In this document: piece after piece, positions 1-64,000 of the stretch
How the letters are laid out: the number at the start of each line of letters is the position of its first letter
How positions within the stretch are numbered: the stretch's first letter is position 1
Program-made: the position numbers and the translations under genes
IMG/VR virus record: IMGVR_UViG_3300020440_000014
Span: 1-64,000 of that record
DNA: 64,000 nt
Strand: one strand, 5' to 3'
From: a virus
Lineage: Duplodnaviria > Caudoviricetes
Notes under the pieces: generated by a model
The model's database searches: none
The model's input: the letters and a program-made list of their open reading frames with translations, nothing else
Told to the model about the DNA's origin: nothing

Positions 1-2
1 AA

Positions 3-83
3 CCACAAACACAACAAAGACCAGTAAATAAAGAACTGGAGAAAAAGAAAAAAGAACAAGCTCAAGATAGGAGAAATGGTTGA
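3..83 (+). CDS. 3' end of an upstream gene cut by the window edge
   Basis: Frame open from nt 3 (PQTQQRPVNKELEKKKKEQAQDRRNG) to TGA 81-83, overlapping the gp59 TTG start. Confidence 0.4.
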   Translation, partial: PQTQQRPVNKELEKKKKEQAQDRRNG

Positions 84-673
84 GTCGAGAAGGTTATGAT
101 GCATATCTACTCTATCTTGGTATCAAATTACATTTTCATACCAAGAGTTACGATTTTATAAAATACAATGGTAAAGTAGATGCTACTTTAAATGCTTATA
201 TGAAACGTAAAGATAAGTTTCATTTTGCTAAACTATCTAGAAAGTATAAAGACGAATTAAAAAACTTTTACATTGCAAATTTATGTCAGAAAGATTTGTG
301 GGTAGGAGACTTACTTGAAAATGAAGCACATAAATGTTTCACTGAATGGAAGAAACGTCATCAAAAACTTTCTTATCTATTTGAAACCGAAGTTACAGAG
401 TTATTGAAGAAAAAAGGTATACGAGAAGTTCTTGACGTTGTAAATGGACAACATCCATATTTACTTAAACAATACATGGGTAAAAGAATTTCGCCAGAAA
501 CAATGTGTATTATACTTGATATAACCCAAGTTGCAGACAGATGGAATATAGAGATTACAGATACACTCATATATCCTGAAGTCATGAACAAAGTAGAAAA
601 ATATAAATCGTTTCTATCATATGATATGAAACGATATGCTAGAAAACTAAAAGAATTGTGTGTGGGATATTAG
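80..673 (+). CDS. gp59: T4 gp59-like helicase loader
   Basis: N-terminus 'YDAYLLYLGIKLHF..SYDFIKYNGKV' typical of gp59; AGGAG at 69-73 before the TTG; directly upstream of gp32 as in T4-like phages. Confidence 0.85.
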   Translation: MSREGYDAYLLYLGIKLHFHTKSYDFIKYNGKVDATLNAYMKRKDKFHFAKLSRKYKDELKNFYIANLCQKDLWVGDLLENEAHKCFTEWKKRHQKLSYLFETEVTELLKKKGIREVLDVVNGQHPYLLKQYMGKRISPETMCIILDITQVADRWNIEITDTLIYPEVMNKVEKYKSFLSYDMKRYARKLKELCVGY

Positions 674-736
674 CTTATCCTATCCTGAGGAAGGACATAA
701 TTATGTATAATATTTTGCTGCTCAAGAAAAACTCTC

Positions 737-765
737 TAGACAAATACAATAAGATGAATTATAAT
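737..765 (+). promoter_or_regulatory. sigma70-like promoter upstream of gp32
   Basis: TAGACA (737-742), 17 nt spacer, TATAAT (760-765). Confidence 0.55.
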
Positions 766-779
766 GGTACTTCTTATTG

Positions 780-787
780 TATAAATA
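780..787 (+). promoter_or_regulatory. T4-type late promoter
   Basis: Exact TATAAATA upstream of the gp32 leader. Confidence 0.6.
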
Positions 788-795
788 GGAGTATA

Positions 796-843
796 GGTTG
801 TTAGAGTTAGGTTATTCTAACGCCCTTGGTCTTAAAGACCTAA
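796..843 (+). promoter_or_regulatory. Putative H-type pseudoknot in gp32 leader (autoregulatory operator)
   Basis: Stem GTTAGAG 800-806 / TTCTAAC 815-821; loop TTAGGT 807-812 complementary to ACCTAA 838-843; followed by an A/T-rich stretch and AGGAG 874-878. Confidence 0.55.
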
Positions 844-884
844 AGATAAAATGCTAATACAATGCGATACTATAGGAGAATACA

Positions 885-1778
885 ATGTCGACATCATTAG
901 ATAAACTTAGACAGGCGATGGAGTCTGCTTCACCTACTCAAGGTGAGAAAAAAACCTACGAAGATAATTACTGGAAACCAGAACTAGATAAATCTGGTAA
1001 CGGTTATGCTGTAATTAGATTTCTACCCACACCCGAAGGAGAAGAGATGCCATGGGTATCATACTTCGACCATGGGTTCCAAGGACCAGGCGGTTGGTAT
1101 ATTGAGAAGTCGTTAACGACTCTTGGTAAACAAGACCCTGTATCCGAATATAACACTCAACTTTGGAATACAGGTATTGAGGCGAATAAAGAACAAGCAA
1201 GAAAACAGAAACGTAGATTACATTATGTTTCTAACATCTTTGTTGTTTCAGACCCTAAAAATCCTGATAACGAAGGTAAAGTATTTAAATACCGATACGG
1301 TAAAAAAATATTTGAGATGTTAAAAGAAGCGATTAGTCCTGCATTCGAGGACGAAGCGCCTATCAATCCATTTGACCTCAGAACAGAAGGTGCAAACTTT
1401 AAAATCAAAATAAGAAAAGTTGATGGTTATTGGAACTATGACAAATCTGAATTTGATTCACAAGCTGCATTATTTGAAGATGAAAACAAGTTGAACGACA
1501 TAAATAGTTCACTTGAGTCATTAACTGAAATCATATCACCGAATGAATTTAAGTCATATGACGAGTTAAAAGAAAAACTCGACAGAGTGCTTGGACTTTC
1601 AGGTGGTGTTTCAACATCTACAGCTGAATCAGTTGCAGAAGACCTAGATGAAGTGCCTTGGTCTAATGTCAACAAAGAAGCAGTTGCAGAAGAACCTGTA
1701 ATCTCATCAGCTGAAGCTTCAGCAGATTCGACTGAAGACGATGCGATGGATTACTTTAAGAAGTTGGCAACAGAGTAA
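885..1778 (+). CDS. gp32: Single-stranded DNA-binding protein gp32
   Basis: 'WKPELDKSGNGYAVIRFLP', 'HGFQGPGGWYIEKSLTT', acidic C-terminal tail ending 'DDAMDYFKKLA'. Confidence 0.97.
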   Translation: MSTSLDKLRQAMESASPTQGEKKTYEDNYWKPELDKSGNGYAVIRFLPTPEGEEMPWVSYFDHGFQGPGGWYIEKSLTTLGKQDPVSEYNTQLWNTGIEANKEQARKQKRRLHYVSNIFVVSDPKNPDNEGKVFKYRYGKKIFEMLKEAISPAFEDEAPINPFDLRTEGANFKIKIRKVDGYWNYDKSEFDSQAALFEDENKLNDINSSLESLTEIISPNEFKSYDELKEKLDRVLGLSGGVSTSTAESVAEDLDEVPWSNVNKEAVAEEPVISSAEASADSTEDDAMDYFKKLATE

Positions 1779-1928
1779 CCAACTTCTATTAGGGTGCATG
1801 AGTGATGTCATGCAAACTGAGACCGTGGATTGGGGGAACTCAGTAAGGGAAAGATGATTTGTTGTATTGCGGAATCATCGGTCAACGGCGGGAATGCTGT
1901 AAAGCGTGGGGCTAGTTGACATCTTTTT
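1759..1928 (+). ncRNA. Unclassified GC-rich multi-hairpin RNA in the gp32 3' region, ending in a terminator-like U-run
   Basis: Stems 1759-1767/1779-1787, 1795-1801/1808-1814, 1816-1821/1839-1844, 1853-1859/1873-1879, 1881-1886/1915-1920 (with inner GTAA GNRA loop), then TTTTT 1924-1928. Confidence 0.5.
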
Positions 1929-1937
1929 AAAAACTAC

Positions 1938-1966
1938 TAGACAAGAGCGAATATTTAAACTATAAT
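1938..1966 (+). promoter_or_regulatory. sigma70-like promoter of bS21 gene
   Basis: TAGACA (1938-1943), 17 nt spacer, TATAAT (1961-1966); same -35 context as the gp32 promoter. Confidence 0.6.
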
Positions 1967-1970
1967 ATAA

Positions 1971-2204
1971 ATGATGACAACTATCAAACAACGAAAACAC
2001 CCAAAACATGGATTAGAAACTTTCGATAGAATGTTAAGAAGATTCAAAAAAGCATGTGATAAAAAAGGTATCGTTAAAGAGGTTAGAGATAGGCAATACT
2101 TTGAAAAACCAGCTTCAAAAAGAAACGAGAGAAATCAATCAATCAAAAGAAAGAAGAAACTTGAAGCTAGAAGAGCTGCACAAAAAGGTTTCAGAAGAGT
2201 ATAG
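1971..2204 (+). CDS. rpsU: Phage-encoded 30S ribosomal protein bS21
   Basis: 'FDRMLRRFKKACDKKGIVKEVRDRQYFEKPASKR' matches the bS21 core pattern (L.RFK....G...E...R..yEKP). Confidence 0.93.
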   Translation: MMTTIKQRKHPKHGLETFDRMLRRFKKACDKKGIVKEVRDRQYFEKPASKRNERNQSIKRKKKLEARRAAQKGFRRV

Positions 2205-2206
2205 TC

Positions 2207-2413
2207 ATGTCTGGCAAAGGAAGTAAAAGAAGACCTAAAGTTGTCTCAGAAAAAGTCTTTGCTGATTCATGGAATAAAATCTTTTCTAGAAAGAAAACAC
2301 CTAAACATGGACTTACTCAAGTTCATAAAGACAAAACTAAATTCAAAAGAAAAGACAAATATCCTACACCTAATTATGAGGGTCCATGGGGTAAAGATTT
2401 GGGTTTAGATTAA
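2207..2413 (+). CDS. Small basic hypothetical protein
   Basis: 68-aa Lys-rich ORF starting 2 nt after the bS21 stop; its stop overlaps the convergent gene's stop. Confidence 0.55.
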   Translation: MSGKGSKRRPKVVSEKVFADSWNKIFSRKKTPKHGLTQVHKDKTKFKRKDKYPTPNYEGPWGKDLGLD

Positions 2414-3939
2414 GTAGGTATAACTTTAGTAGCAGTAGTATCTACTGATGAAGGTTCACCACTACCACTATACGAAGCAGAATTAGAAACGGTGTTATTG
2501 ACAATAGGCATAATGTTGTTCATATAATCTTTTTCAACATTTGTTAGTTCTTTACCTTCATCCATTTTTTGTTGTAATCTTTCACCGGTTTGTAATTGTA
2601 AGTCAGAATTACCAACACCTGATAATGTCATGTTAGCTTGTTGTCTATTAATTTCTTGGTTTGGATTTAGTTCTTCGAACTCTCTCTCAAGGTCATCAAA
2701 ATCAAATCTATTATATGCCTCACCATCTTTACCTTCAGTTGCCATGAGATTGATTCTTTCTTTGGCAGATAGACCTTCTTCATCTTGATACTGAGCTGCT
2801 ATCATTTGCAGTTGTTGTAATCCTATTTGTTCTTCTGCAAGATTTTCTTCTGCTAGTTTTAATCTTTGTTGATATCTTTCTTCTGATTCGAATTTTCCTT
2901 TACCCTTAGATTTTATTTTATCAAGTTTAGTTTGTGCTGTTGCGACCTGAGATTCTTGGTCAGCCATTTTGAATTGAGCAGTCAGAGCAGTGAAATTAGC
3001 TTGTGCAGACATTCGTTTTTCTTCTTCTCGTTCTTCTTGTTCTTCTACGGTGATTCCTTGTTTTGATAATGCTTCACTTCTCAAGTTATCACCTATTTCA
3101 TCATCAACTTTATCGATGAATCTTTCTTGTCCTACACCTTCTATTGCAACTGCCTGTCCATCAATTTCTTCAACTAGTCTACCTTGAGAATCGAGATACA
3201 TCTCATTTGTTATTAAACCTTCTTCTCGTATTTTCTTTTCTTTTTCTGCATCAGATATTTCCATAGCATTGATTTCTGCAACACGGTCGGCATCTTTACT
3301 TCGTTGTTCTCTTAATGCTCTTTCGGTGGTTCTTGTTACTATTTTATTTTCTACGTCTTTTCTTTGTTCATCTCCAAGAAATCCAAAAATATCATCTAAT
3401 CCTAATATAAATGCATCGAACATATTCATAACTCGACCAATCACATTTTGAAGAGTATTGAATGTTGCTTGAAGAATGCCAACAAAACCAAAACTTTTAG
3501 CAAGTTTGTAAAGAACAACAAGAACGGCACCTACAGCTGCAACTATCAATAAAAATTTTAAACTTAAGAAACCAACGCCTAATTTTAATTGTTTAAATTT
3601 AGAAGTTAATCCTTTAGTTTCTTTTGCATTCTTTTTCGATTGTTTGGACTCTTCCTTCTTTGCTTTTGATGAGAATAAAGTAGACCTTGATAAAGAAGTA
3701 AATAATGCTGAAATTGGTGCAAAAAGATTACCAAACGCCGCCAATTTATTACTTACGGATTCTCCGATACCTTGCAAGTCAATCATACCACCAGATAGTT
3801 CTTTTAGACCATCTGAAAATTTTGCACCAGATTCACCAACACTTTGCTTTACTGCTTTAAATGTTTCTGCTATAGGTGTTGTAAACTTAGTAACAATATC
3901 TTTTACTAGTTTATCGTTGACTTGTACTGCTTCTGCCAT
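2410..3939 (-). CDS. Probable tape-measure/baseplate-hub protein (gp29-like role)
   Basis: 509 aa, helical and charged, one hydrophobic segment (FLSLKFLLIVAAVGAVLVVLY); last gene of the tube-like/gp26/gp51 block. Confidence 0.55.
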   Translation of the reverse strand: MAEAVQVNDKLVKDIVTKFTTPIAETFKAVKQSVGESGAKFSDGLKELSGGMIDLQGIGESVSNKLAAFGNLFAPISALFTSLSRSTLFSSKAKKEESKQSKKNAKETKGLTSKFKQLKLGVGFLSLKFLLIVAAVGAVLVVLYKLAKSFGFVGILQATFNTLQNVIGRVMNMFDAFILGLDDIFGFLGDEQRKDVENKIVTRTTERALREQRSKDADRVAEINAMEISDAEKEKKIREEGLITNEMYLDSQGRLVEEIDGQAVAIEGVGQERFIDKVDDEIGDNLRSEALSKQGITVEEQEEREEEKRMSAQANFTALTAQFKMADQESQVATAQTKLDKIKSKGKGKFESEERYQQRLKLAEENLAEEQIGLQQLQMIAAQYQDEEGLSAKERINLMATEGKDGEAYNRFDFDDLEREFEELNPNQEINRQQANMTLSGVGNSDLQLQTGERLQQKMDEGKELTNVEKDYMNNIMPIVNNTVSNSASYSGSGEPSSVDTTATKVIPT

Positions 3940-4313
3940 TATTTACCGAATGCCTTTCCTGCTTCACTGATACCAAAACAACCAAGTGTTACTACAACAA
4001 ATGATGTATAGATAGTATCAGATATTTCTAATGGAGTTCCGTCCATTGCTGTGATTAAATCGAAAATACCAAATGCGACCATCATTGCGAAGGATATAAA
4101 CCCTACGATAGCCTTTTCATTTACATCATTATCATCTAAGAAGACATCGAGAATTCTTCTCTTCTTCTTAGGTTCGATAGATTTCTTTTGTGCTTGTGCA
4201 TCAGCTTTGAGTCTAGCGATTTCTTTTTCTTTTTCATGAAGATTATTAATTAGAGTATCGTACTTCTCTAAATCTAATTCTACTTCATTTCTGCTTTCTA
4301 CTGATTCTGCCAT
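3939..4313 (-). CDS. Small membrane protein with N-terminal coiled coil and two hydrophobic helices
   Basis: 'AIVGFISFAMMVAFGIFDLI' and 'IYTSFVVVTLGCFGI'; TAATG coupling to gp51; GGAG upstream. Confidence 0.7.
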   Translation of the reverse strand: MAESVESRNEVELDLEKYDTLINNLHEKEKEIARLKADAQAQKKSIEPKKKRRILDVFLDDNDVNEKAIVGFISFAMMVAFGIFDLITAMDGTPLEISDTIYTSFVVVTLGCFGISEAGKAFGK

Positions 4314-4507
4314 TATCTCCTCTTATGTTGTTGACGCCTCACACGTTCATTCTCTTCTTCAAGATGTTGCATGAGAAGTTTTATATATATCTCCCTTTCC
4401 CATGGTATCATCTCTTCAAGTTCAGTTAACGAATACTTATGATGTTGCATTAACTGAAAATTAGTTTGATAGTAATTATATACCGATTCGTGAGAAAGGG
4501 TTACTAA
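4313..4507 (-). CDS. gp51: gp51-like baseplate hub assembly protein (missed by ORF track; probably a frameshift extension of gp26)
   Basis: Hand translation: ..HESVYNYYQTNFQLMQHHKYSLTELEEMIPWEREIYIKLLMQHLEEENERVRRQQHKRR*; first in-frame ATG at 4450 has no SD. Confidence 0.8.
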   Translation of the reverse strand, partial: LVTLSHESVYNYYQTNFQLMQHHKYSLTELEEMIPWEREIYIKLLMQHLEEENERVRRQQHKRR

Positions 4508-5208
4508 AAAAAATTTTCTAGTCCTTTTAATTCTACTATCTGCTTGGTATCACAAACAGGACATTTAAGTTCAATGTCATGTTTCAGAGATGGTATTGAT
4601 TGCAACCATTCACCAATCATTTCGATTTGTGCTACGGTCAAACTCTCAACAAACTCGTCAACTTCTGTTTCAGAATAATCAAGCATGTCATAGACATTAT
4701 CTTCATCATATATTTGTTCAATAGAAGATTTCAATATTGCAAAGAATGATGCTTGTTCATCTTTACTATCTAACTTTTGTTGAACACTTGCTTTAGGAGG
4801 CGACAATACAACTCCTAAAGATTCACTTAGTTGAAGTTTTGAATCAGGCATTTCTTTTGTATCAATATCTACCTCATTTAAATTCAACTCATATGGTGTA
4901 ACTCCTTTACAATCTTCTGTTTTACAAGGTATGTTTAATTTGACGGTTTCACCAACCGATTTGCAACGTACTTGTAAAAAGAAATATTCAAGGTCTGCTA
5001 ATGCCATATCATCAGCATTTAGTTTATCGAATGAAACTGCTTTAACTAAATTAGATAAAGCTTGATACATTTCTTTTTCATTCTCACCTTCTTGCATAAG
5101 AACTAGATTTCTTTGTTCTTTAACAAGAAAGGGTCTAAACTTTACTTGTTCTCCACTTAAAGGCAACTCACAAAAATATTCTGGTGCCTTTTGTATAGGT
5201 AACGCCAT
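4504..5208 (-). CDS. gp26: gp26-like baseplate hub subunit / tail assembly chaperone
   Basis: 'MALP....P.Y..ELP.SG..VKFRPFLVKE', 'LQVRCKSVGE', C-terminal CxxC and 'GLENFF'. Confidence 0.85.
   Translation of the reverse strand: MALPIQKAPEYFCELPLSGEQVKFRPFLVKEQRNLVLMQEGENEKEMYQALSNLVKAVSFDKLNADDMALADLEYFFLQVRCKSVGETVKLNIPCKTEDCKGVTPYELNLNEVDIDTKEMPDSKLQLSESLGVVLSPPKASVQQKLDSKDEQASFFAILKSSIEQIYDEDNVYDMLDYSETEVDEFVESLTVAQIEMIGEWLQSIPSLKHDIELKCPVCDTKQIVELKGLENFF
4506..4516 (-). promoter_or_regulatory. Putative -1 ribosomal frameshift slippery site
   Basis: Minus strand reads GAA AAT TTT TTT TAG; heptamers A_AAT_TTT and T_TTT_TTT just before the gp26 stop; the -1 frame is gp51. Confidence 0.55.
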
Positions 5209-5220
5209 AATTTACTCCTA

Positions 5221-5958
5221 TTAGCCGAATATATCATCGACTCTATTCAATGTACCGTTTAGGTTATTTATCCTGTCCTGGAATTTTGATAATGTTTTAT
5301 TACTTTTACCAAAAACACCAAGTGCTTGATTGAATGCCCCCAAAGCTCTAGAACCTTTGTTCAATGTATTTTTTATAGAATTGAACATACTGGTATCACT
5401 TATGTAATCTGTAGTGAACGTTCTAAATGCCATTGTGACTTCAAACTTCATTATATCATCTGTACTTTCCATAGATAATTCTTGAGCTGCATATGATACT
5501 GGATATGCTTCATGTAATGTGTATCTTAAGACATCGTCTTCTGAACGATTCATGACATTGATATTAACTTCACCAACATAGTCATAGTAATACGAAAATT
5601 GTGGATTTACAGAATTGCCTACTTTATCTCCTGAGTCAGATGCATAGATTGTATCTTGCCATGCTTGAATTAAAAATCTATCAGCAAATGAACTATCACA
5701 TAAAAATGTAAATGCAGCTTCTCCACCATCCATAGATATTTGATTGGGCATCTTTCTTGTTGGTCCATATTCTGACCAATCTGTGGTTTCTATTTGTCTG
5801 CCTGGTAAAACTGCTGACGTGCATCTAACACCGTCTATTGCAAATCCAAGATTAGGACAATTCATTGTTACTTCGAATCTATTTGCTCTCGCACCTTGGT
5901 CAAATTTGTATCGAAGTTCATCAATACTTGTTCTTCTTTTTCCGAATATATCAGCCAT
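5221..5958 (-). CDS. Tail-tube-fold protein (gp19/gp54-like)
   Basis: 'ARANRFEV', 'LPGRQIET', 'YTLHEAYPVS', 'FEVTMAFR' resemble gp19 at 53710. Confidence 0.75.
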   Translation of the reverse strand: MADIFGKRRTSIDELRYKFDQGARANRFEVTMNCPNLGFAIDGVRCTSAVLPGRQIETTDWSEYGPTRKMPNQISMDGGEAAFTFLCDSSFADRFLIQAWQDTIYASDSGDKVGNSVNPQFSYYYDYVGEVNINVMNRSEDDVLRYTLHEAYPVSYAAQELSMESTDDIMKFEVTMAFRTFTTDYISDTSMFNSIKNTLNKGSRALGAFNQALGVFGKSNKTLSKFQDRINNLNGTLNRVDDIFG

Positions 5959-6535
5959 TTATTTTCTCTCTACTATCTCTATACACATCTAATACGCTTG
6001 CTTTACTAAATTGAGCAGTTGGTAAAAATGATACTATGTCCCAATATTTAGGGTCAACTTCTAACGCAGAACCTTTTATATTAGCAGTTAAGTATTTTTT
6101 TACAGCAGCTCTAGATGCTCGTAATTGTGTTACACTATTCAGTATATTCCAAGTTATTCTGATACGTGTTGTTTCGTCAAAGTCATCATTGTTTGTATAC
6201 TCAAACAACTTATCTAACAAACGTATTCTCAATCTTGGTGGTAAATAGTGCATGTTTAATCCTAAAAAACTATTGCCGTATGTTTCTATTATCATCACAC
6301 ATGGAAAGTTATCGTAATAGGGCATAACTTGTTTGTATTTTGGGTCATAGAAATATGTAAACATACGACCTTCAGGTCTAAATTTTCTTGATTTTTGTAA
6401 TCCAGATTTCTTATAAAATTGTTCTGAGTTGGTTTTTATTCTTCGAATACGATTTCTAAACCAAGTAAGACTTTCTTTTGAACGTCTTTCTAACTCAGCA
6501 GGTGATTCTTTATCTAATTTTTCTAGTAGACCCAT
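5951..6535 (-). CDS. gp2: gp2-like DNA end protector
   Basis: 'MFTYFYDPKYK..MPYYDNFP....E....FLGLNMHYLPP..R..LL..L'. Confidence 0.85.
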   Translation of the reverse strand: MGLLEKLDKESPAELERRSKESLTWFRNRIRRIKTNSEQFYKKSGLQKSRKFRPEGRMFTYFYDPKYKQVMPYYDNFPCVMIIETYGNSFLGLNMHYLPPRLRIRLLDKLFEYTNNDDFDETTRIRITWNILNSVTQLRASRAAVKKYLTANIKGSALEVDPKYWDIVSFLPTAQFSKASVLDVYRDSREKING

Positions 6536-6539
6536 ACTA

Positions 6540-7313
6540 CTATTTATGATAAATCGTATAGTTTTCGAACTCTATTGGTGATAAGTTTTGTGAATAAAGA
6601 AGTAAAAGAGACCATAAATCTTTTTCTTGGAATTCGTAATCGTTTTTAGTCTCTACGAAAACGCCATTGTCTCCTTCAGTTCTGAAGTAATTACTCAACG
6701 ATGTTTCTAAGTTGCCTATTATGATAGGTTTCTGATTGCAATAAATTTCGTCTTTGATTACTTTTTCCATATAATGCATATCATCTCGGTCTTCGCCAAC
6801 ATGCATCTCTAACATGTGTTTATGATATGTGCAAAATGTATTTTTGATTGGAACTTCCGAGAAAATATTCATCCATTCATCAAATGACAAAGCGGGGGAA
6901 TCCAGCAAATCATCTTCATCCCAAACAATCACTTTGGAATCCCATAATTCCAACATTATCATGGCATAAATTCTAGACAAACCTGGATGAAAAAAGATAT
7001 TAAATCTATCGTCTTTTAATTTTAGATGACCTTGTATTGTAGAATAAAATCCTATTGTTTTTTGTTGTTCTATTAACCAAGAAACTTTTGCGCCTATAAA
7101 GGCATCACTATTTTTGTCAGTTGTGTTTATGTTGTCAATCAGTGCTTTAACATTTTGACCTTTACTTTCCTTATTATGAGTCAGTTCTAAATTATATGGT
7201 TTTAAATCTTTCAAAGGCACGTATTTGACTTTGACGCCAATCTGATTGTAAATAGATTTTATCTCATCTTTATTAGTTGTAAAGATATCATAGATGTGTT
7301 TAATTAAAGGCAT
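6540..7313 (-). CDS. Hypothetical protein with ParB/Srx-like 'HPG' domain
   Basis: 'AKVSWLIEQQKTIGFYSTIQG...FFHPGLSR' shared with ORFs at 40852 and 45460. Confidence 0.65.
   Translation of the reverse strand: MPLIKHIYDIFTTNKDEIKSIYNQIGVKVKYVPLKDLKPYNLELTHNKESKGQNVKALIDNINTTDKNSDAFIGAKVSWLIEQQKTIGFYSTIQGHLKLKDDRFNIFFHPGLSRIYAMIMLELWDSKVIVWDEDDLLDSPALSFDEWMNIFSEVPIKNTFCTYHKHMLEMHVGEDRDDMHYMEKVIKDEIYCNQKPIIIGNLETSLSNYFRTEGDNGVFVETKNDYEFQEKDLWSLLLLYSQNLSPIEFENYTIYHK
6541..6548 (-). promoter_or_regulatory. Late promoter variant for gp2 block
   Basis: CATAAATA on the minus strand a few nt upstream of the gp2 ATG. Confidence 0.45.
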
Positions 7314-8052
7314 TGAGAAACTCCTCTACTCTTTTTAAGTCTTGCATTGTATCTACGGAGAGACCTTCATCTTCTACTCTTACCATTTGCACATCGTAAC
7401 CATTTTCTAGAAATCTTAACATCTCAACACTTTCTGCCTTTTCAAGAGCACCAATATCAAGTCTTGGAAAGATTTCTAACATTTTACGACTAAAACAATA
7501 AAGACCCATTTGTTGATTGAAAGGCATCTCTTCTTTTTGTGCAAAAGGTATTGGTAGTCTTGAAAAATATTGTGCAAGGGATAATTTGTTTTTAACTACT
7601 TTCACAATATTTGTATCGTGTTGTTTGTACATGCCTTGAACTTTTGTAAAGGCATTAGATACGCCTATATCATCGTTATGAATTTCTATGAGTGTATCGA
7701 TTGCTTCAGGATTTATCAGAGGTTCGTCACCTTGTATGTTTACAAATTTAGAACCATCTACAAGTTCTATAGCTTTTGCACATCTGTCTGTACCAGTTCG
7801 ACATTCATCTTCAATAACAATACAACGCATTTCACGTTTAGAACAATAATCGTTTATTCTCTCGTCATCGGTTAACACAACTACGCTGTCTAAATTTTTT
7901 GCCATGAGAGCTCTTTCATAAACTCTACGTATCATGGGAATGCCATTAATTTTTGCTAGGGGTTTGCCTTCGAAACGAGACGAATGCCATCTTGCAGGTA
8001 TAAAACCTATAGTGAGATTACTTGACTTATCTGGTCCGCTGAGACTTCGCAT
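7300..8052 (-). CDS. kdsB: CMP-Kdo synthetase-like cytidylyltransferase
   Basis: 'IPARWHSSRFEGKPL..I.G..MI.RVYE', 'TGTDR', 'VNIQGDEP', 'LEKAESVEMLRFLENG', 'SVDT..DL'. Confidence 0.92.
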   Translation of the reverse strand: MRSLSGPDKSSNLTIGFIPARWHSSRFEGKPLAKINGIPMIRRVYERALMAKNLDSVVVLTDDERINDYCSKREMRCIVIEDECRTGTDRCAKAIELVDGSKFVNIQGDEPLINPEAIDTLIEIHNDDIGVSNAFTKVQGMYKQHDTNIVKVVKNKLSLAQYFSRLPIPFAQKEEMPFNQQMGLYCFSRKMLEIFPRLDIGALEKAESVEMLRFLENGYDVQMVRVEDEGLSVDTMQDLKRVEEFLNAFN

Positions 8053-8624
8053 GTCACTTCTCCATATCCATATTTTGCATATATAAAATCAACACCTGCT
8101 CTGTTTGCACAATACAAATCTGATGGCATATCACCAACATATATTGCATCATGTGGGTCAACATTACAGAATGCCATAGTATATAGTAATTGGTCAGGAG
8201 CAGGTTTACCTCTTAGACCTTTTTTAGGCGCACAAACGTAATCAAATTTTGGAAATTTTTTTCCTTTTAATATCAAACTCGCAATAACTTTCTCTACTCT
8301 TACCATATCTTTAGAAGTGCAAATTGCAATTTTACTTCCTGCTTCTTTTATCTTTTCTAGTGTTTCGATTGCACCTTCGTATATCTCAACTTCGTCAATC
8401 ATCATATTTGAAGCTTCATCGTAGGTATCTTTAATTTTATGATGCGATTCAGTAATGTCCAATTCTTTCAATATATCAAAGAATGGTTTGCCAATATGTT
8501 TTTTATATTCATCAAAAGAAACTTCTATATTGTGATGAAGTTTTACAATGTTCCAAGACATCTCCATATTTTTTATTGAATCGATGAGCACTCCGTCTAA
8601 ATCGAAGATGTATAGTTTTTTCAT
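8007..8624 (-). CDS. HAD-superfamily phosphatase (Gph/PGPase-like)
   Basis: Motif I 'IFDLDGVLIDS', 'KPAPD', 'YVGDMPSD'. Confidence 0.9.
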   Translation of the reverse strand: MKKLYIFDLDGVLIDSIKNMEMSWNIVKLHHNIEVSFDEYKKHIGKPFFDILKELDITESHHKIKDTYDEASNMMIDEVEIYEGAIETLEKIKEAGSKIAICTSKDMVRVEKVIASLILKGKKFPKFDYVCAPKKGLRGKPAPDQLLYTMAFCNVDPHDAIYVGDMPSDLYCANRAGVDFIYAKYGYGEVTCEVSADQISQVISL

Positions 8625-9073
8625 TTTCTTTTAGGTAATATTTCTTCTTCAGTTAGAATTCTAAATTTCATTTTTCTATCATCACAATACTCTTTCGCCA
8701 TTTTAAACTTTTCTTGATTTATTACATAAGTATTTACAGCATTGAAATAGTATTTCGTCTTTCTTTCTGGTGTTTTAGGTGGGAATAATTGTTTCTTTGG
8801 TTTAACTTCGATGATTTCTCTAATAATTTGTTTGTCTTTGTTTATATACTTTATATAGAAATCAGGAAAGTATCTATGGACTTTTTTATCGATAGGACTT
8901 CTATAAGGTATGATAAGTTCTTCTGAACCCCATTCAAGTATTGCATCATTATTATCACACCAGACCATGAATCGTCTTTCTAGAAGAGAACGATAGAAGA
9001 TTTTTGTTGGGTCGCCTTTATATTTTTTGTAGTTCTTTGGTTTGAATCTGCCGCTATATGGTTTTTTAGACAT
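8621..9073 (-). CDS. gp4: gp4-like head completion nuclease (TnsA-like fold)
   Basis: 'YSGRFKPKNYKKYKGDPT.I.YRS', 'WGSEE..IPY.SP', 'RYFPDF', 'IEVKP', 'F.ILTE'. Confidence 0.92.
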   Translation of the reverse strand: MSKKPYSGRFKPKNYKKYKGDPTKIFYRSLLERRFMVWCDNNDAILEWGSEELIIPYRSPIDKKVHRYFPDFYIKYINKDKQIIREIIEVKPKKQLFPPKTPERKTKYYFNAVNTYVINQEKFKMAKEYCDDRKMKFRILTEEEILPKRK

Positions 9074-9078
9074 AAATA
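9071..9078 (+). promoter_or_regulatory. Late promoter variant for baseplate operon
   Basis: CATAAATA upstream of gp48. Confidence 0.5.
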
Positions 9079-9101
9079 GTATTACATAATTTGATTAAAG
9101 G

Positions 9102-9109
9102 TATTTATA
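9102..9109 (-). promoter_or_regulatory. Late promoter for gp4 operon
   Basis: Exact TATAAATA on the minus strand, about 30 nt upstream of the gp4 ATG. Confidence 0.6.
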
Positions 9110-9112
9110 CAC

Positions 9113-10282
9113 ATGGCATATATCGACAAACTCATTGGTAAATTCAATAAAGCACAAAACGCCGTAAACTCTTTAAAAGGAGTTGCAGCTAAATTACAAT
9201 CAATTAATTACAATACTGCTTTAGATGCATTAGGCGAACAAAAAGCAGAAGTATTAGAAAAGATTAAAGATAGAAGAAGTTCTTTACAAAGTAGTCTTGA
9301 TGCAAAAAACTTAACTTCAAAAAAATTGTTAAAATCAGTACCTAGTAATCGTCCTGTAGAATTAGTATATCCTTTACATGATGAATTAGCAAATTATCTA
9401 GTGTTTGATATTCGCCCTAGAAGAGATGTTGGTAATGTAGGAGGCGGAAGTGAAAATTCTTCAACTGAAGCTAATTCAATTGCACTATATGTACCAGACG
9501 GAATTGTATCAACTGCTGTAACTGAATACGAAGTAAAGAGTATGGGTGCTTTAGGTACTGCTGTAATGAATATCAAAAAGGCGATAGATTCGCCACAAAA
9601 TGATTTAGCACAAGCAATAGGCGATAATGCAGGTCAAATGATTTCAGGTATGATGTCCGAAATGACAGACGGAATAACAGGTGGTCTATCAAACTTAGCA
9701 GTAGGTCAAGCAGTTAATCCAAGAGAAGAACAAACACTTAGAGGTATACCTTTTAGAACTTGGAATTTTACATTCGATTTTTATCCTAGGTCACCAAATG
9801 AAGCAAAACTAGTAAATGAAATAATTTATACGTTTAGAAATTCTATGTTACCAAATACAACGTCAGTAAATTTTTTCAAAGGTTCAAATAAAAAAGAAGT
9901 TGGGTCAAAAGAACAAATAACACCTAACTATTTTAACTATCCAAATGTCTTTGATATTTACTTTGATGGTCCTGTAGCTGGTAAGATAGATGGTTTTCTA
10001 CCTTCTGTTTTAACATCATGTGAAGTTGACCATACAGGTGGTCAAAAATTTGCAACGTATTACGATGGTCAAATATTAAAAACATCTATGACATTAGCAT
10101 TTCAAGAAATCAGAATTCTTAGTCAAAATAATTACAATAGAATATCTGCTCTTAAACAATCAGAAAACGGATTAGTAGAAAGGTCAAACGAAGAAAGAGC
10201 TGATGCATTAGCAGATGGTGGTAATAGTATTTTTGATAGACGTTCAAGACAGAACTTTGACCAAGAAGGTGGTAATACATAA
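9113..10282 (+). CDS. gp48: gp48-like baseplate tail-tube cap
   Basis: 'NPREEQTLRGIPFRTWNFTFDFYPRSPNEA..V..II..FR', 'YFNYPNVFDI'. Confidence 0.85.
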   Translation: MAYIDKLIGKFNKAQNAVNSLKGVAAKLQSINYNTALDALGEQKAEVLEKIKDRRSSLQSSLDAKNLTSKKLLKSVPSNRPVELVYPLHDELANYLVFDIRPRRDVGNVGGGSENSSTEANSIALYVPDGIVSTAVTEYEVKSMGALGTAVMNIKKAIDSPQNDLAQAIGDNAGQMISGMMSEMTDGITGGLSNLAVGQAVNPREEQTLRGIPFRTWNFTFDFYPRSPNEAKLVNEIIYTFRNSMLPNTTSVNFFKGSNKKEVGSKEQITPNYFNYPNVFDIYFDGPVAGKIDGFLPSVLTSCEVDHTGGQKFATYYDGQILKTSMTLAFQEIRILSQNNYNRISALKQSENGLVERSNEERADALADGGNSIFDRRSRQNFDQEGGNT

Positions 10283-11016
10283 TGGCAAACGAATTCTTTA
10301 AAAACTTTCCTAAAATACAATACAAAATGGATGATGGTAAAATCATCTTCATTAAAGATTGGTTTCGTAAATCTAAGATAGAACAAGATGCAGTTAATTC
10401 TTTAGTCGAATACACACATTATGAAGTGAAAGAAGGCGATAGACCAGATGTAGTTGCAACAAAACTATATGGTAATCCAGATTTACATTGGACATTTTTT
10501 CTAGTAAATGATTTTGAAAATTATTACGACTGGTATATGGACAATGAGATATTTGCTAAGTACTTAGACAAAAAATATCACGGACAATTTTTAATCTTTT
10601 CGAGTTCATTAGATGTCATCAATAATTCAAATCCAAATAATATCACAAAATTTCTACTAGGTGAAAAAATAACAAGTGTATCAGCAGAAGGCAGAATTGT
10701 ATCAGTAGAACCAACATTCAAAAGAATTGCAGTCGACTCAACAGGATTTAAAGCAAACGAATCTATTACAGGTGCTGTAAGCACAACTCACGGTTCAAAA
10801 ACACCAATCAGTGTTGTTAACAGAGTAGATGGTATTTTTGAATATAAAAATCCTACAACAGGAATCAAACGTAATTCTGAAGCTTCAGGATTTACAAGTG
10901 TGTCTATTTTAGACCACGAAATAGAAGAGAACGAAAAAAAGAGAAAGATAAAAGTTATCAGACCTGACCTTATCAACGGAGTTGTTCGAAGATTTGAGAA
11001 GGTAATGTTGTCATGA
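10282..11016 (+). CDS. gp53: gp53-like baseplate wedge subunit
   Basis: 'FFKNFPKIQY', LysM-like 'GDRPDVVATKLYGNPDLHW', 'EIEENEKKRKIKVIRP'. Confidence 0.9.
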   Translation: MANEFFKNFPKIQYKMDDGKIIFIKDWFRKSKIEQDAVNSLVEYTHYEVKEGDRPDVVATKLYGNPDLHWTFFLVNDFENYYDWYMDNEIFAKYLDKKYHGQFLIFSSSLDVINNSNPNNITKFLLGEKITSVSAEGRIVSVEPTFKRIAVDSTGFKANESITGAVSTTHGSKTPISVVNRVDGIFEYKNPTTGIKRNSEASGFTSVSILDHEIEENEKKRKIKVIRPDLINGVVRRFEKVMLS

Positions 11017-12479
11017 GTGAAAATTTTATACCAGGTGAGGTAGTCATTGATTCTATCACACTCGTCAATCAAGAAGGAGATGTTATTGACCTCAAAAGTA
11101 TTTGTGGTCAAATAGATATTTTCGAATCTATCAATGAGGGATTTCTAACAGGCAGATTATCTATTGCAGATGGTCTTGGTATTTTTAGACGATATAAAAT
11201 TTTAGGTCAAGAACACATAACAATTCGTTATCGTGCAAAACTTCAACATGAATTTGAATCTGGTGATTTCTCAGTTGAAAAAGTTTTTAGAGTATATAAA
11301 GTTTCTAATATGAGGGCACCTGAGTTTCATACTTATGGTTATGTTCTACACATTATAGAACCAAAATATCTTACATGTATACGTAAAAGATTATCTAAAG
11401 TCATGAGAGGTTCTTATTCAGAAATACTTTTACAAACACTTCTTAAAGATGCACAATTTGAAAAACTTCCTAAAAATAATAGAATTGATTATTGGGAAGA
11501 AACATTGCCCGAGAATCAACAATTGATATGTCCTAATTGGTCTATTGCAAAGTTAATTGAATATATCGTAGAAAATGCCAATAAGGGAGAAGATGCCGTA
11601 TATAAAAATAGCATGTTCTTTTATCAGACTTTGATAGGTGGGTTTAAGTTCATGTCACTAAATCAAATGGTGAGTGGCGAAAATGACCACGTTGTTGAAT
11701 TTGATTTCTTACCGAGAAACTTTGATATTGACCAAGAGAATCGTGGTTCAAATGAACCATTAGGCGGACAATCAACTAGAATTTTACATTTCGAAATAGT
11801 ACAAAGAGGCGATACCGTAAGAGGTATATCAGCAGGCGCTTATAGTTCTATGCTAAAAACGTATGACCCAATTCGTAAATTAGAAAAAGAAATCGTATTC
11901 GATTTAGGTGAAAATTTTAAAAAGAAAGGCAAAAAACATCTATCAGGTTTTCCACTTTTAAGATTAGACGAAGACGAAGTTGTTCATATGGGTGTAGTAC
12001 CTTTAACAGATGATGAAGATTATACTTACAACGAAATAGGTGCTGAACTTGCTTTAAACAAAAGTATCGATGATAGAACTTTCTATCGTGTGAATCCTAC
12101 AAATGCATTTAGTGATAAACAAGCTCTGCAAGACACATCTCAGTATGTAGGAAATGAACAAATGGATTCAGGTATGTTAGAAAGAAATAGTATGTCAATT
12201 GCTTTATCATCACACACATACAAAGTTACAATACCTGCTAGAACAGATATGACATCAGGTATGGTCGTTAATTTAAAATTGCCTGGTGGTGTTATAGATA
12301 AAAACGATGAAGATATTTTAAACGATGATAGATATCTTATCACACATATACATCACGTCATAAATCCACAACAGGCAAGAGGCACGATGGTCATGAATGT
12401 AGTTAAAGAAAGTTTTGCAGAAGACATTCGAAAGGTCGACCCATTAAAAGATTATGAAGGATTTAAGCAAGATGACTAA
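11013..12479 (+). CDS. Baseplate hub protein (gp27-like)
   Basis: Lies between gp53 and gp5; 'IDIFESI...FLTGRLSIADG', 'MFFYQT..GFKFMSL', 'RYLITHIHH'. Confidence 0.65.
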   Translation: MSENFIPGEVVIDSITLVNQEGDVIDLKSICGQIDIFESINEGFLTGRLSIADGLGIFRRYKILGQEHITIRYRAKLQHEFESGDFSVEKVFRVYKVSNMRAPEFHTYGYVLHIIEPKYLTCIRKRLSKVMRGSYSEILLQTLLKDAQFEKLPKNNRIDYWEETLPENQQLICPNWSIAKLIEYIVENANKGEDAVYKNSMFFYQTLIGGFKFMSLNQMVSGENDHVVEFDFLPRNFDIDQENRGSNEPLGGQSTRILHFEIVQRGDTVRGISAGAYSSMLKTYDPIRKLEKEIVFDLGENFKKKGKKHLSGFPLLRLDEDEVVHMGVVPLTDDEDYTYNEIGAELALNKSIDDRTFYRVNPTNAFSDKQALQDTSQYVGNEQMDSGMLERNSMSIALSSHTYKVTIPARTDMTSGMVVNLKLPGGVIDKNDEDILNDDRYLITHIHHVINPQQARGTMVMNVVKESFAEDIRKVDPLKDYEGFKQDD

Positions 12480-13770
12480 TTGGTACTACGGCATAATTGA
12501 AGATAGAAACGACCCATTACAAATTGGTCGTGTTAGAGTTCGTGTACATGGTGTTCATACAGACAATAAACAATTCATTGCAACACCCGACTTACCATGG
12601 TCTCAAGTTTTAGTACCAACATCAAGTGCAAGTTTATCTGGATTTGGTCATAGTCATGGACTTGTTGAGGGTTCTAGTGTTTTTGGAATGTTTCGTGACG
12701 ATGATTTACAAGACTTTGTTGTCTTTGGTGGTGTTGCAGGTTATTCTCAAAAAGGATATAAAGAAACAATTACAGGTGAAATACTAGATAGGTCACCTGA
12801 TAAAGGTTTTAATGACCCAAGACGAGCAACTGAAGCTGATTATAAAGATACAGCAGATGGTTTAAATCCACCAGCAGGTAAGAGACCAAATAGTCTAGCA
12901 TTAGCATTAGATAAATCACCGCATCTTCCAGATTCACTTACTATAAATTATGACGGTTCAGGAAGTACTATTACTGAACCAACAGATAAAACTTTACCTT
13001 ATTACCCATTAGCAGATTATTATGATGAATCAGACATCAATAGATTTGCAAGAGGTCAAGGTACATATGATATCAGAGATAACTTACCAGAAAAATTCAA
13101 ACTTTCAATCGACAGAAGTGGTACAATGTATCCTTTCAATAAAGTTCATCATACCGAATCAGGTCATTTAATTGAGATGGACGATTCAGTTGGTGCAGAA
13201 AGACTTGCTGTTCAACATAGGTCTGGAACTTTCTATGAAATACATAAAGACGGTTCTGAAGTTCATCAAATAGTAAACGACCATGTCACCGTTACAGCAA
13301 AAGATGATAAAGTTTATATTGGTGGTAATGCTGATGTTGTTGTTGAGAGTGGTAATGTAACAATCAATGTTAATACTGGTAATGTTGACTTAACGGTAGC
13401 AAAAGGAAACGTTACAGAAACCATATCTGAAGGTAACGTGACATCATCAATCACAAAAGGTAATTTCACAGGAGATATAGGTGGTAATTTCAAAGGAGAC
13501 ATAGGCGGAACTACTGATATATCTTCTTCAGGTAAAGTTACATTGACAGGTAACTCTGGTACAGAAATTATATCAGACACAACCGTAACAGGAACATTAA
13601 ACGTAACAGGTGCTACGAAATTGCAATCAACTTTAAATGTATCAGGTTCTCAAACTAATAGTTCTACTATAACTGCAAGTGGTGATGTTAAAGGTGCTGG
13701 TATATCTCTTAAAACACATACACACGTTGTAGGCGGAAGTGCAGCTCCTTCAACAGGACTTCCAAAGTAA
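12454..13770 (+). CDS. gp5: gp5-like central spike (OB-fold + beta-helix, no lysozyme domain); true start may be ATG 12472
   Basis: 'GIIEDRNDPLQIGRVRVRVHG', 'LPWSQV', 'HHTESGHLIEMDDSVGAERL...HRSGT', beta-helix repeats, C-terminal 'LKTHTH'. Confidence 0.9.
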   Translation: MKDLSKMTNWYYGIIEDRNDPLQIGRVRVRVHGVHTDNKQFIATPDLPWSQVLVPTSSASLSGFGHSHGLVEGSSVFGMFRDDDLQDFVVFGGVAGYSQKGYKETITGEILDRSPDKGFNDPRRATEADYKDTADGLNPPAGKRPNSLALALDKSPHLPDSLTINYDGSGSTITEPTDKTLPYYPLADYYDESDINRFARGQGTYDIRDNLPEKFKLSIDRSGTMYPFNKVHHTESGHLIEMDDSVGAERLAVQHRSGTFYEIHKDGSEVHQIVNDHVTVTAKDDKVYIGGNADVVVESGNVTINVNTGNVDLTVAKGNVTETISEGNVTSSITKGNFTGDIGGNFKGDIGGTTDISSSGKVTLTGNSGTEIISDTTVTGTLNVTGATKLQSTLNVSGSQTNSSTITASGDVKGAGISLKTHTHVVGGSAAPSTGLPK

Positions 13771-13773
13771 TTG

Positions 13774-13781
13774 TATAAATA
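13774..13781 (+). promoter_or_regulatory. T4-type late promoter
   Basis: Exact TATAAATA just before the gp25 ATG. Confidence 0.6.
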
Positions 13782-13786
13782 GTATT

Positions 13787-14209
13787 ATGGCTGAGTATCT
13801 AAAACCAAATTCTAAAGTAAACGCAGTAAAAGATGCTTATGTAGATTTGGATTTATTAATGAAACCACATCCAGTTACTGGCGATATAACAACAAAAAAA
13901 GATTCAGATGCAGTTAAAAGGTCAGTAAGAAATATTGTACTTACAAATAAGTTTGAAAGACCATTCAAACCAAATTTTGGTGGTAGTGTAAGAGATATGT
14001 TATTTGAATTAGACTCGTCAAGAAAAAAAACAAGATTCAAAAAAGAATTGATATCTTTAATAGAATCTTTAGAACCTAGAGTTTTCAATGTTTCAGTGGA
14101 ACTAGGAGAAATGGGCGATTCAAATAGTCTAGATGTAAGAATATTCTATAGTATAACAAATGGTCTACCAAACCAAACATCAGAATTTACGGTAACAAGG
14201 GTAAGATAA
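13787..14209 (+). CDS. gp25: gp25 baseplate wedge subunit
   Basis: 'YVDLDL...PHPVTGD', 'AVKRSVRNIVLTNKFERPFKPNFG', 'LEPRV'; start moved to ATG 13787. Confidence 0.92.
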   Translation: MAEYLKPNSKVNAVKDAYVDLDLLMKPHPVTGDITTKKDSDAVKRSVRNIVLTNKFERPFKPNFGGSVRDMLFELDSSRKKTRFKKELISLIESLEPRVFNVSVELGEMGDSNSLDVRIFYSITNGLPNQTSEFTVTRVR

Positions 14210-16080
14210 TGTCAATAAAAAGTTCAAATATAAACGCAACAGATTTAGATTTCGATGCTATTGCATCAAACATAAAAACATACTTAAAAGGTCAAGATAA
14301 ATTTAAAGACTACGACTTTGAAGGTTCTACAATGTCAGTTCTCATTGATATGTTAGCGTATGCTCAACATATTGGTGGTGTAAACACTAACATAGCTGCT
14401 TCAGAATTATTTTTAGACTCAGCACAAATTAGAAAGAATGTTGTATCAAGAGCAAAAGATTTAGGTTTCATACCTGCAACAGAAAAGGCTTCAAGTGCCA
14501 CCGTATCTCTCGATTTTAACGGCGTACTAAATCCAGATGGAACAATACCAAGTGTAAACGATATGATTTTACCAAGAGGTCATAAGTTTAGTTCAGTCTT
14601 TGATGGCGTAACTTATGAATTTGTAGTTTCAAAGTCAGTTACACCAAGTGTATCAGTAAATGATTTCAATTACGAATCGGTTGAAATTGTTCAAGGAACA
14701 TATGTAACAGACTCATTTGTATTCGACTCACAAATAAAAAATGCAAAATTTGTTTTATCAAATGCTAGAGTCGATAGGTCTAAACTTTCAGTTTCAGTCA
14801 ACTCAGCTGGTGTAGACACCACTTTTGCATTATCAACAGATGTGTCTAGCATAACATCATCTTCAGAAGTTTTCTATACTCAAGAAAATGAAGAAGGTTT
14901 CTTAGAAGTATATTTTGGTGACAATGTTTTAGGTAAAGGTTTAAAAGACGGAGATGTTATCAGTGTAACTTATATCGTTGTAGATGAAGTACACGCTGAT
15001 GGTGCAAAAATATTTTCTTTATTACAATCAGTTAACGGATTTTCAAACGCAACGGTCACTACCATATCACCTGCAAATGGTGGCGCAGAAAAAGAATCAA
15101 TCGAATCAATTAAGTTTAAAGCAACAAAATTCTATACATCACAAAACAGATTAGTTACATTAAACGACTACAAAGCAAAAGTTTCAGAATACTACCCTAA
15201 CGCAGATGCAGTAGCAGTATGGGGTGGTGAAGACAATGACCCACCTGAATATGGAAAAGTTTTTGTATCGTTGAAACCTCAAAATGCTGATTATCTTTCT
15301 GAAGTGGAAAAAGCAGACGTGCAACTTAAGTTAAATCAACTTAACATGTTGACCGTAAGACCAGTCATTGTTAATCCAGAAATTATTAAAATTTTAATAT
15401 CAAGTACATTTAAATACAACGATAATGAAACTACACTATCTAAGGGTGAACTCGAAGCTGTAGTTAAAAATTCAATTATAAATTTTGACAATACAAATCT
15501 TAATAACTTTGATGCAATTTTTAGACATTCAAATCTAGTGAAAGCTATCGATGAATCAGAGAAGTCTATACTTTCAAATATTACAAATATAAGATTAGCT
15601 AAAAAGGCATCAATAACTTTAAATAAGTCTCTTGGTTTCAAAGTGAATTTAGGCAATTCTTTATATAATCCTCATGCAGGTCATAATTCAACGTCTGGTG
15701 GTATAACATCAACAACAGGTTTTTATATTTCAGGAGACTCAACAAACATACAATACTTCGATGATGACGGAAATGGTAAAATTAGAAGATACATTCTGTC
15801 AGGTGGAGTAAGGTCAATACAAGACAGCGAGGCAGGTACAATAGACTATGTCTCAGGACAGATTTCGATTAATGCCGTCAATATTACATCAACAATTAAT
15901 ACAGACACATCAATCGAATTCACCTTGATACCGAATAGTAATGATGTCATTGCAATTCGAGGTTCTTTAATTGATATTGATATCGATAGAATCAGTGTCA
16001 AAGGTGAAGAAGACACCATCGCAAGTGGTGAAAGTAGTGCTGGTGTAGGTTATTCATCTACATCATCAACTAGTTATTAA
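14209..16080 (+). CDS. gp6: gp6 baseplate wedge subunit
   Basis: 'DLDFD.I..NIK.YLK.Q..FKDYDFEGS', 'QNRLVTLNDY', 'VWGGEDNDPPEYGKVF'. Confidence 0.95.
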   Translation: MSIKSSNINATDLDFDAIASNIKTYLKGQDKFKDYDFEGSTMSVLIDMLAYAQHIGGVNTNIAASELFLDSAQIRKNVVSRAKDLGFIPATEKASSATVSLDFNGVLNPDGTIPSVNDMILPRGHKFSSVFDGVTYEFVVSKSVTPSVSVNDFNYESVEIVQGTYVTDSFVFDSQIKNAKFVLSNARVDRSKLSVSVNSAGVDTTFALSTDVSSITSSSEVFYTQENEEGFLEVYFGDNVLGKGLKDGDVISVTYIVVDEVHADGAKIFSLLQSVNGFSNATVTTISPANGGAEKESIESIKFKATKFYTSQNRLVTLNDYKAKVSEYYPNADAVAVWGGEDNDPPEYGKVFVSLKPQNADYLSEVEKADVQLKLNQLNMLTVRPVIVNPEIIKILISSTFKYNDNETTLSKGELEAVVKNSIINFDNTNLNNFDAIFRHSNLVKAIDESEKSILSNITNIRLAKKASITLNKSLGFKVNLGNSLYNPHAGHNSTSGGITSTTGFYISGDSTNIQYFDDDGNGKIRRYILSGGVRSIQDSEAGTIDYVSGQISINAVNITSTINTDTSIEFTLIPNSNDVIAIRGSLIDIDIDRISVKGEEDTIASGESSAGVGYSSTSSTSY

Positions 16081-16154
16081 TATGTATAAAGTGATTACGG
16101 AAATTACCGTAAGTAGCATCCCATTAACTTGGTTTTTATAGGAGGAAACTTAAA

Positions 16155-16643
16155 ATGGCGGATAAAAAAATAACAGCGCTAAATTTAATAGACGAGGCGC
16201 AAATTCACTCAGGAGATTTACTTCACATAGTAGATAGTCCTAGTGGCACACCAGTTAACAAAAAGTTAACTTTAGAAAGATTGTTTAACAATATACCATC
16301 TTTTATAGCATTAGATGATATCGAGTCTTTAGACGAGTCATCAGCTGTATCATCTGGTATATCTGCTGGAGAAGCTGTAACATTTTTAGATTTTACAGGT
16401 GAATCTGGTGGTGTAGACTTAGCCGTTGCTCTCGGAGCACCGACTCATGCAGGACAGGTTAAAATAATTGTTCGTAAAAAAGATGATGTAGCAATCAATG
16501 CTGACATTGATGTACCATCATCAAATTGGGTAACAGGAACATCATCTGATTCATTAGTAATGCCATCAAACTCAGCAGTGATATTGATAGCAATTGCTTC
16601 AGTTTGGTATCCTGTATCAAACATTGGTGCAACGGTTAATTAA
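16155..16643 (+). CDS. Probable virion structural protein
   Basis: '[22 protein letters not shown]' fibre-type N-terminus; strong GGAGG SD. Confidence 0.6.
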
Positions 16644-16656
16644 TAAGTAGTAATTT

Positions 16657-19600
16657 ATGGCTCATCAAGACCACATTGTAGATAGATTATCGACTCGACT
16701 TAGTTCGCTTCTTCCTGATTATATCAAAGATGAAGCGCCTATATTCGAATCGTTTCTTGAAGCATATTTTGAATATCTTGAGAGTGAAATAATTACGCTT
16801 GATACAATCCAAGCACTAGAAGGTACGAAGTTCGAGGACGGTACTCAAATCGATGGAGGTTCACTTCTTATCGAAGAGGGTACCGACCCAACTGCACCCG
16901 ACATAGCAAACGCTAAACTTTTACAAGAAGGTACAATCGACCCATTTCAAGTAGGTGAATACATCTACGGCGAATCAAATGGTTCTATTGCAAAAATTAA
17001 AGTTATTAATGATAAAACACTTATCGTTGATACAATTTCAGGAACAGGTTTCGCTATTGGCGAAACAATTAAAGGTCGAGATGGTAATCAAACTGCAACA
17101 ATTAAAACATACAAAGAAAATTCAGTCGTTGCAAATAATAGATTATTAGATTACTCAGACATAGATTCAACACTTGAAACTTTTTTAGAATACTTTCAAA
17201 AAGATTTCATACCATCTCTTGACCTAAAAGATACACAAAACAAAAGACTTACTCTTAAGAATATAGGTTCATTGTACAAACAAAAAGGTACACCTGAATC
17301 TGTTCAATTCTTAATGAGATTGTTGTTTGGTCAAAATGCCACAATTAAATATCCAATAGACGAAACAACATCAGCTTCAGATTCAGATTGGCAAGAAACC
17401 AGAAGAATGAATATAACTATGACTTCTGGTTTAGGTAAACCAAAAGCAACCGATAAAGTAGTACAATATAATCAGAATGATGCATCTATAATCGATGCAG
17501 AAGCTGTAATAGAACAAGTACAAATTATTGATTTAAATAATTTTAGATATTCTATTTCTATAACCACAACACATAGAGGCGAATTTCAACCTAACAGACA
17601 AGTATCGATAATCGATAGAGACGGTATAACATCTTACGTAGCAAATGTTAAAGGTATTATTTCAGATATTTTACCTGATGAGTCTTCAACATCATTTGGT
17701 CTAGAAAACGAAAATGGTGAATTATTATTAGAAGATGGTTCTTCTATATTATTTGAAAACACATCGATTGGTTCGATGTATAATATAAACGATGTCATTA
17801 ATTTTACTGGTTCAAAAATAGATACAGGCGAAGTAGATGCCAAAGCAGTTGTAACAGGACTATCAAGAGGTCCAGTCGAACATGTATATATTGAAAATGC
17901 AGGTTCAGGTTATTCTGCTGGAGACATTGTAATATTTGAAGATGAAAATACAGAAGGTGCTGGTGCAGAAGGTATAATTGAAGCAGTAGGCGATGAAATT
18001 ATACTTGAAGATAGTATTGCATTAGACCAATACACATTGACTGCTACAGCAAATCAAACCACATTTGGTGGAGTCGATGCAGATGGAAATAGTATTCGAG
18101 ATAATGGTGGAAAACCATTTGCATTAAATGGTTTAGATGTCAAAGTATTCGTAAACGGAATAGAGCAAAACAGAGACAATTATGATGTTAGATTAGATAG
18201 AGTTGTATTTACTACAACACCAACGCCTGACGGTGGGGAAAAAGTGGAAGTCTTTTCTAGTTTTCAAAGAATTTTACAAGAAGATGGAGATGCTGTACAT
18301 CTAGAATCTTCAGACCAAAGAATAAGAAGAGTTAAGATAACAAATGGCGGTTCTGGTTATCAAATTTTACCAAGAGTTTTTCCAGGTGGTTATCTATACT
18401 TCGATGATGTTTCAGGTTACACTGCTGGTGAATTAGTCACAGGTGCTGGTGGTGCTACAGGTGAGATATCTAAAATAGATAATGCCAATAATAGACTCGT
18501 CATTAGAAGATTATCTACACATACAGGCACATTTAACACCAACGAAATTGTAACAGGGTCTTCTTCGTCTACAGCAAAAACATGTACTCTCGCAAAAGTT
18601 ACCTCAGGTACAGGTGGTAATTTATTCGCTTGGTCAACAAAAATTGGTGGTATCGAAAATATCAGAATATCAAGTCAAGGTTATGATTTCGATGAAAATG
18701 CTAGAGTAGCAAGCGATTCAACATTTAGTATATTGATGACAAATCCATCAGCTGAAGCCGATTTACAAAAAGATGTGGTTATCACAGGTTCAGATTCAGG
18801 TTCAACTGCTAATATCATATCATTCGACAATCAAAGAAACATATTAAAGATTACTGGTTTAGATGGATTCTTTTTGCCTAACGAAAAGGTTACATATGCT
18901 AATAATCAAAGTTTTCGTGTCTTACAATTCGACCCATACGATGCCAGAGGTAAGTTTGCAGGTGAGGGTATTATAAACGATAATTTCTTTGGTGAAAAGA
19001 GTTATGTTTCAAATCAATATGCAAATTTACAAGATAGTAAATATTATCAATCACACTCATATGTAATTAGAGTAGGTGAATCAATTGAAAAATATCGTTC
19101 TATTGTCAAAGATTTAGTTCATCCAGCAGGTCATTTATTTTTTGGTGAAGTTGCAGTAGAAAACATCATCGTATCAGATACAAAAGGTGGTAGATTTAGT
19201 AGAAGAATCGATGTAGATGGTGTTGATAACTCTCTTGCATTAGAACAAAGACAATTTCTACCAACTTTAATTATACAATTAGAAGAAACAAGTCATCTCT
19301 TACTCGAAGATTCAACTAGAGATAATGTAAATCGCTTTGTTATGGAAGATGGTTTCACTTATGTTGAAGATGATGCCGCTTTCGAATCATCAGCATCAAC
19401 AAAGAAAGAAACAATAGTTCTTGTACATACTAAGAAAGAAGAACTTGATTCATATAACATGTCTCATATATTAAGAGATTTTGTCCAACAAGCAACCAAT
19501 CATGATAGAGACTATCTAGATGCTGGAAGACAAACAATAACACAAATTAAAAAATTCTTATCAAGTGAAACTGATACAAACATTGCAAATAATGTCTCTG

Positions 19601-20421
19601 GTCAAGTTGCAGTCAACAATACACATGTTTCATTTGTACAAAAGTCGCCTAGACTTGACGGTGTTATATCAGTTTTAAATATTGCAACAGCAGATAATAA
19701 TTATCTTGTCTTAGATAGAGAAAATGCATTGTCACCAATAGGTGTGAGACCTCAAGACCAAGGTAAAGTATTCACATCACAAAATATGCAAGAAGAGAGA
19801 TTGATGTTTGAAGATGGTTCTCTCATTCAAGCAGAAGAACCATTAAACAGATTAAGACATGAACCAGAAAGAAGAGATTTTCTTGGTGAAGCAATTTTAT
19901 TAGAAGACAATTCAGGAAACATTTTAATAGAAGACGATACAATACCAGAAGAAATAGACCACTTCTTAACAGAGAGGTCTTTAGAATTAGTAAACCCATA
20001 CATGTATATGGAAAATAATTCTGATAGAATAGTAATGGAAGACGGAAGTGCATTAGTGTCAGAACAAAACGGAACTGGAGTTGCGCTACATAGTTTTGTT
20101 CCAATAGGTCATACTTTTAGAACTATAAATAAAATTGCATTTCAAAACACTTACAGAATAGCATACTATTTACTTGATGAGTCAGATGGAAGTTCAGAAG
20201 AAGATAGAATACTTTTAGAAAGTGGTACAGAAGGTGGTGCAGGCCATCTATTATTAGAAACTTCTGTTAGAGAAGGAATGAGAGTTAATCAGTTAGATAG
20301 TATATTAGGTAATTTTTATGTCAGTTCATTTGACACACATGAGAATAGAAGAACAAATATCGCCTTTAGTTCTTACGTTTCTTCGACAAATATTACCAAT
20401 TCTACCTTAGAAGGCATATAA
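16657..20421 (+). CDS. gp7-like baseplate wedge protein
   Basis: 'LPDYIKDEAPIF..FLEAYFEYLE', 'YKQKGT.ES..FLMRLLF', 'LQDSKYYQSHSYVI', 'LVHPAG...FGE'; acidic 'ILLED' repeats. Confidence 0.8.
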   Translation: MAHQDHIVDRLSTRLSSLLPDYIKDEAPIFESFLEAYFEYLESEIITLDTIQALEGTKFEDGTQIDGGSLLIEEGTDPTAPDIANAKLLQEGTIDPFQVGEYIYGESNGSIAKIKVINDKTLIVDTISGTGFAIGETIKGRDGNQTATIKTYKENSVVANNRLLDYSDIDSTLETFLEYFQKDFIPSLDLKDTQNKRLTLKNIGSLYKQKGTPESVQFLMRLLFGQNATIKYPIDETTSASDSDWQETRRMNITMTSGLGKPKATDKVVQYNQNDASIIDAEAVIEQVQIIDLNNFRYSISITTTHRGEFQPNRQVSIIDRDGITSYVANVKGIISDILPDESSTSFGLENENGELLLEDGSSILFENTSIGSMYNINDVINFTGSKIDTGEVDAKAVVTGLSRGPVEHVYIENAGSGYSAGDIVIFEDENTEGAGAEGIIEAVGDEIILEDSIALDQYTLTATANQTTFGGVDADGNSIRDNGGKPFALNGLDVKVFVNGIEQNRDNYDVRLDRVVFTTTPTPDGGEKVEVFSSFQRILQEDGDAVHLESSDQRIRRVKITNGGSGYQILPRVFPGGYLYFDDVSGYTAGELVTGAGGATGEISKIDNANNRLVIRRLSTHTGTFNTNEIVTGSSSSTAKTCTLAKVTSGTGGNLFAWSTKIGGIENIRISSQGYDFDENARVASDSTFSILMTNPSAEADLQKDVVITGSDSGSTANIISFDNQRNILKITGLDGFFLPNEKVTYANNQSFRVLQFDPYDARGKFAGEGIINDNFFGEKSYVSNQYANLQDSKYYQSHSYVIRVGESIEKYRSIVKDLVHPAGHLFFGEVAVENIIVSDTKGGRFSRRIDVDGVDNSLALEQRQFLPTLIIQLEETSHLLLEDSTRDNVNRFVMEDGFTYVEDDAAFESSASTKKETIVLVHTKKEELDSYNMSHILRDFVQQATNHDRDYLDAGRQTITQIKKFLSSETDTNIANNVSGQVAVNNTHVSFVQKSPRLDGVISVLNIATADNNYLVLDRENALSPIGVRPQDQGKVFTSQNMQEERLMFEDGSLIQAEEPLNRLRHEPERRDFLGEAILLEDNSGNILIEDDTIPEEIDHFLTERSLELVNPYMYMENNSDRIVMEDGSALVSEQNGTGVALHSFVPIGHTFRTINKIAFQNTYRIAYYLLDESDGSSEEDRILLESGTEGGAGHLLLETSVREGMRVNQLDSILGNFYVSSFDTHENRRTNIAFSSYVSSTNITNSTLEGI

Positions 20422-20424
20422 ATA
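20417..20424 (+). promoter_or_regulatory. T4-type late promoter
   Basis: Exact TATAAATA upstream of gp8. Confidence 0.55.
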
Positions 20425-20452
20425 GTTATTACAACCGAGGAGTTATTTAAAA

Positions 20453-21943
20453 ATGGCAGCAATAATTTTAGAAAAATTTAGAACTCACAATGCAAAGCAG
20501 TTCATAGAAGATTTTGGAGAAACAGGTTCTTCAAATTATATTTTTATAGGTCGTTCACATTCGTGGACAGACGACAATTCACCCCCAGCACCTTTCAATG
20601 CAGAATCAGAAGAAGTTCGTGCATTCGAGGACATGATAGCACTTAAAAAAGTAAGTACTACAGATGTTAGTCATGGTCTAGTTAGATATAACTGGACAGC
20701 AGGTGTTGTTTATGACGAGTACAGAGATGACTATAGTTCATCAAATCAAACACCTTCAGGTGCTAATAATTTCTATGATGGTAGAGGTTATGTTGTTACT
20801 TCAGATTACAAAGTATATAAGTGTTTAAAAACACCAAAATCTGGTGGTGCTCATGCAGACGTAGGTACTCCAGTTGCTGCCGCTGTTGGAAGTGAACCTA
20901 GTGGAACATCTACTGCAAATCCAGAAATTACTGCTGACGGTTATCAATGGAAATTCATGTACCAAATAAGTGCTTCAGATGTTATTAAATTTGTAACTAA
21001 TGATTTCATTCCTGTAAAAACTCTCGGTGCTCAAGTATCAGTTGCAGGTTCATTAGGTGCTTTAGGTTCAACTGGTACAGATGACGGTTCTGCTCAATAT
21101 GATGTTGAAGCAGCCGCAAATGATGGTGGAATTTATAGATACATCATTACAAATCCAGGTTCTGGTTACACACTAGATTCAGGCACAACGATTGATGTTG
21201 CAGTCGAAGGTGATGGTTCAGGTGCAATCGCAACTTTAACTTTCGCTTCAGGACAATTAAGTTCAGTTACATATAAAGATGCAACATCATATGGTGCAGG
21301 TTATAAGAGAGCATCTTTCCCAACTCTTGATTCTACAATTTCAGGAATATCAGGTGGTTCAGGTGCAACAATCGAAGCTGTTATATCACCAATTCACGGA
21401 CATGGTGCGAACCCAATCGAAGAATTAGGTGGAAACTATGTTGTTGTAAACTCTAGACTTGAGTTTAGTGAAGCTGCAGGTGGTAACGACTTCCCAACAG
21501 ACAACGATTTTAGACAAATTGGTTTAATTAAAAATCCAATTGCATCATCTTCTGGTGCGGTATCTACTGCTAATACAATGACAGCTACAAGAGAATTAAC
21601 TTTATTAGATGCTTCTAATATTGCAGTTGATAACATTATTACTTCAGATACAACGAATAATGTTTCAACAAAAAGAGCAAGAGTTATTTCTAAAACAGGT
21701 AATGTAATTAGAGTTCACACTATTGTAAATGGCGGTGGTGAATTTGTAAACTTTGCAAATGATGATGACGTTTATATCAATGCCTCAGGTGTTAAAATTA
21801 CAGACGTAGCATCTAGCGGAGTTTCATCAGTTCATCCAGAAATGACACAATATACTGGACAAATATTATATCTTGAAAACAGAGGACCTGTTACAAGAGC
21901 TGCCGACCAGATTGAAGATATTAAATTGATTATTGAAATGTAA
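20453..21943 (+). CDS. gp8: gp8-like baseplate wedge subunit
   Basis: 'MAAIILEKFR.HNA', 'YIFIGRS..W', 'YKVYKCL', 'DGYQWKFMY', 'DFRQIGLIKNP', 'EDIKLIIEM'. Confidence 0.85.
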   Translation: MAAIILEKFRTHNAKQFIEDFGETGSSNYIFIGRSHSWTDDNSPPAPFNAESEEVRAFEDMIALKKVSTTDVSHGLVRYNWTAGVVYDEYRDDYSSSNQTPSGANNFYDGRGYVVTSDYKVYKCLKTPKSGGAHADVGTPVAAAVGSEPSGTSTANPEITADGYQWKFMYQISASDVIKFVTNDFIPVKTLGAQVSVAGSLGALGSTGTDDGSAQYDVEAAANDGGIYRYIITNPGSGYTLDSGTTIDVAVEGDGSGAIATLTFASGQLSSVTYKDATSYGAGYKRASFPTLDSTISGISGGSGATIEAVISPIHGHGANPIEELGGNYVVVNSRLEFSEAAGGNDFPTDNDFRQIGLIKNPIASSSGAVSTANTMTATRELTLLDASNIAVDNIITSDTTNNVSTKRARVISKTGNVIRVHTIVNGGGEFVNFANDDDVYINASGVKITDVASSGVSSVHPEMTQYTGQILYLENRGPVTRAADQIEDIKLIIEM

Positions 21944-21985
21944 TTCAGACTTGTCTGATTACACCAATAAATAAGATAGAAAGCT

Positions 21986-24900
21986 ATGACACAAAAGACT
22001 GACCTTAATATTACGCCCTATTACGATGATTACTCAGAGGACAAAAAATTTCATAAAGTCCTTTTTCGTGCCGGCAGACCTTTACAAGCTAGAGAATTAA
22101 CTCAATCACAATCTATTCTCCAAGACCAAGTAGAAAGATTTGGTGACCATTTCTTTAAAGAAGGTTCTATTGTCGCTGGCGCAGAGTCAAACATCGATAT
22201 GGATGTTTACTTTATTAAAGTAAAGGCAGATAATCCAACTCAAGCAGGCGATGATTCAGTAGAATCTTATAGAACTTCTTTTCACGGAAAATTCTTACAA
22301 GGTCAAACAACAGGTGTCGTAGTTAAAGTGTTGACTTCAGCAGCTGCAACATCAACTGATAGTGCAACTCTTATATGTAAACAATATACTCAAGGTACAG
22401 ATGCTAAAGGTTCTTTCTTAGTAGGTGGAGACGAAGTATTAAAAGAAGTTACGATTACAGAAAACACTGGTGCTATAACTATAAACGCATCAAACAATAA
22501 TCACTTCAAGTCTGTATCAGAATCAGACACACCTTCAGGTCGTGCATCTATAGCTGAAATTCAAGATGGTGTTATCTTCACTAGAGGGTTCTTCGTATTA
22601 GTAGATAAACAAATAATTATTTTAGAAAAATATAGCGGTGTTCCTTCTTACAGAGTAGGTGTACAAATTGTTGAATCATTGGTATCATCATCAGCAGATG
22701 CATCACTGAATGATAATGCTCAAGGTACAAATAATGCAAATGCGCCTGGTGCCGATAGATTAAAAATAGATTTAAACTTCAAAAAAATTGCTCTTACTGA
22801 TACAACTGATATAAATTTTATAGAGTTAGGTAGAGTAAACAATGGTATAATTGAATTAGAAATCAATAGACCAATTTATTCACAAATAGAAGACACATTA
22901 GCAAGAAGAACATTTGATGCAAATGGCGATTTTGTAGTAAGACCATTTAAGACATCATTTAGAGAACATTTAAAAACAACTTTAAACAGAGGATTCTATA
23001 CCCAATCTAATGGTGGTGATGAATCTAAATTTGTATGTCAAATATCACCAGGTAAAGCATACGTTAGAGGATATGAGATTGAAAAAATTGGTACAACTAA
23101 TTTAGAAATTTCCAAAGCAAGACAGACAGCGAAATTAGAAAATGCATCTACACCAGTAAGATTAGGCAATGAGTTATTAGTTAATAACGCAAAAGCATTA
23201 CCAGAAATATCCGATTCAAGTACTACCGATGCATACAAACCAGTCAAATTATACGATGTCGGACAAAATGCAGGTGATTTAGATACAGCTGCAAAACACA
23301 TTGGTTTCTCTAGAGTAAGACATATTGAGAATAAAACCAATGTATCTTCTCAAGCAAGTGATGAAATTCAATTATTTCTATTTGATGTTAAGATGTTTAC
23401 GCAACTTAACATTCCAGTATCTTCAGGTGAATTCTTAGCAGGAGATAAAGTAATAGGTTCAAGTTCAGGTGCAACAGGTATCGTTGCATATTCAGATAGT
23501 TCAAATAATTATGTCATGATACATGATGTTGTTGGTACGTTTACAACATCTGACCAGTTAGAAGTTAAAGGATTAGGAACTTATAGCGGTACTAATACAA
23601 TAACATCAACACAATCATTTAATGTTGGTCAAACAAGATGTGTATTTCAAGCAACACCAGGTTCAGGAAGTCAAAACTTTATAGCAGACGTTGTTTTAGA
23701 TGACTTAAGAGAATTAAGTGGTATTCTTAGTTTTGCAACTAACTCAGGTTCAGTAACAGGTGTCGGTACATCATTTACAACTGAGTTGCAAATTGGAGAC
23801 CAAATATTAGATTCTCTTGGTGGTCAACATAAAGTTAGTGCTATAACAAATGATTTTGCTATGACAATTACACAATTAGATGGCAGTGCAATATCATCAT
23901 TGACTTCTCAGACTCAAGTTAAAGTTGTAAGAAAAAGAGCTAAACTTAAAAATCAAGACCAATCAGCTGCTATATTTGCATGGCCTAGAGATTACGTAGA
24001 TAGTATTTCTCCTCTTTCCAATGGTGTTCAAACAAGAAGACAGATAGTTTTATCTGTAGATTCGAGTGGTAAAATTACAATACCAATTAATGGTTCTACA
24101 GAAAAATTTTCTGTAAAATCAAATGATAACTATCAATTTGCAGTCATAACACAATCATCGAGTGGAAGTAGAACACTTAATAATGGTGATATCATATATC
24201 CTGATGATATTAGTAGTTCTGATTTTGCATCAACAAGCGATGTACCTCTTGAAGTTACATTGGGTGATGCTAATGATAATGCAGCTCAAATTTTAGTGTC
24301 GTATGCTGTAACTACAAAAACTCCATCCGTTAAACCTAAAACTTTAAATGATTATAGAGCAATTAAATTTTCATCAGCAGATAGTGGTTCAGTTGAATAT
24401 GGTTGTGCATACAATCATAAAGAATTGTCATTGGGTGTTTCAGATGTTCACAAAGTACATGCAGTTTTAGAAGCAGTTCCTGGCACAACTTCAGGTTCAC
24501 AATCAAATGCAACACCACCTAATTTTATACCAACAGAAACATCTGGTAGTTTAGTATCTGGTGAAATAATTATAGGTCAGACATCAGGTGCAAAAGCAAA
24601 ATTAATAGATTTCGCCTCTTCAGGTACAAAAACACATTTTGTTTATCTAGAAACAGAGGCAACTTTTTCTAACGGAGAAGCAATTGTAGGTCAAGAAAGT
24701 TCAGCAGTTGCTACAATAGCAAGTGTAGATATTGGTTCACCAAATATTAAAAATAGGTACTTTGTCGACAATGGTCAGAGAGATGGTTATTATGATGCAT
24801 CTAAATTGCAGTTAAAGTCTGGTCATGTTACCCCTAACAACCCTATAACCGTTATCTTCGATTATTTCGAACCTTCTGGAAATGGTCAATACTTCGCAGT

Positions 24901-27900
24901 CAATTCATATCAAAATCAAATTGATTACAAAGATATACCAAACTATTCACCAAACAAAGTAGATTTAGGTGGATTTGAACCAGACGGACAATTTGAATTA
25001 TCAGATGCAGTAGATTTTAGACCACACGTTAATGATATACAAGCACCATCAACTGGTGAATACAATCAAGATAGTGTTACTGATATGTCAAGTATAAGTA
25101 CACAACCTTTTGCATACGAGTCAAGGGTGTTTAGTTTGAAAGAACTTAATACACCAATACCAAATACAACGGTAGATGCAACTATAGATTTTTATGTGCC
25201 AAGAATAGATAAAATATTTTTACATAAATCTGGTAAATTTGAATTAGTAAATGGTTATTCTGATATTTCACCACAAAGACCAGATGCATTACCAGAAGCA
25301 ATTGAAATGTTTGAATTGTTTATACCAGCATTTACTGAGAATCTAAAAGAAATAGCAGTCAAACAAAAAGACCATCGAAGATTCACAATGAAAGACATTG
25401 GTAGAATCAATCAAAGAGTTACCAATTTAGAAAGAGTGACAGCACTTTCACTATTAGAACAAGATACACAATCAAAACAAATTTTAGATGCCGATGGTTT
25501 CGATAGATTTAAATCTGGATTCTTAGTCGATAACTTTAGAGGTCACAAAATTGGAGATGTATCTCATCCAGATTATCATGTTGCTATAGATACTAAGAGA
25601 GGACAATTAAGACCTCAACATTTTACAAACTTCTTTGATATAGATTTAAATACATCTAAGTCTACTAACTTTGTTAAGACAGGAGATTTGATAACATTAC
25701 CATTTACAGAATTATCATATGTTAATCAAAATAAAGCATCAAGAGCTGTAAATGTCAACCCTTATCATGTTTTCTCATTCGTTGGTGATATAAAATTAAC
25801 ACCTTCAGTAGACTTATGGCAAGACACAGAAAATTTACCTGAAGTTAGAATCAATAGAGAAGGTAATTTTGATGCAGTAGTAGCAGAGAATCAAAATAGT
25901 CTTGGAACCGTTTGGAACGCATGGCAGACAACTTGGGCAGGTGAACCTGAAGTAGTAGACACTGAAACTATATCAAGTGTTGAGGGCGGTTCATGGGACG
26001 GTGACCCTTCTCAAGGTGGTAATTTTGCACCTAATAATTTAACAACAATTACAAGAGAAGTGACGAATACTCCTGAAACTCAAGTCAGGTCAGGTATTAC
26101 AACTTCAGTCGTAGAAGAGTTTACAGAAACAAGAAATGACAGAGTTGTCAGTGTATCAGTTATACCTTTTATAAGGTCTAGAACTATAGCAATCGATGCT
26201 AATAATTTAAAACCAAATACAGCTCACTATGTATATTTTGATGGTATCAGAGTTGATGAATATGTAACACCACATTCAGCAACTTATTCAGCAGATTCAA
26301 ATGCTGACGTTATTTCAACCGTAATAACTGATAGTAATGGTCGATTGAGAGCAAATTTTGAAATACCAAATAATCCTAAACAAAGATTCCCGACTGGTGA
26401 AAGACAACTAAGAATCACTTCAAGTTCTAATAACTTAAGTAACCCACCTTCAGTTGCAAATACAATTTATCAAGCAACAGGTACATTACAATCAAATCAA
26501 ACAGAAATCGTATCAACAAGAAATGGTAGAGTTATTTCTGAAAGTACAAGTGGTGAAAGGCAGTTTACAAGACGAGGTGAAAATATTAACGTATCTACTC
26601 AAGAGATACCACAACCAGAGCCAATTGTTCCACCAGAACAACCTCCATTTGTGAGTGCGAGAGAGATACCTCCGATAGATATACCGGCGCCAACACCTGT
26701 AACAACACCAATAGTTCCTTTATTGGTTGAACCATTGCCAGTTGACGATGTAGAAAGGTCAACTGAAGATGTTTTTGGTCAGAATAGAAGATTTGGTTTT
26801 AGATTTATGAGAGAGTTTGGTTGGGGTGACCCATTAGCACAATCTTTCTTGGTCGAATCAAATGGAGGTATGTTCTTATCTTCAATCGATGTATTCTTTA
26901 AAACTAAAGATAAAGCATTACCTGTTTCATTACAAATAAGAAATATGGTGAATGGTTATCCAGGTCAAGTAATTTTACCTTTCTCAGATACCGTTAAAAT
27001 GCCAGGAGATGTTAATATTTCAGCTGACGGTTCAAGTGCAACAACTTTCCAATTTGAATCACCAGTGTATCTAGAAGATGGTCAAGAGTATTGTTTTGTT
27101 CTATATTCAAACTCAAACGAATATGAAGCATTCATCTCTAGAATGGGTGAACCTGATATTATATCAGGCGAAACAATATCAGGTCAACCATATGCTGGTT
27201 CATTATTCATGTCTCAAAATGCATCTACATGGACAGCAGAACAAACAGATGACCTTAAATTTAACATAAAACAATGTAACTTTGATGATAGTCAAGTATC
27301 TAATCTAGTATTTGAAAATGCTGATTTACCTTCAATTAAATTACAAGAAAATCCAATTCAAACATTTAGTGGTCAAACATACATTAGAGTTTTAAATTAC
27401 TCACACGGACATTATTCTACTAACTCTAGAGTTACTTTATCTGGAGTAGCAGGAGACAAAAAATCTGGTGTTATAAAATTACAAACACCAAGTGCTATCT
27501 CAGGCGCAGTAACCGCTCAAACTTACGAAACAGGCGGTAGTAATGAGGCAGCTGTAACAGGTGGTTCAGGTTCTGGATTAAAAGTTAAATTAGTTGTCGA
27601 TTCAAGTGATACAGATGCAGTCAATTCAATTAGTATTACAGACCCAGGCGTAGGTTACGCTACAGGTAATACAATTACCGTAACAATAGATAGTCAAACA
27701 TTTACCGTTGACGTAGAGAGTGTAGAAGACACACTAGGTGGTATACCAGTCAGTGCGATTAATTCTGCTCATACAGCATTAGTTGATTATGGTATAGATT
27801 CATTCACTATAGACCTGAATACACTTTTAGATGGTGCATCATATGAATTAGATTCTGGTTTCAGTGCGACCGCATCAACAAATGGTGGTGGTGAAAACGT

Positions 27901-28690
27901 AACGTCAACAAGAAATTTATACTACGATGCAATTCATACAATGATACCAAATATTAAACCGCAAGATACAGAAATATTTGCAAGTATGAATAGAACAGGT
28001 ACAGCATCTCCAGAATCAACTCAAGATGCACAATACGTTAAGAGAACAACAAGTAACTTTGTTAGATTGAATGACAACGTATATTTCTCAACACCTAGTG
28101 TTGTTGCTTCAGTACCAAATGAATCAAGTAATATGGGTGGTATAAAATCTTTTGAGACTAGATTACAATTAAGGTCAATCAATCCAAACGTATCGCCTGT
28201 CATAGATGTTAATACAATTGGTGCATTATCAATCATGAATAGAATCAATAATATAGATTCTTCTAGCGATGTTCATACAGGTGAAACACATGTTAAAATG
28301 ACAGAACCAGACGGCGATAATAATGCAATGGTTTATGTAACAAGAAAAGTTACGCTTAAAACGCCTGCGACAACATTGAAAGTTCTTGCAGATAACTTTA
28401 GACCACCAAATTCAGATTTAAAATTAATGTATAAAATATTAAAGAGTGATGAAGAAACACCAATCGATGATTTAGGTTTTGAGTTCTTTAACGAAACAAG
28501 TACATATGGTGCAAATCCGGGTAACGCAGACATAGATACACCTAGAGATGCAAGAAACTTTAAAGAATATGAATATACAGCAGATAACTTGCCAGAATTC
28601 AGTTCTTTTGTAATTAAGATAGTTGGTCAATCATCAAACACATCGGTTGTTCCAATTGTATCATCATTGAGGGTGTTAGCATTAGCATAA
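21986..28690 (+). CDS. Large VrlC/DUF4815-like virion structural protein
   Basis: 'TDLNITPYYDDY...K.FHKVLFR.GRPLQARELTQ.QSILQ', 'APGADRLKI', 'DRFKSGFLVDNF', 'DPLAQSF'. Confidence 0.85.
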   Translation: MTQKTDLNITPYYDDYSEDKKFHKVLFRAGRPLQARELTQSQSILQDQVERFGDHFFKEGSIVAGAESNIDMDVYFIKVKADNPTQAGDDSVESYRTSFHGKFLQGQTTGVVVKVLTSAAATSTDSATLICKQYTQGTDAKGSFLVGGDEVLKEVTITENTGAITINASNNNHFKSVSESDTPSGRASIAEIQDGVIFTRGFFVLVDKQIIILEKYSGVPSYRVGVQIVESLVSSSADASLNDNAQGTNNANAPGADRLKIDLNFKKIALTDTTDINFIELGRVNNGIIELEINRPIYSQIEDTLARRTFDANGDFVVRPFKTSFREHLKTTLNRGFYTQSNGGDESKFVCQISPGKAYVRGYEIEKIGTTNLEISKARQTAKLENASTPVRLGNELLVNNAKALPEISDSSTTDAYKPVKLYDVGQNAGDLDTAAKHIGFSRVRHIENKTNVSSQASDEIQLFLFDVKMFTQLNIPVSSGEFLAGDKVIGSSSGATGIVAYSDSSNNYVMIHDVVGTFTTSDQLEVKGLGTYSGTNTITSTQSFNVGQTRCVFQATPGSGSQNFIADVVLDDLRELSGILSFATNSGSVTGVGTSFTTELQIGDQILDSLGGQHKVSAITNDFAMTITQLDGSAISSLTSQTQVKVVRKRAKLKNQDQSAAIFAWPRDYVDSISPLSNGVQTRRQIVLSVDSSGKITIPINGSTEKFSVKSNDNYQFAVITQSSSGSRTLNNGDIIYPDDISSSDFASTSDVPLEVTLGDANDNAAQILVSYAVTTKTPSVKPKTLNDYRAIKFSSADSGSVEYGCAYNHKELSLGVSDVHKVHAVLEAVPGTTSGSQSNATPPNFIPTETSGSLVSGEIIIGQTSGAKAKLIDFASSGTKTHFVYLETEATFSNGEAIVGQESSAVATIASVDIGSPNIKNRYFVDNGQRDGYYDASKLQLKSGHVTPNNPITVIFDYFEPSGNGQYFAVNSYQNQIDYKDIPNYSPNKVDLGGFEPDGQFELSDAVDFRPHVNDIQAPSTGEYNQDSVTDMSSISTQPFAYESRVFSLKELNTPIPNTTVDATIDFYVPRIDKIFLHKSGKFELVNGYSDISPQRPDALPEAIEMFELFIPAFTENLKEIAVKQKDHRRFTMKDIGRINQRVTNLERVTALSLLEQDTQSKQILDADGFDRFKSGFLVDNFRGHKIGDVSHPDYHVAIDTKRGQLRPQHFTNFFDIDLNTSKSTNFVKTGDLITLPFTELSYVNQNKASRAVNVNPYHVFSFVGDIKLTPSVDLWQDTENLPEVRINREGNFDAVVAENQNSLGTVWNAWQTTWAGEPEVVDTETISSVEGGSWDGDPSQGGNFAPNNLTTITREVTNTPETQVRSGITTSVVEEFTETRNDRVVSVSVIPFIRSRTIAIDANNLKPNTAHYVYFDGIRVDEYVTPHSATYSADSNADVISTVITDSNGRLRANFEIPNNPKQRFPTGERQLRITSSSNNLSNPPSVANTIYQATGTLQSNQTEIVSTRNGRVISESTSGERQFTRRGENINVSTQEIPQPEPIVPPEQPPFVSAREIPPIDIPAPTPVTTPIVPLLVEPLPVDDVERSTEDVFGQNRRFGFRFMREFGWGDPLAQSFLVESNGGMFLSSIDVFFKTKDKALPVSLQIRNMVNGYPGQVILPFSDTVKMPGDVNISADGSSATTFQFESPVYLEDGQEYCFVLYSNSNEYEAFISRMGEPDIISGETISGQPYAGSLFMSQNASTWTAEQTDDLKFNIKQCNFDDSQVSNLVFENADLPSIKLQENPIQTFSGQTYIRVLNYSHGHYSTNSRVTLSGVAGDKKSGVIKLQTPSAISGAVTAQTYETGGSNEAAVTGGSGSGLKVKLVVDSSDTDAVNSISITDPGVGYATGNTITVTIDSQTFTVDVESVEDTLGGIPVSAINSAHTALVDYGIDSFTIDLNTLLDGASYELDSGFSATASTNGGGENVTSTRNLYYDAIHTMIPNIKPQDTEIFASMNRTGTASPESTQDAQYVKRTTSNFVRLNDNVYFSTPSVVASVPNESSNMGGIKSFETRLQLRSINPNVSPVIDVNTIGALSIMNRINNIDSSSDVHTGETHVKMTEPDGDNNAMVYVTRKVTLKTPATTLKVLADNFRPPNSDLKLMYKILKSDEETPIDDLGFEFFNETSTYGANPGNADIDTPRDARNFKEYEYTADNLPEFSSFVIKIVGQSSNTSVVPIVSSLRVLALA

Positions 28691-28899
28691 TGAAAGAAGT
28701 TAAAGTGAAAGGACATTCAACTTTAATTAGAGATGAAGAATCTCATGCTATTGTGAATACAGATGTGGAAACATATAAATTGACAATGAAACGCAGACAG
28801 ATGTTAATGTCTCAGAGAAATGAAATAAATAGTTTAAAGAATGAAATTGGTGAAGTAAAGCAATTATTGTTGCAAGTAATAGAGAGAGTAAATGGCTAA
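28690..28899 (+). CDS. Small coiled-coil protein of T4-like marine phages
   Basis: 'KVKGHSTLIRD..S.AIVN', C-terminal heptads; coupled to both neighbours. Confidence 0.65.
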   Translation: MKEVKVKGHSTLIRDEESHAIVNTDVETYKLTMKRRQMLMSQRNEINSLKNEIGEVKQLLLQVIERVNG

Positions 28900-30661
28900 A
28901 ACGGTAGATAATTTTTCGACAATAGAAGACTTCAGACTGAAGTATAATGAATTAGCAACAGACGTTGGTGATATAAGCGGTCTTCAAACTCCAAGAAGTG
29001 GTAATTTAACAGACGCTTTAAATAGTGTTAATGAAAAAGACTTTTTCTTCCAAGAATTTATTTACAGAGTTACTTCAAATAACGAAGTTAATTTTAGCGG
29101 TTTAGATGAATTTGCTAATACTTTAAAATTTAGAAAAGATAGAATTCAAGTATTTGTCAATGGTAAACATCTAATCGAAGATATCGATTATGTTATCTCA
29201 AATCAAAATTCAGATGGTACATATGGTCAAATAAATCTACAAGGCACTTACGCTTCAGGTCAAGCAGATGCAACTCAAGTAAATGATAGAGTTGTAGTAT
29301 ACTCTTACACAGGTTCATATCTAGGTGTTGCAGTACAATCAACTGGTTCAACATTCTGGTTATTATCAGATACAAATTCAATTTATAATAGTAATCAATC
29401 TGGTGTTATTATAAATGGAGTTTCAACAGATGTTGATACAGAACACGAATCAGGTTTCAATATCAAATTAAATGGTAGAACTTTTGCTACAGATGATATC
29501 GTTGCAACTACCGGTAAAAGAATCGAAGCACCAACATTAACTGACGGCACTGCATCATTATCAAGTGGTTCAATAACAAGTGCAGTAAACGGAACATTCT
29601 CAGGACAAGTTCAGGCAGAACATTTAGTATCAACAGATGATTTAGCAGTGAGTGATGATGCAACAATTGGTGGTGCATTGTCAGTTGCTGGTGGTTTTGG
29701 TTCAAGTGGTCTTTCAGTATCAGATGCAGGTAATTTATCTGCTGACGGTGATTTGACAATTGGTGGTAGTTCAAGTTTAAATGGTAGTGTTACTCTAGGT
29801 GATAGTGCTTCAGATAATATTACATTTACTGGTAAAGCAAATTCAAATATAAGACCAAGTGCAAATAACACATACTCGTTAGGTTTATCAACATTAAAAT
29901 GGTCAAATGTTTTCTCAAATACATTTACTGGTGACTTAACAGGAAACGTAACCGGAAATGTCACCGGAGACATCATAGGGAATGTAACTGGTGCAGTAAC
30001 AGGAACGGTTTCAGATATTTCAAACCATGACACTGGCAATTTATCAGAAGGTTCAAACTTATATTATACTAACGCAAGAGCAGATGCTAGAATAGCAAAT
30101 GCAAGTATAGGTGATTTAGGTAATGTCTCAAATACGAGTGCATCTATAGGACAAATTTTAGCATGGAGTGGTTCTCAATGGGCACCAGTCGATAACCAAG
30201 ATTCTGATGCTGTTACTGAAGGAAGTACTAATCTATTCTATACAAACGAAAGAGTTGATGATAGAGTTAATGCATTGTTAACAGCAGGCACAGGCATCAC
30301 ATTAAATTATGACGATGCTAATAATACATTACAAATATCTGGTGTTGCTCAATACTCAGATTCAAATGCAAGACAAGCTATAACAATAACAGATGCTGGG
30401 GGTGACGGTTCATTAGTATACAATAGTTCATCAGGTGTTGCAACATATACAGGACCTAGTGCTAGTGAAACTAGAGCTCACTTTACTGGCGGTAATGGTA
30501 TATCTCTCTCTTCAGGAGATATCAGTGCAAATGTATCAAACGGTATCGAAATAAATAGCGATAATATAGAATTAGATTATGAAGTAATTAGTTCTGGTTC
30601 GTTCTCTGGAACACCAAGTGGAGCAGGACACCAAGTTGGACACTTGTTTTTTGTGATATGA
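28892..30661 (+). CDS. Tail fibre-like protein
   Basis: Gly/Ser/Thr-rich; 'GNVTG' repeats; 'EGS.NL.YT..R' repeats; C-terminal 'GHQVGHLFFVI'. Confidence 0.75.
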   Translation: MAKTVDNFSTIEDFRLKYNELATDVGDISGLQTPRSGNLTDALNSVNEKDFFFQEFIYRVTSNNEVNFSGLDEFANTLKFRKDRIQVFVNGKHLIEDIDYVISNQNSDGTYGQINLQGTYASGQADATQVNDRVVVYSYTGSYLGVAVQSTGSTFWLLSDTNSIYNSNQSGVIINGVSTDVDTEHESGFNIKLNGRTFATDDIVATTGKRIEAPTLTDGTASLSSGSITSAVNGTFSGQVQAEHLVSTDDLAVSDDATIGGALSVAGGFGSSGLSVSDAGNLSADGDLTIGGSSSLNGSVTLGDSASDNITFTGKANSNIRPSANNTYSLGLSTLKWSNVFSNTFTGDLTGNVTGNVTGDIIGNVTGAVTGTVSDISNHDTGNLSEGSNLYYTNARADARIANASIGDLGNVSNTSASIGQILAWSGSQWAPVDNQDSDAVTEGSTNLFYTNERVDDRVNALLTAGTGITLNYDDANNTLQISGVAQYSDSNARQAITITDAGGDGSLVYNSSSGVATYTGPSASETRAHFTGGNGISLSSGDISANVSNGIEINSDNIELDYEVISSGSFSGTPSGAGHQVGHLFFVI

Positions 30662-30662
30662 T

Positions 30663-31904
30663 ATGGCTAACGACATTTATATAAAACATAACTTCGCACA
30701 AACGCCTGACGGAAGTTTTCAACAACCATATATACATCAGGTATCAGTCGATAGTCAAACACCTCTTGAGAGTCAAACTCAAATTGTTGCTCAAAGAATA
30801 GCACAACAGCCTGCTATTGCACAACAACCTTCTAGAGTTTCAACTCAACAACAAAATACGGTTTCTGCTCAATACACATCTCAGATTCAACAAAATCAAC
30901 CTTATACATTTCAAACACTATTACAAAATGTAAATCGTCAGGTATCGTTAAGAGATGTAGATAGACAAATATCTTATCGAACTCCTTCGCCTTCACCTTC
31001 AACGTATCAAGTGGTTGAAAATGTTCAACAACCAAATACAAGACCGGTACCATCATCAGTAGCAGCACGATATGCCAACTCAGTACAGAATCCTTTTGTA
31101 GATGATGCACATATATTTGTTTCATATACTGCTAGACGGCCTTCTCCTTATATATCACAACAACCTGTAATAGTGCAAACACCAGGCAATGCTCCTTCTA
31201 CACAACAAACGATTAGAGAAGAAATATATGTTGCAAATGCAACTAAAAGAACTGAACTACACCGCAGTGTGTCTGCTTCAAGTTCATTAGCCAATCCTGG
31301 TACAATAAACAATTATATGCACGTTAGTATATTTGAAAATGATGATGATTATAACTTTTATTTCCGTGTTAGAACTGATTCAAATGCTAATGGTTCTAAA
31401 TTACTTCAATTAGAATCAGGTCAAACAACAATGCCTACATCAGGTGTCGGAACCATAGTGGTCTTTTTTCGATTTCCAGCTGGTTCTATTCCTAGTTCAT
31501 GGGCTATAGACGTTGGCCCTATTTCGGTGACAACATCTGGTGCAGGTTCAGGCGGTAATATTACCTTATCTGATGGCGGTTCTCATCCTAGTTCAACATA
31601 TGATATGGGAAATGTTGTTCAGTTTGACGGCAGTTCTAGTTTTGCTACTTGGTCTGAAGATAGTTTTGGTATGAATGTGCAAGCCACTGGCAGTCTAAGT
31701 TCTTTAAGCGGCGCCGGAACATATGTAATAGGTGGGTCTTTTCCTGTGAGATTTAGATTTAATCATTCAGACAATAGAGGAACTTTAACACAAACTTATG
31801 CAGTAAATATGTACAATCAATTTAATGTAACGTATAATCAGTCGCCTTCACCATCACCAGGATTCCAACCTTTCGGTAGTTTCAACCCAGGTGATATAAG
31901 GTAA
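30663..31904 (+). CDS. Gln/Pro-rich repeat protein with internal beta-rich domain (module 1, protein A1)
   Basis: N-terminal 'DIYIKH', Q/P-rich first 200 aa, beta-rich C-terminal half, ends '...DIR'. Confidence 0.7.
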   Translation: MANDIYIKHNFAQTPDGSFQQPYIHQVSVDSQTPLESQTQIVAQRIAQQPAIAQQPSRVSTQQQNTVSAQYTSQIQQNQPYTFQTLLQNVNRQVSLRDVDRQISYRTPSPSPSTYQVVENVQQPNTRPVPSSVAARYANSVQNPFVDDAHIFVSYTARRPSPYISQQPVIVQTPGNAPSTQQTIREEIYVANATKRTELHRSVSASSSLANPGTINNYMHVSIFENDDDYNFYFRVRTDSNANGSKLLQLESGQTTMPTSGVGTIVVFFRFPAGSIPSSWAIDVGPISVTTSGAGSGGNITLSDGGSHPSSTYDMGNVVQFDGSSSFATWSEDSFGMNVQATGSLSSLSGAGTYVIGGSFPVRFRFNHSDNRGTLTQTYAVNMYNQFNVTYNQSPSPSPGFQPFGSFNPGDIR

Positions 31905-31909
31905 ATGAT

Positions 31910-32548
31910 ATGAGTAATCAACAACAACAATGGCCTTTTATTACGTCAACTCCGACTCCAGCTAGATATGCTAATAGTGGTCAACAGCAAAATCCATACC
32001 CAGCAATTCGTCAAGCGCCTTATACTTTTCAAAACCCAGGTCCATCGATTGTTCGAACACCTGTATTAACACAGGTACAAACTCAACAGGATTATCGAAC
32101 ACCATTTACATATCGACATACAGAGAACAGGCAAACCATAGTTCAGGTTACAGCGCAACAACCTACACTTTATCAAACTCAACAACCGATAATATATCAA
32201 GGTCGACAACCTACTCCTGCTATAAGACAAAATCCTGTCATATATCAAAACCCGATTATAGTTCAGTCGCCTGCTATTGTTCAAACACCTCAAAGAAATA
32301 GTGTTCAACAGAGAAATAGTTTTCAACAATCTTATAGAACTCAAACACCATATACTTTTAGACAACCTTCAATTGTTCAACAAACAAATACAGGCACTAG
32401 ACCAATTCAACAGGTTGCTAAAGTTAAAGCAGTATACGTCAAGACAGCGGTTGGTGTACAAAAACTTGATGAAATCTTTGTTAAAAAAGATAGTAGTACC
32501 GTTGAGAAAATACACCAATCAGTACCTACTGCTCAATTAAACAAATAA
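31910..32548 (+). CDS. Gln/Pro/Tyr/Arg-rich repeat protein (module 1, protein B1)
   Basis: Recurring 'QP..YQ', 'QNP.I', 'TPFTYR'; C-terminal 'VYVKT...IFVKK' motif. Confidence 0.7.
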   Translation: MSNQQQQWPFITSTPTPARYANSGQQQNPYPAIRQAPYTFQNPGPSIVRTPVLTQVQTQQDYRTPFTYRHTENRQTIVQVTAQQPTLYQTQQPIIYQGRQPTPAIRQNPVIYQNPIIVQSPAIVQTPQRNSVQQRNSFQQSYRTQTPYTFRQPSIVQQTNTGTRPIQQVAKVKAVYVKTAVGVQKLDEIFVKKDSSTVEKIHQSVPTAQLNK

Positions 32549-32552
32549 TTAG

Positions 32553-32560
32553 CATAAATA
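32553..32560 (+). promoter_or_regulatory. Late promoter variant
   Basis: CATAAATA 6 nt before the 32567 ATG. Confidence 0.45.
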
Positions 32561-32566
32561 GATAGC

Positions 32567-32899
32567 ATGGCAGCTATATCAAACATTTTCATTGACCAAG
32601 GAACAGACTTTAGTGTGACCGTTGATGTCACTGATGCTAATGGTTCGCCATTAAACTTATCAGGATATACAGCAGCTTCTCAAATTAGAAAGTCATATGC
32701 ATCATCTTCTGCTAGTGCAACATTTACAACAAGTATTTCAGCATCTTCAGGTCAAGTAACAATGTCTCTTACAGATACGCAGACATCTGGTTTAGCGGCT
32801 GGTCGTTATTTGTACGACCTAAATATAACAAGTAGTGCAAGTGTTACATCGAGAGTGGTAGAAGGACAAGTAATTGTAACACCAGGAGTTACGAGGTAA
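32567..32899 (+). CDS. Ig-like fibre/baseplate adaptor protein (BppU-like)
   Basis: 'NIFIDQGTDF', 'LNLSGYTAASQIRKSY', 'GRYLYDL', 'RVVEGQV.VTPGVT'. Confidence 0.7.
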   Translation: MAAISNIFIDQGTDFSVTVDVTDANGSPLNLSGYTAASQIRKSYASSSASATFTTSISASSGQVTMSLTDTQTSGLAAGRYLYDLNITSSASVTSRVVEGQVIVTPGVTR

Positions 32900-32901
32900 T
32901 T

Positions 32902-33144
32902 ATGGCAATTAAAGGTGTAGTAGGAAGAGTAGCAGGTATATCTGCTAGAGTTCAAGGACAAGGTAATGTCCGTGTAAAACAGGTTGCAATCGGTGATGCT
33001 TCATCAGCAGTTAATTTATCTGCTAAATCTATTCAAGAATTACAAGATGTAGATGCAACAGAAACAGACAAAGGTTTATTACAATATGACCAAGCATCTG
33101 ACCAGTGGAAAACAACCACGGTTATAGATGGCGGAACATTTTAA
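32902..33144 (+). CDS. Small fibre-associated protein ending DGGTF
   Basis: 'LQDVD....DKGLLQYD....QWK' fibre repeat; C-terminal 'IDGGTF'. Confidence 0.65.
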   Translation: MAIKGVVGRVAGISARVQGQGNVRVKQVAIGDASSAVNLSAKSIQELQDVDATETDKGLLQYDQASDQWKTTTVIDGGTF

Positions 33145-33147
33145 TAA

Positions 33148-33155
33148 TATAAATA
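33148..33155 (+). promoter_or_regulatory. T4-type late promoter
   Basis: Exact TATAAATA upstream of the hairpin array and fibre operon. Confidence 0.6.
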
Positions 33156-33169
33156 ATTTTACAATCAAG

Positions 33170-33245
33170 GTGTCATTCAGTGAGACACGACCCACATAGT
33201 GAGTGGACCGATACATGATGTTCTTTCTCGGATAGTGAAGAGAAA
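33170..33245 (+). ncRNA. Putative cis-regulatory RNA: three hairpins, each with an AGUGA loop
   Basis: GTGTC/GACAC (33170-33188), CCAC/GTGG (33192-33206), TTTCTC/GAGAAA (33224-33245); loops ATTCAGTGA, ATAGTGA, GGATAGTGAA. Confidence 0.5.
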
Positions 33246-33295
33246 TTAATTAATTAATTTTTATAATAACATATTAAATTTTTTAGGAGAAAAAA

Positions 33296-34729
33296 ATGGC
33301 AACGGTTATTCAAATCAAAAGAAGTACAGGAGCTTCCGCACCAGCAGTCTCAGACTTAGCTGAGGGCGAATTAGCGTATGTACAAGATAGGTCTAACGAT
33401 GGTGCTTCTGCTAAATTGTATATTGAGTCTGTAGACTCAGGCGGCTCAGCTGCTATTCACGAAATCGGTGGTAAATACTATACTGATATCGTAGATGGTG
33501 CTGCTCCAACACCTGCTAACTTTGTAGTAGGTAATGGTTCATCAGCTGGTGCATCTTTACAACTTAGAGAAGATTCAGACAACGGTTCAAACTTTGTTGC
33601 TCTTAAATCACCTGACTCAGTAGCAAGTAATTTAACATTTACTTTGCCTGGTTCAGATGGTTCAGCAAACCAAGTTTTAGCAACTAATGGTTCTGGAACA
33701 CTTTCATTCCTATCAACAACTTCAACACTTGCAGGTGCAACTGATTCAGATATTTCATCACCAACATCAGGACAAATTCTTGTTCATGACGGTAGTGATT
33801 CATTTGATAACGTATCACTTTCAGGTGACGTAACAATGGCATCAAATGGTGCCGTAACTATCGCTAACACAGCAGTCGAAACAGCAATGATTGCTAACGA
33901 TGCGGTAACTTTAGACAAAATTGCAGATGCAGTAATTATTTTAGAATCAGAAGGTATTGGTAACAACGATGTTGATACTGGATTCCCAACAGCAGCTGCA
34001 GTTAAAGACTATGTTGATTCTCAAGTAACAGCTCAAGACCTTGATTTTCAAGGTGATTCAGGTGGTGCTTTATCAATAGATTTAGATTCAGAAACTTTAT
34101 CTATTGTTGGTACTGCTAATGAAATCGTAACAGCTGGTTCTGGTAATCAAATTCAAATTGGTCTTCCTGACAACGTGACTATTGGCGGTAACTTAACCGT
34201 TAGTGGTACAACTACAACCGTTAACTCAACAACGGTTTCAATTGCTGACCCAGTGTTTGAAATCGGTGATGATGGTTCAGATGACAACCTAGACAGAGGT
34301 ATCAAATTTAAGTACAACTCAGGTGGTGCTAAAGTTGGTTTCTTTGGTATGGACGATTCAGATGCTAAATTTAAGTTTATTGCAGATGCAACAGACTCAA
34401 GTTCAACATTCTCAGGTTCATTAGGTAATGTTGCTTTCGGTAATATCGAAGGTTCAGGTCTTGCTCTTTCAGGTTCAATTACTTCAGTAGATGGTTCTGC
34501 TCCTACAGCAGGTCAGATACTAATAGGTAATGGTTCTAACGGAGATATGGAACTTGCAACATTAACTGCTGGCGAAGGTCTTGACGTATCAAATGCAGAC
34601 GGTTCAATAACATTATCAGCTGAAGACGCTACAAGCACCAACAAAGGTATAGCAAGTTTTGCAAGTGCAAACTTTACCGTAAGTTCAGGTGCTGTTACCA
34701 TTACTGCTATCGATGGAGGCACATTTTAA
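33296..34729 (+). CDS. Tail fibre protein
   Basis: N-terminal 'MATVIQIKRS....P...L.EGELAY', 'GSANQVLATNGSGTLSF', 'DRGIKF', C-terminal 'IDGGTF'. Confidence 0.8.
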   Translation: MATVIQIKRSTGASAPAVSDLAEGELAYVQDRSNDGASAKLYIESVDSGGSAAIHEIGGKYYTDIVDGAAPTPANFVVGNGSSAGASLQLREDSDNGSNFVALKSPDSVASNLTFTLPGSDGSANQVLATNGSGTLSFLSTTSTLAGATDSDISSPTSGQILVHDGSDSFDNVSLSGDVTMASNGAVTIANTAVETAMIANDAVTLDKIADAVIILESEGIGNNDVDTGFPTAAAVKDYVDSQVTAQDLDFQGDSGGALSIDLDSETLSIVGTANEIVTAGSGNQIQIGLPDNVTIGGNLTVSGTTTTVNSTTVSIADPVFEIGDDGSDDNLDRGIKFKYNSGGAKVGFFGMDDSDAKFKFIADATDSSSTFSGSLGNVAFGNIEGSGLALSGSITSVDGSAPTAGQILIGNGSNGDMELATLTAGEGLDVSNADGSITLSAEDATSTNKGIASFASANFTVSSGAVTITAIDGGTF

Positions 34730-34758
34730 TTAGTGTTTTTAATCAATAGGAGGAAAAT

Positions 34759-35586
34759 ATGGCAACATTAATTCAGTTCAAAAGAAGTTCTACACAAAAC
34801 TCAGTTCCCGCTGTTAGTGATTTATCAGTAGGGGAACTTGCAGTTAATACTTATCATGGTAGATTCTATACTGAGAAAAATGATGGTTCGGCAGCAGTCG
34901 TAGAAGTAGGGTCAAATCCTTCTTCATTAACCATTAATGACGCTATTACTTTCCCAACTAGTGATGGTTCAGCAAATCAAGTATTGCAAACAAACGGAAG
35001 TGGTACATTATCTTTTGCATCACAACCAAGTTCTGGAATAGTTATCTTTAGATACACTATTACTAGCAATACAACCGCCATAACAGGTAACGATGATGAT
35101 AGTAATTCATTATCATATAGTCCTGGTTCAGAACAAGTATATCTTAATGGTGTACTTTTAGAAGATGGTGGTGCTGACTATACGGCAACTAATAGTTCGA
35201 CCGTCACTTTATCGGAAAATGCGATAAACGGTGACTTAGTAACTATAGTAGCGATAACCTCAGCTGCAAATCTAGTACAAGGGTTTTTTACCCAATCTAC
35301 TTTTTCAGCAACAACAGCAAACCAAGTGTTATCATCTAATGCGATTGCCAACAAGGGAATCAAATATGTGATAAACGCTACACATGCTAGTGCTGGTACA
35401 CATGCAGCTGAAGTACTTTTAATCAACGATGGTTCGAGTGCATATTTCGTACAATACGGCGATGTATTTTCGAATTCATCATTGTTTTCATTGAGTGCAG
35501 ATATTGATTCAGGTAATATGAGACTTCTCATTACGCCTGCCAATACTGCTACTACCGTGGACACATTTCAAATCAGACATAGTTAA
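34759..35586 (+). CDS. Tail fibre protein
   Basis: 'MATLIQFKRS....P...L.VGELAVN', 'DGSANQVLQTNGSGTLSF', C-terminal beta-sandwich domain. Confidence 0.8.
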   Translation: MATLIQFKRSSTQNSVPAVSDLSVGELAVNTYHGRFYTEKNDGSAAVVEVGSNPSSLTINDAITFPTSDGSANQVLQTNGSGTLSFASQPSSGIVIFRYTITSNTTAITGNDDDSNSLSYSPGSEQVYLNGVLLEDGGADYTATNSSTVTLSENAINGDLVTIVAITSAANLVQGFFTQSTFSATTANQVLSSNAIANKGIKYVINATHASAGTHAAEVLLINDGSSAYFVQYGDVFSNSSLFSLSADIDSGNMRLLITPANTATTVDTFQIRHS

Positions 35587-35599
35587 GGAGATATAAGAC

Positions 35600-36010
35600 A
35601 TGGCATTATCAAGAGGATTTAAAATCGCTGAATTGATTCGTCATTTATCATATGACTCCACCAATGATGTAATTGTTACTGCAAAGAAAACTCAAGATAA
35701 GAACAAGAAAAGTGGTGCAGAAACAAAAACTGCCACTGACCAGTTCTCTTTAGATTCTTTTGCACATGCAGACTTTAGAGCTGCTAGATACATCATTGCA
35801 ATGTCAAGAGGAAGTGATTTCCATTCAACTGAAGTTGTGTTAGTTCATGACGGAAGTGCGGTAACATTAACTCAATATGGTACATTAAAAGACGCTAATT
35901 TAGCTACAATAGACGCTGACATCTCAGGTTCAAACGTAAGGTTGTTAGTCACTCCAGCGAGTGCTACATCAACCGTGATTAAATTTGATAGAACCTTAGT
36001 AGACGCTTAA
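35600..36010 (+). CDS. Fibre-tip-like beta-sandwich protein
   Basis: 'EVVLVHDGS.....QYG.......I.ADI.G.NVRLL.TPA' paralogous to the C-termini of 34759 and 36085. Confidence 0.7.
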   Translation: MALSRGFKIAELIRHLSYDSTNDVIVTAKKTQDKNKKSGAETKTATDQFSLDSFAHADFRAARYIIAMSRGSDFHSTEVVLVHDGSAVTLTQYGTLKDANLATIDADISGSNVRLLVTPASATSTVIKFDRTLVDA

Positions 36011-36030
36011 ATAATAATTTACATTATTTT

Positions 36031-36058
36031 AAAGGGGGCATTTCGCCCCCTTTTTTTT
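36031..36058 (+). terminator. Rho-independent terminator
   Basis: AAAGGGGGC-ATTTC-GCCCCCTTT followed by a T-run. Confidence 0.85.
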
Positions 36059-36071
36059 AATCTTTAAAAAT

Positions 36072-36079
36072 CATAAATA
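36072..36079 (+). promoter_or_regulatory. Late promoter variant
   Basis: CATAAATA 5 nt before the 36085 ATG, right after the terminator. Confidence 0.5.
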
Positions 36080-36084
36080 GTACC

Positions 36085-36918
36085 ATGGCAACAAAAGCGA
36101 AATTTTATACAGACCTAGGTTTTCAGTCAGCATTATCTGCTCAAGTAGACGGAGATTTTACGGTTACAGGTAATTTAACCGTAAACGGAACAACTACAAC
36201 GGTCAATTCATCTACTACTTCTGTTACAGATAGTATGTTTGAATTAGCTAACTCAAATACTTCAGCTGATACATTAGATATTGGAATATATGGTAATTAT
36301 AACGATGGACTATCTGATGGTGGTGCAAGTGAATATACTGGTCTATTTCGTGATGCTTCAGATTCTACATGGAAATTATTCGATGGATTAGAAGTTGAAC
36401 CGACTACAAGTGTTAACATATCAGGAACAGGATATGCTTTAGCAGATTTACAAGTTGGTGATTTGAATGCTACTACATTAAATGTAACAAATTCTATTAC
36501 AGGTGCTAGTATAGCATATCCTACAAGTGATGGTACAAATGGACAAGTTCTTACAACAAACGGTTCAGGAACTTTAACATTTCAAGATGCTGGTGGTTTA
36601 GATAGTGGGTCAATTACAACTACGTCTACGTCTATAACAAACTTAGATACATTCTCAGCATCGACTTCAAGAGGTGGAAAATATACAATAACATTATCAG
36701 ATTCAACTTCAGGTGTTTATCAAACTACAGAAGTGCATATAATACATGACGGAAGTGCATCAAGTATGTCACAATTTGGTACGGTTTTGCAAGGTGGCAA
36801 CAACGAGCTCGCAACATTTTCTACAGATATCAATTCTGGTAACGTTAGATTAAGAATTACACCTGCTTCAACGAATTCTACGAAAATTTCTTTTAAAAAA
36901 ATTCTAATTGACGTGTAG
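36085..36918 (+). CDS. Tail fibre protein
   Basis: 'VTGNLTVNGTTTTVNS', 'DGTNGQVLTTNGSGTL.F', C-terminal beta-sandwich paralogue. Confidence 0.75.
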   Translation: MATKAKFYTDLGFQSALSAQVDGDFTVTGNLTVNGTTTTVNSSTTSVTDSMFELANSNTSADTLDIGIYGNYNDGLSDGGASEYTGLFRDASDSTWKLFDGLEVEPTTSVNISGTGYALADLQVGDLNATTLNVTNSITGASIAYPTSDGTNGQVLTTNGSGTLTFQDAGGLDSGSITTTSTSITNLDTFSASTSRGGKYTITLSDSTSGVYQTTEVHIIHDGSASSMSQFGTVLQGGNNELATFSTDINSGNVRLRITPASTNSTKISFKKILIDV

Positions 36919-36979
36919 GAAGAAGGCACATTTTACTAAATATTAGCGTCAATTGAACATTAAAGAGGACACATAAAAA

Positions 36980-37243
36980 ATGGCAACACAAAATTCATTT
37001 GTAATAGAGTATGGATTGACGGTTGGTTCAACCGAGGTGATAAACTCTTCTGGTAAATTACAATCTAGTGCGATTAGTGAGTTAGATACGGATAATCTTT
37101 CAGAGGGGTCAACGAATCAATATTTTTCAAACGCAAGAGCAAGAGGCGCAATTAGTCTAGCATCTGGCGAATCAAATCTTTCATACAACTCTACATCTGG
37201 TGAGTTGTCTTTACCATCGGTGAACGGAGGCACATTTAGTTAA
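36980..37243 (+). CDS. Small fibre-associated protein ending NGGTFS
   Basis: 'DTDNLSEGSTNQYF..ARAR' repeat unit; N-terminus similar to 37246. Confidence 0.65.
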   Translation: MATQNSFVIEYGLTVGSTEVINSSGKLQSSAISELDTDNLSEGSTNQYFSNARARGAISLASGESNLSYNSTSGELSLPSVNGGTFS

Positions 37244-37245
37244 AA

Positions 37246-39159
37246 ATGACAAGTAAGAATTTTATAATCAAAAACGGCCTTACCGTTGGAAACACAGAGG
37301 TCATAGATAGTTCAGGTAATATAACAGCAAGTGGTGTAGGTGCAGCTGTACAAGAAGCAATCGCTGATAAAATTGGTGGTATCATTCAAGGTTCAGGTTC
37401 AACAACCGTAACTTATGATGATGCAAACGATACAATTACCATTTCATCAACAGGAAAAACAGAAGAAGAAATACAAGACATAGTTGGCACTCAGATAGTA
37501 TCAAATGGTTCACATACAGGTGTTTCATTTGTTTATGATGATTCAACTGATGGTGGTATAAATGCTACGGTTTCATTATCATCTTTTAACACAGGCAACT
37601 TAGATGAAGGTGCTAACTTATACTATACCGATGCAAGAGCAGATGCTAGAATCGCAGCTGCAAGTACAAGTGACTTATCAGAAGGTTCAAACAAATATTA
37701 TACAGACGAAAGAGTAGATGATAGGGTTAACGCTTTAATCACAGCAGGTTCAAACATAACAACTACATATGATGACGCCGCTGGTACTTTGACTATCGCT
37801 GCTACAGAAGATAATCTTTCAAACAACGATACAGATGACCTTTCAGAAGGTACAACAAATCAATACTTTACTGAAGCAAGAGCAAGAAGTTCAATATCAG
37901 TTTCAGGCGACTTATCATATAACTCTACATCTGGTGTTATTTCATTTACAAACGATGCTGGTGATATAGAAAGTGTCACAGCAGGAGATGGTCTATCAGG
38001 TGGTGGTTCATCAGGAGCTGTCTCACTTGCATTAGATTTAAATGAATTAACAGACCAAGCAGTAGATGTCGCAAACGATAGTATTGCGATTATAGATGCA
38101 ACAGACAATTCTACCAAAAAAGATTTAATTAGAGATGTTGTCACAGGTATCGCTGGTACAGGTCTTGGTGCATCTTCAGGTGTTTTAAATGTTTCATTAG
38201 CATCATTTGATACAGGCAACTTATCTGAAGGTTCAAACAAATATTATACAGACGAAAGAGTAGACGACAGAGTTAATGCATTAATTACTGCTGGAACAAA
38301 TATCTCAACTTCATATGACGATGCAAACGGAACACTTACGATTAACTCTTCAGGTAAAACTGAAGAAGAAATCGAAGATATTGTAAACGGTTTAATAGTC
38401 GGTGGGACAAACATCACATCAACATACGATGACGGTGCTGGAACACTTACACTTGCTGGTCTATCAGATTCAGATATCAGAGGTTTAGTATCTGCTGGTG
38501 GTAATTTATCATACAATAGTTCAACAGGTGAATTCTCATTTACAGAAAGAACAGATGCAGAAGTCAGAGGACTTGTATCAGTCACAGATTCAGGCGGAGA
38601 TGGTTCACTTGCATATAATTCATCTACAGGTGTAATCACATACACAGGCCCAAGTGCATCAGAAGTCAGAGCTCATCTAAGTGCAGGAACTGGTGTAACA
38701 TATTCAAGTGGTGAATTTAGTATCGGTCAGGCAGTTAACACTAATAGTAATGTTACATTTAACAATGCAGTAATCGATGGTAACTTAACGGTTAATGGAA
38801 CAACAACATCAGTTTCATCAACAAATACTACAATCGAAGATGCATTAATCGAATTAGGGTCTGGTAACACAGGTGCTAACTCAAATGACCTTGGACTTAT
38901 CTTAGAGAGAGGAAGTACAGGTGATAATGGATTTATGGGTTGGGATGAAAGTGCCGATAGATTCGTAGTTGCGACAACAACTGCAACAGGTTCTTCAACT
39001 GGTGGACTAAGTTTATCTGAAGCAAACTTTAGAGCAAATCAGATAACAACAAGTTATGCATCAAATAGTGGTGGTGTAGCGAGAAACATATATCAATCAA
39101 CTTCTGCTCCGGGTAGTTCAGATGGACAAGTTGGCGATTTATGGATTTTATACTCTTAA
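37246..39159 (+). CDS. Tail fibre protein with internal repeats
   Basis: Several 'T.NL.EG..N.YYT..R' and 'GKTEEEI.DIV' repeats; C-terminal 'YQSTSAPGSSDGQVGDLWILYS'. Confidence 0.8.
   Translation: MTSKNFIIKNGLTVGNTEVIDSSGNITASGVGAAVQEAIADKIGGIIQGSGSTTVTYDDANDTITISSTGKTEEEIQDIVGTQIVSNGSHTGVSFVYDDSTDGGINATVSLSSFNTGNLDEGANLYYTDARADARIAAASTSDLSEGSNKYYTDERVDDRVNALITAGSNITTTYDDAAGTLTIAATEDNLSNNDTDDLSEGTTNQYFTEARARSSISVSGDLSYNSTSGVISFTNDAGDIESVTAGDGLSGGGSSGAVSLALDLNELTDQAVDVANDSIAIIDATDNSTKKDLIRDVVTGIAGTGLGASSGVLNVSLASFDTGNLSEGSNKYYTDERVDDRVNALITAGTNISTSYDDANGTLTINSSGKTEEEIEDIVNGLIVGGTNITSTYDDGAGTLTLAGLSDSDIRGLVSAGGNLSYNSSTGEFSFTERTDAEVRGLVSVTDSGGDGSLAYNSSTGVITYTGPSASEVRAHLSAGTGVTYSSGEFSIGQAVNTNSNVTFNNAVIDGNLTVNGTTTSVSSTNTTIEDALIELGSGNTGANSNDLGLILERGSTGDNGFMGWDESADRFVVATTTATGSSTGGLSLSEANFRANQITTSYASNSGGVARNIYQSTSAPGSSDGQVGDLWILYS
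37681..38264 (+). repeat. 38-nt exact direct repeat within fibre gene
   Basis: gaaggttcaaacaaatattatacagacgaaagagtaga at 37681-37718 and 38227-38264. Confidence 0.85.
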
Positions 39160-39196
39160 TTGAGTAACATATATATTATAACAGAGATTTAAAAAT

Positions 39197-40060
39197 ATGG
39201 CAACAGGTTCACAAAAAGTAAAAACACCATCGGGTTGGAATAGTACTCGAGGTGCTTGGGTAAAAACAGGTGCAAGTACTTGGAAAGATGCAGACCAAAT
39301 CTACATCAAAACGCCTTCAGGTTGGAATAACGCATCTGGTCAAACAAGTGTTCAACAACCTTATCCATATATTGCAAATGCTCAGAATCCTGTAATTAGA
39401 AATAGACAAAATCCATATCCTTACATAGCAAATGCTCAGAATCCTGTAATCAGAGACGCTCAAGAGCCTAATATTAGAAGTGCTCAAGAGCCTAATATTA
39501 GAAGTGCTCAAGAACCTAATATTAGAGATGCAAGACAACCTGCTATATATCAAGTTAACGTGCCTTCTAGAAGTCCATTTACATATCAACACAGGTCACC
39601 GTTTACATATAGAAATCCGGTGAGTGCTCAAGAACCTAATATTAGAAATAGACAAACACCATTTACATATAGACACCCAGCATCTGCTCAAGAACCTAAT
39701 ATTAGAAATGGTCAAACACCATTTAGATACCCAGCAAATGGTCAAACGCCATTTAGATATCCTGCTAATGCAAGACAACCTGCTGGTTATAGAGCAAGTG
39801 CTAGACAACCATTTACATATCAAGCGCAATATAGAAGTCCATTTACGTATCGAGCAAGATATCCAGCTATTTACTCTTTTAGTTTTCAAAGCCCGTTTAA
39901 TCAAACTGACCCACAAGCTGATGGACAAACACCTTATAGAGCGTCAGCTCAACAACCTGCGATTGCTAGAAGTCCGTTTAGATATATAACGCCAGCTAGA
40001 CAACCATACTTTTATACATTCGGCGGTTTCGGCGGTTTCGGTGGTTTTAATATAAGGTAA
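39197..40060 (+). CDS. Pro/Gln/Tyr/Arg repeat protein (module 2, protein A2)
   Basis: N-terminal 'VKTPSGW..WVKT..W..IYIKTPSGW', then QEPNIRSA, SPFTY, QTPFRYPAN repeats; no Leu or Cys in 287 aa; ends 'GGFGGFGGFNIR'. Confidence 0.75.
   Translation: MATGSQKVKTPSGWNSTRGAWVKTGASTWKDADQIYIKTPSGWNNASGQTSVQQPYPYIANAQNPVIRNRQNPYPYIANAQNPVIRDAQEPNIRSAQEPNIRSAQEPNIRDARQPAIYQVNVPSRSPFTYQHRSPFTYRNPVSAQEPNIRNRQTPFTYRHPASAQEPNIRNGQTPFRYPANGQTPFRYPANARQPAGYRASARQPFTYQAQYRSPFTYRARYPAIYSFSFQSPFNQTDPQADGQTPYRASAQQPAIARSPFRYITPARQPYFYTFGGFGGFGGFNIR
39458..39529 (+). repeat. 3 x 24-nt tandem repeat (AQEPNIR[S/D])
   Basis: gctcaagagcctaatattagaagt x2 exact plus one variant. Confidence 0.9.
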
Positions 40061-40094
40061 ATGATATGAATAGTTTAAGTAGGAAAAAAATATA

Positions 40095-40817
40095 ATGCCA
40101 TCAGGAAGAAGAATAGTAGGCTCAAGAGCATCAGGTCAATCACCTGGTAATGTTGGAAATCCGTTTACTTATAATAATAGGCAGCCATTTACGTATCCAC
40201 ATTCCGTACAGGCTCGACAACCAAACATTGGTTCTGGTAGTTATCGAGCAAGATATCCTGCTAACGGTCAACAACCTGTTCCTTATATTGCTAATGGTCA
40301 AACACCATTTAGATACCCAGCAAGTTATCAAATACCATTTACATATAGAGCAAGTGCTAGACAACCATTTACATATAGAGCAAGTGCTAGACAACCATTT
40401 ACATATAGTCATAGGTCACCGTTCACATATAGACACCCAGCAAGTGCTAGACAGCCATCTACGTATCAACATAGGTCACCGTTTACATACAGAAATCCAG
40501 TAAACGGTCAAGAACCAAATATACGTGACGCAAGACAACCTAATATAGTTCAACAATCCAGAAACTATCAAATACCATTTACGTATCAACACAGGTCACC
40601 GTTTACGTATCAACATAGGTCGCCATTTACGTATCAACACAGGTCACCATTTACGTATCAACATAGAAGTCCTTCTACATATGCTAGACAAGGTCAGACA
40701 CCAACTACGTATCAACATAGAAGTCCTTCTACATATGCTAGACAAGGTCAGACACCAGTGATACGTTGGGATAATGACTTGGCTAATCAGTGGCCAGGTT
40801 CTCCTGTGACTGGATAA
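40095..40817 (+). CDS. Pro/Gln/Tyr/Arg repeat protein (module 2, protein B2)
   Basis: PFTYQHRS and PFTYRASARQ repeats; no Lys or Cys, one Leu, four acidic residues in 240 aa. Confidence 0.75.
   Translation: MPSGRRIVGSRASGQSPGNVGNPFTYNNRQPFTYPHSVQARQPNIGSGSYRARYPANGQQPVPYIANGQTPFRYPASYQIPFTYRASARQPFTYRASARQPFTYSHRSPFTYRHPASARQPSTYQHRSPFTYRNPVNGQEPNIRDARQPNIVQQSRNYQIPFTYQHRSPFTYQHRSPFTYQHRSPFTYQHRSPSTYARQGQTPTTYQHRSPSTYARQGQTPVIRWDNDLANQWPGSPVTG
40334..40408 (+). repeat. 2.5 x 30-nt exact tandem repeat (PFTYRASARQ)
   Basis: accatttacatatagagcaagtgctagaca repeated; a rotated copy of the same 30-mer occurs in A2 at 39791-39820. Confidence 0.9.
40575..40757 (+). repeat. 4 x 24-nt (PFTYQHRS) repeat plus 52-nt duplication
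   Basis: Units at 40575, 40599, 40623, 40647; exact 52-mer at 40652-40703 and 40706-40757. Confidence 0.9.
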
Positions 40818-40851
40818 ATAAGTTAGTACAAGCTAATAAAAACTTTATATT

Positions 40852-42459
40852 ATGAAAAGACTCACGTTAAAAGAAGCCCAAGAACTATTTAAAGACTACG
40901 ATTCAGAAAAATTTCCTAATTCAACTACAACTCAAATTGGTCATTTTGATATCGTCAAAGATAAACAAATAGGTCAAAATAAAGAACAGACAATTGAAGT
41001 TTTACATTGGATATATGAAAATGTAACTAGTTATCCAAAAATTGTTAAATGGAAAGAAGTTAGAAAAATATTTCAAACCGAATTATCTCATAATAATTAT
41101 AAATTAAGTAGTTGGGGCAAACTCAAACATCCATCTTTTATCTACAACGCATTATTACCAAAAGTCTATACGTCAGAACCTGAAGTAGCTGCTCCAGGTT
41201 TTTTAGGTTTTGGTACTAAGAACCTAAAAGACGAACACGATGACTTATCTCATTTATCAGATGTTACAAGAGAAACAGATTTAGTAAAATCATCTTACTA
41301 TCATGCTGCTAAAGCACACTGGTTAGTGCAAGACATAAGAAAAAACGGATTATGGAATAGACCGCAAGGCAAAGTATATAAAGATGGAGATAATCGTTTT
41401 AGACTTATGATGCATCCAGGTTCTGTTCGTTCACAGGTCATTGAAATGTTAGATGATGATGATTTAGAACTTATGATTTATGATAAACATAATTTATTTC
41501 CAGATATACAACCTACGACTCTTGAGTTTATGCTCGATGAAATAAAAACAAGAATTTCAGAAATAGAAGAGAATGATGCCCTTTCACGTAAGTTGCATAC
41601 AGATGTTTCTTTTCATCTTTCAGCTGGAGGATATATTGAAATGAGTTCATCTTTAGCACATATGCATAATATGGATTTTAGAACTGAGGTTTATAAATTT
41701 AATAGACAAGTGACCGAATTATCTTCAGGTAAACCTATTACAATCTATGTTGGTTATGATAGTAGACATGAAAACATATCTGAACAAGCAAAAAGATTAA
41801 TTGATTTAAGAATAGCACAAAGTCTCGGTGGAGGAGATATAACAGGTCTCTTCAAGTGGTTTAAACCTGAAGTCAAGTTATTAGATATTTCAAAAATACC
41901 AGAGTATACAAGAGAATATGCAAACCAGTCTACTGAATTCACTTATAGTAGATTTTTGATACCTTATCTAGAAAATTATGAAGGATTCAGTATGTTTGTT
42001 GACAATGATATTTTATTCAGAGAAACGCCTTTACCCTTTTTATATTTTTTAAATCCAGAAGACGCTGTAGCTTGTGTACAATACAATTTTGATAAACACG
42101 ATGAAACAAAAATGGATGGCGAAAAGAACGTCTCTTATCCTAAAAAGCTTTGGTCTTCATTAATGGTTTTCAATAATAGTCATGAAGATTGTAAGAAGTT
42201 AACTCCTGAGGTAATCAATACAGAATCAGGTAAATATCTACATCAATTTGAATGGACAAATGCAATCAGTGAAATACCAGAATCACATATTGTCACTGAA
42301 GGATTTGATACGTTAAAAGATAAACCACATGCATTTGCAATACATTATACAAGAGGTGGTCCTTGGATAAAAAACATGAATTTAGACAACCTAAATATGC
42401 TTGACGAATATCAAAACATGATTAATAAAATACAAGTAGAGGAAAACTTTTTAAAATAG
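40852..42459 (+). CDS. Fusion: ParB/Srx-like 'HPG' domain + GT-A glycosyltransferase (GT8-like)
   Basis: C-terminal 'IYVGYDSR', 'TEFTYSRFLIPYL...G.SMFVDND.LF', 'YPKKLWSSLMVFN', 'IHYTRGGPW'; N-terminal 'AKAHWL...PQG...HPGSVR'. Confidence 0.85.
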   Translation: MKRLTLKEAQELFKDYDSEKFPNSTTTQIGHFDIVKDKQIGQNKEQTIEVLHWIYENVTSYPKIVKWKEVRKIFQTELSHNNYKLSSWGKLKHPSFIYNALLPKVYTSEPEVAAPGFLGFGTKNLKDEHDDLSHLSDVTRETDLVKSSYYHAAKAHWLVQDIRKNGLWNRPQGKVYKDGDNRFRLMMHPGSVRSQVIEMLDDDDLELMIYDKHNLFPDIQPTTLEFMLDEIKTRISEIEENDALSRKLHTDVSFHLSAGGYIEMSSSLAHMHNMDFRTEVYKFNRQVTELSSGKPITIYVGYDSRHENISEQAKRLIDLRIAQSLGGGDITGLFKWFKPEVKLLDISKIPEYTREYANQSTEFTYSRFLIPYLENYEGFSMFVDNDILFRETPLPFLYFLNPEDAVACVQYNFDKHDETKMDGEKNVSYPKKLWSSLMVFNNSHEDCKKLTPEVINTESGKYLHQFEWTNAISEIPESHIVTEGFDTLKDKPHAFAIHYTRGGPWIKNMNLDNLNMLDEYQNMINKIQVEENFLK

Positions 42460-42461
42460 TA

Positions 42462-42490
42462 TTGTAATTAAAGACCACTTAGTATATAAT
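42462..42490 (+). promoter_or_regulatory. sigma70-like promoter
   Basis: TTGTAA (42462-42467), 17 nt spacer, TATAAT (42485-42490), then AGGAG and ATG 42501. Confidence 0.45.
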
Positions 42491-42500
42491 AGGAGTTATT

Positions 42501-43052
42501 ATGAATATGTTAATTTATTGTGAAAATGGAAATCTAACCATCAGAAAATCAAATGGTTTAGAATATACCTTTAATAATACAGATAAACCAAATTTTGGTT
42601 TTGAGTATGATGTCATCATTTACGATGACATAGAAGTAAAGATTTTAGAGTGGAAAGAAAATGTTCCTTTTGATAAACAAGAACATATAACTCTAAATGA
42701 AACAGAAATCGATGCTATTGAGCAGTACATAGAAAATTCAGAACCGCCTGAAGGCCATTCGTTAAATCAACAATATAGCAATCAACTATGTAATATGACA
42801 AACAATTATTGTCAAGAACAGGCTCAAAATTATGGTTTTAATGACTTATTGGAAGTTATGATAGCAGCAAGAGAGGGTTCTTGTCACCCATTTAGAATTA
42901 ATGCAAGAAGAACCTTAGAATATTATGATGCAGTCTGGTCGGTATATGATAATCTTATGCAAGAGATAATCAATACAAGAGAAGATGTGTTAAGAGAATA
43001 TGAACATTATGCTTCTGCTATACCAACTCCAGTGAGACCACCTCAAGCTTAA
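42501..43052 (+). CDS. Probable tail-fibre assembly chaperone
   Basis: C-terminal 'AQNYGFNDL.......HPF...A......YDAVW..Y..L......IP' resembles Tfa-like chaperone ends. Confidence 0.5.
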   Translation: MNMLIYCENGNLTIRKSNGLEYTFNNTDKPNFGFEYDVIIYDDIEVKILEWKENVPFDKQEHITLNETEIDAIEQYIENSEPPEGHSLNQQYSNQLCNMTNNYCQEQAQNYGFNDLLEVMIAAREGSCHPFRINARRTLEYYDAVWSVYDNLMQEIINTREDVLREYEHYASAIPTPVRPPQA

Positions 43053-43055
43053 ACA

Positions 43056-43727
43056 ATGCAAGTCGAGTATATAGATGCTCCATTTAGCATTGAAAAATTA
43101 CCTTTAGATAAAATTTATGTAATTGACAATTATCTAGAAAAATCATTACATCATTTTTTTGACAAGTATATCACAAATGCTTCAATATGGTCTAAAACCA
43201 ATCAAGTCAATTCAATTAGCCCAACAGGTTTGCCTCATCATAGTTTTTGGGGAGGAAGTTTTTTTAGAACAAAAAATGGTTTGAAGACTATCGAAACAGA
43301 CATGGAACCAAGGCATACTTATTTTGCTGATTTTTTAGATAAAAGAATACAAACCGATTTTGGTTTCGAATGGATTAGATTTCAATATATGGGTTTAAAT
43401 TCACAAACACACGGACTACAAGGAACTACCCATTCAGATTGCCCAAAAGAAGATGAATGGAATCTTTCTTTTTTATATTATTACAATAGATATTGGAATA
43501 AAGATTGGGGTGGTGTATTGAGATTTTACGATGAGCATCAACAAGGGCTAGATGGTCGTGATGAACACATACAGAATCATCAAATTGCAGAAGTTGAATT
43601 TAAACCCAATCGATTATTAATGTTTGACGGAAGAATACCACACGGTGCAGATGCGCCGAATGAAAATGCAAGATATATGGATAGAAGGTCAGTTGTGTTG
43701 AGAGGAGATGAAGTATGCCTACTATAG
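43056..43727 (+). CDS. 2OG-Fe(II) oxygenase (prolyl-hydroxylase-like)
   Basis: HxD 'HSD', 'WNKDWGGVLRF', 'FKPNRLLMFDGRIPH', distal 'R.S'. Confidence 0.85.
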   Translation: MQVEYIDAPFSIEKLPLDKIYVIDNYLEKSLHHFFDKYITNASIWSKTNQVNSISPTGLPHHSFWGGSFFRTKNGLKTIETDMEPRHTYFADFLDKRIQTDFGFEWIRFQYMGLNSQTHGLQGTTHSDCPKEDEWNLSFLYYYNRYWNKDWGGVLRFYDEHQQGLDGRDEHIQNHQIAEVEFKPNRLLMFDGRIPHGADAPNENARYMDRRSVVLRGDEVCLL

Positions 43728-44554
43728 ATTTTATCTCATTCACCGAAGAAACGGTAAGATTAGTAAAACCAGTTTTAGCTAAAAAAGCTCAACCTGAATG
43801 GTGGAAGAAATCAAAAATAGCTGATATCACACATGGCGAAATAGCCAGAACTATTAGAAGTTGTCCTGCGATGGACGATTGGTTAAAGTCTGGTTGGATT
43901 ATTGAAACATTACATGATATAGATGTGATACAAGGAGATAATAATGGTACATTTAATTCTGAATTTAAAGTAACAACATTGCCTCATCATGCTGTAGCAT
44001 CGCCAAGCCATCCCGAAACACAATTAAATAATTTTTTACCATACGGTTTAAACGATAGAATCAAGTCTGCTTTTAAAATCAGACAACCATGGAATGTTAT
44101 AACTCCGCCTGGTTATTCATGTTTATTCTTAGACCCATTTCTTACTAACAACATACACTTTACGGTATGGCAAGGAATTATAGATACAGATAAATTTAAT
44201 GTAAATAACGATAATGCTCAAATGATATTTTATCCTAAAGTTAATCATAGTTTTACGATAAAAAAAGGCACAGCATTATGTCAAATTATACCTTACAAAA
44301 GAGAAGTCTGGACTGCAACGTATCAAGTACATTCTAGTAAATCTTATATAGAAAATAGAAATAAAGTTACCAAAAATGTTGAAAATACATCTATGGAAGA
44401 ATATAACAAAGATTCTAAATATGAAGTAGACAACGCATTAGGCGGCGCAAGTCCGTATAGAAGAGAAGGACAATGGCAAGAAAAAGGTAAATTGTATAAA
44501 GAAAGTGAACCGCCACCAGAGTGCCCATATCACGGTAAAATAGAAAATGATTAA
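43715..44554 (+). CDS. Conserved marine-phage protein of beta-barrel type, function unknown (DUF6065-like)
   Basis: 'CPAM.DWL..GW', 'PW.V.TPPGYSCLF..P', 'GIIDTD', 'KGT.LCQIIPYKRE.W'. Confidence 0.55.
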   Translation: MPTIDFISFTEETVRLVKPVLAKKAQPEWWKKSKIADITHGEIARTIRSCPAMDDWLKSGWIIETLHDIDVIQGDNNGTFNSEFKVTTLPHHAVASPSHPETQLNNFLPYGLNDRIKSAFKIRQPWNVITPPGYSCLFLDPFLTNNIHFTVWQGIIDTDKFNVNNDNAQMIFYPKVNHSFTIKKGTALCQIIPYKREVWTATYQVHSSKSYIENRNKVTKNVENTSMEEYNKDSKYEVDNALGGASPYRREGQWQEKGKLYKESEPPPECPYHGKIEND

Positions 44555-45221
44555 GTTGATGTTTCCAGCTTTTGTTTGTGTCAAAGAATTTCTTGATAAA
44601 GATTCAGAACAATATCCAAATATGACAAGAGAGTATTTTAAGATACTCAAAGATGAAATGGATAACATGCAAAAGTTAGACCCTAAAGGTAGAAATGTTT
44701 CTAATTCAGGAGGTTGGCAGTCTAACGATGGTATAGAATCTAATCCTATATTTGTTAAAGCATATCGTACAATTAAGAGAGTCGTAGCAAATGAATTGGT
44801 GCCTGCTTTAGGTTTAGAAAAAAATTCTTTTAATGTTGTAATGCATAACTCTTGGGGTAATATGAATTTCAATGGCAATTTCAATAAACCTCATCTACAT
44901 AATGGCTGTTTTTATTCTGGTGTCATGTATATTAAAGCTGATGGTGATGAAGGAAATTTAGTATTTGTAGATACAAATCATAAAATAGCAGGTGTATTTC
45001 CACCAAATCCGATGATGAAAGAATCGGAGATATATTCACCTAGAACAGGCGACTTATATTTGTTTCCTAGTGGTTTGATGCATATGGTAGAACCGAATCT
45101 AACAGATAAAACCAGATATAGTATATCATTCAACTTAGAAGTTAATGGTGGTCAACGAAGAGAAACTATTCAAAATGAACATTTAAAGTATGAAGTGAAT
45201 GATGAGGGTGACTGCTTTTGA
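44547..45221 (+). CDS. Putative 2OG-Fe(II) oxygenase (TIGR02466-like)
   Basis: 'SN.GGWQS', 'SWGNMN..G.FN.PHLH...YSGVMYI', 'LYLFPS.L.H.V', 'RYSISFN'. Confidence 0.85.
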   Translation: MIKLMFPAFVCVKEFLDKDSEQYPNMTREYFKILKDEMDNMQKLDPKGRNVSNSGGWQSNDGIESNPIFVKAYRTIKRVVANELVPALGLEKNSFNVVMHNSWGNMNFNGNFNKPHLHNGCFYSGVMYIKADGDEGNLVFVDTNHKIAGVFPPNPMMKESEIYSPRTGDLYLFPSGLMHMVEPNLTDKTRYSISFNLEVNGGQRRETIQNEHLKYEVNDEGDCF

Positions 45222-45227
45222 TAAATA
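45220..45227 (+). promoter_or_regulatory. Late promoter variant
   Basis: GATAAATA 6 nt before the 45234 ATG. Confidence 0.4.
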
Positions 45228-45233
45228 GTATAT

Positions 45234-45497
45234 ATGGACAATATAGTTATAGACCCAACATTACTTTGGAATTTAATTCTTTCTCTTATCATAGTGCCTG
45301 TGGGTGTTCTTGTTAGAACTATTCTAGCAGAACAAAAAAGAATGGATATTCTCATTAATAAAACAAGAGAAGAAATAGCAAAAGATTATGTAACTAGAGA
45401 CCAGTTAGAAAAGGATTTAGAGAAATTAATTTCTACGGTAGAAAGAATGGACGAAAAACTTGACAGAATCCAGACCAAAACTTATTTTCAAGACTAA
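45234..45497 (+). CDS. Small membrane-anchored coiled-coil protein
   Basis: N-terminal hydrophobic helix 'LLWNLILSLIIVPVGVLV' followed by heptads. Confidence 0.7.
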   Translation: MDNIVIDPTLLWNLILSLIIVPVGVLVRTILAEQKRMDILINKTREEIAKDYVTRDQLEKDLEKLISTVERMDEKLDRIQTKTYFQD

Positions 45498-46179
45498 AGA
45501 AGATTTTTTACAAAGTCAATCACTCAGAGAAAATTTTCAAAATTGCCAAGGAGAAGTAACTCGATTTGATACAGAGTCTTTGCCTGATTGGTACAAAGAG
45601 CATTTTGAATTATTACTCAGTCATTATAATATAGAACCTACATACGATAGTTTTCTATATCATTTCGAAAAATATCATTTAACACCTTATGATTGTTCTA
45701 AGTATCTTTGGTTAAAAGATAGTGTTAAAAAAGAAAACACGTATTGTCCTAGTCAGTCTTTTTATAATCCATCAGAATTTGATAGTAAAGAATTATTTCA
45801 TGCCGGTAGATTAAAGTCTTTGGTCACATATGAAATGAATGTTGGTTTATATGATATATGGACTCGCAAAGACCATCCAAAAGATTGGATAGAATGGTCT
45901 TGGATAAAACCCATGACTTATGAAGAGTGGTTATCTGAATATCATTTTAATGAAAATATAATACATTATCATTACATGAAAGATAGAAAAGTTATATGTG
46001 TTTTAGTTCAAAAATCTAATAAACCCGGTCTTCGTGAAAAATATGGCGACCTAATAGATAGAGTTTACAATGATGCTAGATTTACGGTAGATGGTATTGT
46101 CTACTCTTATGATGATTTGAAAACTAAACGATATTGTATTGATTCACAATTAGAACCAAAAATCGAGTTTATGGAATGA
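45460..46179 (+). CDS. Hypothetical protein with third ParB/Srx-like 'H[PA]G' domain (TTG start uncertain)
   Basis: 'SKYLWLKDSVKKENTYCPSQ...LFHAGRLK' aligns with 6540 and 40852. Confidence 0.6.
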   Translation: MTESRPKLIFKTKEDFLQSQSLRENFQNCQGEVTRFDTESLPDWYKEHFELLLSHYNIEPTYDSFLYHFEKYHLTPYDCSKYLWLKDSVKKENTYCPSQSFYNPSEFDSKELFHAGRLKSLVTYEMNVGLYDIWTRKDHPKDWIEWSWIKPMTYEEWLSEYHFNENIIHYHYMKDRKVICVLVQKSNKPGLREKYGDLIDRVYNDARFTVDGIVYSYDDLKTKRYCIDSQLEPKIEFME

Positions 46180-46185
46180 TAAATA
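46178..46185 (+). promoter_or_regulatory. Late promoter variant for neck/head operon
   Basis: GATAAATA upstream of gp13. Confidence 0.45.
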
Positions 46186-46206
46186 GTAGGATTAAAGGAA
46201 CTTACT

Positions 46207-47022
46207 ATGGCAAAACCAACCTCAAAAACAGAACTAAAAGAATACATCAAAAGAAAACTTGGTGCGCCTGTACTTGAAATTAATGTCGATGACGACCAAT
46301 TAGACGATAGGGTAGACGAAGCACTACAATACTTTTATACTTATCATTATGATGGTTCAATGAAAGTATATCTTAAACACCAGTTATCAACAAATAATCT
46401 AGCTACTATGCGTACAGACGAGACGTTTACGGAATCAGCTTCAGGTACGCATGATTACAACAACCAACAAGTAAAACAACAAAAAAACTATATTGTTTTG
46501 CCTGATTTTGTAATGTCAGTTACTAATATATTTCCATTTGCAGACAAATCAAATATGAATATGTTTGATTTAAGATATCAATTAAGACTCAATGATTTAT
46601 ATGACTTAACAAGTACTAATATTTTGTATTATGAAATGGTACAACAACACATATCTCTTCTAGACAGAGTATTGGTCGGAAGAACACCAATTAGATTTAA
46701 TCAACACATGAACAGATTATATCTTGATGGAAACATAGAATCTTTGTCAGATGGTGAATACATTATCATTGAATGTTACAGAAAGATGGACCCAACAACC
46801 TTTACAGATGTCTTTGATGATATGTGGTTAAAAAAATATGCAACTGCATTAGTCAAATATCAGTGGGGTGAAAACTTAAGTAAATTTCAAGGTATAGCAT
46901 TGCCAGGTGGAGTTACATTAGATGCTTCACAAATGAAACAAGAAGCACAGGAAGAAATTCAAAGATTAGAAGAAGAGTCAAGACTGAATCATGAAATGCC
47001 AGTTCTTGATATGATAGGTTAA
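46207..47022 (+). CDS. gp13: gp13 neck protein
   Basis: 'MAKPTSKTELKEYIKRKLGAPVLEINVDDDQL.DR.DEALQYF', 'QWGENLSKF.G..LPGGVTL'. Confidence 0.95.
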   Translation: MAKPTSKTELKEYIKRKLGAPVLEINVDDDQLDDRVDEALQYFYTYHYDGSMKVYLKHQLSTNNLATMRTDETFTESASGTHDYNNQQVKQQKNYIVLPDFVMSVTNIFPFADKSNMNMFDLRYQLRLNDLYDLTSTNILYYEMVQQHISLLDRVLVGRTPIRFNQHMNRLYLDGNIESLSDGEYIIIECYRKMDPTTFTDVFDDMWLKKYATALVKYQWGENLSKFQGIALPGGVTLDASQMKQEAQEEIQRLEEESRLNHEMPVLDMIG

Positions 47023-47024
47023 TT

Positions 47025-47879
47025 ATGCCGACAAATGTATATTTCAATCATGCTGTAAGTAGCGAGCAACACTTATACGAAGATATCGTAGTAGAATCTT
47101 TACGAATGTATGGTCATGAGTGTTTTTATTTACCAAGAGAAGTAATAGAAGAAGATTCAATCTTCAATGAAGATGTACAATCTACTTTTGGTGATGCATA
47201 TTCGGTTGAAATGTACATAGAAAATACAGATGGATTTGAAGGTGAAGGTGACCTTATGTCTAAATTTGGTGTTGAAATAAGAGACCAAGCTACCTTTGTT
47301 ATATCGCTTAGGTCGTGGGAAAGATTCATTTCATTAGATACTAATCTTGCGACATCACTTAGACCAAACGAAGGTGACCTCATCTATTTCCCGCTATCAG
47401 GCAGTATGTTTGAGATTAAGTTTGTTGAACATGAAGACCCATTTTATCAAGTAGGTAAACTATTTGTATTTAAAATGAGATGTGAATTATTTGAATACTC
47501 AGGAGAAGACTTTGATACAGACATCGCACAAATAGACCAAGTAGAAGACGAACAAGCATATATTATAGAAATGAATATGGCAGCTGGTGGTTCAGGTACT
47601 TTCGCAGTCAATGAAGATGTTAAATTAAACAATGTTGTTGTGGGTGAAGTAGTTTCATGGAAAGCTGACGGTAGATTACTTAAATTAAAAGATGTCACAA
47701 CAACACTAGCTATCAACGATGTATTAGTTGGTGCAACATCTGAAGCTTCACATACTATAGGAACTATTTCAGACGTATTAACAATGTCAAACGACCCACA
47801 AGCAGACAATCTAGAATTTGAAAACAATGATGCAAATTTCTTAGACTTGTCAGAAACTAATCCATTTGGTGAACCATAA
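47025..47879 (+). CDS. gp14: gp14 neck protein
   Basis: 'EQ.LYED...ES...YG....YLPRE', 'RPNEGDLIYFP', 'FEIKFVEHE.PFYQ.GK'. Confidence 0.95.
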   Translation: MPTNVYFNHAVSSEQHLYEDIVVESLRMYGHECFYLPREVIEEDSIFNEDVQSTFGDAYSVEMYIENTDGFEGEGDLMSKFGVEIRDQATFVISLRSWERFISLDTNLATSLRPNEGDLIYFPLSGSMFEIKFVEHEDPFYQVGKLFVFKMRCELFEYSGEDFDTDIAQIDQVEDEQAYIIEMNMAAGGSGTFAVNEDVKLNNVVVGEVVSWKADGRLLKLKDVTTTLAINDVLVGATSEASHTIGTISDVLTMSNDPQADNLEFENNDANFLDLSETNPFGEP

Positions 47880-48925
47880 TGTTCGGTACATACTTTTATA
47901 ACGAAACAATCAAGAGATGTGTGTCTGTTTTTGGCACTATGTTTAATAATATAGATGTTAAAAAAGTAAAAGCAGATGGTACAATATTATCATCTCAAAA
48001 AGTTCCTATATCTTATGGTCCTGCTCAAAAGTTCTTAAACAGACTAGCAGAAGAACCAAATTTATCAGATAGAAATAGAACTGCATTGTCTTTACCTCGT
48101 ATGGCATTTGAACTTACAGGATTTAATTATGATGCACAAAGACAACAAAACAAACTGATTCGTTCTGAAAAAAATAGTTTAGAAACAGGAAATGTAAATA
48201 GAAAGTTTCAATATTCACCTGCACCATACGATTTAAATTTCACATTATCTATTATTGCAAAAAATATGTCAGATGCTTTACAAGTAGTAGAACAAATACT
48301 TCCTTACTTTCAACCAGAGTATACGGTTACTATGAAAATGATTGATGACATGTCAGATAATAGAGATGTGCCAATAGTTTTAAATGACATATCTTTTACA
48401 GACGAATATGAGGGAGATATAGCTGATAGAAGAACTATAACTTACGAATTAAGTTTTACTATGAAAACATATTTCTTTGGTCCTGTTTATCAAGGCAAAA
48501 TTATTAAAAATGTTATCGAGAGAGATTATATTGGAACAGGCAGAGACGGTTTCACATCAACACAAATCAATAGTGCTGGTCTTGTAAAAGAAGTAAAACA
48601 CTATGAACCTGCCTTTGCAGAAGTAGCAAATGCTGTGTCTAATTCTACAACCGTAACATTTGGAACTGCAATAAATAGTTCTATAAGTAACGGAGATGAA
48701 GTTTTCAATACAGGTTTAACTACTAATCCAACAATCAGTAGTATAGCAGAAAACAAATTATCATTAGTATTATCGAGTGCGATTACCATACCAGATAATA
48801 CAACATTAATGTTTGTTGGTTCAGTTACACCAAATGATACTTTTGTCGTTGCAGAGAACGTGACATTCTACGATGATGGTTCACCGAGAACTTTTACTGA
48901 AGACAAAACAACAGACGCTAGTTAA
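47879..48925 (+). CDS. gp15: gp15 tail terminator / sheath stabiliser
   Basis: 'MFGTYFYNETI...V..FGT.FN', 'VPISYGP.QKFL', 'LPRMAFE', 'QILPYFQP'. Confidence 0.95.
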   Translation: MFGTYFYNETIKRCVSVFGTMFNNIDVKKVKADGTILSSQKVPISYGPAQKFLNRLAEEPNLSDRNRTALSLPRMAFELTGFNYDAQRQQNKLIRSEKNSLETGNVNRKFQYSPAPYDLNFTLSIIAKNMSDALQVVEQILPYFQPEYTVTMKMIDDMSDNRDVPIVLNDISFTDEYEGDIADRRTITYELSFTMKTYFFGPVYQGKIIKNVIERDYIGTGRDGFTSTQINSAGLVKEVKHYEPAFAEVANAVSNSTTVTFGTAINSSISNGDEVFNTGLTTNPTISSIAENKLSLVLSSAITIPDNTTLMFVGSVTPNDTFVVAENVTFYDDGSPRTFTEDKTTDAS

Positions 48926-48930
48926 ATATT

Positions 48931-49332
48931 ATGAGTAAAACAGACGAGAAGTTAAATGAACTTCTGAACATTGACACTGAAATAAAGAAAGAAACAAAGT
49001 TGGTCAAAGTTCCAGAAAGAGCAAAAAATATAGAAACAGATTATCGATATGCTCGTGAGAATCTCTACAATCTCGTGGAGAGAGGACAAGATGCAATCGA
49101 TGGTATCTTAGAACTATCCAAAGAAACTGAACACCCGAGAGCCTATGAAGTTGCAGGTCAATTGATTAAGACCGTTGGTGAAACAGCAGAAAAATTATTG
49201 GACATACAAAAGAAAATTAAAGATTTAGAAAAAGAAGACGAACAGAAAGTAGGTACTCAACACAATCATTTATATGTGGGTTCTACTTCTGAATTACAAA
49301 AGTTTTTGAAAACAAAGAATGTTAAGGAATGA
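48931..49332 (+). CDS. gp16: Terminase small subunit gp16
   Basis: 'DYRYARENLY.L.E.G..AI', 'HPRAYEVAGQLIK', 'YVGST.ELQK.L'. Confidence 0.93.
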   Translation: MSKTDEKLNELLNIDTEIKKETKLVKVPERAKNIETDYRYARENLYNLVERGQDAIDGILELSKETEHPRAYEVAGQLIKTVGETAEKLLDIQKKIKDLEKEDEQKVGTQHNHLYVGSTSELQKFLKTKNVKE

Positions 49333-50068
49333 GAACGTATTAAAGTTCTTTAAAACTGCATATTGTTTTACTGATTCTCAGAGAAATACCGCATACGAAA
49401 ATTGGATATCTGAGAATGTCAAAGATAAGATAGTAATAGATTTGGGCGCAGGTTCAGGCATACTATGTTATCTTGCAGTTAAATATGGCGCTAAAAAAGT
49501 ATATGCCTTAGAAAGAAGAGGTAGACTCATTCATAGAATGAAGGAAACGTTAGGCGACACCATAGAGTATATACATGCAGATTTATTAGAAACAGAATTG
49601 CCAGAGTGTGATATTTATTTACATGAGTGGTTATCATCTAATTTTTGGAATGAGAAAAAATTTCTTATGAACTTTCATGAAAAAGAAGATAAAGAATTAG
49701 AATTTGGTCACATACTAGATTTAGTAGAGTATGCGGAGAAGAATAAGTTTATACACAAATTATACCCTAATATCGTTGAGTTGTCAAGTATACAAGGCAA
49801 ATCTACAGCAGAGTGGGTAGATATAGAGTTACAATCACATGGTGAACATTCTAGACAATTTCTGCAAGAACATTATGGTGATTTAACAAAATGTCCTATA
49901 TATAGAAACGAAATACATGATAAAAAAGAAATATGGACAGGTCATATAAAAGATTTGAAGTATAGAAAAGTTGATGGCTTTCTAGGTTGGAAGTTATCTT
50001 TTGATGGTAAATACGAGTTATCAAACCACATTTCTGTATCTCATTGGGGATTAAAAAGTGAAACCTAA
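49319..50068 (+). CDS. SAM-dependent methyltransferase with PRMT (protein arginine methyltransferase) signature motifs
   Basis: 'D..R..AY', motif I 'VIDLGAGSGIL...A...GAKKVYALE', double-E loop 'DIYLHEWLSSNFWNE', C-terminal 'SHW' (THW-like). Confidence 0.8.
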   Translation: MLRNENVLKFFKTAYCFTDSQRNTAYENWISENVKDKIVIDLGAGSGILCYLAVKYGAKKVYALERRGRLIHRMKETLGDTIEYIHADLLETELPECDIYLHEWLSSNFWNEKKFLMNFHEKEDKELEFGHILDLVEYAEKNKFIHKLYPNIVELSSIQGKSTAEWVDIELQSHGEHSRQFLQEHYGDLTKCPIYRNEIHDKKEIWTGHIKDLKYRKVDGFLGWKLSFDGKYELSNHISVSHWGLKSET

Positions 50069-51638
50069 AAATGATGGATATCTAGGTAATACACAGGTCA
50101 AACGTGCCGGTGTAGATACCTCATATACAGATGAAGAGATGCAAGAGTACATCAAATGTACTAAAGACCCTATTCATTTCATAGAATCATATACGCAAAT
50201 TATCTCACTTGATGAGGGCATGATTCCTTTTACACTTCGTGGTTATCAAGGAAAACTAATAGAACATTTTAATCAAAATAGATTTAGTGTTGTGCTTGCA
50301 TCACGTCAGAGTGGTAAATCTATAACTTCGTGTGCATATCTACTCTGGTATATTCTTTTTCATCCAGAAGTCACGGTGGCCGTTCTTGCTAACAAAGGTG
50401 CGATTGCAAGAGAGATGATTGCACGTATCGTAACGATGTTAGAGTCTGTACCATTCTTTTTACAACCAGGTGTAAAGATACTCAACAAAGGTAATATAGA
50501 ATTTGGCAATGATAGTAAAATAGTCGCAGCTGCTACATCTTCATCATCGATTCGTGGTATGTCAATTAACATGTTGTATCTTGATGAGTTTGCATTCGTA
50601 GAAGATGCAGAAACATTCTACACTGCTACTTATCCTGTTATCACATCTGGTAAAGATTCTAAAGTTATTATCACATCTACTGCAAACGGCGTAGGTAATA
50701 TGTTTCATAAGATATACGAGTCTGCAATACATGAACAATCTGAGTATAAATCATTCACAATCAACTGGTATGATGTACCAGGTAGAGACGAAGAATGGAA
50801 AGAACAAACGATTGCAAACACCTCAGAAGCACAATTTGAACAAGAATATGGTAACTCATTTTTAGGAACAGGAAATACTCTTGTTAACTCAAATACATTA
50901 CTAGGATTAAAGGCAGTAGAACCAGATTGGAACAAAGATGGTGTAAATGTATACGAAAGACCAAAAGAGGGTCATGAGTATATCTGTACGGTTGATGTAT
51001 CTCAAGGTCGAGGACTAGATTATTCGACTTTTACTATTATTGATGTTACAGAAAAACCTTTTAAACAAGTTTGTACATACAGAGACAATACCTTAAGTCC
51101 TATGCTATATCCTGATTTACTAAATAAGTATTGTAGACCATATAATGAAGCATTAATTATTATTGAAAATAATGCTGAGGGCGGAATGGTCGCAACTCAA
51201 TTACATTATGATATAGAATATCCAAATGTTTTTGTACAAGGAATGACAAAAGCAGATGACATTGGTGTTACAATGTCAAGAAAAATAAAAAGAATAGGAT
51301 GTTCGACAATGAAAGAGTTATTAGAAGAAAACAGACTTTTAGTTAAAGATAGAGCTACAATAACTGAGTTAATGACTTTCATTAACAAAGGACCATCATT
51401 TGAAGCAGATAAAGGATATAATGATGATATGGTTATGAATTTAGTATTGTTCAGTTGGTTTATAACAACAGACTATTTCTATAATTTAACAGACAAAAAA
51501 GTAAAAGATTTATTATACTCAGAGCAACAAAAATTAATAGAGGACGATTTGCTCCCGCCAGGAGTATTCGGAACCGACAAACAAGAAGAGTCATTCGTTG
51601 ATAAAGCGGGTGATAGATGGTATCTAGATAACTCGTAG
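50058..51638 (+). CDS. gp17: Terminase large subunit gp17
   Basis: Walker A 'SRQSGKS', Walker B 'LYLDEFAF', 'TSTANG', nuclease 'TVDVSQGRG.DYS', 'DDMVM'. Confidence 0.98.
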   Translation: MKPKNDGYLGNTQVKRAGVDTSYTDEEMQEYIKCTKDPIHFIESYTQIISLDEGMIPFTLRGYQGKLIEHFNQNRFSVVLASRQSGKSITSCAYLLWYILFHPEVTVAVLANKGAIAREMIARIVTMLESVPFFLQPGVKILNKGNIEFGNDSKIVAAATSSSSIRGMSINMLYLDEFAFVEDAETFYTATYPVITSGKDSKVIITSTANGVGNMFHKIYESAIHEQSEYKSFTINWYDVPGRDEEWKEQTIANTSEAQFEQEYGNSFLGTGNTLVNSNTLLGLKAVEPDWNKDGVNVYERPKEGHEYICTVDVSQGRGLDYSTFTIIDVTEKPFKQVCTYRDNTLSPMLYPDLLNKYCRPYNEALIIIENNAEGGMVATQLHYDIEYPNVFVQGMTKADDIGVTMSRKIKRIGCSTMKELLEENRLLVKDRATITELMTFINKGPSFEADKGYNDDMVMNLVLFSWFITTDYFYNLTDKKVKDLLYSEQQKLIEDDLLPPGVFGTDKQEESFVDKAGDRWYLDNS

Positions 51639-51651
51639 GGATTTCGGATTA

Positions 51652-51659
51652 CATAAATA
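51652..51659 (+). promoter_or_regulatory. Late promoter variant
   Basis: CATAAATA upstream of gp18. Confidence 0.45.
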
Positions 51660-51695
51660 AAGTAGTAATAATATTTTACGAAACAGGAGAAAAAT

Positions 51696-53699
51696 ATGGC
51701 ATTTCAAGTATCACCAGGCATTCAAATCAAAGAAGTTGATTTGTCGAATGTCGTTCCAGCAGTTTCATCTACCGTAGGTGCTTTTGTTGGAAGTTTTCAA
51801 TGGGGCCCTGTTGACGAAGTAAAAACGGTTTCTAGTAGTCAGGAATTGGTTGATGAGTTTTATCAACCAAGTAGTTCAGATTCTAGCATAGAAGATTTTT
51901 ATACAGCAGACTCATTTTTAAAATACGGTTCAGCGCTTAAAGTTGTAAGACTAGGTACTTCACAACTAACAAACGCTAATGCTTCAGGTGCTGGTTCAGT
52001 CTTACTTAAGAATGACGAACAATATCAAGAGAGTTATTCAGACGGTTCACAAAATGGTACCGTTGGCCAATTCATAGCAAAATATGCAGGTGCTTTAGGC
52101 AACTCGTTAAAAGTATCAGTTTGTGCCTCATCAGACGCTTACTTTAACGATAATGCATCATTAGTCAATAATGGAAGTGGTCATTCAGCTGGTTCAAACA
52201 CCGTTATCGTAGATAGCGGAGCGGCATTCTTAGTCAGAGACATTATCAAATTCTCTGGTCACGCTACAAAATATAGAGTGACAGGTATTTCAACCAATAC
52301 TTTAACAATCGAATCAATAGGTCAACCAGTTGCAGGCGGTTTAACAAATGCAGTTGTTGACAACGAACAAGTTGATAGATATTGGGAGTTTTACGAATTA
52401 TTTGATAAAGCACCAGGCACATCAGCAAACGCATCTTCTATAGGAACTGGAAATGACGAGATGCACGTAGTAGTTTGTGACGAAGACGGACTATTCGGCG
52501 GAGTTAGATTTCAAGCATTAGAAACATATGCATTTGTAAACAAAGCATCAGATGGCAAAGACGCTTCAGGTAAGTCAAGTTACTATAAAAACGTCATTGC
52601 AGAAGAATCAAAATACGTATATTGGTCAGGTCACTCAACAGGCGGAACTGGAATATATACGACAGCAACAGAAAATAAAACATTGAATGCATCAATATCA
52701 TCAGCATTTGGTGTACCAAGTCTTCCAATCAATAATTCACTTGCAGGTGGTGTTGACGGAAGAAGTAAAGTTGTAGGCGATGTAACAGCTGCTTACGACA
52801 AGTTCTTTAAAGATTCAGAGACAATGGACATTTCTTTCTTAGTTGTTGGTTCAACAAGAACAGATAATGGTTCAGGAACAGACCAAGACACTATAGCAGA
52901 CCACAATTCAATTGTAAATCATGCTATTTCAATTGCAGAGTCAAGAAAAGATTGCATGGTTGTTGCTTCACCAAGAAGAACATCATTAGTCAATGTTACT
53001 TCAGAGTCAACTCAAGTCGCTAATGTGCTTGCAGATTACTCTAGTGTAACATCAAGTTCATATGCAGTTTTAGATAGTGGTTGGATATATCAGTACGACA
53101 GATTTAATGACAAATATTGTTATGTACCAGGTAACGGACACACCGCAGGTATTATGGTAAGAAGTGATTTACTTCAAGACCCATGGTATTCACCTGCTGG
53201 TTTCTCAAGAGGTCAATATCTTGGAATTACAAAACTTGCATTTAATCCACAACAAGCATCTAGAGATGAGTTGTACAGAAACAGAATTAATCCGATAGTA
53301 ACATTTCCTGGTCAAGGAACGGTTCTATTTGGAGACAAAACAGCATTATCATCTCCATCAGCATTTGACAGAGTCAATGTTAGAAGGTTATTCATCGTTT
53401 TAGAGAAAGCAATAGCAGTAGCTGCTAAAGCACAACTCTTTGAATTTAACGATGCATTTACAAGAGCTCAATTCAGAAGTTCAGTAGAACCTTTCTTAAG
53501 AGATGTTAAAAATAGAAGAGGTTTGGTAGACTTCTCAGTTGTTTGTGACGAAACAAACAATACTGATACGGTCATCGATAGAAATGAATTTGTATGTTCT
53601 ATCTTTGTAAAACCAAATCGTTCAATTAACTTTATAACTTTAAACTTTGTCGCTTCAAGAAGTGGTGTCGAGTTTGAAGAAATCTACGGAGCAGTGTAA
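51696..53699 (+). CDS. gp18: Tail sheath protein gp18
   Basis: 'MAFQVSPGIQIKEVDL', 'FQWGPV', 'PWYSPAG..RG', 'FDRVNVRRLF'. Confidence 0.98.
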   Translation: MAFQVSPGIQIKEVDLSNVVPAVSSTVGAFVGSFQWGPVDEVKTVSSSQELVDEFYQPSSSDSSIEDFYTADSFLKYGSALKVVRLGTSQLTNANASGAGSVLLKNDEQYQESYSDGSQNGTVGQFIAKYAGALGNSLKVSVCASSDAYFNDNASLVNNGSGHSAGSNTVIVDSGAAFLVRDIIKFSGHATKYRVTGISTNTLTIESIGQPVAGGLTNAVVDNEQVDRYWEFYELFDKAPGTSANASSIGTGNDEMHVVVCDEDGLFGGVRFQALETYAFVNKASDGKDASGKSSYYKNVIAEESKYVYWSGHSTGGTGIYTTATENKTLNASISSAFGVPSLPINNSLAGGVDGRSKVVGDVTAAYDKFFKDSETMDISFLVVGSTRTDNGSGTDQDTIADHNSIVNHAISIAESRKDCMVVASPRRTSLVNVTSESTQVANVLADYSSVTSSSYAVLDSGWIYQYDRFNDKYCYVPGNGHTAGIMVRSDLLQDPWYSPAGFSRGQYLGITKLAFNPQQASRDELYRNRINPIVTFPGQGTVLFGDKTALSSPSAFDRVNVRRLFIVLEKAIAVAAKAQLFEFNDAFTRAQFRSSVEPFLRDVKNRRGLVDFSVVCDETNNTDTVIDRNEFVCSIFVKPNRSINFITLNFVASRSGVEFEEIYGAV

Positions 53700-53709
53700 G
53701 GAGTAATCA

Positions 53710-54207
53710 ATGGCAACAATAGACCAGTTTAAAGCACAACTACTAGGCGGCGGTCCTAGAGCAAATAGATTTAGAGTATTCATACCTAGGTCTGGCGACA
53801 AGATTGAGTTTCTATGTCAAGCCGCACAGATTCCAGCTGCTACCGTTGGTGTTGTAGAACAGCAGTTCAGAGGACATGTACTAAAACTCGCAGGAGATAG
53901 AACATTTGAACCTTGGACCGTGACTATCATCAACGATGTAGAATTTTCAGCTAGAAGCGCATTAGAAGCTTGGCAGACAGATATACAAGAGTTAGATTCA
54001 GGTGAAGGTATCACTTCATTAGATTATCTAGTAGACAGAGCTTTTGTAGAACAACTTAACAAAGACGATTCAGTGTTAGCAAGGTACGAATTCTTTAACA
54101 TGTTCCCAACCTCAATAGGGGCAATTGACCTATCTTACGAAACGGTCGATGCATTGGAGACATTTGATGTTGAATTCCAATACTCACACTGGGAAAGAGT
54201 CGTTTAA
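53710..54207 (+). CDS. gp19: Tail tube protein gp19
   Basis: 'GGGPRANRF.V', 'FLCQAAQIP', 'AGDRTFEPWTVTIIND', 'FPTSIGAIDLSY'. Confidence 0.97.
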   Translation: MATIDQFKAQLLGGGPRANRFRVFIPRSGDKIEFLCQAAQIPAATVGVVEQQFRGHVLKLAGDRTFEPWTVTIINDVEFSARSALEAWQTDIQELDSGEGITSLDYLVDRAFVEQLNKDDSVLARYEFFNMFPTSIGAIDLSYETVDALETFDVEFQYSHWERVV

Positions 54208-54214
54208 TTACAAT

Positions 54215-54244
54215 TATATCGCTGCTTCGGTGGCGATATAAATA
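54215..54244 (+). promoter_or_regulatory. UUCG hairpin overlapping a late promoter before the portal gene
   Basis: TATATCGCTGC-TTCG-GTGGCGATATA (54215-54240); TATAAATA at 54237-54244. Confidence 0.6.
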
Positions 54245-54250
54245 TATATT

Positions 54251-55777
54251 ATGGAAATATTTGGGTTTGAAATAACTCGTAAGAAAGAAGAATTACGAGA
54301 TTTAGATGTCGAAAAAAATTCGGCACCTTCTTTTGTCGCACCGACAATAGATGATGGTACTGCTGTTATACAACAACAGGCAGGATTCATTTCAGGTGGG
54401 GCGTATGGACAATATGTCGATATGGAAGGTGGTATCAAGAGTGAGATAGAACTCATTCGAAGATATCGTGAGACATCTTTGGTGCCTGAATGTGATGCGG
54501 CTATCGAAGACATAGTAAACGAATGTGTAGTTTCTGATACCGAAGATAGGATAGTATCACTTGACCTCCGAGATGTGAACTTCTCAGAGAGTATAAAGAA
54601 AAAGATACAAGAAGAGTTCAAACACATCTTATCTTTAATGAAGTTCAATCAGAACTCTCATGAAATATTCAGAAAATGGTATGTCGATGGTAGAATCTAC
54701 TTTCATAAAGTAGTAGATTCAAAGCAGCCACAAAAAGGTATGGTCGATATTAGAAATATTGACCCGACCAAAATTAAAAAAGTCCGTAATATAGAAAAAG
54801 AAAAAGATGCTAAGAAAGGCATCGAAAAGGTTAAAAAGGTTGAAGAATTTTATGTCTTCAGCGATAAAGGTTTCGATAAGAGTAGTGTTAATGAAGGCAC
54901 AACTCTTAAAATTGCACCTGAGGCAGTAAGTTATACTACTTCAGGAATGTTAGATTACACTAAGAATATTGTAATCGGATATTTGCATAAGGCATTGAAG
55001 ACTGCAAATCAGTTATCAATGATGGAAGATGCGCTTGTTATTTACAGAATATCAAGAGCACCAGAAAGAAGAATCTTCTACATTGATGTTGGTAACTTGC
55101 CGAAAGCGAAAGCAGAACAATACTTAGCAGATGTTATGAATAAGTATAGAAATAAACTTGTTTATAACTCGCAGACAGGCGAAATCAAAGATGATAGACG
55201 CCATATGTCGATGTTAGAAGACTATTGGTTACCTAGAAGAGAGGGTGGTCGAGGAACAGAGATATCAACTTTGCCGGGTGGTTCAAACCTATCAGAGATT
55301 GATGATATAGAATACTTTAAAAAGAAACTATATCAGTCTTTAAATGTTCCAACTTCTAGAATGGAAGCAGACAATGGATTTAACATGGGTCGTGCTTCAG
55401 AGATTTCTAGAGATGAACTTAAGTTTAATAAGTTCACACGAAGACTGCAAGATAAGTTTGCAAGAGTCTTTACAGACATGTTAAGAACTCAATTAATTCT
55501 GAAGAATATTGTGACTTCAGATGAGTTTGATAAGTATAAAGATTTTATACATTATGATTTTGCAACAGATAATCACTTTACGGAGTTGAAATCTGGTGAA
55601 ATCATGAGAGAAAGATTTGACTTATTGGGACAGGCAAGTGAGTATATTGGAAAATACATCTCACATGACTATGTCAGAAAAAATATATTAAAGCAGTCTG
55701 AGTCTGATATTAAAAGGTTAGACCAAGAGATAGAAGACGAAGGCGGTGATGGAGGAGATTCGGAAGACGAATTTTAA
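54251..55777 (+). CDS. gp20: Portal protein gp20
   Basis: 'FRKWYVDGRIY', 'YRISRAPERRIFYIDVGNLPK.KAEQY', 'EDYWLPRREGGRGTEI.TLPGG'. Confidence 0.98.
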   Translation: MEIFGFEITRKKEELRDLDVEKNSAPSFVAPTIDDGTAVIQQQAGFISGGAYGQYVDMEGGIKSEIELIRRYRETSLVPECDAAIEDIVNECVVSDTEDRIVSLDLRDVNFSESIKKKIQEEFKHILSLMKFNQNSHEIFRKWYVDGRIYFHKVVDSKQPQKGMVDIRNIDPTKIKKVRNIEKEKDAKKGIEKVKKVEEFYVFSDKGFDKSSVNEGTTLKIAPEAVSYTTSGMLDYTKNIVIGYLHKALKTANQLSMMEDALVIYRISRAPERRIFYIDVGNLPKAKAEQYLADVMNKYRNKLVYNSQTGEIKDDRRHMSMLEDYWLPRREGGRGTEISTLPGGSNLSEIDDIEYFKKKLYQSLNVPTSRMEADNGFNMGRASEISRDELKFNKFTRRLQDKFARVFTDMLRTQLILKNIVTSDEFDKYKDFIHYDFATDNHFTELKSGEIMRERFDLLGQASEYIGKYISHDYVRKNILKQSESDIKRLDQEIEDEGGDGGDSEDEF

Positions 55778-55780
55778 TAA

Positions 55781-55966
55781 TTGATGGAAAAAACAAGAGA
55801 TATAGTAGACCAAATTGAATCGGGCAAATTACAAGATGCTAAAGACACAATTAATGATGTCTTAAAGCAAAAAGCTGCTGAAGTTGTTGATATGAAAAGA
55901 GTTGAAACATCTACTAATTGGATGGAAAAACAAGCAGATGAAAACTTGGAAACAGATAACAACTGA
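55781..55966 (+). CDS. Small prohead core protein (gp67 position)
   Basis: 61-aa helical ORF between portal and protease, conserved T4-like position. Confidence 0.55.
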   Translation: MMEKTRDIVDQIESGKLQDAKDTINDVLKQKAAEVVDMKRVETSTNWMEKQADENLETDNN

Positions 55967-56243
55967 GTTAAACGAAGCTAAGTTCAAACTTCCTAAAGAC
56001 CAGAAGGAAGTAAAACGACAGACTGAGAAAGTCTCAGGAAAGTCACTGGACATAGTATACGGAGAAGACAAACGAGGAAAGATTCACGTATACGTAGACG
56101 GCGTATCTATGGGTGAACCTCATAGAAATATGAAAAACGCTGAAAAAGAAATGAAAAATGTTAAAAAATTAATTTTGCAAATGGGTGAAGAGAACATAAC
56201 TAAAGAAGAAATATTAGGAGTAATAAATGAAGTTAATATCTGA
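55938..56243 (+). CDS. Prohead core protein (gp68 position)
   Basis: Starts 'MKTWKQI..EL.EA'; syntenic with gp68. Confidence 0.5.
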   Translation: MKTWKQITTELNEAKFKLPKDQKEVKRQTEKVSGKSLDIVYGEDKRGKIHVYVDGVSMGEPHRNMKNAEKEMKNVKKLILQMGEENITKEEILGVINEVNI

Positions 56244-56880
56244 ATTTAATGATTACGCAGTTTCACCTGTGATTGTAGAAGAGAACGAAAACGGTAAAAA
56301 AGATTATTTTATCGAAGGTATTTTCATGCAATCTGAAATCAAAAACAGAAATGGTCGTGTATATCCGAAAGACGTAATGAGAAAAGAAGTAGCACGATAC
56401 AACAAAGAGTTCGTAGAACAAGATAGAGCTTTCGGTGAATTAGGTCATCCAGACGGACCAACAATCAATTTAGACAAAGTATCTCACATGATTACTAAAC
56501 TAGAAGAAGATGGTAATAATTATGTGGGACGTGCAAAGATTTTAACAACACCTAACGGTCAAATCGTAAGAAACTTGATTGATGACGGTGCAAAACTTGG
56601 TGTATCATCTCGTGGTCTAGGTTCCCTAGAACAAAAAAATGGTTCTCAAGTTGTTAAAGGCGATTTTCAGTTGGCAACGGCCGCTGATATCGTTGCAGAC
56701 CCTTCTGCTCCAGAGGCTTTCGTAGAAGGCATCATGGAAGGAGTAGAATGGTATTATGAATCAGGTATTCTAAAAGCGAAAGAGATTGACCAAATGCATA
56801 AAGAAATGCGTAGTGCCAAACTCAATAAACTTGAAGAAACCAAATTAAATTTATGGAAAAAGTTCGTAGAGAACTTGTAA
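56227..56880 (+). CDS. gp21: Prohead protease gp21
   Basis: 'IEGIFMQSEIKNRNGRVYP', 'GELGHP.GP.INL', 'LGVSSRGLGSL', 'DIVADPSAP.AFV'. Confidence 0.97.
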   Translation: MKLISEFNDYAVSPVIVEENENGKKDYFIEGIFMQSEIKNRNGRVYPKDVMRKEVARYNKEFVEQDRAFGELGHPDGPTINLDKVSHMITKLEEDGNNYVGRAKILTTPNGQIVRNLIDDGAKLGVSSRGLGSLEQKNGSQVVKGDFQLATAADIVADPSAPEAFVEGIMEGVEWYYESGILKAKEIDQMHKEMRSAKLNKLEETKLNLWKKFVENL

Positions 56881-56882
56881 CA

Positions 56883-56890
56883 TATAAATA
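56883..56890 (+). promoter_or_regulatory. T4-type late promoter
   Basis: Exact TATAAATA upstream of gp22. Confidence 0.6.
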
Positions 56891-56920
56891 AAAGAGTATT
56901 TACTCAAACAGGAGAAACAA

Positions 56921-58270
56921 ATGGCAGATTTAGAAAAAAACCTAGAACAAGCAATAGAAGAGGCTATGCAGCCTGATTCTAAAGCTGAAAAAGGTGACTC
57001 AAAAGCTGTTAAGCAAGGTTCATCTGATGCCGCTTCAATTGAAAGTGGTAAAGGTGAAGTCGTCAAACCTGAAGAAAATCCTGTTGACAAAGCCGTTGAT
57101 TCAGTTAAAAGCGCTGAAGGTGGTTCTAAAGAAATTAGTAACGACCCCCAAAAGAAAGGCGCTTCAAAAGCTGAACCTCAACCAAAATTAAAGAAAGTTT
57201 CTGAAGAAGAAGATTCTGAAGAAGAAAAACCTTCAAAAATGGAAATGATTAAGGCTATGGTCAACTCAATGAAAGAAATGGATAAAAAAGACCTTCAGGC
57301 TATGTACAACAAAATGTCAGAAGAAGAAGTTGACGAATCCCTTAGCAAAGCAGAAATCGCAAGAAGCATCGTAGAACTCATGAAGAAAAAAGATGAGGAA
57401 GACGTTGAAGAAGGTTATAAAAAACTTAACGCAATGAAGATGAAAAAGGAAGAAGAGGAAGACGAAGACGAGGACAAAGAAGACGAGAAAGAAGTCGAAG
57501 AGTCCGCAGAAGTCGAGTCAGACCTAGTTGAGATGGAAGTAGAAGACGACCTAGAAAAAATCTCAGAAGCTCTTGAACTATCAGAAGAGAATCAAGAGAA
57601 AGCTAGAACAATCTTCAAAGCCGCAGTATCATCAAAAGTTGCTGAAATTAAAGAAGAACTTTCAAAAGAACATGAAGAATCATTAAAAACCTCAATAGAA
57701 AAAGTGAAGGACGAATTATCAGAAGCTACTGATAAGTATCTTTCATATGTTGCTGAAGAGTGGACGAAAGAAAACGAATTAGCAATCGAAAGGGGTTTGA
57801 GGTCAGAAATGACAGATAACTTTATCGAAGGACTAAAAACATTGTTCGTAGAACATTATGTTGAAGTACCAGAAGATAAGTATAATGTCATGGACGAACT
57901 CGCAAATCGTCTCGATGAAATGGAAGACAAACTAGACAACGAAGTCAATAAGAATATGGGCTTAGTTGAAGAGTTAGATTCTATGAAGAGAGACAATGTT
58001 GTCAGAGAAGCCTGCAAAGACTTATCTGAATCACAACAAGAGAAATTAGTTTCATTATCAAATGGAGTAGATTTCAAAGACGAAGCAGACTTTCAAGATA
58101 AGATTGCAGAAATCAAAGAAGCATACTTTCCAGTTGACGGTGAAACGGTTGTTGAAGAGACAAACATAGAAGAAGGTACAGGAGAGTTCGAATCTAACGA
58201 AGAGAACGTTCTTCCACCTGAAATGAGTGCGTATTCATCAGCAATTTCAAAATTAAAACCATTAGGGTAA
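56921..58270 (+). CDS. gp22: Prohead scaffold gp22
   Basis: Acidic coiled coil; 'IFKAAV..KV', 'YL.YVAEEW..EN.LAIE.GL..E..DNF..GLK.LF.EHY..VPE'. Confidence 0.93.
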   Translation: MADLEKNLEQAIEEAMQPDSKAEKGDSKAVKQGSSDAASIESGKGEVVKPEENPVDKAVDSVKSAEGGSKEISNDPQKKGASKAEPQPKLKKVSEEEDSEEEKPSKMEMIKAMVNSMKEMDKKDLQAMYNKMSEEEVDESLSKAEIARSIVELMKKKDEEDVEEGYKKLNAMKMKKEEEEDEDEDKEDEKEVEESAEVESDLVEMEVEDDLEKISEALELSEENQEKARTIFKAAVSSKVAEIKEELSKEHEESLKTSIEKVKDELSEATDKYLSYVAEEWTKENELAIERGLRSEMTDNFIEGLKTLFVEHYVEVPEDKYNVMDELANRLDEMEDKLDNEVNKNMGLVEELDSMKRDNVVREACKDLSESQQEKLVSLSNGVDFKDEADFQDKIAEIKEAYFPVDGETVVEETNIEEGTGEFESNEENVLPPEMSAYSSAISKLKPLG

Positions 58271-58290
58271 TTTAGAGGAAAATAAAAAAA

Positions 58291-59595
58291 ATGTTTTTAT
58301 CAGAAAACTTACAAGAAAAGTGGTCGCCTATTCTAGAACACTCCGATTTGCCAAAAATCGAAGACAACTACAAGAAGGCAGTCACAGCAGTTATTCTTGA
58401 AAACCAAGAGAACGCTTTACAAGAAGATAGAGCTGTTCTTTCAGAAGCTGCACCTTTAAACTCTACTGGAGCTGCTATTTCTAATTGGGACCCGATTTTA
58501 ATCAGTCTCGTTAGAAGAGCAATGCCAAATCTCGTTGCATACGACATTTGCGGTGTTCAACCTATGACAGGTCCAACAGGTCTTATATTTGCTATGAAAG
58601 CAAGATATCAAGACGATGCTAACGCTACAAGAGATGCTCAATCAGAAGCATTATTCAATGAACCAAGAACTGCTTTTTCAGCAGGTAATTCAGGTGACAT
58701 TGACAACACAGCTGACCCAGACCCAGAAGGTAACCCATTTGCTAGTTCAAGTGCGTATGAAAACGCTACTTCAACTGGTATGTCAACCGCAAACTCAGAA
58801 TCATTAGGTGATGCTTCAAGCAACCACTTCAATGAAATGTCTTTCACAATCGAGAAAAGCACGGTAACAGCAGTTTCAAGAGCTTTAAAAGCAGAGTACT
58901 CATTAGAACTTGCTCAAGACCTAAAAGCAATCCACGGTCTAGATGCAGAATCAGAACTCGCTAATATTTTATCATCAGAAATTCTATCAGAAATCAACAG
59001 AGAAGTTGTTAGAGAAGTAAACAACCAAGCTAAAGTAGGTGCATCAGCAACTGCTTCAGCAGGTACTTTTAACTTAGACGTTGATGCTAACGGTAGATGG
59101 TCTGTAGAGAAGTTCAAAGGATTATTATTCCAAATCGAAAGAGAATCAAATGTAATCGCTAAAGAAACAAGAAGAGGTAAAGGTAACTTTATCCTATGTT
59201 CTTCAGACGTAGCATCTGCTCTTTCAATGGCAGGAGTATTAGATTACACTCCAGCACTATCAACTAACTTAAACGTTGATGACACAGGTAATACATTTGC
59301 TGGTGTTCTTAACGGAAGAGTTAAAGTATATATTGACCCATATGCTGGTTCAGATTACTTAACCGTTGGTTACAGAGGGTCTAACCCTTACGATGCTGGT
59401 ATGTTCTATTGCCCATACGTACCATTACAAATGGTTCGTGCCGTTGGTGAGAATACTTTCCAACCAAAAATCGGATTTAAAACAAGATACGGTATGGTTT
59501 CAAACCCATTCGTAGGTTCATCACCTGCAAACGGTCTTGCTTCCGATGGAACTAACCAATACTACAGAAAATTAGCAGTATCTAACATTCTGTAA
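58291..59595 (+). CDS. gp23: Major capsid protein gp23
   Basis: 'LVRRAMPNLVAYDICGVQPMTGPTGLIFAM', 'SRALKAEYSLELAQDLKAIHGLDAESEL', 'FQPKIGFKTRYG'. Confidence 0.99.
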   Translation: MFLSENLQEKWSPILEHSDLPKIEDNYKKAVTAVILENQENALQEDRAVLSEAAPLNSTGAAISNWDPILISLVRRAMPNLVAYDICGVQPMTGPTGLIFAMKARYQDDANATRDAQSEALFNEPRTAFSAGNSGDIDNTADPDPEGNPFASSSAYENATSTGMSTANSESLGDASSNHFNEMSFTIEKSTVTAVSRALKAEYSLELAQDLKAIHGLDAESELANILSSEILSEINREVVREVNNQAKVGASATASAGTFNLDVDANGRWSVEKFKGLLFQIERESNVIAKETRRGKGNFILCSSDVASALSMAGVLDYTPALSTNLNVDDTGNTFAGVLNGRVKVYIDPYAGSDYLTVGYRGSNPYDAGMFYCPYVPLQMVRAVGENTFQPKIGFKTRYGMVSNPFVGSSPANGLASDGTNQYYRKLAVSNIL

Positions 59596-59612
59596 AAAAA
59601 GTTTCGACTTTT

Positions 59613-59641
59613 AAAAGGGGTCTTTTTAGACCCCTTTTTTT
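59613..59641 (+). terminator. Rho-independent terminator after gp23
   Basis: AAAAGGGGTC-TTTTTA-GACCCCTTTT plus T-run. Confidence 0.9.
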
Positions 59642-59660
59642 ATACACTAAATAATAATAA

Positions 59661-59720
59661 TCGTTCATTCACTCTAAATGTAGCAGTGAACGGAAGTAGG
59701 CATGGGGCCGAAGGAACGCA
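59661..59720 (+). ncRNA. Glutamine riboswitch (glnA-type RNA motif)
   Basis: P1 CGTTC 59662-66 / GAACG 59714-18; P2 TTCACT/AGTGAA; conserved CGGAAGTA...CGAAG E-loop with P3 GGC/GCC; late-type CTAAATA at 59647-53 upstream. Confidence 0.85.
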
Positions 59721-59752
59721 TTTTTGTTCAACCTTTAAACGGAGGAATGGAA

Positions 59753-59872
59753 ATGACAAAGAAGAAGGCTGACCTCAAGTTAGTATACCGTGGCACTCGT
59801 CACAATGGTGAATCTACAAAGTCAAAACCACAGACCAAGGGTGTATACCGTGGTCAAAAGTGGTCGGCTTAA
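59753..59872 (+). CDS. 39-aa DUF4278-like peptide with two YRG motifs (missed by ORF track)
   Basis: MTKKKADLKLVYRGTRHNGESTKSKPQTKGVYRGQKWSA*; GGAGG at 59741-45. Confidence 0.8.
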   Translation: MTKKKADLKLVYRGTRHNGESTKSKPQTKGVYRGQKWSA

Positions 59873-59896
59873 AATAACCTATATACTATAGTAGTT

Positions 59897-59915
59897 GGGG
59901 GTTTCTAAAACCCCC
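59897..59915 (+). terminator. GC-rich hairpin after the YRG peptide
   Basis: GGGGGTTT-CTA-AAACCCCC; no clear U-tail. Confidence 0.45.
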
Positions 59916-59953
59916 TACTACGACATAAACACACATACACACAGGAGGAAATT

Positions 59954-60172
59954 ATGTCAAATCACGCAAAATCTGGGTACGAAATCCGTGCCGATTTACT
60001 ATCTCTAGCAGAGAGTGTTATTATCAACAACATCGAGAATGAAAGGCAAACCATATATTCATGGAATGACAATCATGCTGAGTCTAAAAAGGAGATACCT
60101 TTAAGGACATATTCTGCTCAAGATGTTATTAATACTGCAAAGCAGTTTAATGATTTCGTTAACGAGAAGTAA
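59954..60172 (+). CDS. Small conserved-type phage protein
   Basis: 'YEIR.DLL.LA', '...QDVI..A.QFNDFV'; CA-rich leader and AGGAGG SD. Confidence 0.7.
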   Translation: MSNHAKSGYEIRADLLSLAESVIINNIENERQTIYSWNDNHAESKKEIPLRTYSAQDVINTAKQFNDFVNEK

Positions 60173-60229
60173 GTTAAGATAAATAGTAAAGTGGGGTGAA
60201 ATTATTCGCCCCCCTTAGAAGGAAATAAA

Positions 60230-60448
60230 ATGTCAGAATATGCAAAAAATGTGAAAGTGTTGGAAGGACCTTGGGAAAAAAGTGCATTTCCAAATGGGGT
60301 AGAAACAACAGACGTTATCAGTAGAACGATATCTACACGATACATTCAAGACGGTTATCTTTGTGAAGAGATAGTTCAGAGAGAGTATCGTGGTGAAGAT
60401 TATCTAGACACTACATCATCTAAAAGGATTATAAAACTTGACAACTAA
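60230..60448 (+). CDS. Small hypothetical protein
   Basis: 72 aa; own GATAAATA (60178-85) and AAGGA SD. Confidence 0.6.
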   Translation: MSEYAKNVKVLEGPWEKSAFPNGVETTDVISRTISTRYIQDGYLCEEIVQREYRGEDYLDTTSSKRIIKLDN

Positions 60449-60977
60449 TATTAATAAATCGATTCTCAATAAAAATAACTTTAGATTACTAATTGATAAA
60501 GTTCCAAATGTTGAGTATTATGTTAGAACCGTAAATATACCTGGATTGCAATTCAGTGAAACCGTTCAAGCAGCTGGTGTTGGATTAGATGCATATTTTC
60601 CAGGTGATAAAGTAACTTTCGATACATTAGATATAGAATTCTTAGTTGACGAAGATTTAGCAAACTTTAAAGAAATATATGATTGGATGGATGCAATCGT
60701 TCCAGTCAATGACCCTAGTATATACGGTGCATATACTGAAAGCACTTCTACAAAAACAAATATACTCGCTAATGTCGGCGATGATTTAAAACAATTCTCA
60801 GACATAACACTTGTAACAAATACAAACAAAAATATACCAAATAGATACTTTAGATTTCATGATTGTTTTCCAATTAATCTAGGTGGTATTCAACTTGAAT
60901 CTGGTGCTGATGCAGAACCTGTAATTGCAACCGTGTCATTTAGATTCACATATTACGAGATAAAAACCACTTCATAA
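60438..60977 (+). CDS. gp3: gp3 tail completion / sheath stabiliser
   Basis: 'FRLLIDKVPNVEYY...VNIPG', 'PGDK..F..L.I.FLVDEDL.N..EIYDWM', 'F.F.DCFP..L'. Confidence 0.9.
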   Translation: MTTNINKSILNKNNFRLLIDKVPNVEYYVRTVNIPGLQFSETVQAAGVGLDAYFPGDKVTFDTLDIEFLVDEDLANFKEIYDWMDAIVPVNDPSIYGAYTESTSTKTNILANVGDDLKQFSDITLVTNTNKNIPNRYFRFHDCFPINLGGIQLESGADAEPVIATVSFRFTYYEIKTTS

Positions 60978-61005
60978 ATACTACAAAGTATAGTATAATT
61001 ATAGT

Positions 61006-61449
61006 ATGACATTGGATGAAATAAAAGCGATGTGGTCTAACGATTGCGAAATCGATGACATAGAATTAGATAAATCTAGTTTAGATGTTCCTCGATTACA
61101 TGCAAAGTATTCAGACTTACTAACAGATAACATTCTTAGATTAAAGAATGCTCAAATGCAATACAATCTACTTAGAAAAGATAAGTGGTTGTGGTTCAAT
61201 GGCAAAATGGATGAAAATAGAATTAAAGAATTGGGTTGGTCAGATGACCCATTCGATGGTCTCAAAATAATGAAAAACGATATGGATATTTTTTTCAATT
61301 CAGATGTAGACCTTACAAAATTAAAAGCAAAGATAGATTATCTACAAGAGGTTGTAGAGTATATCAAAAGATGTATGGACAATATTACATGGCGCCATCA
61401 GACAATAAAAAATACAATTGAATGGCGTAAGTTTATGGCAGGCGTATAA
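61006..61449 (+). CDS. uvsY: Recombination mediator UvsY
   Basis: 'W..D..ID..ELD..SL..P.LHAKY', 'I..R..TIKN.IEW.KF.AG'. Confidence 0.9.
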   Translation: MTLDEIKAMWSNDCEIDDIELDKSSLDVPRLHAKYSDLLTDNILRLKNAQMQYNLLRKDKWLWFNGKMDENRIKELGWSDDPFDGLKIMKNDMDIFFNSDVDLTKLKAKIDYLQEVVEYIKRCMDNITWRHQTIKNTIEWRKFMAGV

Positions 61450-62132
61450 TGGTTTACTTTAATAGTGTTATAATTTACCCTAGTTTTCTAACAGAAAGAG
61501 AAGTAGAAGAAATACATATTCATTCAAAAGGAATTGAACTTCAAGATGCTGGTGTTGGTGGTGAAGTTTTAAATGACCCGGACGCAGCTGCACTTAGTTC
61601 GCAAGGTAATATCAGACATAATATAAGACAATCAGATGTTAAATGGATGAATCATCAGGTTATGCCTCAAGATATCAGAAAAAAGATAGAAGATGGTATA
61701 AATCAAGCAAATAGTGAAGCACAATGGAATTTACAATGGGATGAAATAGAGAATCATCAATATACAATTTATCGTCATAGAGAAACAGAACATACTAGAG
61801 GAGATTTTTATACTTGGCATGTTGATTCAGGACCAGGTCTTTTAAATACAGGTAAAATGAGAAAACTCTCTTCAACAATACAATTATCAGCACCTGAAGA
61901 TTATGAAGGCGGAAACTTTGAGTATATCGATTACAATGGTATATTTGATAGGTTAGAAACTTACGAGACTCAAATTGATATAGCAAATAACAAAAAACCT
62001 CTACCGTTTTCAGCAAAAGAAAAAGGAACGCTAATTGTGTTTCCTTCACACACTTATCATCAAGTGACTCCAGTGATTAAGGGTACAAGAGTATCTCTAG
62101 TAAGTTGGTTTCACGGCCAACCTCATGCCTAA
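61449..62132 (+). CDS. 2OG-Fe(II) oxygenase (PKHD/prolyl 4-hydroxylase-like)
   Basis: 'FYTWHVD', 'RKLS..IQLS..EDYEGG', 'GTLIVFPS...HQVTPV.KG.R.SLV.W'. Confidence 0.9.
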   Translation: MVYFNSVIIYPSFLTEREVEEIHIHSKGIELQDAGVGGEVLNDPDAAALSSQGNIRHNIRQSDVKWMNHQVMPQDIRKKIEDGINQANSEAQWNLQWDEIENHQYTIYRHRETEHTRGDFYTWHVDSGPGLLNTGKMRKLSSTIQLSAPEDYEGGNFEYIDYNGIFDRLETYETQIDIANNKKPLPFSAKEKGTLIVFPSHTYHQVTPVIKGTRVSLVSWFHGQPHA

Positions 62133-63546
62133 AGTCACCGTAGAAAAGATTAACGAATGTTTCATGAAAGTCAATTGTGATGATGGACTTGCACGTGACC
62201 TTTATGATTACTTTTCTTTTTCTGTACCAAATGCAAAGTTTATGCCTTCTGTTAAAAATAGATATTGGGACGGCAAAGTAAGATTATTTTCTATTAAAAC
62301 AAACAGAGTATACATTGGTCTTTTACCATATGTCGATGAGTTCTGTAGGGAAAGAGGTTACGAATTTGGCGGAATCGAAGATGTTATCGGTGAAAAACAA
62401 AGAGAAAAATGTAGTCAGTCTTGGTTAGCAGATTTGAATCTTCCTTTTGAACCTAGAGATTATCAGATAGATGCTTTTAATACTGCAATACAATATGGAA
62501 GACAACTTCTATTATCTCCAACTGCAAGTGGTAAATCACTAATCATTTATTTACTTGCAAGATACTATAATAAGAAAACCGTAATTATTGTGCCAACAAC
62601 ATCATTGGTTGAACAAATGACAAAAGATTTTATTGATTATGGTTATAAAGAACCTGTTTGTAAAATATATCATGGTCAAGAAGTTTTCGATGCAGACATC
62701 ACGGTGACTACGTGGCAATCTTTCAGTAAAGCGCCTAAAGAAGTATTAGAATCATTTGATATGGTCATAGGTGATGAAGCACATTTATTTAAAGCGACAA
62801 CACTGAAAGGCATTCTAGAAAAAATGAAGAATACTGCTGTTCGTATTGGTACAACAGGTACTTTAGATGGTACAGAAGTACATAGATTACAACTTGAAGG
62901 TCTATTTGGTCCTGTAAAGAAAGTTATCACATCATCAGAGTTGATAGAAGACGGTACTATTGCAAAGATTGATATTGATTGTATTATACTTAAACATGCG
63001 AAGTGTCATAAAATGTCATACCAAGAAGAAATGGATTATCTGGTTTCATGCGAAGAGAGAAATAAATTTATTGTCAATCTTGTTAGAAATTTAAAAGGTA
63101 ACACACTTGTTCTTTTTCAATATGTCGAAAAACATGGTGTGGTTTTACATGGCATGTTAGATGGTCTTGTAGACAATCTGCATTATGTCTATGGTGGAAC
63201 TGATACTTCTGATAGAGAAGCTATTCGTGGTATAGTAGAAGAAGCAAAAAACGATGTGATACTAGCATCATACGGAACATTTTCCACTGGTGTTAACATA
63301 AAGAAAATAGATAATATTGTTTTTGCATCTCCTTCAAAATCTAAGATTAGAAATTTACAATCTATAGGTCGAGGTCTTAGAAAGACAGAAGGTAAAGATA
63401 GTATGCGATTATTTGATATTGCAGACGACCTTCAATGTGATAATTATACACTTGAACACTTGAAAGAAAGGATAAATATCTATAGTGAGGAGAATTTTCC
63501 TTACGAACTAAAACAATTCGACTTATGGCAACAGCAAAAGACTTAA
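62125..63546 (+). CDS. uvsW: SF2 helicase UvsW
   Basis: 'SPTASGKSLIIY', 'GDEAH', 'GTTGTL', 'YGTFSTGVNI', 'LQSIGRGLR'. Confidence 0.97.
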   Translation: MPKVTVEKINECFMKVNCDDGLARDLYDYFSFSVPNAKFMPSVKNRYWDGKVRLFSIKTNRVYIGLLPYVDEFCRERGYEFGGIEDVIGEKQREKCSQSWLADLNLPFEPRDYQIDAFNTAIQYGRQLLLSPTASGKSLIIYLLARYYNKKTVIIVPTTSLVEQMTKDFIDYGYKEPVCKIYHGQEVFDADITVTTWQSFSKAPKEVLESFDMVIGDEAHLFKATTLKGILEKMKNTAVRIGTTGTLDGTEVHRLQLEGLFGPVKKVITSSELIEDGTIAKIDIDCIILKHAKCHKMSYQEEMDYLVSCEERNKFIVNLVRNLKGNTLVLFQYVEKHGVVLHGMLDGLVDNLHYVYGGTDTSDREAIRGIVEEAKNDVILASYGTFSTGVNIKKIDNIVFASPSKSKIRNLQSIGRGLRKTEGKDSMRLFDIADDLQCDNYTLEHLKERINIYSEENFPYELKQFDLWQQQKT

Positions 63547-64000
63547 TACCTAGTAAATACGAAGTCATCAAAATGACAACTGGTTCAGAGATAGTGGGTA
63601 TGACAAGAGACCTAGGTGACAATCTAGAAATAACATTACCAATGATATGTCATTTATCTATCATTCCAGGTTCTGTTAAGACACAGGTAATATTTTATCC
63701 CTATAGTCCTCTTTCAGAAGAAGAAAAGATAGTTATGCCAAAAACTTCAGTTATGCATAGAACTAGTATGAATGAGCAATTCATTCCTCACTATGATAAT
63801 GCTAGTTCATTATGGATGAAAATGATAGAAAATAAATCAATACCTATCGGTGATGAAAAATCAGTTAGAAAAGATTTAGATACAAGAATCAAAAGAGCTA
63901 TGGATAGATTGATGACACAATCTAGAATAGAGTCAGAAATGGATTATGATGATTATATCTTAGAAGACATGGGTTTAGATAGTCAAGGTTTCGATGTTAG
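63525..64000 (+). CDS. Conserved protein downstream of UvsW (Sm-like N-terminus), truncated by window end
   Basis: Hand translation: MATAKDLIPSKYEVIKMTTGSEIVGM...; frame open to nt 64000. Confidence 0.65.
   Translation, partial: MATAKDLIPSKYEVIKMTTGSEIVGMTRDLGDNLEITLPMICHLSIIPGSVKTQVIFYPYSPLSEEEKIVMPKTSVMHRTSMNEQFIPHYDNASSLWMKMIENKSIPIGDEKSVRKDLDTRIKRAMDRLMTQSRIESEMDYDDYILEDMGLDSQGFDV

What the first reader, a model, noticed from the sequence alone, without database searches (positions are those of the whole stretch)
4313..5208. gp26-gp51 looks like a lambda G/GT-type -1 frameshifted tail-assembly chaperone pair
Seen: gp26 ends GAA AAT TTT TTT TAG with two overlapping slippery heptamers. The -1 frame continues without a stop for 64 codons into the gp51-like sequence. 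The gp51-like 'NYYQTNF' segment lies upstream of the first ATG (4450), which has no SD. Gene order is tube-like protein, gp26, gp51, (membrane gene), tape-measure-like. Established: lambda G/GT and P2 E/E' use a frameshift (a T-run in P2) at this genomic position, and the 'SLTEL...W.RE' pattern recalls P2 E'. Inference: marine T4-like gp26/gp51 are a recoded chaperone pair, normally annotated as two separate genes.
Basis: partly seen in the sequence, partly recalled or inferred. Interest (0 to 1): 0.75.

Follow-up and report, generated by a model that had tools for sequence, protein, structure and literature searches.

The report
Frameshift in T4-like tail chaperone gene
One tail-assembly gene of this uncultured marine T4-like phage very probably makes a 234-residue and a 298-residue protein, because some ribosomes slip back one base on a conserved run of U; phage T4 makes the matching pair from two genes (26 and 51), so its relatives carry the tail-chaperone frameshift that a 2016 review says long-tailed phages share 'except T4'.

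Summary
On the minus strand, the gp26-like gene (5208..4504, PF12322) ends GAA AAT TTT TTT TAG. The -1 frame is open for 64 codons from the heptamer U_UUU_UUU (4513..4507).

All 86 distinct related genes from IMG/VR, and 12 of 13 one-gene isolate phages (25-53% GC), keep T_TTT_TTN in register. They keep it although the codon before it and the last base both vary. Third-codon-position variability switches frame exactly at the heptamer. The 19 codons before the first ATG (4450, no Shine-Dalgarno) are conserved as protein, and some relatives have no start codon for 29-55 codons.

Inferred, not shown: that both proteins are made, their ratio, that they bind a tape measure, and that the 509-aa downstream ORF is one.

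I found no paper reporting this slip. This scan has noted the same signal on more than 130 other genomes.

The parts
4504..5208 (-). gp26-like gene (zero frame), 234 aa plus TAG. It has a TAC-like N-terminal domain (about res 1-90) and an alpha/beta domain with a 4-Cys zinc-ribbon-like motif.
4507..4513 (-). Slippery heptamer U_UUU_UUU (X_XXY_YYZ in register with gp26), followed at once by the zero-frame stop UAG (4504-4506). It is part of a T8 run, 4506-4513.
4313..4507 (-). -1 frame extension: 64 codons plus TAA, the gp51-like domain. Predicted trans-frame product is 234 + 64 = 298 aa.
   Evidence: P0001. phrog_634 E 4e-18. Aligns with T4 gp51 residues 207-244, E 1e-6. Third-position variability follows the -1 frame from the heptamer on, and 0 of 60 relatives have a stop there.
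4448..4450 (-). First ATG of the -1 ORF, the start used by gene callers (45-aa ORF). It has no Shine-Dalgarno.
   Evidence: In relatives the first start codon lies anywhere from codon 0 to codon 55 of the extension.
4522..4527 (-). Weak SD-like AAAGGA (Lys-Gly codons) 8 nt upstream of the heptamer; a possible dnaX-type stimulator.
   Evidence: Anti-SD duplex -3.7 kcal/mol here. The family mean is -6.4 against -1.15 for background windows in the same genes. This is inference only.
4483..4500 (-). Weak hairpin 6 nt after the heptamer, with 5 of 7 pairs in this phage.
   Evidence: -1.9 kcal/mol. Across 60 relatives only 57% of cells pair, although covariation exceeds shuffled and slid controls. 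RNAalifold finds no consensus structure. It is not a general element.
3939..4313 (-). 124-aa ORF with predicted membrane helices. Its ATG overlaps the stop of the extension (ATAATG) and it has a strong SD.
   Evidence: In other phages the gp51-like domain is fused in frame to a similar 2-TM protein (P0069 and others). Similarity to the window ORF is weak, E 7e-4.
2410..3939 (-). 509-aa ORF, a candidate tape measure protein (inferred).
   Evidence: Its position is directly downstream. Orthologue lengths vary: 509, 565 and 684 aa. It has a hydrophobic segment and charged, probably helical stretches (read by eye from the translation; no predictor run). An Atlas neighbour cluster carries T4_Tape_measure, score 0.93, a lead only. 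It has no PF25671 match and no BLAST match to T4 gp29.
5221..5958 (-). Tube-like protein (gp48/gp54/gp19 class) directly upstream.
   Evidence: phrog_45 'tail tube' E 5e-27; PF06841 E 4e-5, below the curated cut-off.

Best explanation
The gp26-like gene is decoded in two ways. Most ribosomes stop at UAG and release a 234-aa protein. A minority slip back one base on U_UUU_UUU (4513..4507): either tandem slippage of two tRNA-Phe, or P-site slippage while the stop codon waits in the A site. They then read 64 more codons and give a 298-aa gp26-51 fusion with junction ..GLENFF-LVTLSHES... The short and long forms act together as assembly chaperones for the baseplate hub and tape measure, as lambda gpG/gpGT and P2 E/E+E' do. 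The shared TAC-like N-terminal domain would bind the tape measure, and the helical -1 tail, made in low amount, would recruit another partner. Phage T4 achieves the same with two paralogous genes, 26 (short form) and 51 (long form, needed only catalytically). Shown here: the signal, its conservation, coding in the -1 frame without a start codon, the homology to T4 gp51, and the fold likeness to TACs. Inferred: that slippage occurs, its efficiency, the stimulators, and every binding partner.
Confidence: 0.82

Rival explanations
1. There are two independent genes. The gp51-like ORF is translated on its own, from ATG 4450 or by termination-reinitiation coupling, as a 45-aa protein. The T-run is kept only because gp26 must end in Phe-Phe.
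For: GenBank annotates it this way in S-PM2, P-SSM5, Mosig and GD1. Some relatives have an ATG 1-4 codons after the heptamer or overlapping the stop (Mendera, RSP15). Vibrio phage 1.255.O lacks the canonical heptamer.
Against: ATG 4450 has no SD although its neighbours have strong ones. The 19 codons upstream of it are under -1-frame coding selection and align with T4 gp51. There is no ATG, GTG or TTG for 29-55 codons in L042, L073, L077 and L082. The base before the Phe codons is T in 86 of 86 genes across five different codons, and the second Phe can be Leu (TTA), so protein constraint does not explain the run. In T4 the domain is covalently joined to a PF12322 domain.
Confidence: 0.06
2. 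The long form arises by transcriptional slippage. RNA polymerase stutters on the T8 run and adds one U (or removes two), giving an mRNA subpopulation in which the two ORFs are in frame.
For: The window has 8 consecutive T (4506-4513). Runs of this length are at the low end of what supports polymerase slippage (general knowledge; reviewed in PMC5009743). Singleton in-frame database proteins have exactly the predicted junction (P0003, P0017). These could be homopolymer length variants or sequencing errors.
Confidence: 0.07
3. The frameshift is real, but the proteins are not tape-measure chaperones. They could be structural hub subunits, or chaperones of other hub proteins such as gp27/gp5 analogues, and the TAC-like fold would be a common small alpha/beta arrangement.
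Against: The three best of 48,161 chains are exactly the three solved TACs, in two independent models, well above the next unrelated rows. Leiman 2010 lists gp26 and gp51 as hub assembly chaperones and says gp51 is not in the particle. The gene sits between a tube-like gene and a long variable-length ORF, as TAC genes do. One GenBank record already names T4-type gp51 'tape measure protein assembly chaperone' (Berthold).
Confidence: 0.15

Closest known systems
Lambda gpG/gpGT and the conserved -1 frameshift of tail assembly chaperone genes in long-tailed phages (Levin 1993 and Xu, Hendrix & Duda 2004, as cited in PMC5009743)
   Same: A short and a C-terminally extended protein come from one gene by a -1 slip on an X_XXY_YYZ heptamer near the end of the upstream ORF. 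The second ORF has no start of its own. The gene lies after a tube-type gene and before a long variable-length ORF. The N-terminal fold is TAC-like.
   Different: No sequence similarity (hhalign probability below 1%). gp26 is about twice as long, with an added alpha/beta zinc-ribbon domain. The extension is 64 aa against about 140 for lambda T. The stop follows the heptamer at once. A membrane ORF intervenes before the putative tape measure. The review states the frameshift is conserved 'except T4'.
Phage P2 E / E+E'
   Same: It is in a myovirus. The slip site is a U6 run (T_TTT_TTG in P2; T_TTT_TTT/C/A here). The -1 extension is short (about 56 aa) and lies immediately upstream of the tape measure.
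   Different: Only the pentapeptide SLTEL is shared. P2 E is 91 aa against 234 aa here.
Phage T4 gp26 (208 aa) and gp51 (249 aa), hub assembly chaperones (Leiman et al. 2010, PMC3004832)
   Same: They are homologous. Both T4 proteins are PF12322, and the gp51 C-terminal 45 aa match the -1 extension. This gives the same short and long pair.
   Different: T4 encodes them as two divergently transcribed paralogous genes. T4 gp26 ends GAG TTC TTT GAG.. with no slippery heptamer. The window's record holds one PF12322 match (but is only about 40% complete), and complete genomes of frameshift-type relatives hold one.
HK97 gp13 (2OB9), YqbN (3KLU) and Rbstp2171 (3FGX): the solved tail assembly chaperones
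   Different: Identity is 6-13%. These are about 100-aa single-domain proteins.

Membership tests
G/GT-type frameshifted tail assembly chaperone (Xu, Hendrix & Duda 2004 class) | [quoted passage not shown] | tested here: met
   U_UUU_UUU at 4513..4507, directly before UAG. Kept in 86 of 86 distinct relatives.
G/GT-type frameshifted tail assembly chaperone (Xu, Hendrix & Duda 2004 class) | Downstream ORF in the -1 frame, open from the slip site, with no start or SD of its own | tested here: met
   64 open codons. No SD at ATG 4450. Coding conservation upstream of the ATG. No start for 29-55 codons in four relatives.
G/GT-type frameshifted tail assembly chaperone (Xu, Hendrix & Duda 2004 class) | Arrangement conserved among relatives despite sequence divergence | tested here: met
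   One exception: Vibrio phage 1.255.O.
G/GT-type frameshifted tail assembly chaperone (Xu, Hendrix & Duda 2004 class) | Position between the tail tube gene and the tape measure gene | tested here: inconclusive
   A tube-like gene lies upstream (phrog_45). The downstream 509-aa ORF is tape-measure-like only by position, variable length and an Atlas lead, with no PF25671 match. A 124-aa membrane ORF intervenes.
G/GT-type frameshifted tail assembly chaperone (Xu, Hendrix & Duda 2004 class) | TAC fold of the upstream product | tested here: met
   [not shown]
G/GT-type frameshifted tail assembly chaperone (Xu, Hendrix & Duda 2004 class) | Both products made at a fixed ratio, binding the tape measure, absent from virions | not testable with these tools
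Needs protein work.
Lambda gpG / gpT and P2 gpE / E' sequence families | Detectable sequence or profile similarity | tested here: not met
   hhalign probabilities 0.1-1%. BLASTP E 0.31. Pfam gives only PF12322.
Pfam PF12322 T4_baseplate (T4 gp26/gp51) | Score over the curated cut-off along the whole profile | tested here: met
   170.9 bits against a cut-off of 24.5, profile positions 2-218 of 219.
C-terminal tail of T4 gp51 (phrog_634; listed as PF28602 in the protein collection) | Homology of the -1 extension to the gp51 C-terminus | tested here: met
   phrog_634 E 4e-18. T4 gp51 residues 207-244, 36% identity, E 1e-6. Aligned without trouble in A6. PF28602 itself is not in the local Pfam copy.
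T4 gp29 tape measure (PF25671), for the 509-aa ORF | Match to the family profile | tested here: not met
   T4 gp29 scores 1388 bits; the window ORF gives no match at E up to 10.

The most novel reading that the evidence does not exclude
The -1 tail is an adaptor to the small two-helix membrane protein encoded next door, whose start overlaps the tail's stop here and which is fused in frame to the gp51-like domain in other phages. The rare long form would then tether the chaperone-coated tape measure and nascent hub to the inner membrane. Membrane-bound tail initiation would be the ancestral state of T4-like phages, and the T4 pair 26/51 would be a duplicated, un-recoded descendant of it.
Probability: 0.15. 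Interest if true: 0.8.

Novelty: new member of a known kind. Interest (0 to 1): 0.62.

Why it matters
The G/GT frameshift is a textbook case of recoding, and the 2016 NAR review (PMC5009743) says it is conserved among long-tailed phages 'except T4'. This locus and about a hundred relatives indicate that the wider T4-like group does have it: cyanophages, pelagiphages, KVP40- and Aeh1-type phages, and phages of Stenotrophomonas, Xanthomonas and Desulfovibrio. T4 itself looks like the derived case, with the short and long forms on two paralogous genes. That gives a concrete, testable role to T4 gp26 and gp51, whose function in hub assembly has long been unclear. It would also correct the annotation of hundreds of phage genomes, where the pair appears as 'baseplate hub subunit' plus a 45-60 aa 'hub assembly catalyst', or the second ORF is missing. 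Finally, it supplies a natural series of U6N sites with varying context for studying -1 slippage next to a stop codon.

Tried and rejected
- **Complex prediction:** Complex prediction of gp26 (A4) with the 509-aa ORF (A5) returned 'no answer' at score 0.00. This is no evidence either way.
- **RNA structure and families:** RNAalifold on 60 junctions found no consensus structure. Rfam found nothing in 4200-4700.
- **Foldseek and PDB sequence search:** Foldseek against the PDB gave only noise, TM about 0.1. A PDB sequence search with the gp26 profile found nothing.
- **Alignment flaw in A3:** the gp26-only rows were misplaced at their C-terminal ends. The model was still confident, but I repeated the fold search with a clean gp26-only alignment (A4) of the window's own protein and got the same top hits.
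- **Tape measure identity:** NCBIfam gave nothing useful. The 509-aa ORF against T4 gp29 by BLASTP gave E 0.35.
- **Direction of evolution:** in a tree of PF12322 domains, the T4 gp26 and gp51 clades are neighbours, but support is only 92/58, the gp51 branch is very long and the tree is unrooted. The order of events cannot be decided.
- **Wider sampling:** The search for related loci with the diverse alignment A7 failed because no conserved stretch was found. Single-protein scans with Mendera and KVP40-like gp26 added only near-identical loci. T4 gp26 as query gave only close T4 relatives.
- **Closed or missing resources:** PF28602 is not in the local Pfam copy.
- **Literature:** nine searches found no report of a gp26/gp51 frameshift. 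Subscription-only papers such as Xu 2004 and Taylor 2016 could not be read.

Full report
**What is in the sequence**

All relevant genes are on the minus strand.
- ORF 5208..4504 encodes 234 aa. It matches Pfam PF12322 T4_baseplate over the whole profile (E 4e-50) and phrog_150 'baseplate hub'.
- The gene ends GAA AAT TTT TTT TAG, so the eight T occupy 4513..4506.
- Read one base back from the last Phe codon, the frame stays open for 64 codons (LVTLSHESVYNYYQTNFQLMQHHKYSLTELEEMIPWEREIY...) and ends at TAA 4315..4313.
- Gene callers would take ATG 4450 and call a 45-aa ORF. That ORF matches phrog_634 'baseplate hub assembly catalyst' (gp51) at E 4e-18.
- ATG 4450 has no Shine-Dalgarno (+0.9 kcal/mol). 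The gp26 start scores -6.5 and the next ORF's start -7.2.
- Upstream lie a DNA end protector (gp2) and a tube-like protein. Downstream lie a 124-aa membrane ORF and a 509-aa ORF.
- No promoter-like or terminator-like site separates the two ORFs.

**Is it more than chance?**

An open -1 frame past a stop is common in this window (12 of 46 long ORFs), because neighbouring genes often overlap in that frame. An in-register T6 within the last ten codons occurs in only one of the 46 ORFs, this one. The decisive evidence is comparative.

I fetched 4 close loci and then 80 more distant loci from IMG/VR, at 30-71% protein identity. With the window these give 86 distinct genes.
- All 86 carry T_TTT_TTN in register, 0-8 codons before the zero-frame stop (0 or 1 codon in 80 of them).
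- All 86 have a -1 frame open for 56-70 codons from that point.
- The codon before the Phe pair is AGT, AAT, TCT, GAT or GGT, always ending in T. The first Phe codon is always TTT. The last base is C, T or A, so the second residue is sometimes Leu.
- From codon usage elsewhere in the same genes, the two synonymous choices have a probability of about 0.43 per gene.

The same site is present in 12 isolate phages from very different hosts and base compositions. These are S-PM2, P-SSM5, BUCT-ZZ01, pelagiphage Mosig, Stenotrophomonas Mendera, Xanthomonas X1, Ralstonia RSP15, Paraglaciecola GD1, Aeromonas Aeh1 and AsSzw2, a KVP40-like vibriophage and a Desulfovibrio phage.

**Coding in the -1 frame without a start codon**

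I used an ungapped alignment of 60 junctions (A2).
- Upstream of the heptamer, the most variable codon position is the third position of the zero frame.
- From the heptamer on it is the third position of the -1 frame. This holds both before the ATG (entropy 0.96/0.70/1.40) and after it.
- None of the 60 rows has a stop in the -1 frame over 30 codons. 60 and 59 rows have one in the other two frames.
- The first ATG, GTG or TTG of the extension lies anywhere from codon 0 to codon 55. L077 and L082 have none before codon 55, L073 none before 32, and L042 none before 29.
- So the conserved peptide LSH[DE]SL.NYY.TNF.LMQHHKYSLTELE.M.PWEREIY cannot be made by ordinary initiation in those phages.

**The link to T4**

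Earlier notes of this scan suggested that T4 makes the pair from two genes. I tested this.
- T4 genes 26 and 51 are adjacent and divergently transcribed.
- Both proteins are PF12322: gp26 residues 1-206 and gp51 residues 1-201.
- The extra C-terminal 45 residues of gp51 align with the window's -1 extension, residues 7-45, at 36% identity and E 1e-6. The match includes residues encoded upstream of ATG 4450.
- T4 gp26 ends GAG TTC TTT GAG TTA CTA TAA, with no slippery heptamer. A 58% relative with its own full-length gp51 has G_TTT_TTT, so the first position is not kept.
- Whole-genome scans find two PF12322 genes in T4 and one each in S-PM2, Mosig, Aeh1 and PC-Liy1. The window's own 72.8-kb record has one, but it is only about 40% complete.
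- T4-type gp51 as a separate gene occurs in 1,380 phage records, mainly phages of enterobacteria, Acinetobacter and some Aeromonas.
- A tree cannot yet settle which state is ancestral.

**What the proteins are**

No solved structure is related by sequence. I made two AlphaFold models.
- The first models a natural in-frame fusion from the database (P0003, 295 aa, pLDDT 90.2).
- The second models the window's own gp26 (pLDDT 88.6).

An exhaustive structural comparison with 48,161 PDB representatives gave the same top three hits for residues 1-90 in both models.
- The hits are 2OB9 (HK97 tail assembly chaperone), 3FGX and 3KLU (YqbN).

The rest of gp26 is an alpha/beta domain with a four-Cys zinc-ribbon-like motif, which some relatives lack. 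The extension is predicted helical and ends in a long charged helix. Leiman et al. 2010 list T4 gp26 and gp51 as 'hub assembly chaperones' and say gp51 is required but absent from the particle. One GenBank record already names gp51 'tape measure protein assembly chaperone'.

**Mechanism and its weak points**

The heptamer is of the same kind as in P2 E/E' (T_TTT_TTG).

Possible stimulators:
- The zero-frame stop directly after the site.
- An SD-like GGA/GGAG 8-12 nt upstream. The family mean duplex is -6.4 against -1.15 kcal/mol for background, but the window scores only -3.7.
- In a subset of relatives, a hairpin 6 nt downstream. Only 57% of cells pair, although covariation exceeds the controls. 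In the window it is weak, at -1.9 kcal/mol.

With eight T in this phage, transcriptional slippage could add to the effect. Most relatives have only six T in exact ribosomal register, which favours ribosomal slippage as the conserved mechanism.

Vibrio phage 1.255.O is an exception. It has five T and an ATG overlapping the stop, so coupled initiation may have replaced the slip there.

The tape-measure identity of the 509-aa ORF rests on three things: its position, the variable length of its orthologues (509, 565 and 684 aa), and a language-model neighbour cluster. It does not match PF25671 or T4 gp29.

**Comparison with what is known, and novelty**

There is no sequence similarity to lambda G/T or P2 E/E'. 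In working principle and fold this is a G/GT-type chaperone frameshift. By family it is PF12322 plus the gp51 tail.

Nine literature searches found no report of it. The 2016 recoding review states that G-T frameshifting is conserved among long-tailed phages 'except T4' (PMC5009743). This scan has flagged the same signal on more than 130 other genomes, so it is not new to the scan.

I rate it a new member of a known kind. It has real value for T4 biology and for annotation.

Noticed in passing
window 3939-4313 (-); proteins P0069, P0063, P0096, P0087, P0093: In other phages the gp51-like domain (starting MQHHKYSL...) is fused in frame to a roughly 110-aa tail with an EF-hand-like DxDGDG motif and two membrane helices (160-178 aa; clusters of up to 43 members). 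In the window the matching membrane ORF is separate, but its ATG overlaps the extension's stop (ATAATG). In those phages the frameshift product would be gp26-51-membrane protein.
   Followed up: partly
proteins P0003, P0005, P0012, P0017, P0021 (291-300 aa): Singleton database proteins carry PF12322 and the extension in one frame, with exactly the predicted junction (..FF-LIALSHES..). They may be real in-frame variants, homopolymer length polymorphisms or sequencing errors in the T-run.
   Followed up: partly
L113 (Vibrio phage 1.255.O, MG592621) 1240-1280: This is the only one-gene relative seen without the canonical heptamer. Its gp26 ends CTT TTT CGC TAA TG, with five T and an ATG overlapping the stop. 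Its relative RSP15 has both T7 and TGATG.
   Followed up: partly
L089 (Aeromonas phage Aeh1, AY266303) 3208-3381: The 58-codon -1 extension after gp26 is not annotated at all in this reference genome; the record shows a gap between gene 26 and ORF187c.
   Followed up: yes
[not shown]
   Followed up: partly
window 6540-9073 (-): Between tail and baseplate genes there is a small island: a cytidylyltransferase (PF02348, E 2e-44), a HAD phosphatase (PF13419, E 3e-31) and a TnsA-like endonuclease N-terminal domain protein (PF08722, E 1e-22). These may be auxiliary sugar-nucleotide genes plus a homing-type nuclease. The 257-aa ORF 6540-7313 has no family match.
   Followed up: partly
window 885-1778 (+), 10282-11016 (+); whole record: gp32 ssDNA-binding protein (PF08804) and gp53 baseplate wedge (PF11246) confirm a T4-like phage. 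The record is a 72.8-kb linear fragment, about 40% complete by CheckV. Its nearest isolates are cyanophages and pelagiphage Mosig at only 30-37% gp26 identity.
   Followed up: partly
H91, Acinetobacter phage vB_AbaM_Berthold (MN709128) 119798-120547: Its T4-type gp51 is annotated 'tape measure protein assembly chaperone', so the chaperone reading of gp51 already exists in at least one public annotation. I found no paper behind it.
   Followed up: no

Follow-up and report, generated by a model that had tools for sequence, protein, structure and literature searches.

Three paralogous domains of a marine T4-like phage as a probable, very diverged branch of the ParB/sulfiredoxin fold

Three dispersed open reading frames (ORFs) in a 64,000-nucleotide stretch of DNA from an uncultured phage, the window, share a short motif, which raises the question of whether they carry copies of a single domain and, if so, what this domain does. 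The ORFs are termed here A (6540-7313, minus strand), B (40852-42459, plus strand) and C (45460-46179, plus strand), and the shared motif region is termed the HPG domain. All three are present as described in the initial annotation, encoding proteins of 257, 535 and, from a TTG start, 239 residues, respectively. Among the 434 six-frame ORFs of the window the pattern K-x2-WL-x9-[WY]-x3-Q-x14/15-H[PA]G-x2-[RK] gives three matches, in A, B and C only and with the spacing reported for them, while 200 residue shuffles give 0 matches; because the pattern was drawn up post hoc, these counts are descriptive only.

Homology between A and B is clear at the level of sequence. BLASTP aligns them over 120 residues (E value of 2e-8, 28% identity), a profile built from 26 B-family N-domains retrieves A (2.2e-14) and one built from 20 A-family proteins retrieves B (8e-19), with A/B profile E-values ranging overall from 1e-14 to 1e-19. 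C scores weakly (BLASTP 0.32 against B and no match against A; HMMER 0.07-0.23 against the A/B profiles), although it is always the next-best ORF. When C was searched against 1.8 billion representatives, one real relative emerged, P0007 (E value of 2.8e-6), which carries a canonical HPG, matches A at 9e-5 and, taken alone, aligns with the A+B profile in hhalign at a probability of 95.2%. The combined C+P0007 profile reaches 94.4% against A+B, with a score of 55.7 where 150 column shuffles reach no more than 22.0, and picks essentially only B-family ORFs out of the 2018 ORFs of 41 loci. C is thus much more diverged than A and B and is joined to the family through its only database relative. On these comparisons the three ORFs carry true paralogues of a single domain, which in B occupies the N-terminal half, as had been proposed. 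The domain is also unnamed, as claimed: no sequence match was found in Pfam, PHROG, NCBIfam or the PDB, where 28 family members searched against Pfam at E values up to 10 returned scattered noise only and the profiles retrieved nothing for the HPG domain among PDB sequences.

Known proteins with the ParB/sulfiredoxin (ParB/Srx) fold are CTP-switch DNA clamps, sulfiredoxin and a few small-molecule kinases. The HPG domain probably has a fold of this type, of which it would be a very diverged branch. The initial annotation had assigned this fold, and the assignment holds in direction: ParB/Srx is the only fold family to which all structure and feature searches point, as does hhalign, but they do so weakly, and Pfam PF02195 (ParB_N) finds no match at E values up to 10 in A, B, C, the 28 family members or the whole record. 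The AlphaFold model of B (pLDDT 84, pTM 0.81) retrieves Noc, PadC, Srx, KorB and ParB first from the PDB with Foldseek (E values of 0.02-0.1, probability up to 0.98), and its top matches in BFVD are phage proteins named ParB/Sulfiredoxin. The model of A is poor (pLDDT 51) and offers a weak second look only, in which the same families come out on top; the three Foldseek lists are led by ParB/Noc/sulfiredoxin at E values of 0.01-0.2. VIA-align ranks Osa, Srx, SbnI, PadC and SerK highest, and ParB_N occurs in 10 of the 30 clusters that are ESM feature neighbours of A. In hhalign the A+B profile weakly matches 33 ParB N-domains (score of 25.5, shuffle maximum of 17.5), with HPGSVR of B set on AGERRW of ParB. 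The G-x-x-R turn that opens the helix after the second core strand is present: neither its G nor its R varies within the A and B families, and C and P0007 display G..K at this position. No further Pfam domain was found in A, C or the N-terminal half of B, and no helix-turn-helix (HTH).

The core of A (residues ~65-156; 6846..7121, minus strand) aligns with residues 139-235 of B and with the core of C (residues 77-161; 45688..45942, plus strand). Residues K76, L80, G88, H109-P110-G111, R114, W131-D132, E169 and H171 are invariant in the 20 A-family members, and A153, K154, W157, G166, H188-P189-G190, R193, D211, E263 and F276 are invariant in the N-domain of B. K, G, H-P-G, R, D and E are thus common to both the A family (20 sequences) and the B family (26 sequences) at an inter-family identity of ~20%, and invariance of these six polar or glycine positions at such divergence points to a ligand-binding or active site. 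The signature would comprise a Lys within a long helix, a turn of the form Gly-x5-Gln and a strand ending in His-Pro-Gly-x-x-Arg at a helix start, followed after that helix by a strand ending in Asp and, later, by a Glu.

A is a stand-alone HPG-domain protein, identified by BLASTP, profiles and family alignment, and it occupies the third position of a cassette. The first gene (8007..8624, minus strand) encodes a HAD-IA type phosphatase or mutase, recognised by domain matches and synteny, and the second (7300..8052, minus strand) a KdsB-like CMP-Kdo synthetase that matches Pfam CTP_transf_3 (2e-44) and NCBIfam NF003952 (243 bits, above cut-off) and is syntenic in 22 loci. The KdsB-like gene runs 14 nt into the beginning of A, and stop and start codons of the HAD-KdsB-A genes often overlap. 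The cassette is bounded on one side by a conserved 150-residue gene with a TnsA-like N-terminal domain (8621..9073, minus strand), which is probably gp4-like, and on the other by a 194-residue gene (5951-6535). The order HAD, KdsB, A is found in 22 loci, and every A homologue comes after HAD and KdsB where the contig extends far enough. HAD-KdsB-A travels as a removable cassette, and it is missing from a 124-kb relative that retains B. A word-indexed protein search with A retrieved only an 87% relative, and neither A nor the N-terminal half of B had a significant tblastn match among 50,697 phage genomes.

B joins an N-terminal HPG domain (residues 1-285; 40852..41706, plus strand), delimited by the AlphaFold model and the family alignment, to a C-terminal half (41701..42456, plus strand) that sequence comparisons identify as a GT8-like GT-A glycosyltransferase domain, in keeping with the fusion described in the initial annotation. 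This half is related to phrog_28018, its FxDxD motif is invariant in 27 sequences, it matches annotated phage glycosyltransferases in tblastn at 1e-20 to 5e-30, and its ESM feature score to glycosyltransferase-named clusters is 0.97-0.98, PF01501 being found on 10-22% of their members; the half itself has no match to Pfam PF01501 and none among PDB sequences. The fusion is kept in all 41 B homologues (509-553 residues). A word-indexed protein search with B returned only one relative, of 512 residues. B lies in a conserved module (39197..45497, plus strand), defined by gene order in relatives and by Pfam, which contains two Pro/Tyr-rich repeat proteins, B, a 183-residue protein, an Oxy_3 2OG oxygenase, a 279-residue protein, an Oxy_5 2OG oxygenase and an 87-residue protein, in an order that all 41 related loci share over whatever part of the module their contigs cover. 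The neighbours named earlier, namely KdsB and HAD beside A, the transferase-like half of B and the 2OG oxygenases upstream of C, are thereby all recovered.

The start of C, a gene recognised through P0007 and the profiles, overlaps the upstream 87-residue ORF by 38 nt, and its motif has drifted to HAG..K. C is not at the same junction in any of the 39 related loci that extend that far, and is a lineage-specific insertion. Its dN/dS of 0.17 against one lineage-mate indicates a functional gene under purifying selection. A near-identical lineage-mate was the only match in a metagenome scan; a word-indexed protein search with C returned C itself only, a C-family profile had no match in five large related records, and IMG/VR scans with single-sequence patterns of A and C and with the C-family alignment were all unproductive. 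The proposal that paralogy functionally ties the distant loci together is not supported by their co-occurrence, since the A cassette is removable, B persists without it in the 124-kb relative and C is absent from the junction in 39 of 39 loci. The suggested phage expansion of the family, by contrast, is borne out by 41 B-type and 22 A-type loci in IMG/VR. A single B-type peptide pattern found no relative in 185,579 prokaryote genomes, which, resting on one pattern, is weak evidence of absence; so far the HPG domain has been found only in marine T4-like phages.

What the domain might do is suggested by its site and its company. HPGxxR would take the place of the GxxR that binds phosphate in ParB (GERR) and Srx (GCHR), and the domain may bind a nucleotide, either an NTP or a nucleotide-sugar. 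It could then perform NTP-dependent phosphotransfer onto a sugar or glycan hydroxyl; SerK, SbnI and sulfiredoxin, which are small ParB/Srx enzymes, work by such chemistry. The link to glycans comes from B always being fused to a transferase and from A standing behind HAD and KdsB wherever the contig is long enough to tell. In B, the phosphotransfer step would be physically coupled to the GT8-like transferase, which together with the two 2OG oxygenases may decorate the neighbouring Pro/Tyr-rich repeat proteins; A may process an activated Kdo-type sugar alongside KdsB and the HAD phosphatase, and C may be a spare copy of recent origin that is now diverging. Homology, genomic architecture, synteny and invariant residues are established by the comparisons and the fold is probable, while nucleotide binding, kinase chemistry and substrates are inferred; the account as a whole, a paralogous ParB/Srx branch that binds nucleotide and performs NTP-dependent phosphotransfer in glycan building, has in our judgement an even chance of being correct.

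It is possible, if somewhat unlikely, that the domain has the same fold and is no enzyme, serving as a nucleotide- or protein-binding adaptor or activator of the fused glycosyltransferase, KdsB or the nearby 2OG oxygenases. There is precedent in homologues of the ParB nucleotide-binding domain that activate phage thymine dioxygenases: phage ParB homologues are needed by their cognate Fe/2OG dioxygenases and function even with NTP-site residues mutated (PMC13229309). C directly follows two 2OG oxygenases and B lies within the same module, and divergence is much faster in the HPG domains than in their partners, as is the case for specificity modules. However, the oxygenases here are the P4H-like Oxy_3 and Oxy_5 rather than TET/JBP enzymes, A has no oxygenase neighbour, and no related module that extends as far as the C junction contains C, so that the oxygenases of the module do not require it. 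Invariant K, H, R, D and E at ~20% identity, moreover, resemble a catalytic or ligand site more than a docking surface.

It is improbable that C is instead a decayed PD-(D/E)XK nuclease, akin to the cyanophage exonuclease PSSM2_329, with a coincidental HPG-like motif. PSSM2_329, a PDDEXK_1 protein, is the best tblastn match of C in phage genomes, hhalign places C alone almost equally near to it (74%) and to the A+B profile (76%), and a 71-sequence exonuclease profile ranks C top within the window. Yet the PSSM2_329 match has a database-wide E-value of 2 and was picked post hoc, and the probability drops to 31% against the exonuclease family profile. In the alignment to PSSM2_329 the catalytic D...(D/E)xK positions are K and DIW in C, and Pfam PDDEXK_1 finds no match. 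P0007, the sole significant relative of C, reaches 0.0-0.1% with the exonuclease against 95.2% with the A+B profile, and C retains K81, W84, Q99, H114, G116, K119, D132 and TYEEWL in register with the HPG family; the likeness to the P-SSM2 PD-(D/E)XK exonuclease is judged most likely to be chance. A very improbable reading has HPG domains acting on DNA, by binding, nicking or guiding glycosylation, with B a DNA-modifying glycosyltransferase: characterised ParB N-domain proteins mostly work on DNA and phages repeatedly show ParB-like partners of DNA glycosyltransferases (PMC13229309), but neither an HTH nor any other domain for binding DNA is detected in HPG proteins, a single Arg is left of the ParB arginine patch, the surroundings of A, B and C are late structural genes, B invariably has repeat proteins and P4H-like oxygenases on its flanks, and its transferase half is nearer to GT8/GT24-type enzymes than to DNA glycosyltransferase families.

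The phosphotransfer account is the one favoured here. Its furthest-reaching version, that HPG is a new catalytic ParB/Srx branch specific to phages, either a kinase of sugars or glycans or an enzyme that handles CMP- or NDP-sugars, with B a kinase-glycosyltransferase for virion repeat proteins and A part of a Kdo-type pathway, is unlikely as it stands. Were it true, B would be bifunctional and would, with the P4H-like oxygenases, assemble glycans that carry phosphate on the hydroxylated Pro/Tyr-rich repeat proteins of the virion, while A would bring a step that depends on phosphate into a Kdo-type pathway encoded by the phage. Such an arrangement would amount to a type of virion protein glycosylation that has not been described for phages. 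The repeat-protein, glycosyltransferase and oxygenase module probably decorates virion proteins, and the domain would supply a missing step in this widespread, unstudied marine T4-like module of repeat proteins, glycosyltransferase and prolyl-hydroxylase-like oxygenases. A phage-only branch always tied to sugar-activating or sugar-transferring enzymes would broaden the known roles of the ParB/Srx fold, and the clean HPGxxR family defined here offers invariant residues that are open to mutation and assay.

Among known systems, stand-alone GT8/GT24-like glycosyltransferases of Pelagibacter phage Mosig, Synechococcus phage S-SCSM2R and Stenotrophomonas phage DLP_6 are 30-39% identical to the C-terminal half of B over ~200 residues, and the S-SCSM2R gene lies two genes from KdsB and KdsA, near two 2OG oxygenases. 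These transferases differ from B in having no HPG domain; split HPG domains beside the S-SCSM2R and Mosig genes were considered and rejected, as the neighbouring ORFs fail the HPG profiles. Sulfiredoxin (PDB codes 1xw3, 3cyi, 2rii and 6ky4) gives the best compact overlap (61 columns, rmsd of 2.5-3.0, Foldseek probability of 0.97-0.98) and has a GxxR phosphate-binding turn at a helix start. In contrast, the catalytic Cys of its GGCHR is not kept, the residue after Gly being S in B, L/M/Q in the A family and R/I in C and P0007, and its peroxiredoxin context is absent around HPG genes. The N-domain of ParB, Noc, KorB and PadC (PF02195) provides the top Foldseek matches in both PDB and BFVD, with profile alignment setting WLxxxIxxxGLWxPIQG on LxxSIxxxGxxQPIxV and HPGSVR on AGERR, although ParB clamps have a GERRxR patch, an HTH and a C-terminal dimerisation domain, whereas the HPG family has one Arg and neither domain is recognised. 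The 5mYOX-associated phage ParB activators (PMC13229309) have a similar setting, with a ParB fold lacking a DNA-binding domain, next to Fe/2OG dioxygenases and often near glycosyltransferases; they are, however, recognisable ParB proteins with TET/JBP-type DNA dioxygenases, while HPG domains accompany P4H-like oxygenases and are fused to a transferase or follow KdsB. The free L-serine kinases SerK and SbnI (PDB codes 5x0b, 5ujd and 6nr6), two-domain small-molecule kinases with an N-domain of the ParB/Srx type, are stand-alone proteins of ~240-255 residues, like A (257 residues) and C (239 residues), and VIA-align lays residues 28-276 of the 285-residue N-terminal part of B over almost their full length. 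SerK and SbnI contain the core of the ParB/Srx fold and phosphorylate a hydroxyl group.

The IMG/VR record that holds the window (72.8 kb, ~40% complete) derives from an uncultured T4-like phage, an assignment based on its structural genes, which include baseplate, tail-tube, gp53 and neck protein families. The HPG domain is encoded by three ORFs, termed A (6540-7313, minus strand, 257 aa), B (40852-42459, plus strand, 535 aa) and C (45460-46179, plus strand, 239 aa), the last with a TTG start and a 38-nt overlap with the preceding 87-aa ORF. The pattern K-x2-WL-x9-[WY]-x3-Q-x14/15-H[PA]G-x2-[RK], proposed in the initial annotation as common to three paralogues, matches exactly three of the 434 six-frame ORFs, A, B and C, with its spacing kept, and gave no match across 200 shuffles. 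The HPG regions themselves match nothing in Pfam, PHROGs or NCBIfam; the C-terminal half of B alone matches a PHROG, of unknown function.

At the sequence level, the homology of A and B is plain. The two align in BLASTP over 120 residues (E 2e-8), and the similarity extends beyond the motif to a [LT][ST]x[DE]E[WF][ML] helix and an N-x-[ST]-F...[LI]-E-[MV] hairpin. Profiles retrieve the pair in both directions: the one built on 26 non-redundant N-domains of the B family found A at 2.2e-14, and the one built on 20 A-family proteins found B at 8e-19. C is far more diverged and its direct BLAST and HMMER scores were not significant, although C was always the next-best ORF of the window in those searches. 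Searched exhaustively with HMMER, 1.8 billion representatives yielded one real relative of C, P0007 (238 aa, E 2.8e-6), which contains the canonical HPG motif and matches A at 9e-5 and B at 0.008 in identical register. In hhalign comparisons with the A+B profile, P0007 alone reached 95.2% and the C+P0007 profile 94.4% with a score of 55.7, against 13.5 +/- 2.4 (maximum 22.0) for column shuffles and 16.1 for the reversed sequence. Among 2018 ORFs of 41 loci, the C+P0007 HMM retrieved essentially only those of the B family, the best at E 5e-5. C is therefore counted as a family member through the P0007 bridge, the profile-profile score and this retrieval, and the three-way homology stands.

The ParB/sulfiredoxin-like fold assigned earlier is probably right. 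Curated sequence models recognised no such fold in the HPG domains. From 28 sequences, AlphaFold gave a good model of B residues 1-285 (pLDDT 84, pTM 0.81), for which the Foldseek list against the PDB is headed by Noc, PadC, sulfiredoxin, KorB and ParB (E 0.02-0.1, probability up to 0.98), while the top BFVD matches are phage proteins named ParB/Sulfiredoxin. A poor model of A (pLDDT 51) yields the same families, and ParB_N occurs in 10 of 30 clusters among the ESM feature neighbours of A. A ParB N-domain profile made from 33 bacterial genes matches the A+B profile weakly in hhalign (9% probability, score 25.5; maximum of 100 shuffles 17.5), pairing WLxxxIxxxGLWxPIQG with the ParB LxxSIxxxGxxQPI box and HPGSVR with AGERR. 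Neither the A family (n = 20) nor the B family (n = 26), which are ~20% identical to each other, varies at K, G, H-P-G, R, D and an E further along, and C and P0007 retain K, H, G and D, with R replaced by K. The invariance of charged residues across such diverged copies argues for a putative ligand-binding or catalytic site.

A lies in a conserved neighbourhood. In 22 IMG/VR loci, as far as each contig extends, the gene order is gp4-like (TnsA_N), HAD, KdsB, A-like, a conserved gene of ~195 aa and a tube-like gene, with frequent KdsB/A overlaps of 1-14 nt. The KdsB assignment clears the NCBIfam subfamily cut-off, and the HAD is type IA, not KdsC-like. The bounding TnsA-like gene (8621-9073, minus strand, 150 aa; Pfam Tn7_TnsA-like_N, 1e-22) presumably corresponds to the T4 head-completion gene gp4, which it resembles; a nuclease-like fold would then follow. 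Divergence within this one operon is strikingly uneven, A-like proteins (28-39% identity across relatives) being far less conserved than HAD (47-69%), KdsB (57-65%) or the gp4-like protein (70-76%). At one locus (L052:3710-5390), two slightly overlapping A-like genes of 291 and 290 codons stand in tandem after HAD and KdsB; thus, the family duplicates locally as well as disperses. In a 124-kb relative (G001:22020-25442, locus L139), HAD, KdsB and A are absent and the gp4-like gene directly adjoins the conserved ~191-195-aa gene, a junction that is the exact insertion site of HAD-KdsB-A. The same phage keeps B. This means that HAD-KdsB-A behaves as a three-gene cassette of which B is independent. 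The initial proposal of a single system linking the loci through paralogy finds no support in co-occurrence.

The fusion of the HPG domain to a glycosyltransferase in B was confirmed as a conserved feature, since all 41 homologues span 509-553 aa, bar one cut by a contig end. The C-terminal half is GT8-like (ESM feature score 0.98), matches annotated phage glycosyltransferases and is 55-64% identical within the family, with an invariant FxDxD, while the N-terminal half is only 27-38% identical. The block comprising a 637-aa protein, two repeat proteins, B, a 183-aa protein, the 2OG oxygenase Oxy_3, a 279-aa protein, the 2OG oxygenase Oxy_5, an 87-aa protein and neck genes keeps the same composition in 41/41 loci, as far as contigs extend. 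The two repeat proteins (39197-40817 in the window; L001-L041), which are Pro/Tyr/Arg-rich tandem-repeat proteins, are always upstream of B, and their copy number and length differ between relatives whereas the flanking enzymes are fixed. In the cultured cyanophage S-SCSM2R (L074:6001-12523), the three themes of transferase, Kdo and oxygenase lie side by side: a homologue of the B transferase half, there stand-alone rather than fused, clusters with two hypothetical genes, KdsB, KdsA, glycine amidinotransferase and two 2OG oxygenases.

C is a lineage-specific insertion, as nothing separates the 87-aa gene from the neck gene in any of the 39 related loci spanning the junction. Elsewhere, C survives only in the near-identical contig L141, no C-type copy was found in five large relatives searched, and its dN/dS of 0.17 against the 93%-identical copy in that lineage-mate identifies it as a working gene.

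That the HPG domain constantly accompanies enzymes which activate sugars (KdsB, HAD) or transfer them (the GT8-like half of B) points to a role in glycan building. The favoured, still tentative, reading takes SerK, SbnI and sulfiredoxin as its models: the domain would perform NTP-dependent phosphotransfer. The main rival, a non-catalytic adaptor or activator, is only somewhat less likely; it draws on the recent precedent of phage ParB homologues that activate 2OG dioxygenases and whose NTP-site residues are dispensable (PMC13229309), and the fast divergence of the HPG domain also speaks for it. A relationship of C to the PD-(D/E)XK exonuclease PSSM2_329 of cyanophage P-SSM2 (74% in hhalign with C alone; 25% identity over 149 aa between window 45778-45942 and L142:2222-2911) is unlikely, and the resemblance, though not fully explained, is most likely chance, because the database-wide E-value is 2, the probability drops to 31% against a 71-sequence exonuclease family profile, the nuclease catalytic residues are missing from C and P0007 has no trace of similarity to this exonuclease. 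The tetrapeptides SKEL and DWIE are identical in C and PSSM2_329, at nearly equal spacing. The residue at the sulfiredoxin Cys position varies across the HPG family, and the ParB arginine patch is reduced to a single Arg.

Follow-up and report, generated by a model that had tools for sequence, protein, structure and literature searches.

Among the genes of marine T4-like phages that lack an explanation, those for oxygenases and glycosyltransferases are some of the most frequent. In the 64,000-nucleotide stretch analyzed here (the window), which comes from an IMG/VR record of an uncultured marine T4-like myophage, such enzyme genes follow two genes for repeat proteins, and the question raised by the locus is whether the repeats are what the enzymes act on. 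The original prediction held that they are, with prolyl hydroxylation followed by glycosylation giving a modified virion appendage. The nine ORFs concerned (39197–46179) are all present on the + strand, tightly packed with intergenic gaps of −38 to 41 nt, and are located in the late fibre/neck operon. Seven of the nine gene labels proposed beforehand hold fully or in part; "DUF6065-like" and "third HPG gene" do not.

Directly 5′ of the repeat pair are three fibre-like genes (36085–36918, 36980–37243 and 37246–39159, all +) with S/T/G/N-rich repeats in their translations. They are kept in relatives, and they have modules in common with the fibre genes of phage C48C1. A late-promoter-like ATAAATA (36073–36079, +) precedes these fibre genes, and a strong terminator-like hairpin lies at 36031–36053; scans for sigma-70 promoters and terminators gave scores no better than shuffles. 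The DNA of the region had no match among 50,697 phage records.

A mirror-complementary pair of repeat proteins

The two repeat genes, A2 (39197–40060, +) and B2 (40095–40817, +), proved real: tblastn detected 218 related viral loci, with the N-terminus of A and the C-terminus of B conserved. A2 consists of a conserved 50-aa N-terminus with two KTPxGWN motifs, approximately 224 aa of proline-bounded modules of 6, 8 or 10 residues, and a short Gly/Phe tail. B2 begins with approximately 223 aa of modules, which mirror those of A2 when read from C to N, and ends in a conserved C-terminal RWD..QWPxxP motif. Spacings from proline to proline are almost exclusively 6, 8 or 10. With one proline per module, A2 and B2 lack extensin- or collagen-type periodicity (Ser-Pro(3-5), Gly-X-Y). 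In tblastn searches of phage records neither A2 nor the downstream protein o42501 had a match, and the low-complexity filter may hide A2; a search for A2 in four whole records, run with a positive control, also found none. Weak "Cementoin" matches on the repeats fell below cut-off and are probably due to composition.

The lengths of the two repeat regions are matched. Across 54 distinct pairs spanning 190–550 aa, A and B repeat lengths correlate with r = 0.976 and differ by a median of 6 aa, as compared with 108 under permutation, and the match persists when kinship is taken into account (r = 0.97, p = 6e-5, eight independent sister-pair contrasts). The correspondence extends to individual modules. 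Antiparallel alignment of module lengths scored above all 200 shuffles in 54/54 pairs, and the fraction of coinciding proline boundaries was 0.92 in the antiparallel orientation, versus 0.50 in the parallel orientation and 0.38 after shuffling; read in this way, A2 and B2 of the window agree in the length of each of their first 17 modules. Module types are complementary as well, with aromatic xTY modules facing polar NIR/ASA modules: 1684 of 1804 aligned 6- and 8-mers (93%) are of opposite type, versus 55% at random. The idea that B is a collinear copy of A was discarded, as in-register alignment of A against B was no better than circular permutation. The mirror rule gave no signal in the A1/B1 pair (30663–32548; 0.30 versus 0.35 for shuffles).

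Modules that agree in length and are opposite in type when read antiparallel point to a two-chain antiparallel shaft. Judged by this pairing rule, A2 and B2 most likely each supply one chain of a single long fibre shaft, the two being zipped together as a physical duplex. The two conserved segments, the A N-terminus and the B C-terminus, would then lie at one end of the shaft, presumably the end attached to the virion, and the swappable C-terminal tip of A would lie at the other. In the literature searched we found no description of a rule that combines equal lengths with opposite types in antiparallel register. Should the duplex be confirmed physically, it would amount to a novel construction principle for fibres of adjustable length and might serve as a scaffold in protein design.

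The A tip varies. In the window it is a short Gly-rich tail, and in relatives it is a self-cleaving Hint domain or a globular domain; the tree implies 6 or more switches of type. The Hint domain, which is lacking in A2 itself, was found in 19 of the 54 distinct A proteins, where it starts with GGG|CF and ends with VHN (TIGR01445, 26.8 bits versus a cut-off of 24.5; Intein_splicing, 1.2e-7). Canonical splicing requires a Cys, Ser or Thr at +1, which the A orthologs lack: they have F, Y, G, M, I or R following His-Asn. This places the domain with the BIL/Hedgehog-like kind, fit for cleavage, and not with true inteins. A swappable, Hint-bearing tip hints at how such fibres alter their distal end.

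The genes that follow the repeat pair

The first enzyme gene (40852–42459, +), preceded by a late-promoter-like ATAAATA (40814–40820, +) that occurs at the same place in 11/37 relatives, had been described as a fusion of an HPG domain with a glycosyltransferase, and this description is borne out. Residues 295–535 adopt a GT8-type GT-A fold, of the retaining kind, in an AF2 model with a pLDDT of 83 (VIA Z of 16.0 to 3tzt, 15.5 to LgtC and 14.2 to glycogenin), and the DxD motif (D384-N-D386) is invariant in 32 orthologs. The top GT8 matches tie, and the fold cannot tell protein from LPS acceptors. PF01501 did not match the protein of the window at E 0.1, and precomputed matches are present on several orthologs with 47–51% identity. 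The "HPG" N-domain is homologous to the product of ORF 6540–7313(−) (hhalign probability 96%). Structure matches to the whole model are dominated by the GT domain, and the BFVD match is one 256-aa uncharacterized phage protein (TM 0.68). A related-locus search with the fusion alone returned no loci; the matches listed by the GT profile search were all close family members, distant ones being out of its reach.

The adjacent gene, o42501 (42501–43052, +), encodes a 183-aa protein confined to the clade. It had been labelled fibre-chaperone-like, and one ESM-Atlas lead (0.87), to a cluster in which 25% carry Caudo_TAP_N, points weakly to tail-fibre assembly proteins. Searches of Pfam, PHROGs, NCBIfam and PDB profiles found no match.

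Two oxygenases belong to the row. The first, ox1 (43056–43727, +), had been called prolyl-hydroxylase-like. Its assignment to the PF13640 (P4H-type) family of 2OG-Fe(II) oxygenases stands (37.1 bits, curated cut-off 27), with the HxD..H..R signature intact and H126, D128, H196 and R210 invariant in 28 orthologs; the specific likeness to prolyl 4-hydroxylases is weak, as the closest solved relative, the prolyl 4-hydroxylase 6t8m, was reached by a weak profile match at E 0.004. An FlmC-type assignment was also considered. The NCBIfam "FlmC family" model has a cut-off of 240 bits and ox1 scored 39, so far below it that the lead was dropped; Caulobacter FlmC has been described as cytidylyltransferase-like (PMC7591256), while the NCBIfam name says 2OG oxygenase. 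The second enzyme, ox2 (44547–45221, +), is a putative 2OG-Fe(II) oxygenase, in agreement with its earlier label, and scored 85.4 bits against TIGR02466 (cut-off 62.5) and 70.9 against PF13759 (cut-off 27). Its nearest structures, 3bvc and 2rg4, are both uncharacterized.

Between the oxygenase genes lies o43715 (43715–44554, +), for a 279-aa protein with a disordered tail containing Cys and Pro. The name "DUF6065-like" could not be sustained: there was no Pfam match (PF19541), 1 of 32 orthologs reached E 0.026, and the Atlas lead to DUF6065 covers 11% of one neighbouring cluster only. The model instead resembles a dUTPase. The best 23 VIA matches all belong to the dUTPase/dCTP deaminase superfamily (Z 9.1 to 4.4, followed by 3.3), and Foldseek gave an E of 1.5e-3, for a model with a pLDDT of only 69. 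A motif-III-like GIIDTD is invariant, the other dUTPase motifs were not identified, and the Pfam dUTPase family matches 2/32 orthologs at E 0.15.

The last two ORFs lie between ox2 and gp13. An 86/87-aa protein (45234–45497, +), with its own ATAAATA at 45221 and a length that is fixed in relatives, is a membrane protein, as predicted, of the single-pass type with a coiled coil; it has one hydrophobic stretch at about residues 10–31 followed by a charged helical part. The 239-aa ORF between this gene and gp13 (45460–46179, +) is found only in this phage and falls outside the conserved row. It had been taken for a third HPG gene, which BLASTP (E 0.32) and hhalign (probability 27%) do not support, and it is absent from 80/80 related loci. 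For the methyltransferase at 49319, to which arginine methylation of the repeats had tentatively been ascribed, homologs could be detected in no more than 4 of the 36 loci spanning the terS-terL slot.

Linkage of the row to the repeats and what it may mean

The row A-B-GT-o42501-ox1-o43715-ox2 is unbroken in all related loci that extend to it (74–77 of 80), with gaps that are short or overlapping and a synteny as constant as that of the neck genes. ATAAATA is present 5′ of A in 27/36 relatives (background 1.9%) and 5′ of none of B, o42501, ox1, o43715 or ox2. The proposal that the repeats form part of a virion-appendage-type module was supported. The enzyme genes are locked to A/B by synteny, and the row lies mostly behind one late-promoter motif. 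Co-occurrence inside the clade is uninformative because nothing varies, and the linkage may be that of one inherited block, which would count as a single event.

Beyond the clade, the pattern of co-occurrence speaks against a dedicated link between repeats and enzymes: many phages that lack such repeats have relatives of ox1, of ox2, of the GT domain and of o43715, and these also occur in other contexts. All row families other than o42501 and the fused GT were found elsewhere without them. Genes like ox1 also occur in replication modules and in the terS-terL slot of cyanophages. ox2-like genes number 6 in Pelagibacter phage Mosig and 4 in Sf-CH8, both of which lack the repeats. A related-locus search with an alignment query identified 67 further viral loci with distant ox1 relatives, and 0/67 contain the GT fusion, o42501, o43715 or a module-type repeat protein; the single module-repeat call among them was a false positive, a TPSP linker. 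Single-sequence locus queries with two distant ox1 relatives (P0130, P0151) found nothing. In C48C1, the nearest complete outgroup, the fibre modules run straight into gp13, and A/B, the GT fusion, o42501, ox1, o43715 and ox2 are all absent (positive control run).

The reading that we favour, tentatively and at a little under even chances, is that A2 and B2 make up an antiparallel fibre shaft and that the late, co-transcribed row matures or decorates this fibre, A and B being the prime candidate substrate of the predicted modification. The repeat pair, the GT8 fusion, the 183-aa protein, the P4H-type oxygenase, the dUTPase-fold protein and the TIGR02466 oxygenase would be transcribed late and together, and the row would contribute to fibre maturation or decoration by hydroxylation and O-glycosylation. 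One component argues against decoration: the fold modelled for o43715 suggests nucleotide rather than protein chemistry. This observation fits an alternative that we consider a real possibility, if on the doubtful side, in which the row is unrelated to A/B and constitutes an auxiliary block whose targets would be the host envelope (LPS or glycans in the case of GT8) or small molecules and nucleotides (for the two oxygenases and the dUTPase-fold protein), and which simply happens to reside in the fibre/neck region, like the enzymes of the "host recognition cluster" of pelagimyophages and cyanomyophages. In haloviruses, relatives of o43715 adjoin ribonucleotide reductase and a nuclease; a paralog of the HPG domain sits beside genes for a CMP-sugar synthetase and a HAD phosphatase; ox1- and ox2-family genes, widespread without repeats, are often adjacent in unrelated contigs; and GT8 and other enzymes between fibre genes and gp14 have been read as modifiers of the host O-chain (PMC7029224). 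An unrelated block is harder to reconcile with a row that is invariant and syntenic in all relatives, that mostly lacks a promoter motif of its own and follows A-B within the late unit, and that includes o42501 and the fused GT, both confined to the A/B-bearing clade. The joint absence of repeats and row from C48C1 also speaks against it.

The same outgroup bears on a further reading, which we judge improbable, namely that the row matures other virion proteins instead of A/B, such as the Ser/Thr/Gly-rich fibres at 33296–39159 or the neck proteins. These fibre and neck genes share the late operon and its orientation, and PBCV-1 A64R, a viral GT-A enzyme that glycosylates capsid proteins, lies structurally close to the GT domain (Z 12); yet C48C1 has homologous fibre modules and neck genes and none of the row, which is placed directly after A-B and not after the other fibres. 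The original prediction also allowed for a RiPP-like pathway, in which the repeats serve as a tandem series of core peptides, first modified and then freed by proteolysis. Near-identical tandem units do adjoin oxygenases here. We rejected this pathway, to which we assign hardly any probability, because A and B are length-matched, mirror-complementary partners with conserved non-repeat ends. Relatives carry globular or Hint tips on A, and searches of the row found no leader, protease, cyclase or exporter.

A more detailed version of fibre decoration would have the module code set the register of the two chains, ox1 hydroxylate proline and the GT8 domain O-glycosylate, with the Hint domain of relatives activating or cleaving the C-terminal glycine of A near the N-terminus of B. 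We consider this version unlikely as a whole. If it is true, a bacterial virus would possess an analogue of procollagen maturation, acting on a coded duplex that is not collagen. The enzyme set is fixed and tied to one defined protein pair, and this makes the substrate question testable.

Comparison with known systems

In the cytoplasmic Skp1 pathway of protists, a prolyl 4-hydroxylase acts on one proline of one protein, and glycosyltransferases that include a GT8-fold alpha-galactosyltransferase follow. The phage row likewise combines a soluble P4H-type oxygenase with a GT8-fold transferase, and 6mw8, the alpha-galactosyltransferase of that pathway, matches the phage GT domain with a Z of 14.8; the resemblance is limited on the oxygenase side, where the match of ox1 to a prolyl 4-hydroxylase is weak. 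Chlorovirus PBCV-1 has a prolyl 4-hydroxylase together with proline-rich repeat proteins of its own. Both viruses associate a viral P4H-type enzyme with virus-encoded, proline-containing tandem repeats, which are PAPK-like in PBCV-1 and composed of QP-x-TY and EP-N-IR modules in the phage, whose enzyme is known from sequence.

The collagen-like fibres of Mimivirus are served by viral modifying enzymes, the lysyl hydroxylase/glucosyltransferase L230 and the glucosyltransferase R699 (PMC9546862, PMC12279948). A virus-encoded repeat fibre, a 2OG oxygenase of the virus's own and GT-A sugar transferases recur in the phage, here as read from genes alone, and the phage GT domain has R699 (9dyt) among its structural neighbours (Z 10.8). 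In contrast to Mimivirus, the phage repeats are not Gly-X-Y, have one proline per 6–10 residues and are divided between two genes as a mirror pair; the phage infects a bacterium, its oxygenase is P4H-type rather than a lysyl hydroxylase, and the modification is a prediction.

Pelagimyophages and cyanomyophages carry a hypervariable island, the "host recognition cluster," whose GTs have been read as modifiers of host LPS (PMC7029224). The row occupies the same site, between baseplate/fibre genes and gp13/gp14 of a T4-like genome, with GT8 and other enzymes among fibre genes, but it does not change within the clade and is linked to a single gene pair. Finally, the domain found in A orthologs resembles BIL/Hedgehog-type Hint domains (PMC7765530) in its Gly-Gly|Cys-Phe start, its His-Asn end, its occurrence in a hypervariable protein and its lack of a +1 nucleophile, and differs from them in that it forms the tip of a repeat fibre in a phage.

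Architecture of the repeat pair

Two adjacent repeat genes in the window, A2 (39197-40060, +) and B2 (40095-40817, +), had been proposed as substrates of the enzymes encoded downstream. A search with A2 returned 218 related loci, 80 of which were kept. Across relatives the 50-residue N-terminus of the A proteins is nearly identical, the B proteins have a C-terminal RWD..QWPxTP motif in common, and total lengths run from ~206 to 774 aa. With the end domains trimmed off, the A and B repeat parts are equal in length within each phage (r = 0.976; 54 distinct pairs, range 190-550 aa). The difference was 15 residues or fewer in 44/54 pairs, and its median was 6 aa, as compared with 108 when partners were permuted. 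The repeat parts of A2 and B2 measure 224 and 223 residues, versus 370 and 359 in the window's closest relative, and in 8 independent sister pairs from the tree of the glycosyltransferase (GT) protein the lengths of A and B shift jointly (r = 0.97, p = 6e-5).

A and B are not collinear duplicates, since aligned in register they are no more alike than after circular permutation. Successive prolines are spaced almost exclusively 6, 8 or 10 residues apart, and the lengths of the modules they bound obey a mirror rule in which A, read from N to C, matches B read from C to N. For the first 17 modules of the window both chains give 10, 8, 10, 8, 8, 8, 8, 12, 8, 6, 6, 8, 6, 6, 8, 10, 10. The antiparallel score exceeded all 200 shuffles in 54/54 pairs, and the coincidence of proline boundaries was 0.92 in antiparallel, 0.50 in parallel and 0.38 in shuffled arrangement. 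Aligned 6- and 8-residue modules were of opposite type in 1684/1804 cases, versus 55% for random pairs of equal length, aromatic xTY facing polar NIR/ASA/VSA. The simplest reading is that A and B form a two-chain antiparallel shaft, a putative physical duplex that would bring the conserved N-terminus of A and the conserved C-terminus of B together at one end. No counterpart of this pairing code was found described in the literature searched.

The fibre module contains a second Gln/Pro-rich, low-complexity pair, A1/B1 (30663-31904 and 31910-32548, +), and relatives also have A2-like matches at this upstream place. The antiparallel proline-boundary rule is not obeyed by A1/B1 (0.30 vs 0.35 for shuffles). 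In loci L007/L008 (gap 11431-11750), L023, L031 and L045, ~300 nt separate A from B, and the B repeat part is apparently too short (in L007, 415 vs 328). Because a tblastn match crosses the A-B gap in frame, short B parts in such loci may reflect a mis-called start or an interrupting in-frame stop.

The tip of A

The 54 distinct A C-termini comprise 23 short Gly-rich tails, that of A2 among them, 12 unrelated globular domains and 19 Hint domains, and tip type has changed at least 6 times on the tree. The Hint domain spans ~170 residues, starts at GGG/CF, ends in VHN and matches TIGR01445 above cut-off and Intein_splicing at 1.2e-7. It is exemplified by residues 605-764 of the A ortholog at L041:10001-12322 (+) and recurs in loci L010, L019, L022, L028, L038-L040, L044, L054, L070-L074, L077, L079 and L080; L039, the closest relative of the window, thus has a domain that A2 lacks. 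No +1 Cys, Ser or Thr follows the His-Asn in A orthologs, so the domain resembles BIL or Hedgehog-type self-cleaving domains (PMC7765530) and not a splicing intein. Self-cleavage at such a tip, which A2 lacks, is the one post-translational event for which the sequences offer support of their own.

Genes of the enzyme row

The GT fusion (40852-42459, +; model pLDDT 83) joins an N-terminal HPG domain to a GT8-type GT-A fold at residues 295-535 (VIA, Foldseek), whose DxD motif does not vary among orthologs. VIA Z scores were 16.0 for 3tzt, 15.5 for LgtC, 14.8 for the Skp1 alpha-galactosyltransferase 6mw8, 14.5 for GlyE and 12.0 for PBCV-1 A64R; among GT8 enzymes, those acting on proteins score as high as those acting on LPS, and the fold thus does not reveal the acceptor. 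In Mosig, relatives of the GT domain lie amid methyl- and sulfotransferases. The N-domain is homologous with the product of an ORF at 6540-7313 (-) (BLASTP 2e-8, hhalign probability 96%), which directly follows genes for a CTP_transf_3 cytidylyltransferase of the CMP-sugar synthetase type (7300-8052, -) and a HAD hydrolase (8007-8624, -). The HPG domain therefore occurs twice beside sugar-nucleotide enzymes, and the phage may activate its own sugar from 6540-8624 (-). Also adjoining the sugar genes is 8621-9073 (-); its product has 150 aa and contains a TnsA-like endonuclease N-terminal domain (E = 1e-22).

The gene row as originally predicted was largely right, in that the GT fusion, two oxygenases and a membrane protein stand; a DUF6065-like protein and a third HPG-domain gene could not be confirmed. 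The gene called fibre-chaperone-like (42501-43052, +) had no match in Pfam, PHROGs, NCBIfam, PDB profiles or cultured phages, and the one lead came from the Atlas, which scored it 0.87 against a cluster with Caudo_TAP_N in part of its members. The first oxygenase, ox1 (43056-43727, +), belongs to PF13640 with an invariant HxD..H..R; the prolyl-hydroxylase likeness amounts to a weak match (E = 0.004) to its best solved relative, a prolyl 4-hydroxylase. The second, ox2 (44547-45221, +), is a member of TIGR02466/PF13759. Membership in DUF6065 could not be demonstrated for 43715-44554 (+), the model of which (pLDDT 69) has a dUTPase-type fold; its best 23 VIA matches all fall in the dUTPase superfamily (Z 9.1 to 4.4, the next being 3.3), and its GIIDTD motif is invariant. 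The small protein encoded at 45234-45497 (+), which crosses the membrane once and has a coiled coil, is 86 aa long in nearly all relatives. The supposed third HPG gene (45460-46179, +; TTG start, 38-nt overlap with the preceding gene) has no significant likeness to the HPG domain and no family match, and is private to this phage, where it is inserted ahead of gp13: in all relatives gp13 starts ≤100 nt after the membrane protein.

Conservation, expression and possible role of the row

The source IMG/VR record (72.8 kb, ~40% complete; the window is its initial 64 kb) comes from a T4-like marine myophage whose large terminase has 57% identity with Phage C48C1 (Kyanoviridae) and ~45% with cyanophages. 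From 36085 to past 53699 all genes are + strand genes separated by very short gaps, and the row is followed by gp13/14/15, terS, terL, sheath and further structural genes in T4 order. A methyltransferase gene in the terS-terL slot (49319-50068, +) has a detectable homolog in 4/36 slot-spanning related loci only.

Wherever locus DNA extends far enough, the order fibres, A, B, GT fusion, 42501 gene, ox1, dUTPase-fold gene, ox2, membrane protein, gp13 is kept (74-77/80 loci; the remainder end early), with row identities of 40-70%, on par with structural genes. The T4-type late-promoter core ATAAATA occurs ≤60 nt upstream of A in 27/36, of the GT fusion in 11/37 and of the membrane protein in 15/40 distinct relatives, and in none upstream of B or the four genes from 42501 to ox2 (background 1.9%). 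In the window, cores at 36073, 40814, 45221 and 46179 each lie immediately 5′ of a gene. From this placement, the row enzymes are most likely made late, jointly with A and B. Most + strand sites (also 21967, 28825, 32554, 33149, 51653, 54238, 56884 and 60974) are intergenic and just 5′ of structural gene starts, as T4-type late promoters would be, although the total number of sites is not above chance.

Co-occurrence of repeats and enzymes is fixed inside the clade, but enzymes occur without repeats outside it, where the link dissolves. In C48C1, the nearest complete outgroup, module-sharing fibre genes directly adjoin gp13, and a search with a positive control found no A-like repeats, GT fusion, 42501 gene, ox1, dUTPase-fold gene or ox2; this joint absence fits a single cassette, but counts as one event. 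An ox1-like gene lies amid replication genes in P-SSM2 and, in cyanophage S-SSM4, between terS and terL, the slot of the window's methyltransferase. Distant relatives of ox1 occur at another 67 viral loci, in which we found no GT fusion, 42501 gene, dUTPase-fold gene or module-type repeats; many have an ox2-like neighbour. On unrelated contigs (L104-L111, L119-L121, L132-L134, L155-L156), TIGR02466 genes often lie 1-4 kb from ox1-like ones. The two oxygenase families may work as a pair without any repeat protein. Mosig and Sf-CH8 each have several ox2-like genes without repeats, and relatives of the dUTPase-fold gene adjoin ribonucleotide reductase in haloviruses and lie in an AMG island of Sf-CH8.

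Decoration of the repeats by proline hydroxylation and glycosylation is a reasonable hypothesis, as yet unproven. The nature of the proposed substrates is the stronger finding: they are a length-matched, mirror-complementary pair, which most likely makes up a fibre shaft whose tip can be exchanged and in some cases cleaves itself. A duplex fibre combined with a late cassette that acts on it, in keeping with the fixed order and shared late timing, is the reading we tentatively adopt. The enzymes outside the clade speak for a cassette of auxiliary chemistry unrelated to A and B, which is a serious if doubtful possibility against that fixed order, while action on other virion targets seems improbable. 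A RiPP-like reading of the repeats, with cores released by proteolysis, retains almost no credence beside the paired shaft. If the decoration system proposed for the fibre is real, it would be a new variation on Mimivirus collagen (PMC9546862, PMC12279948) and the Skp1 pathway.
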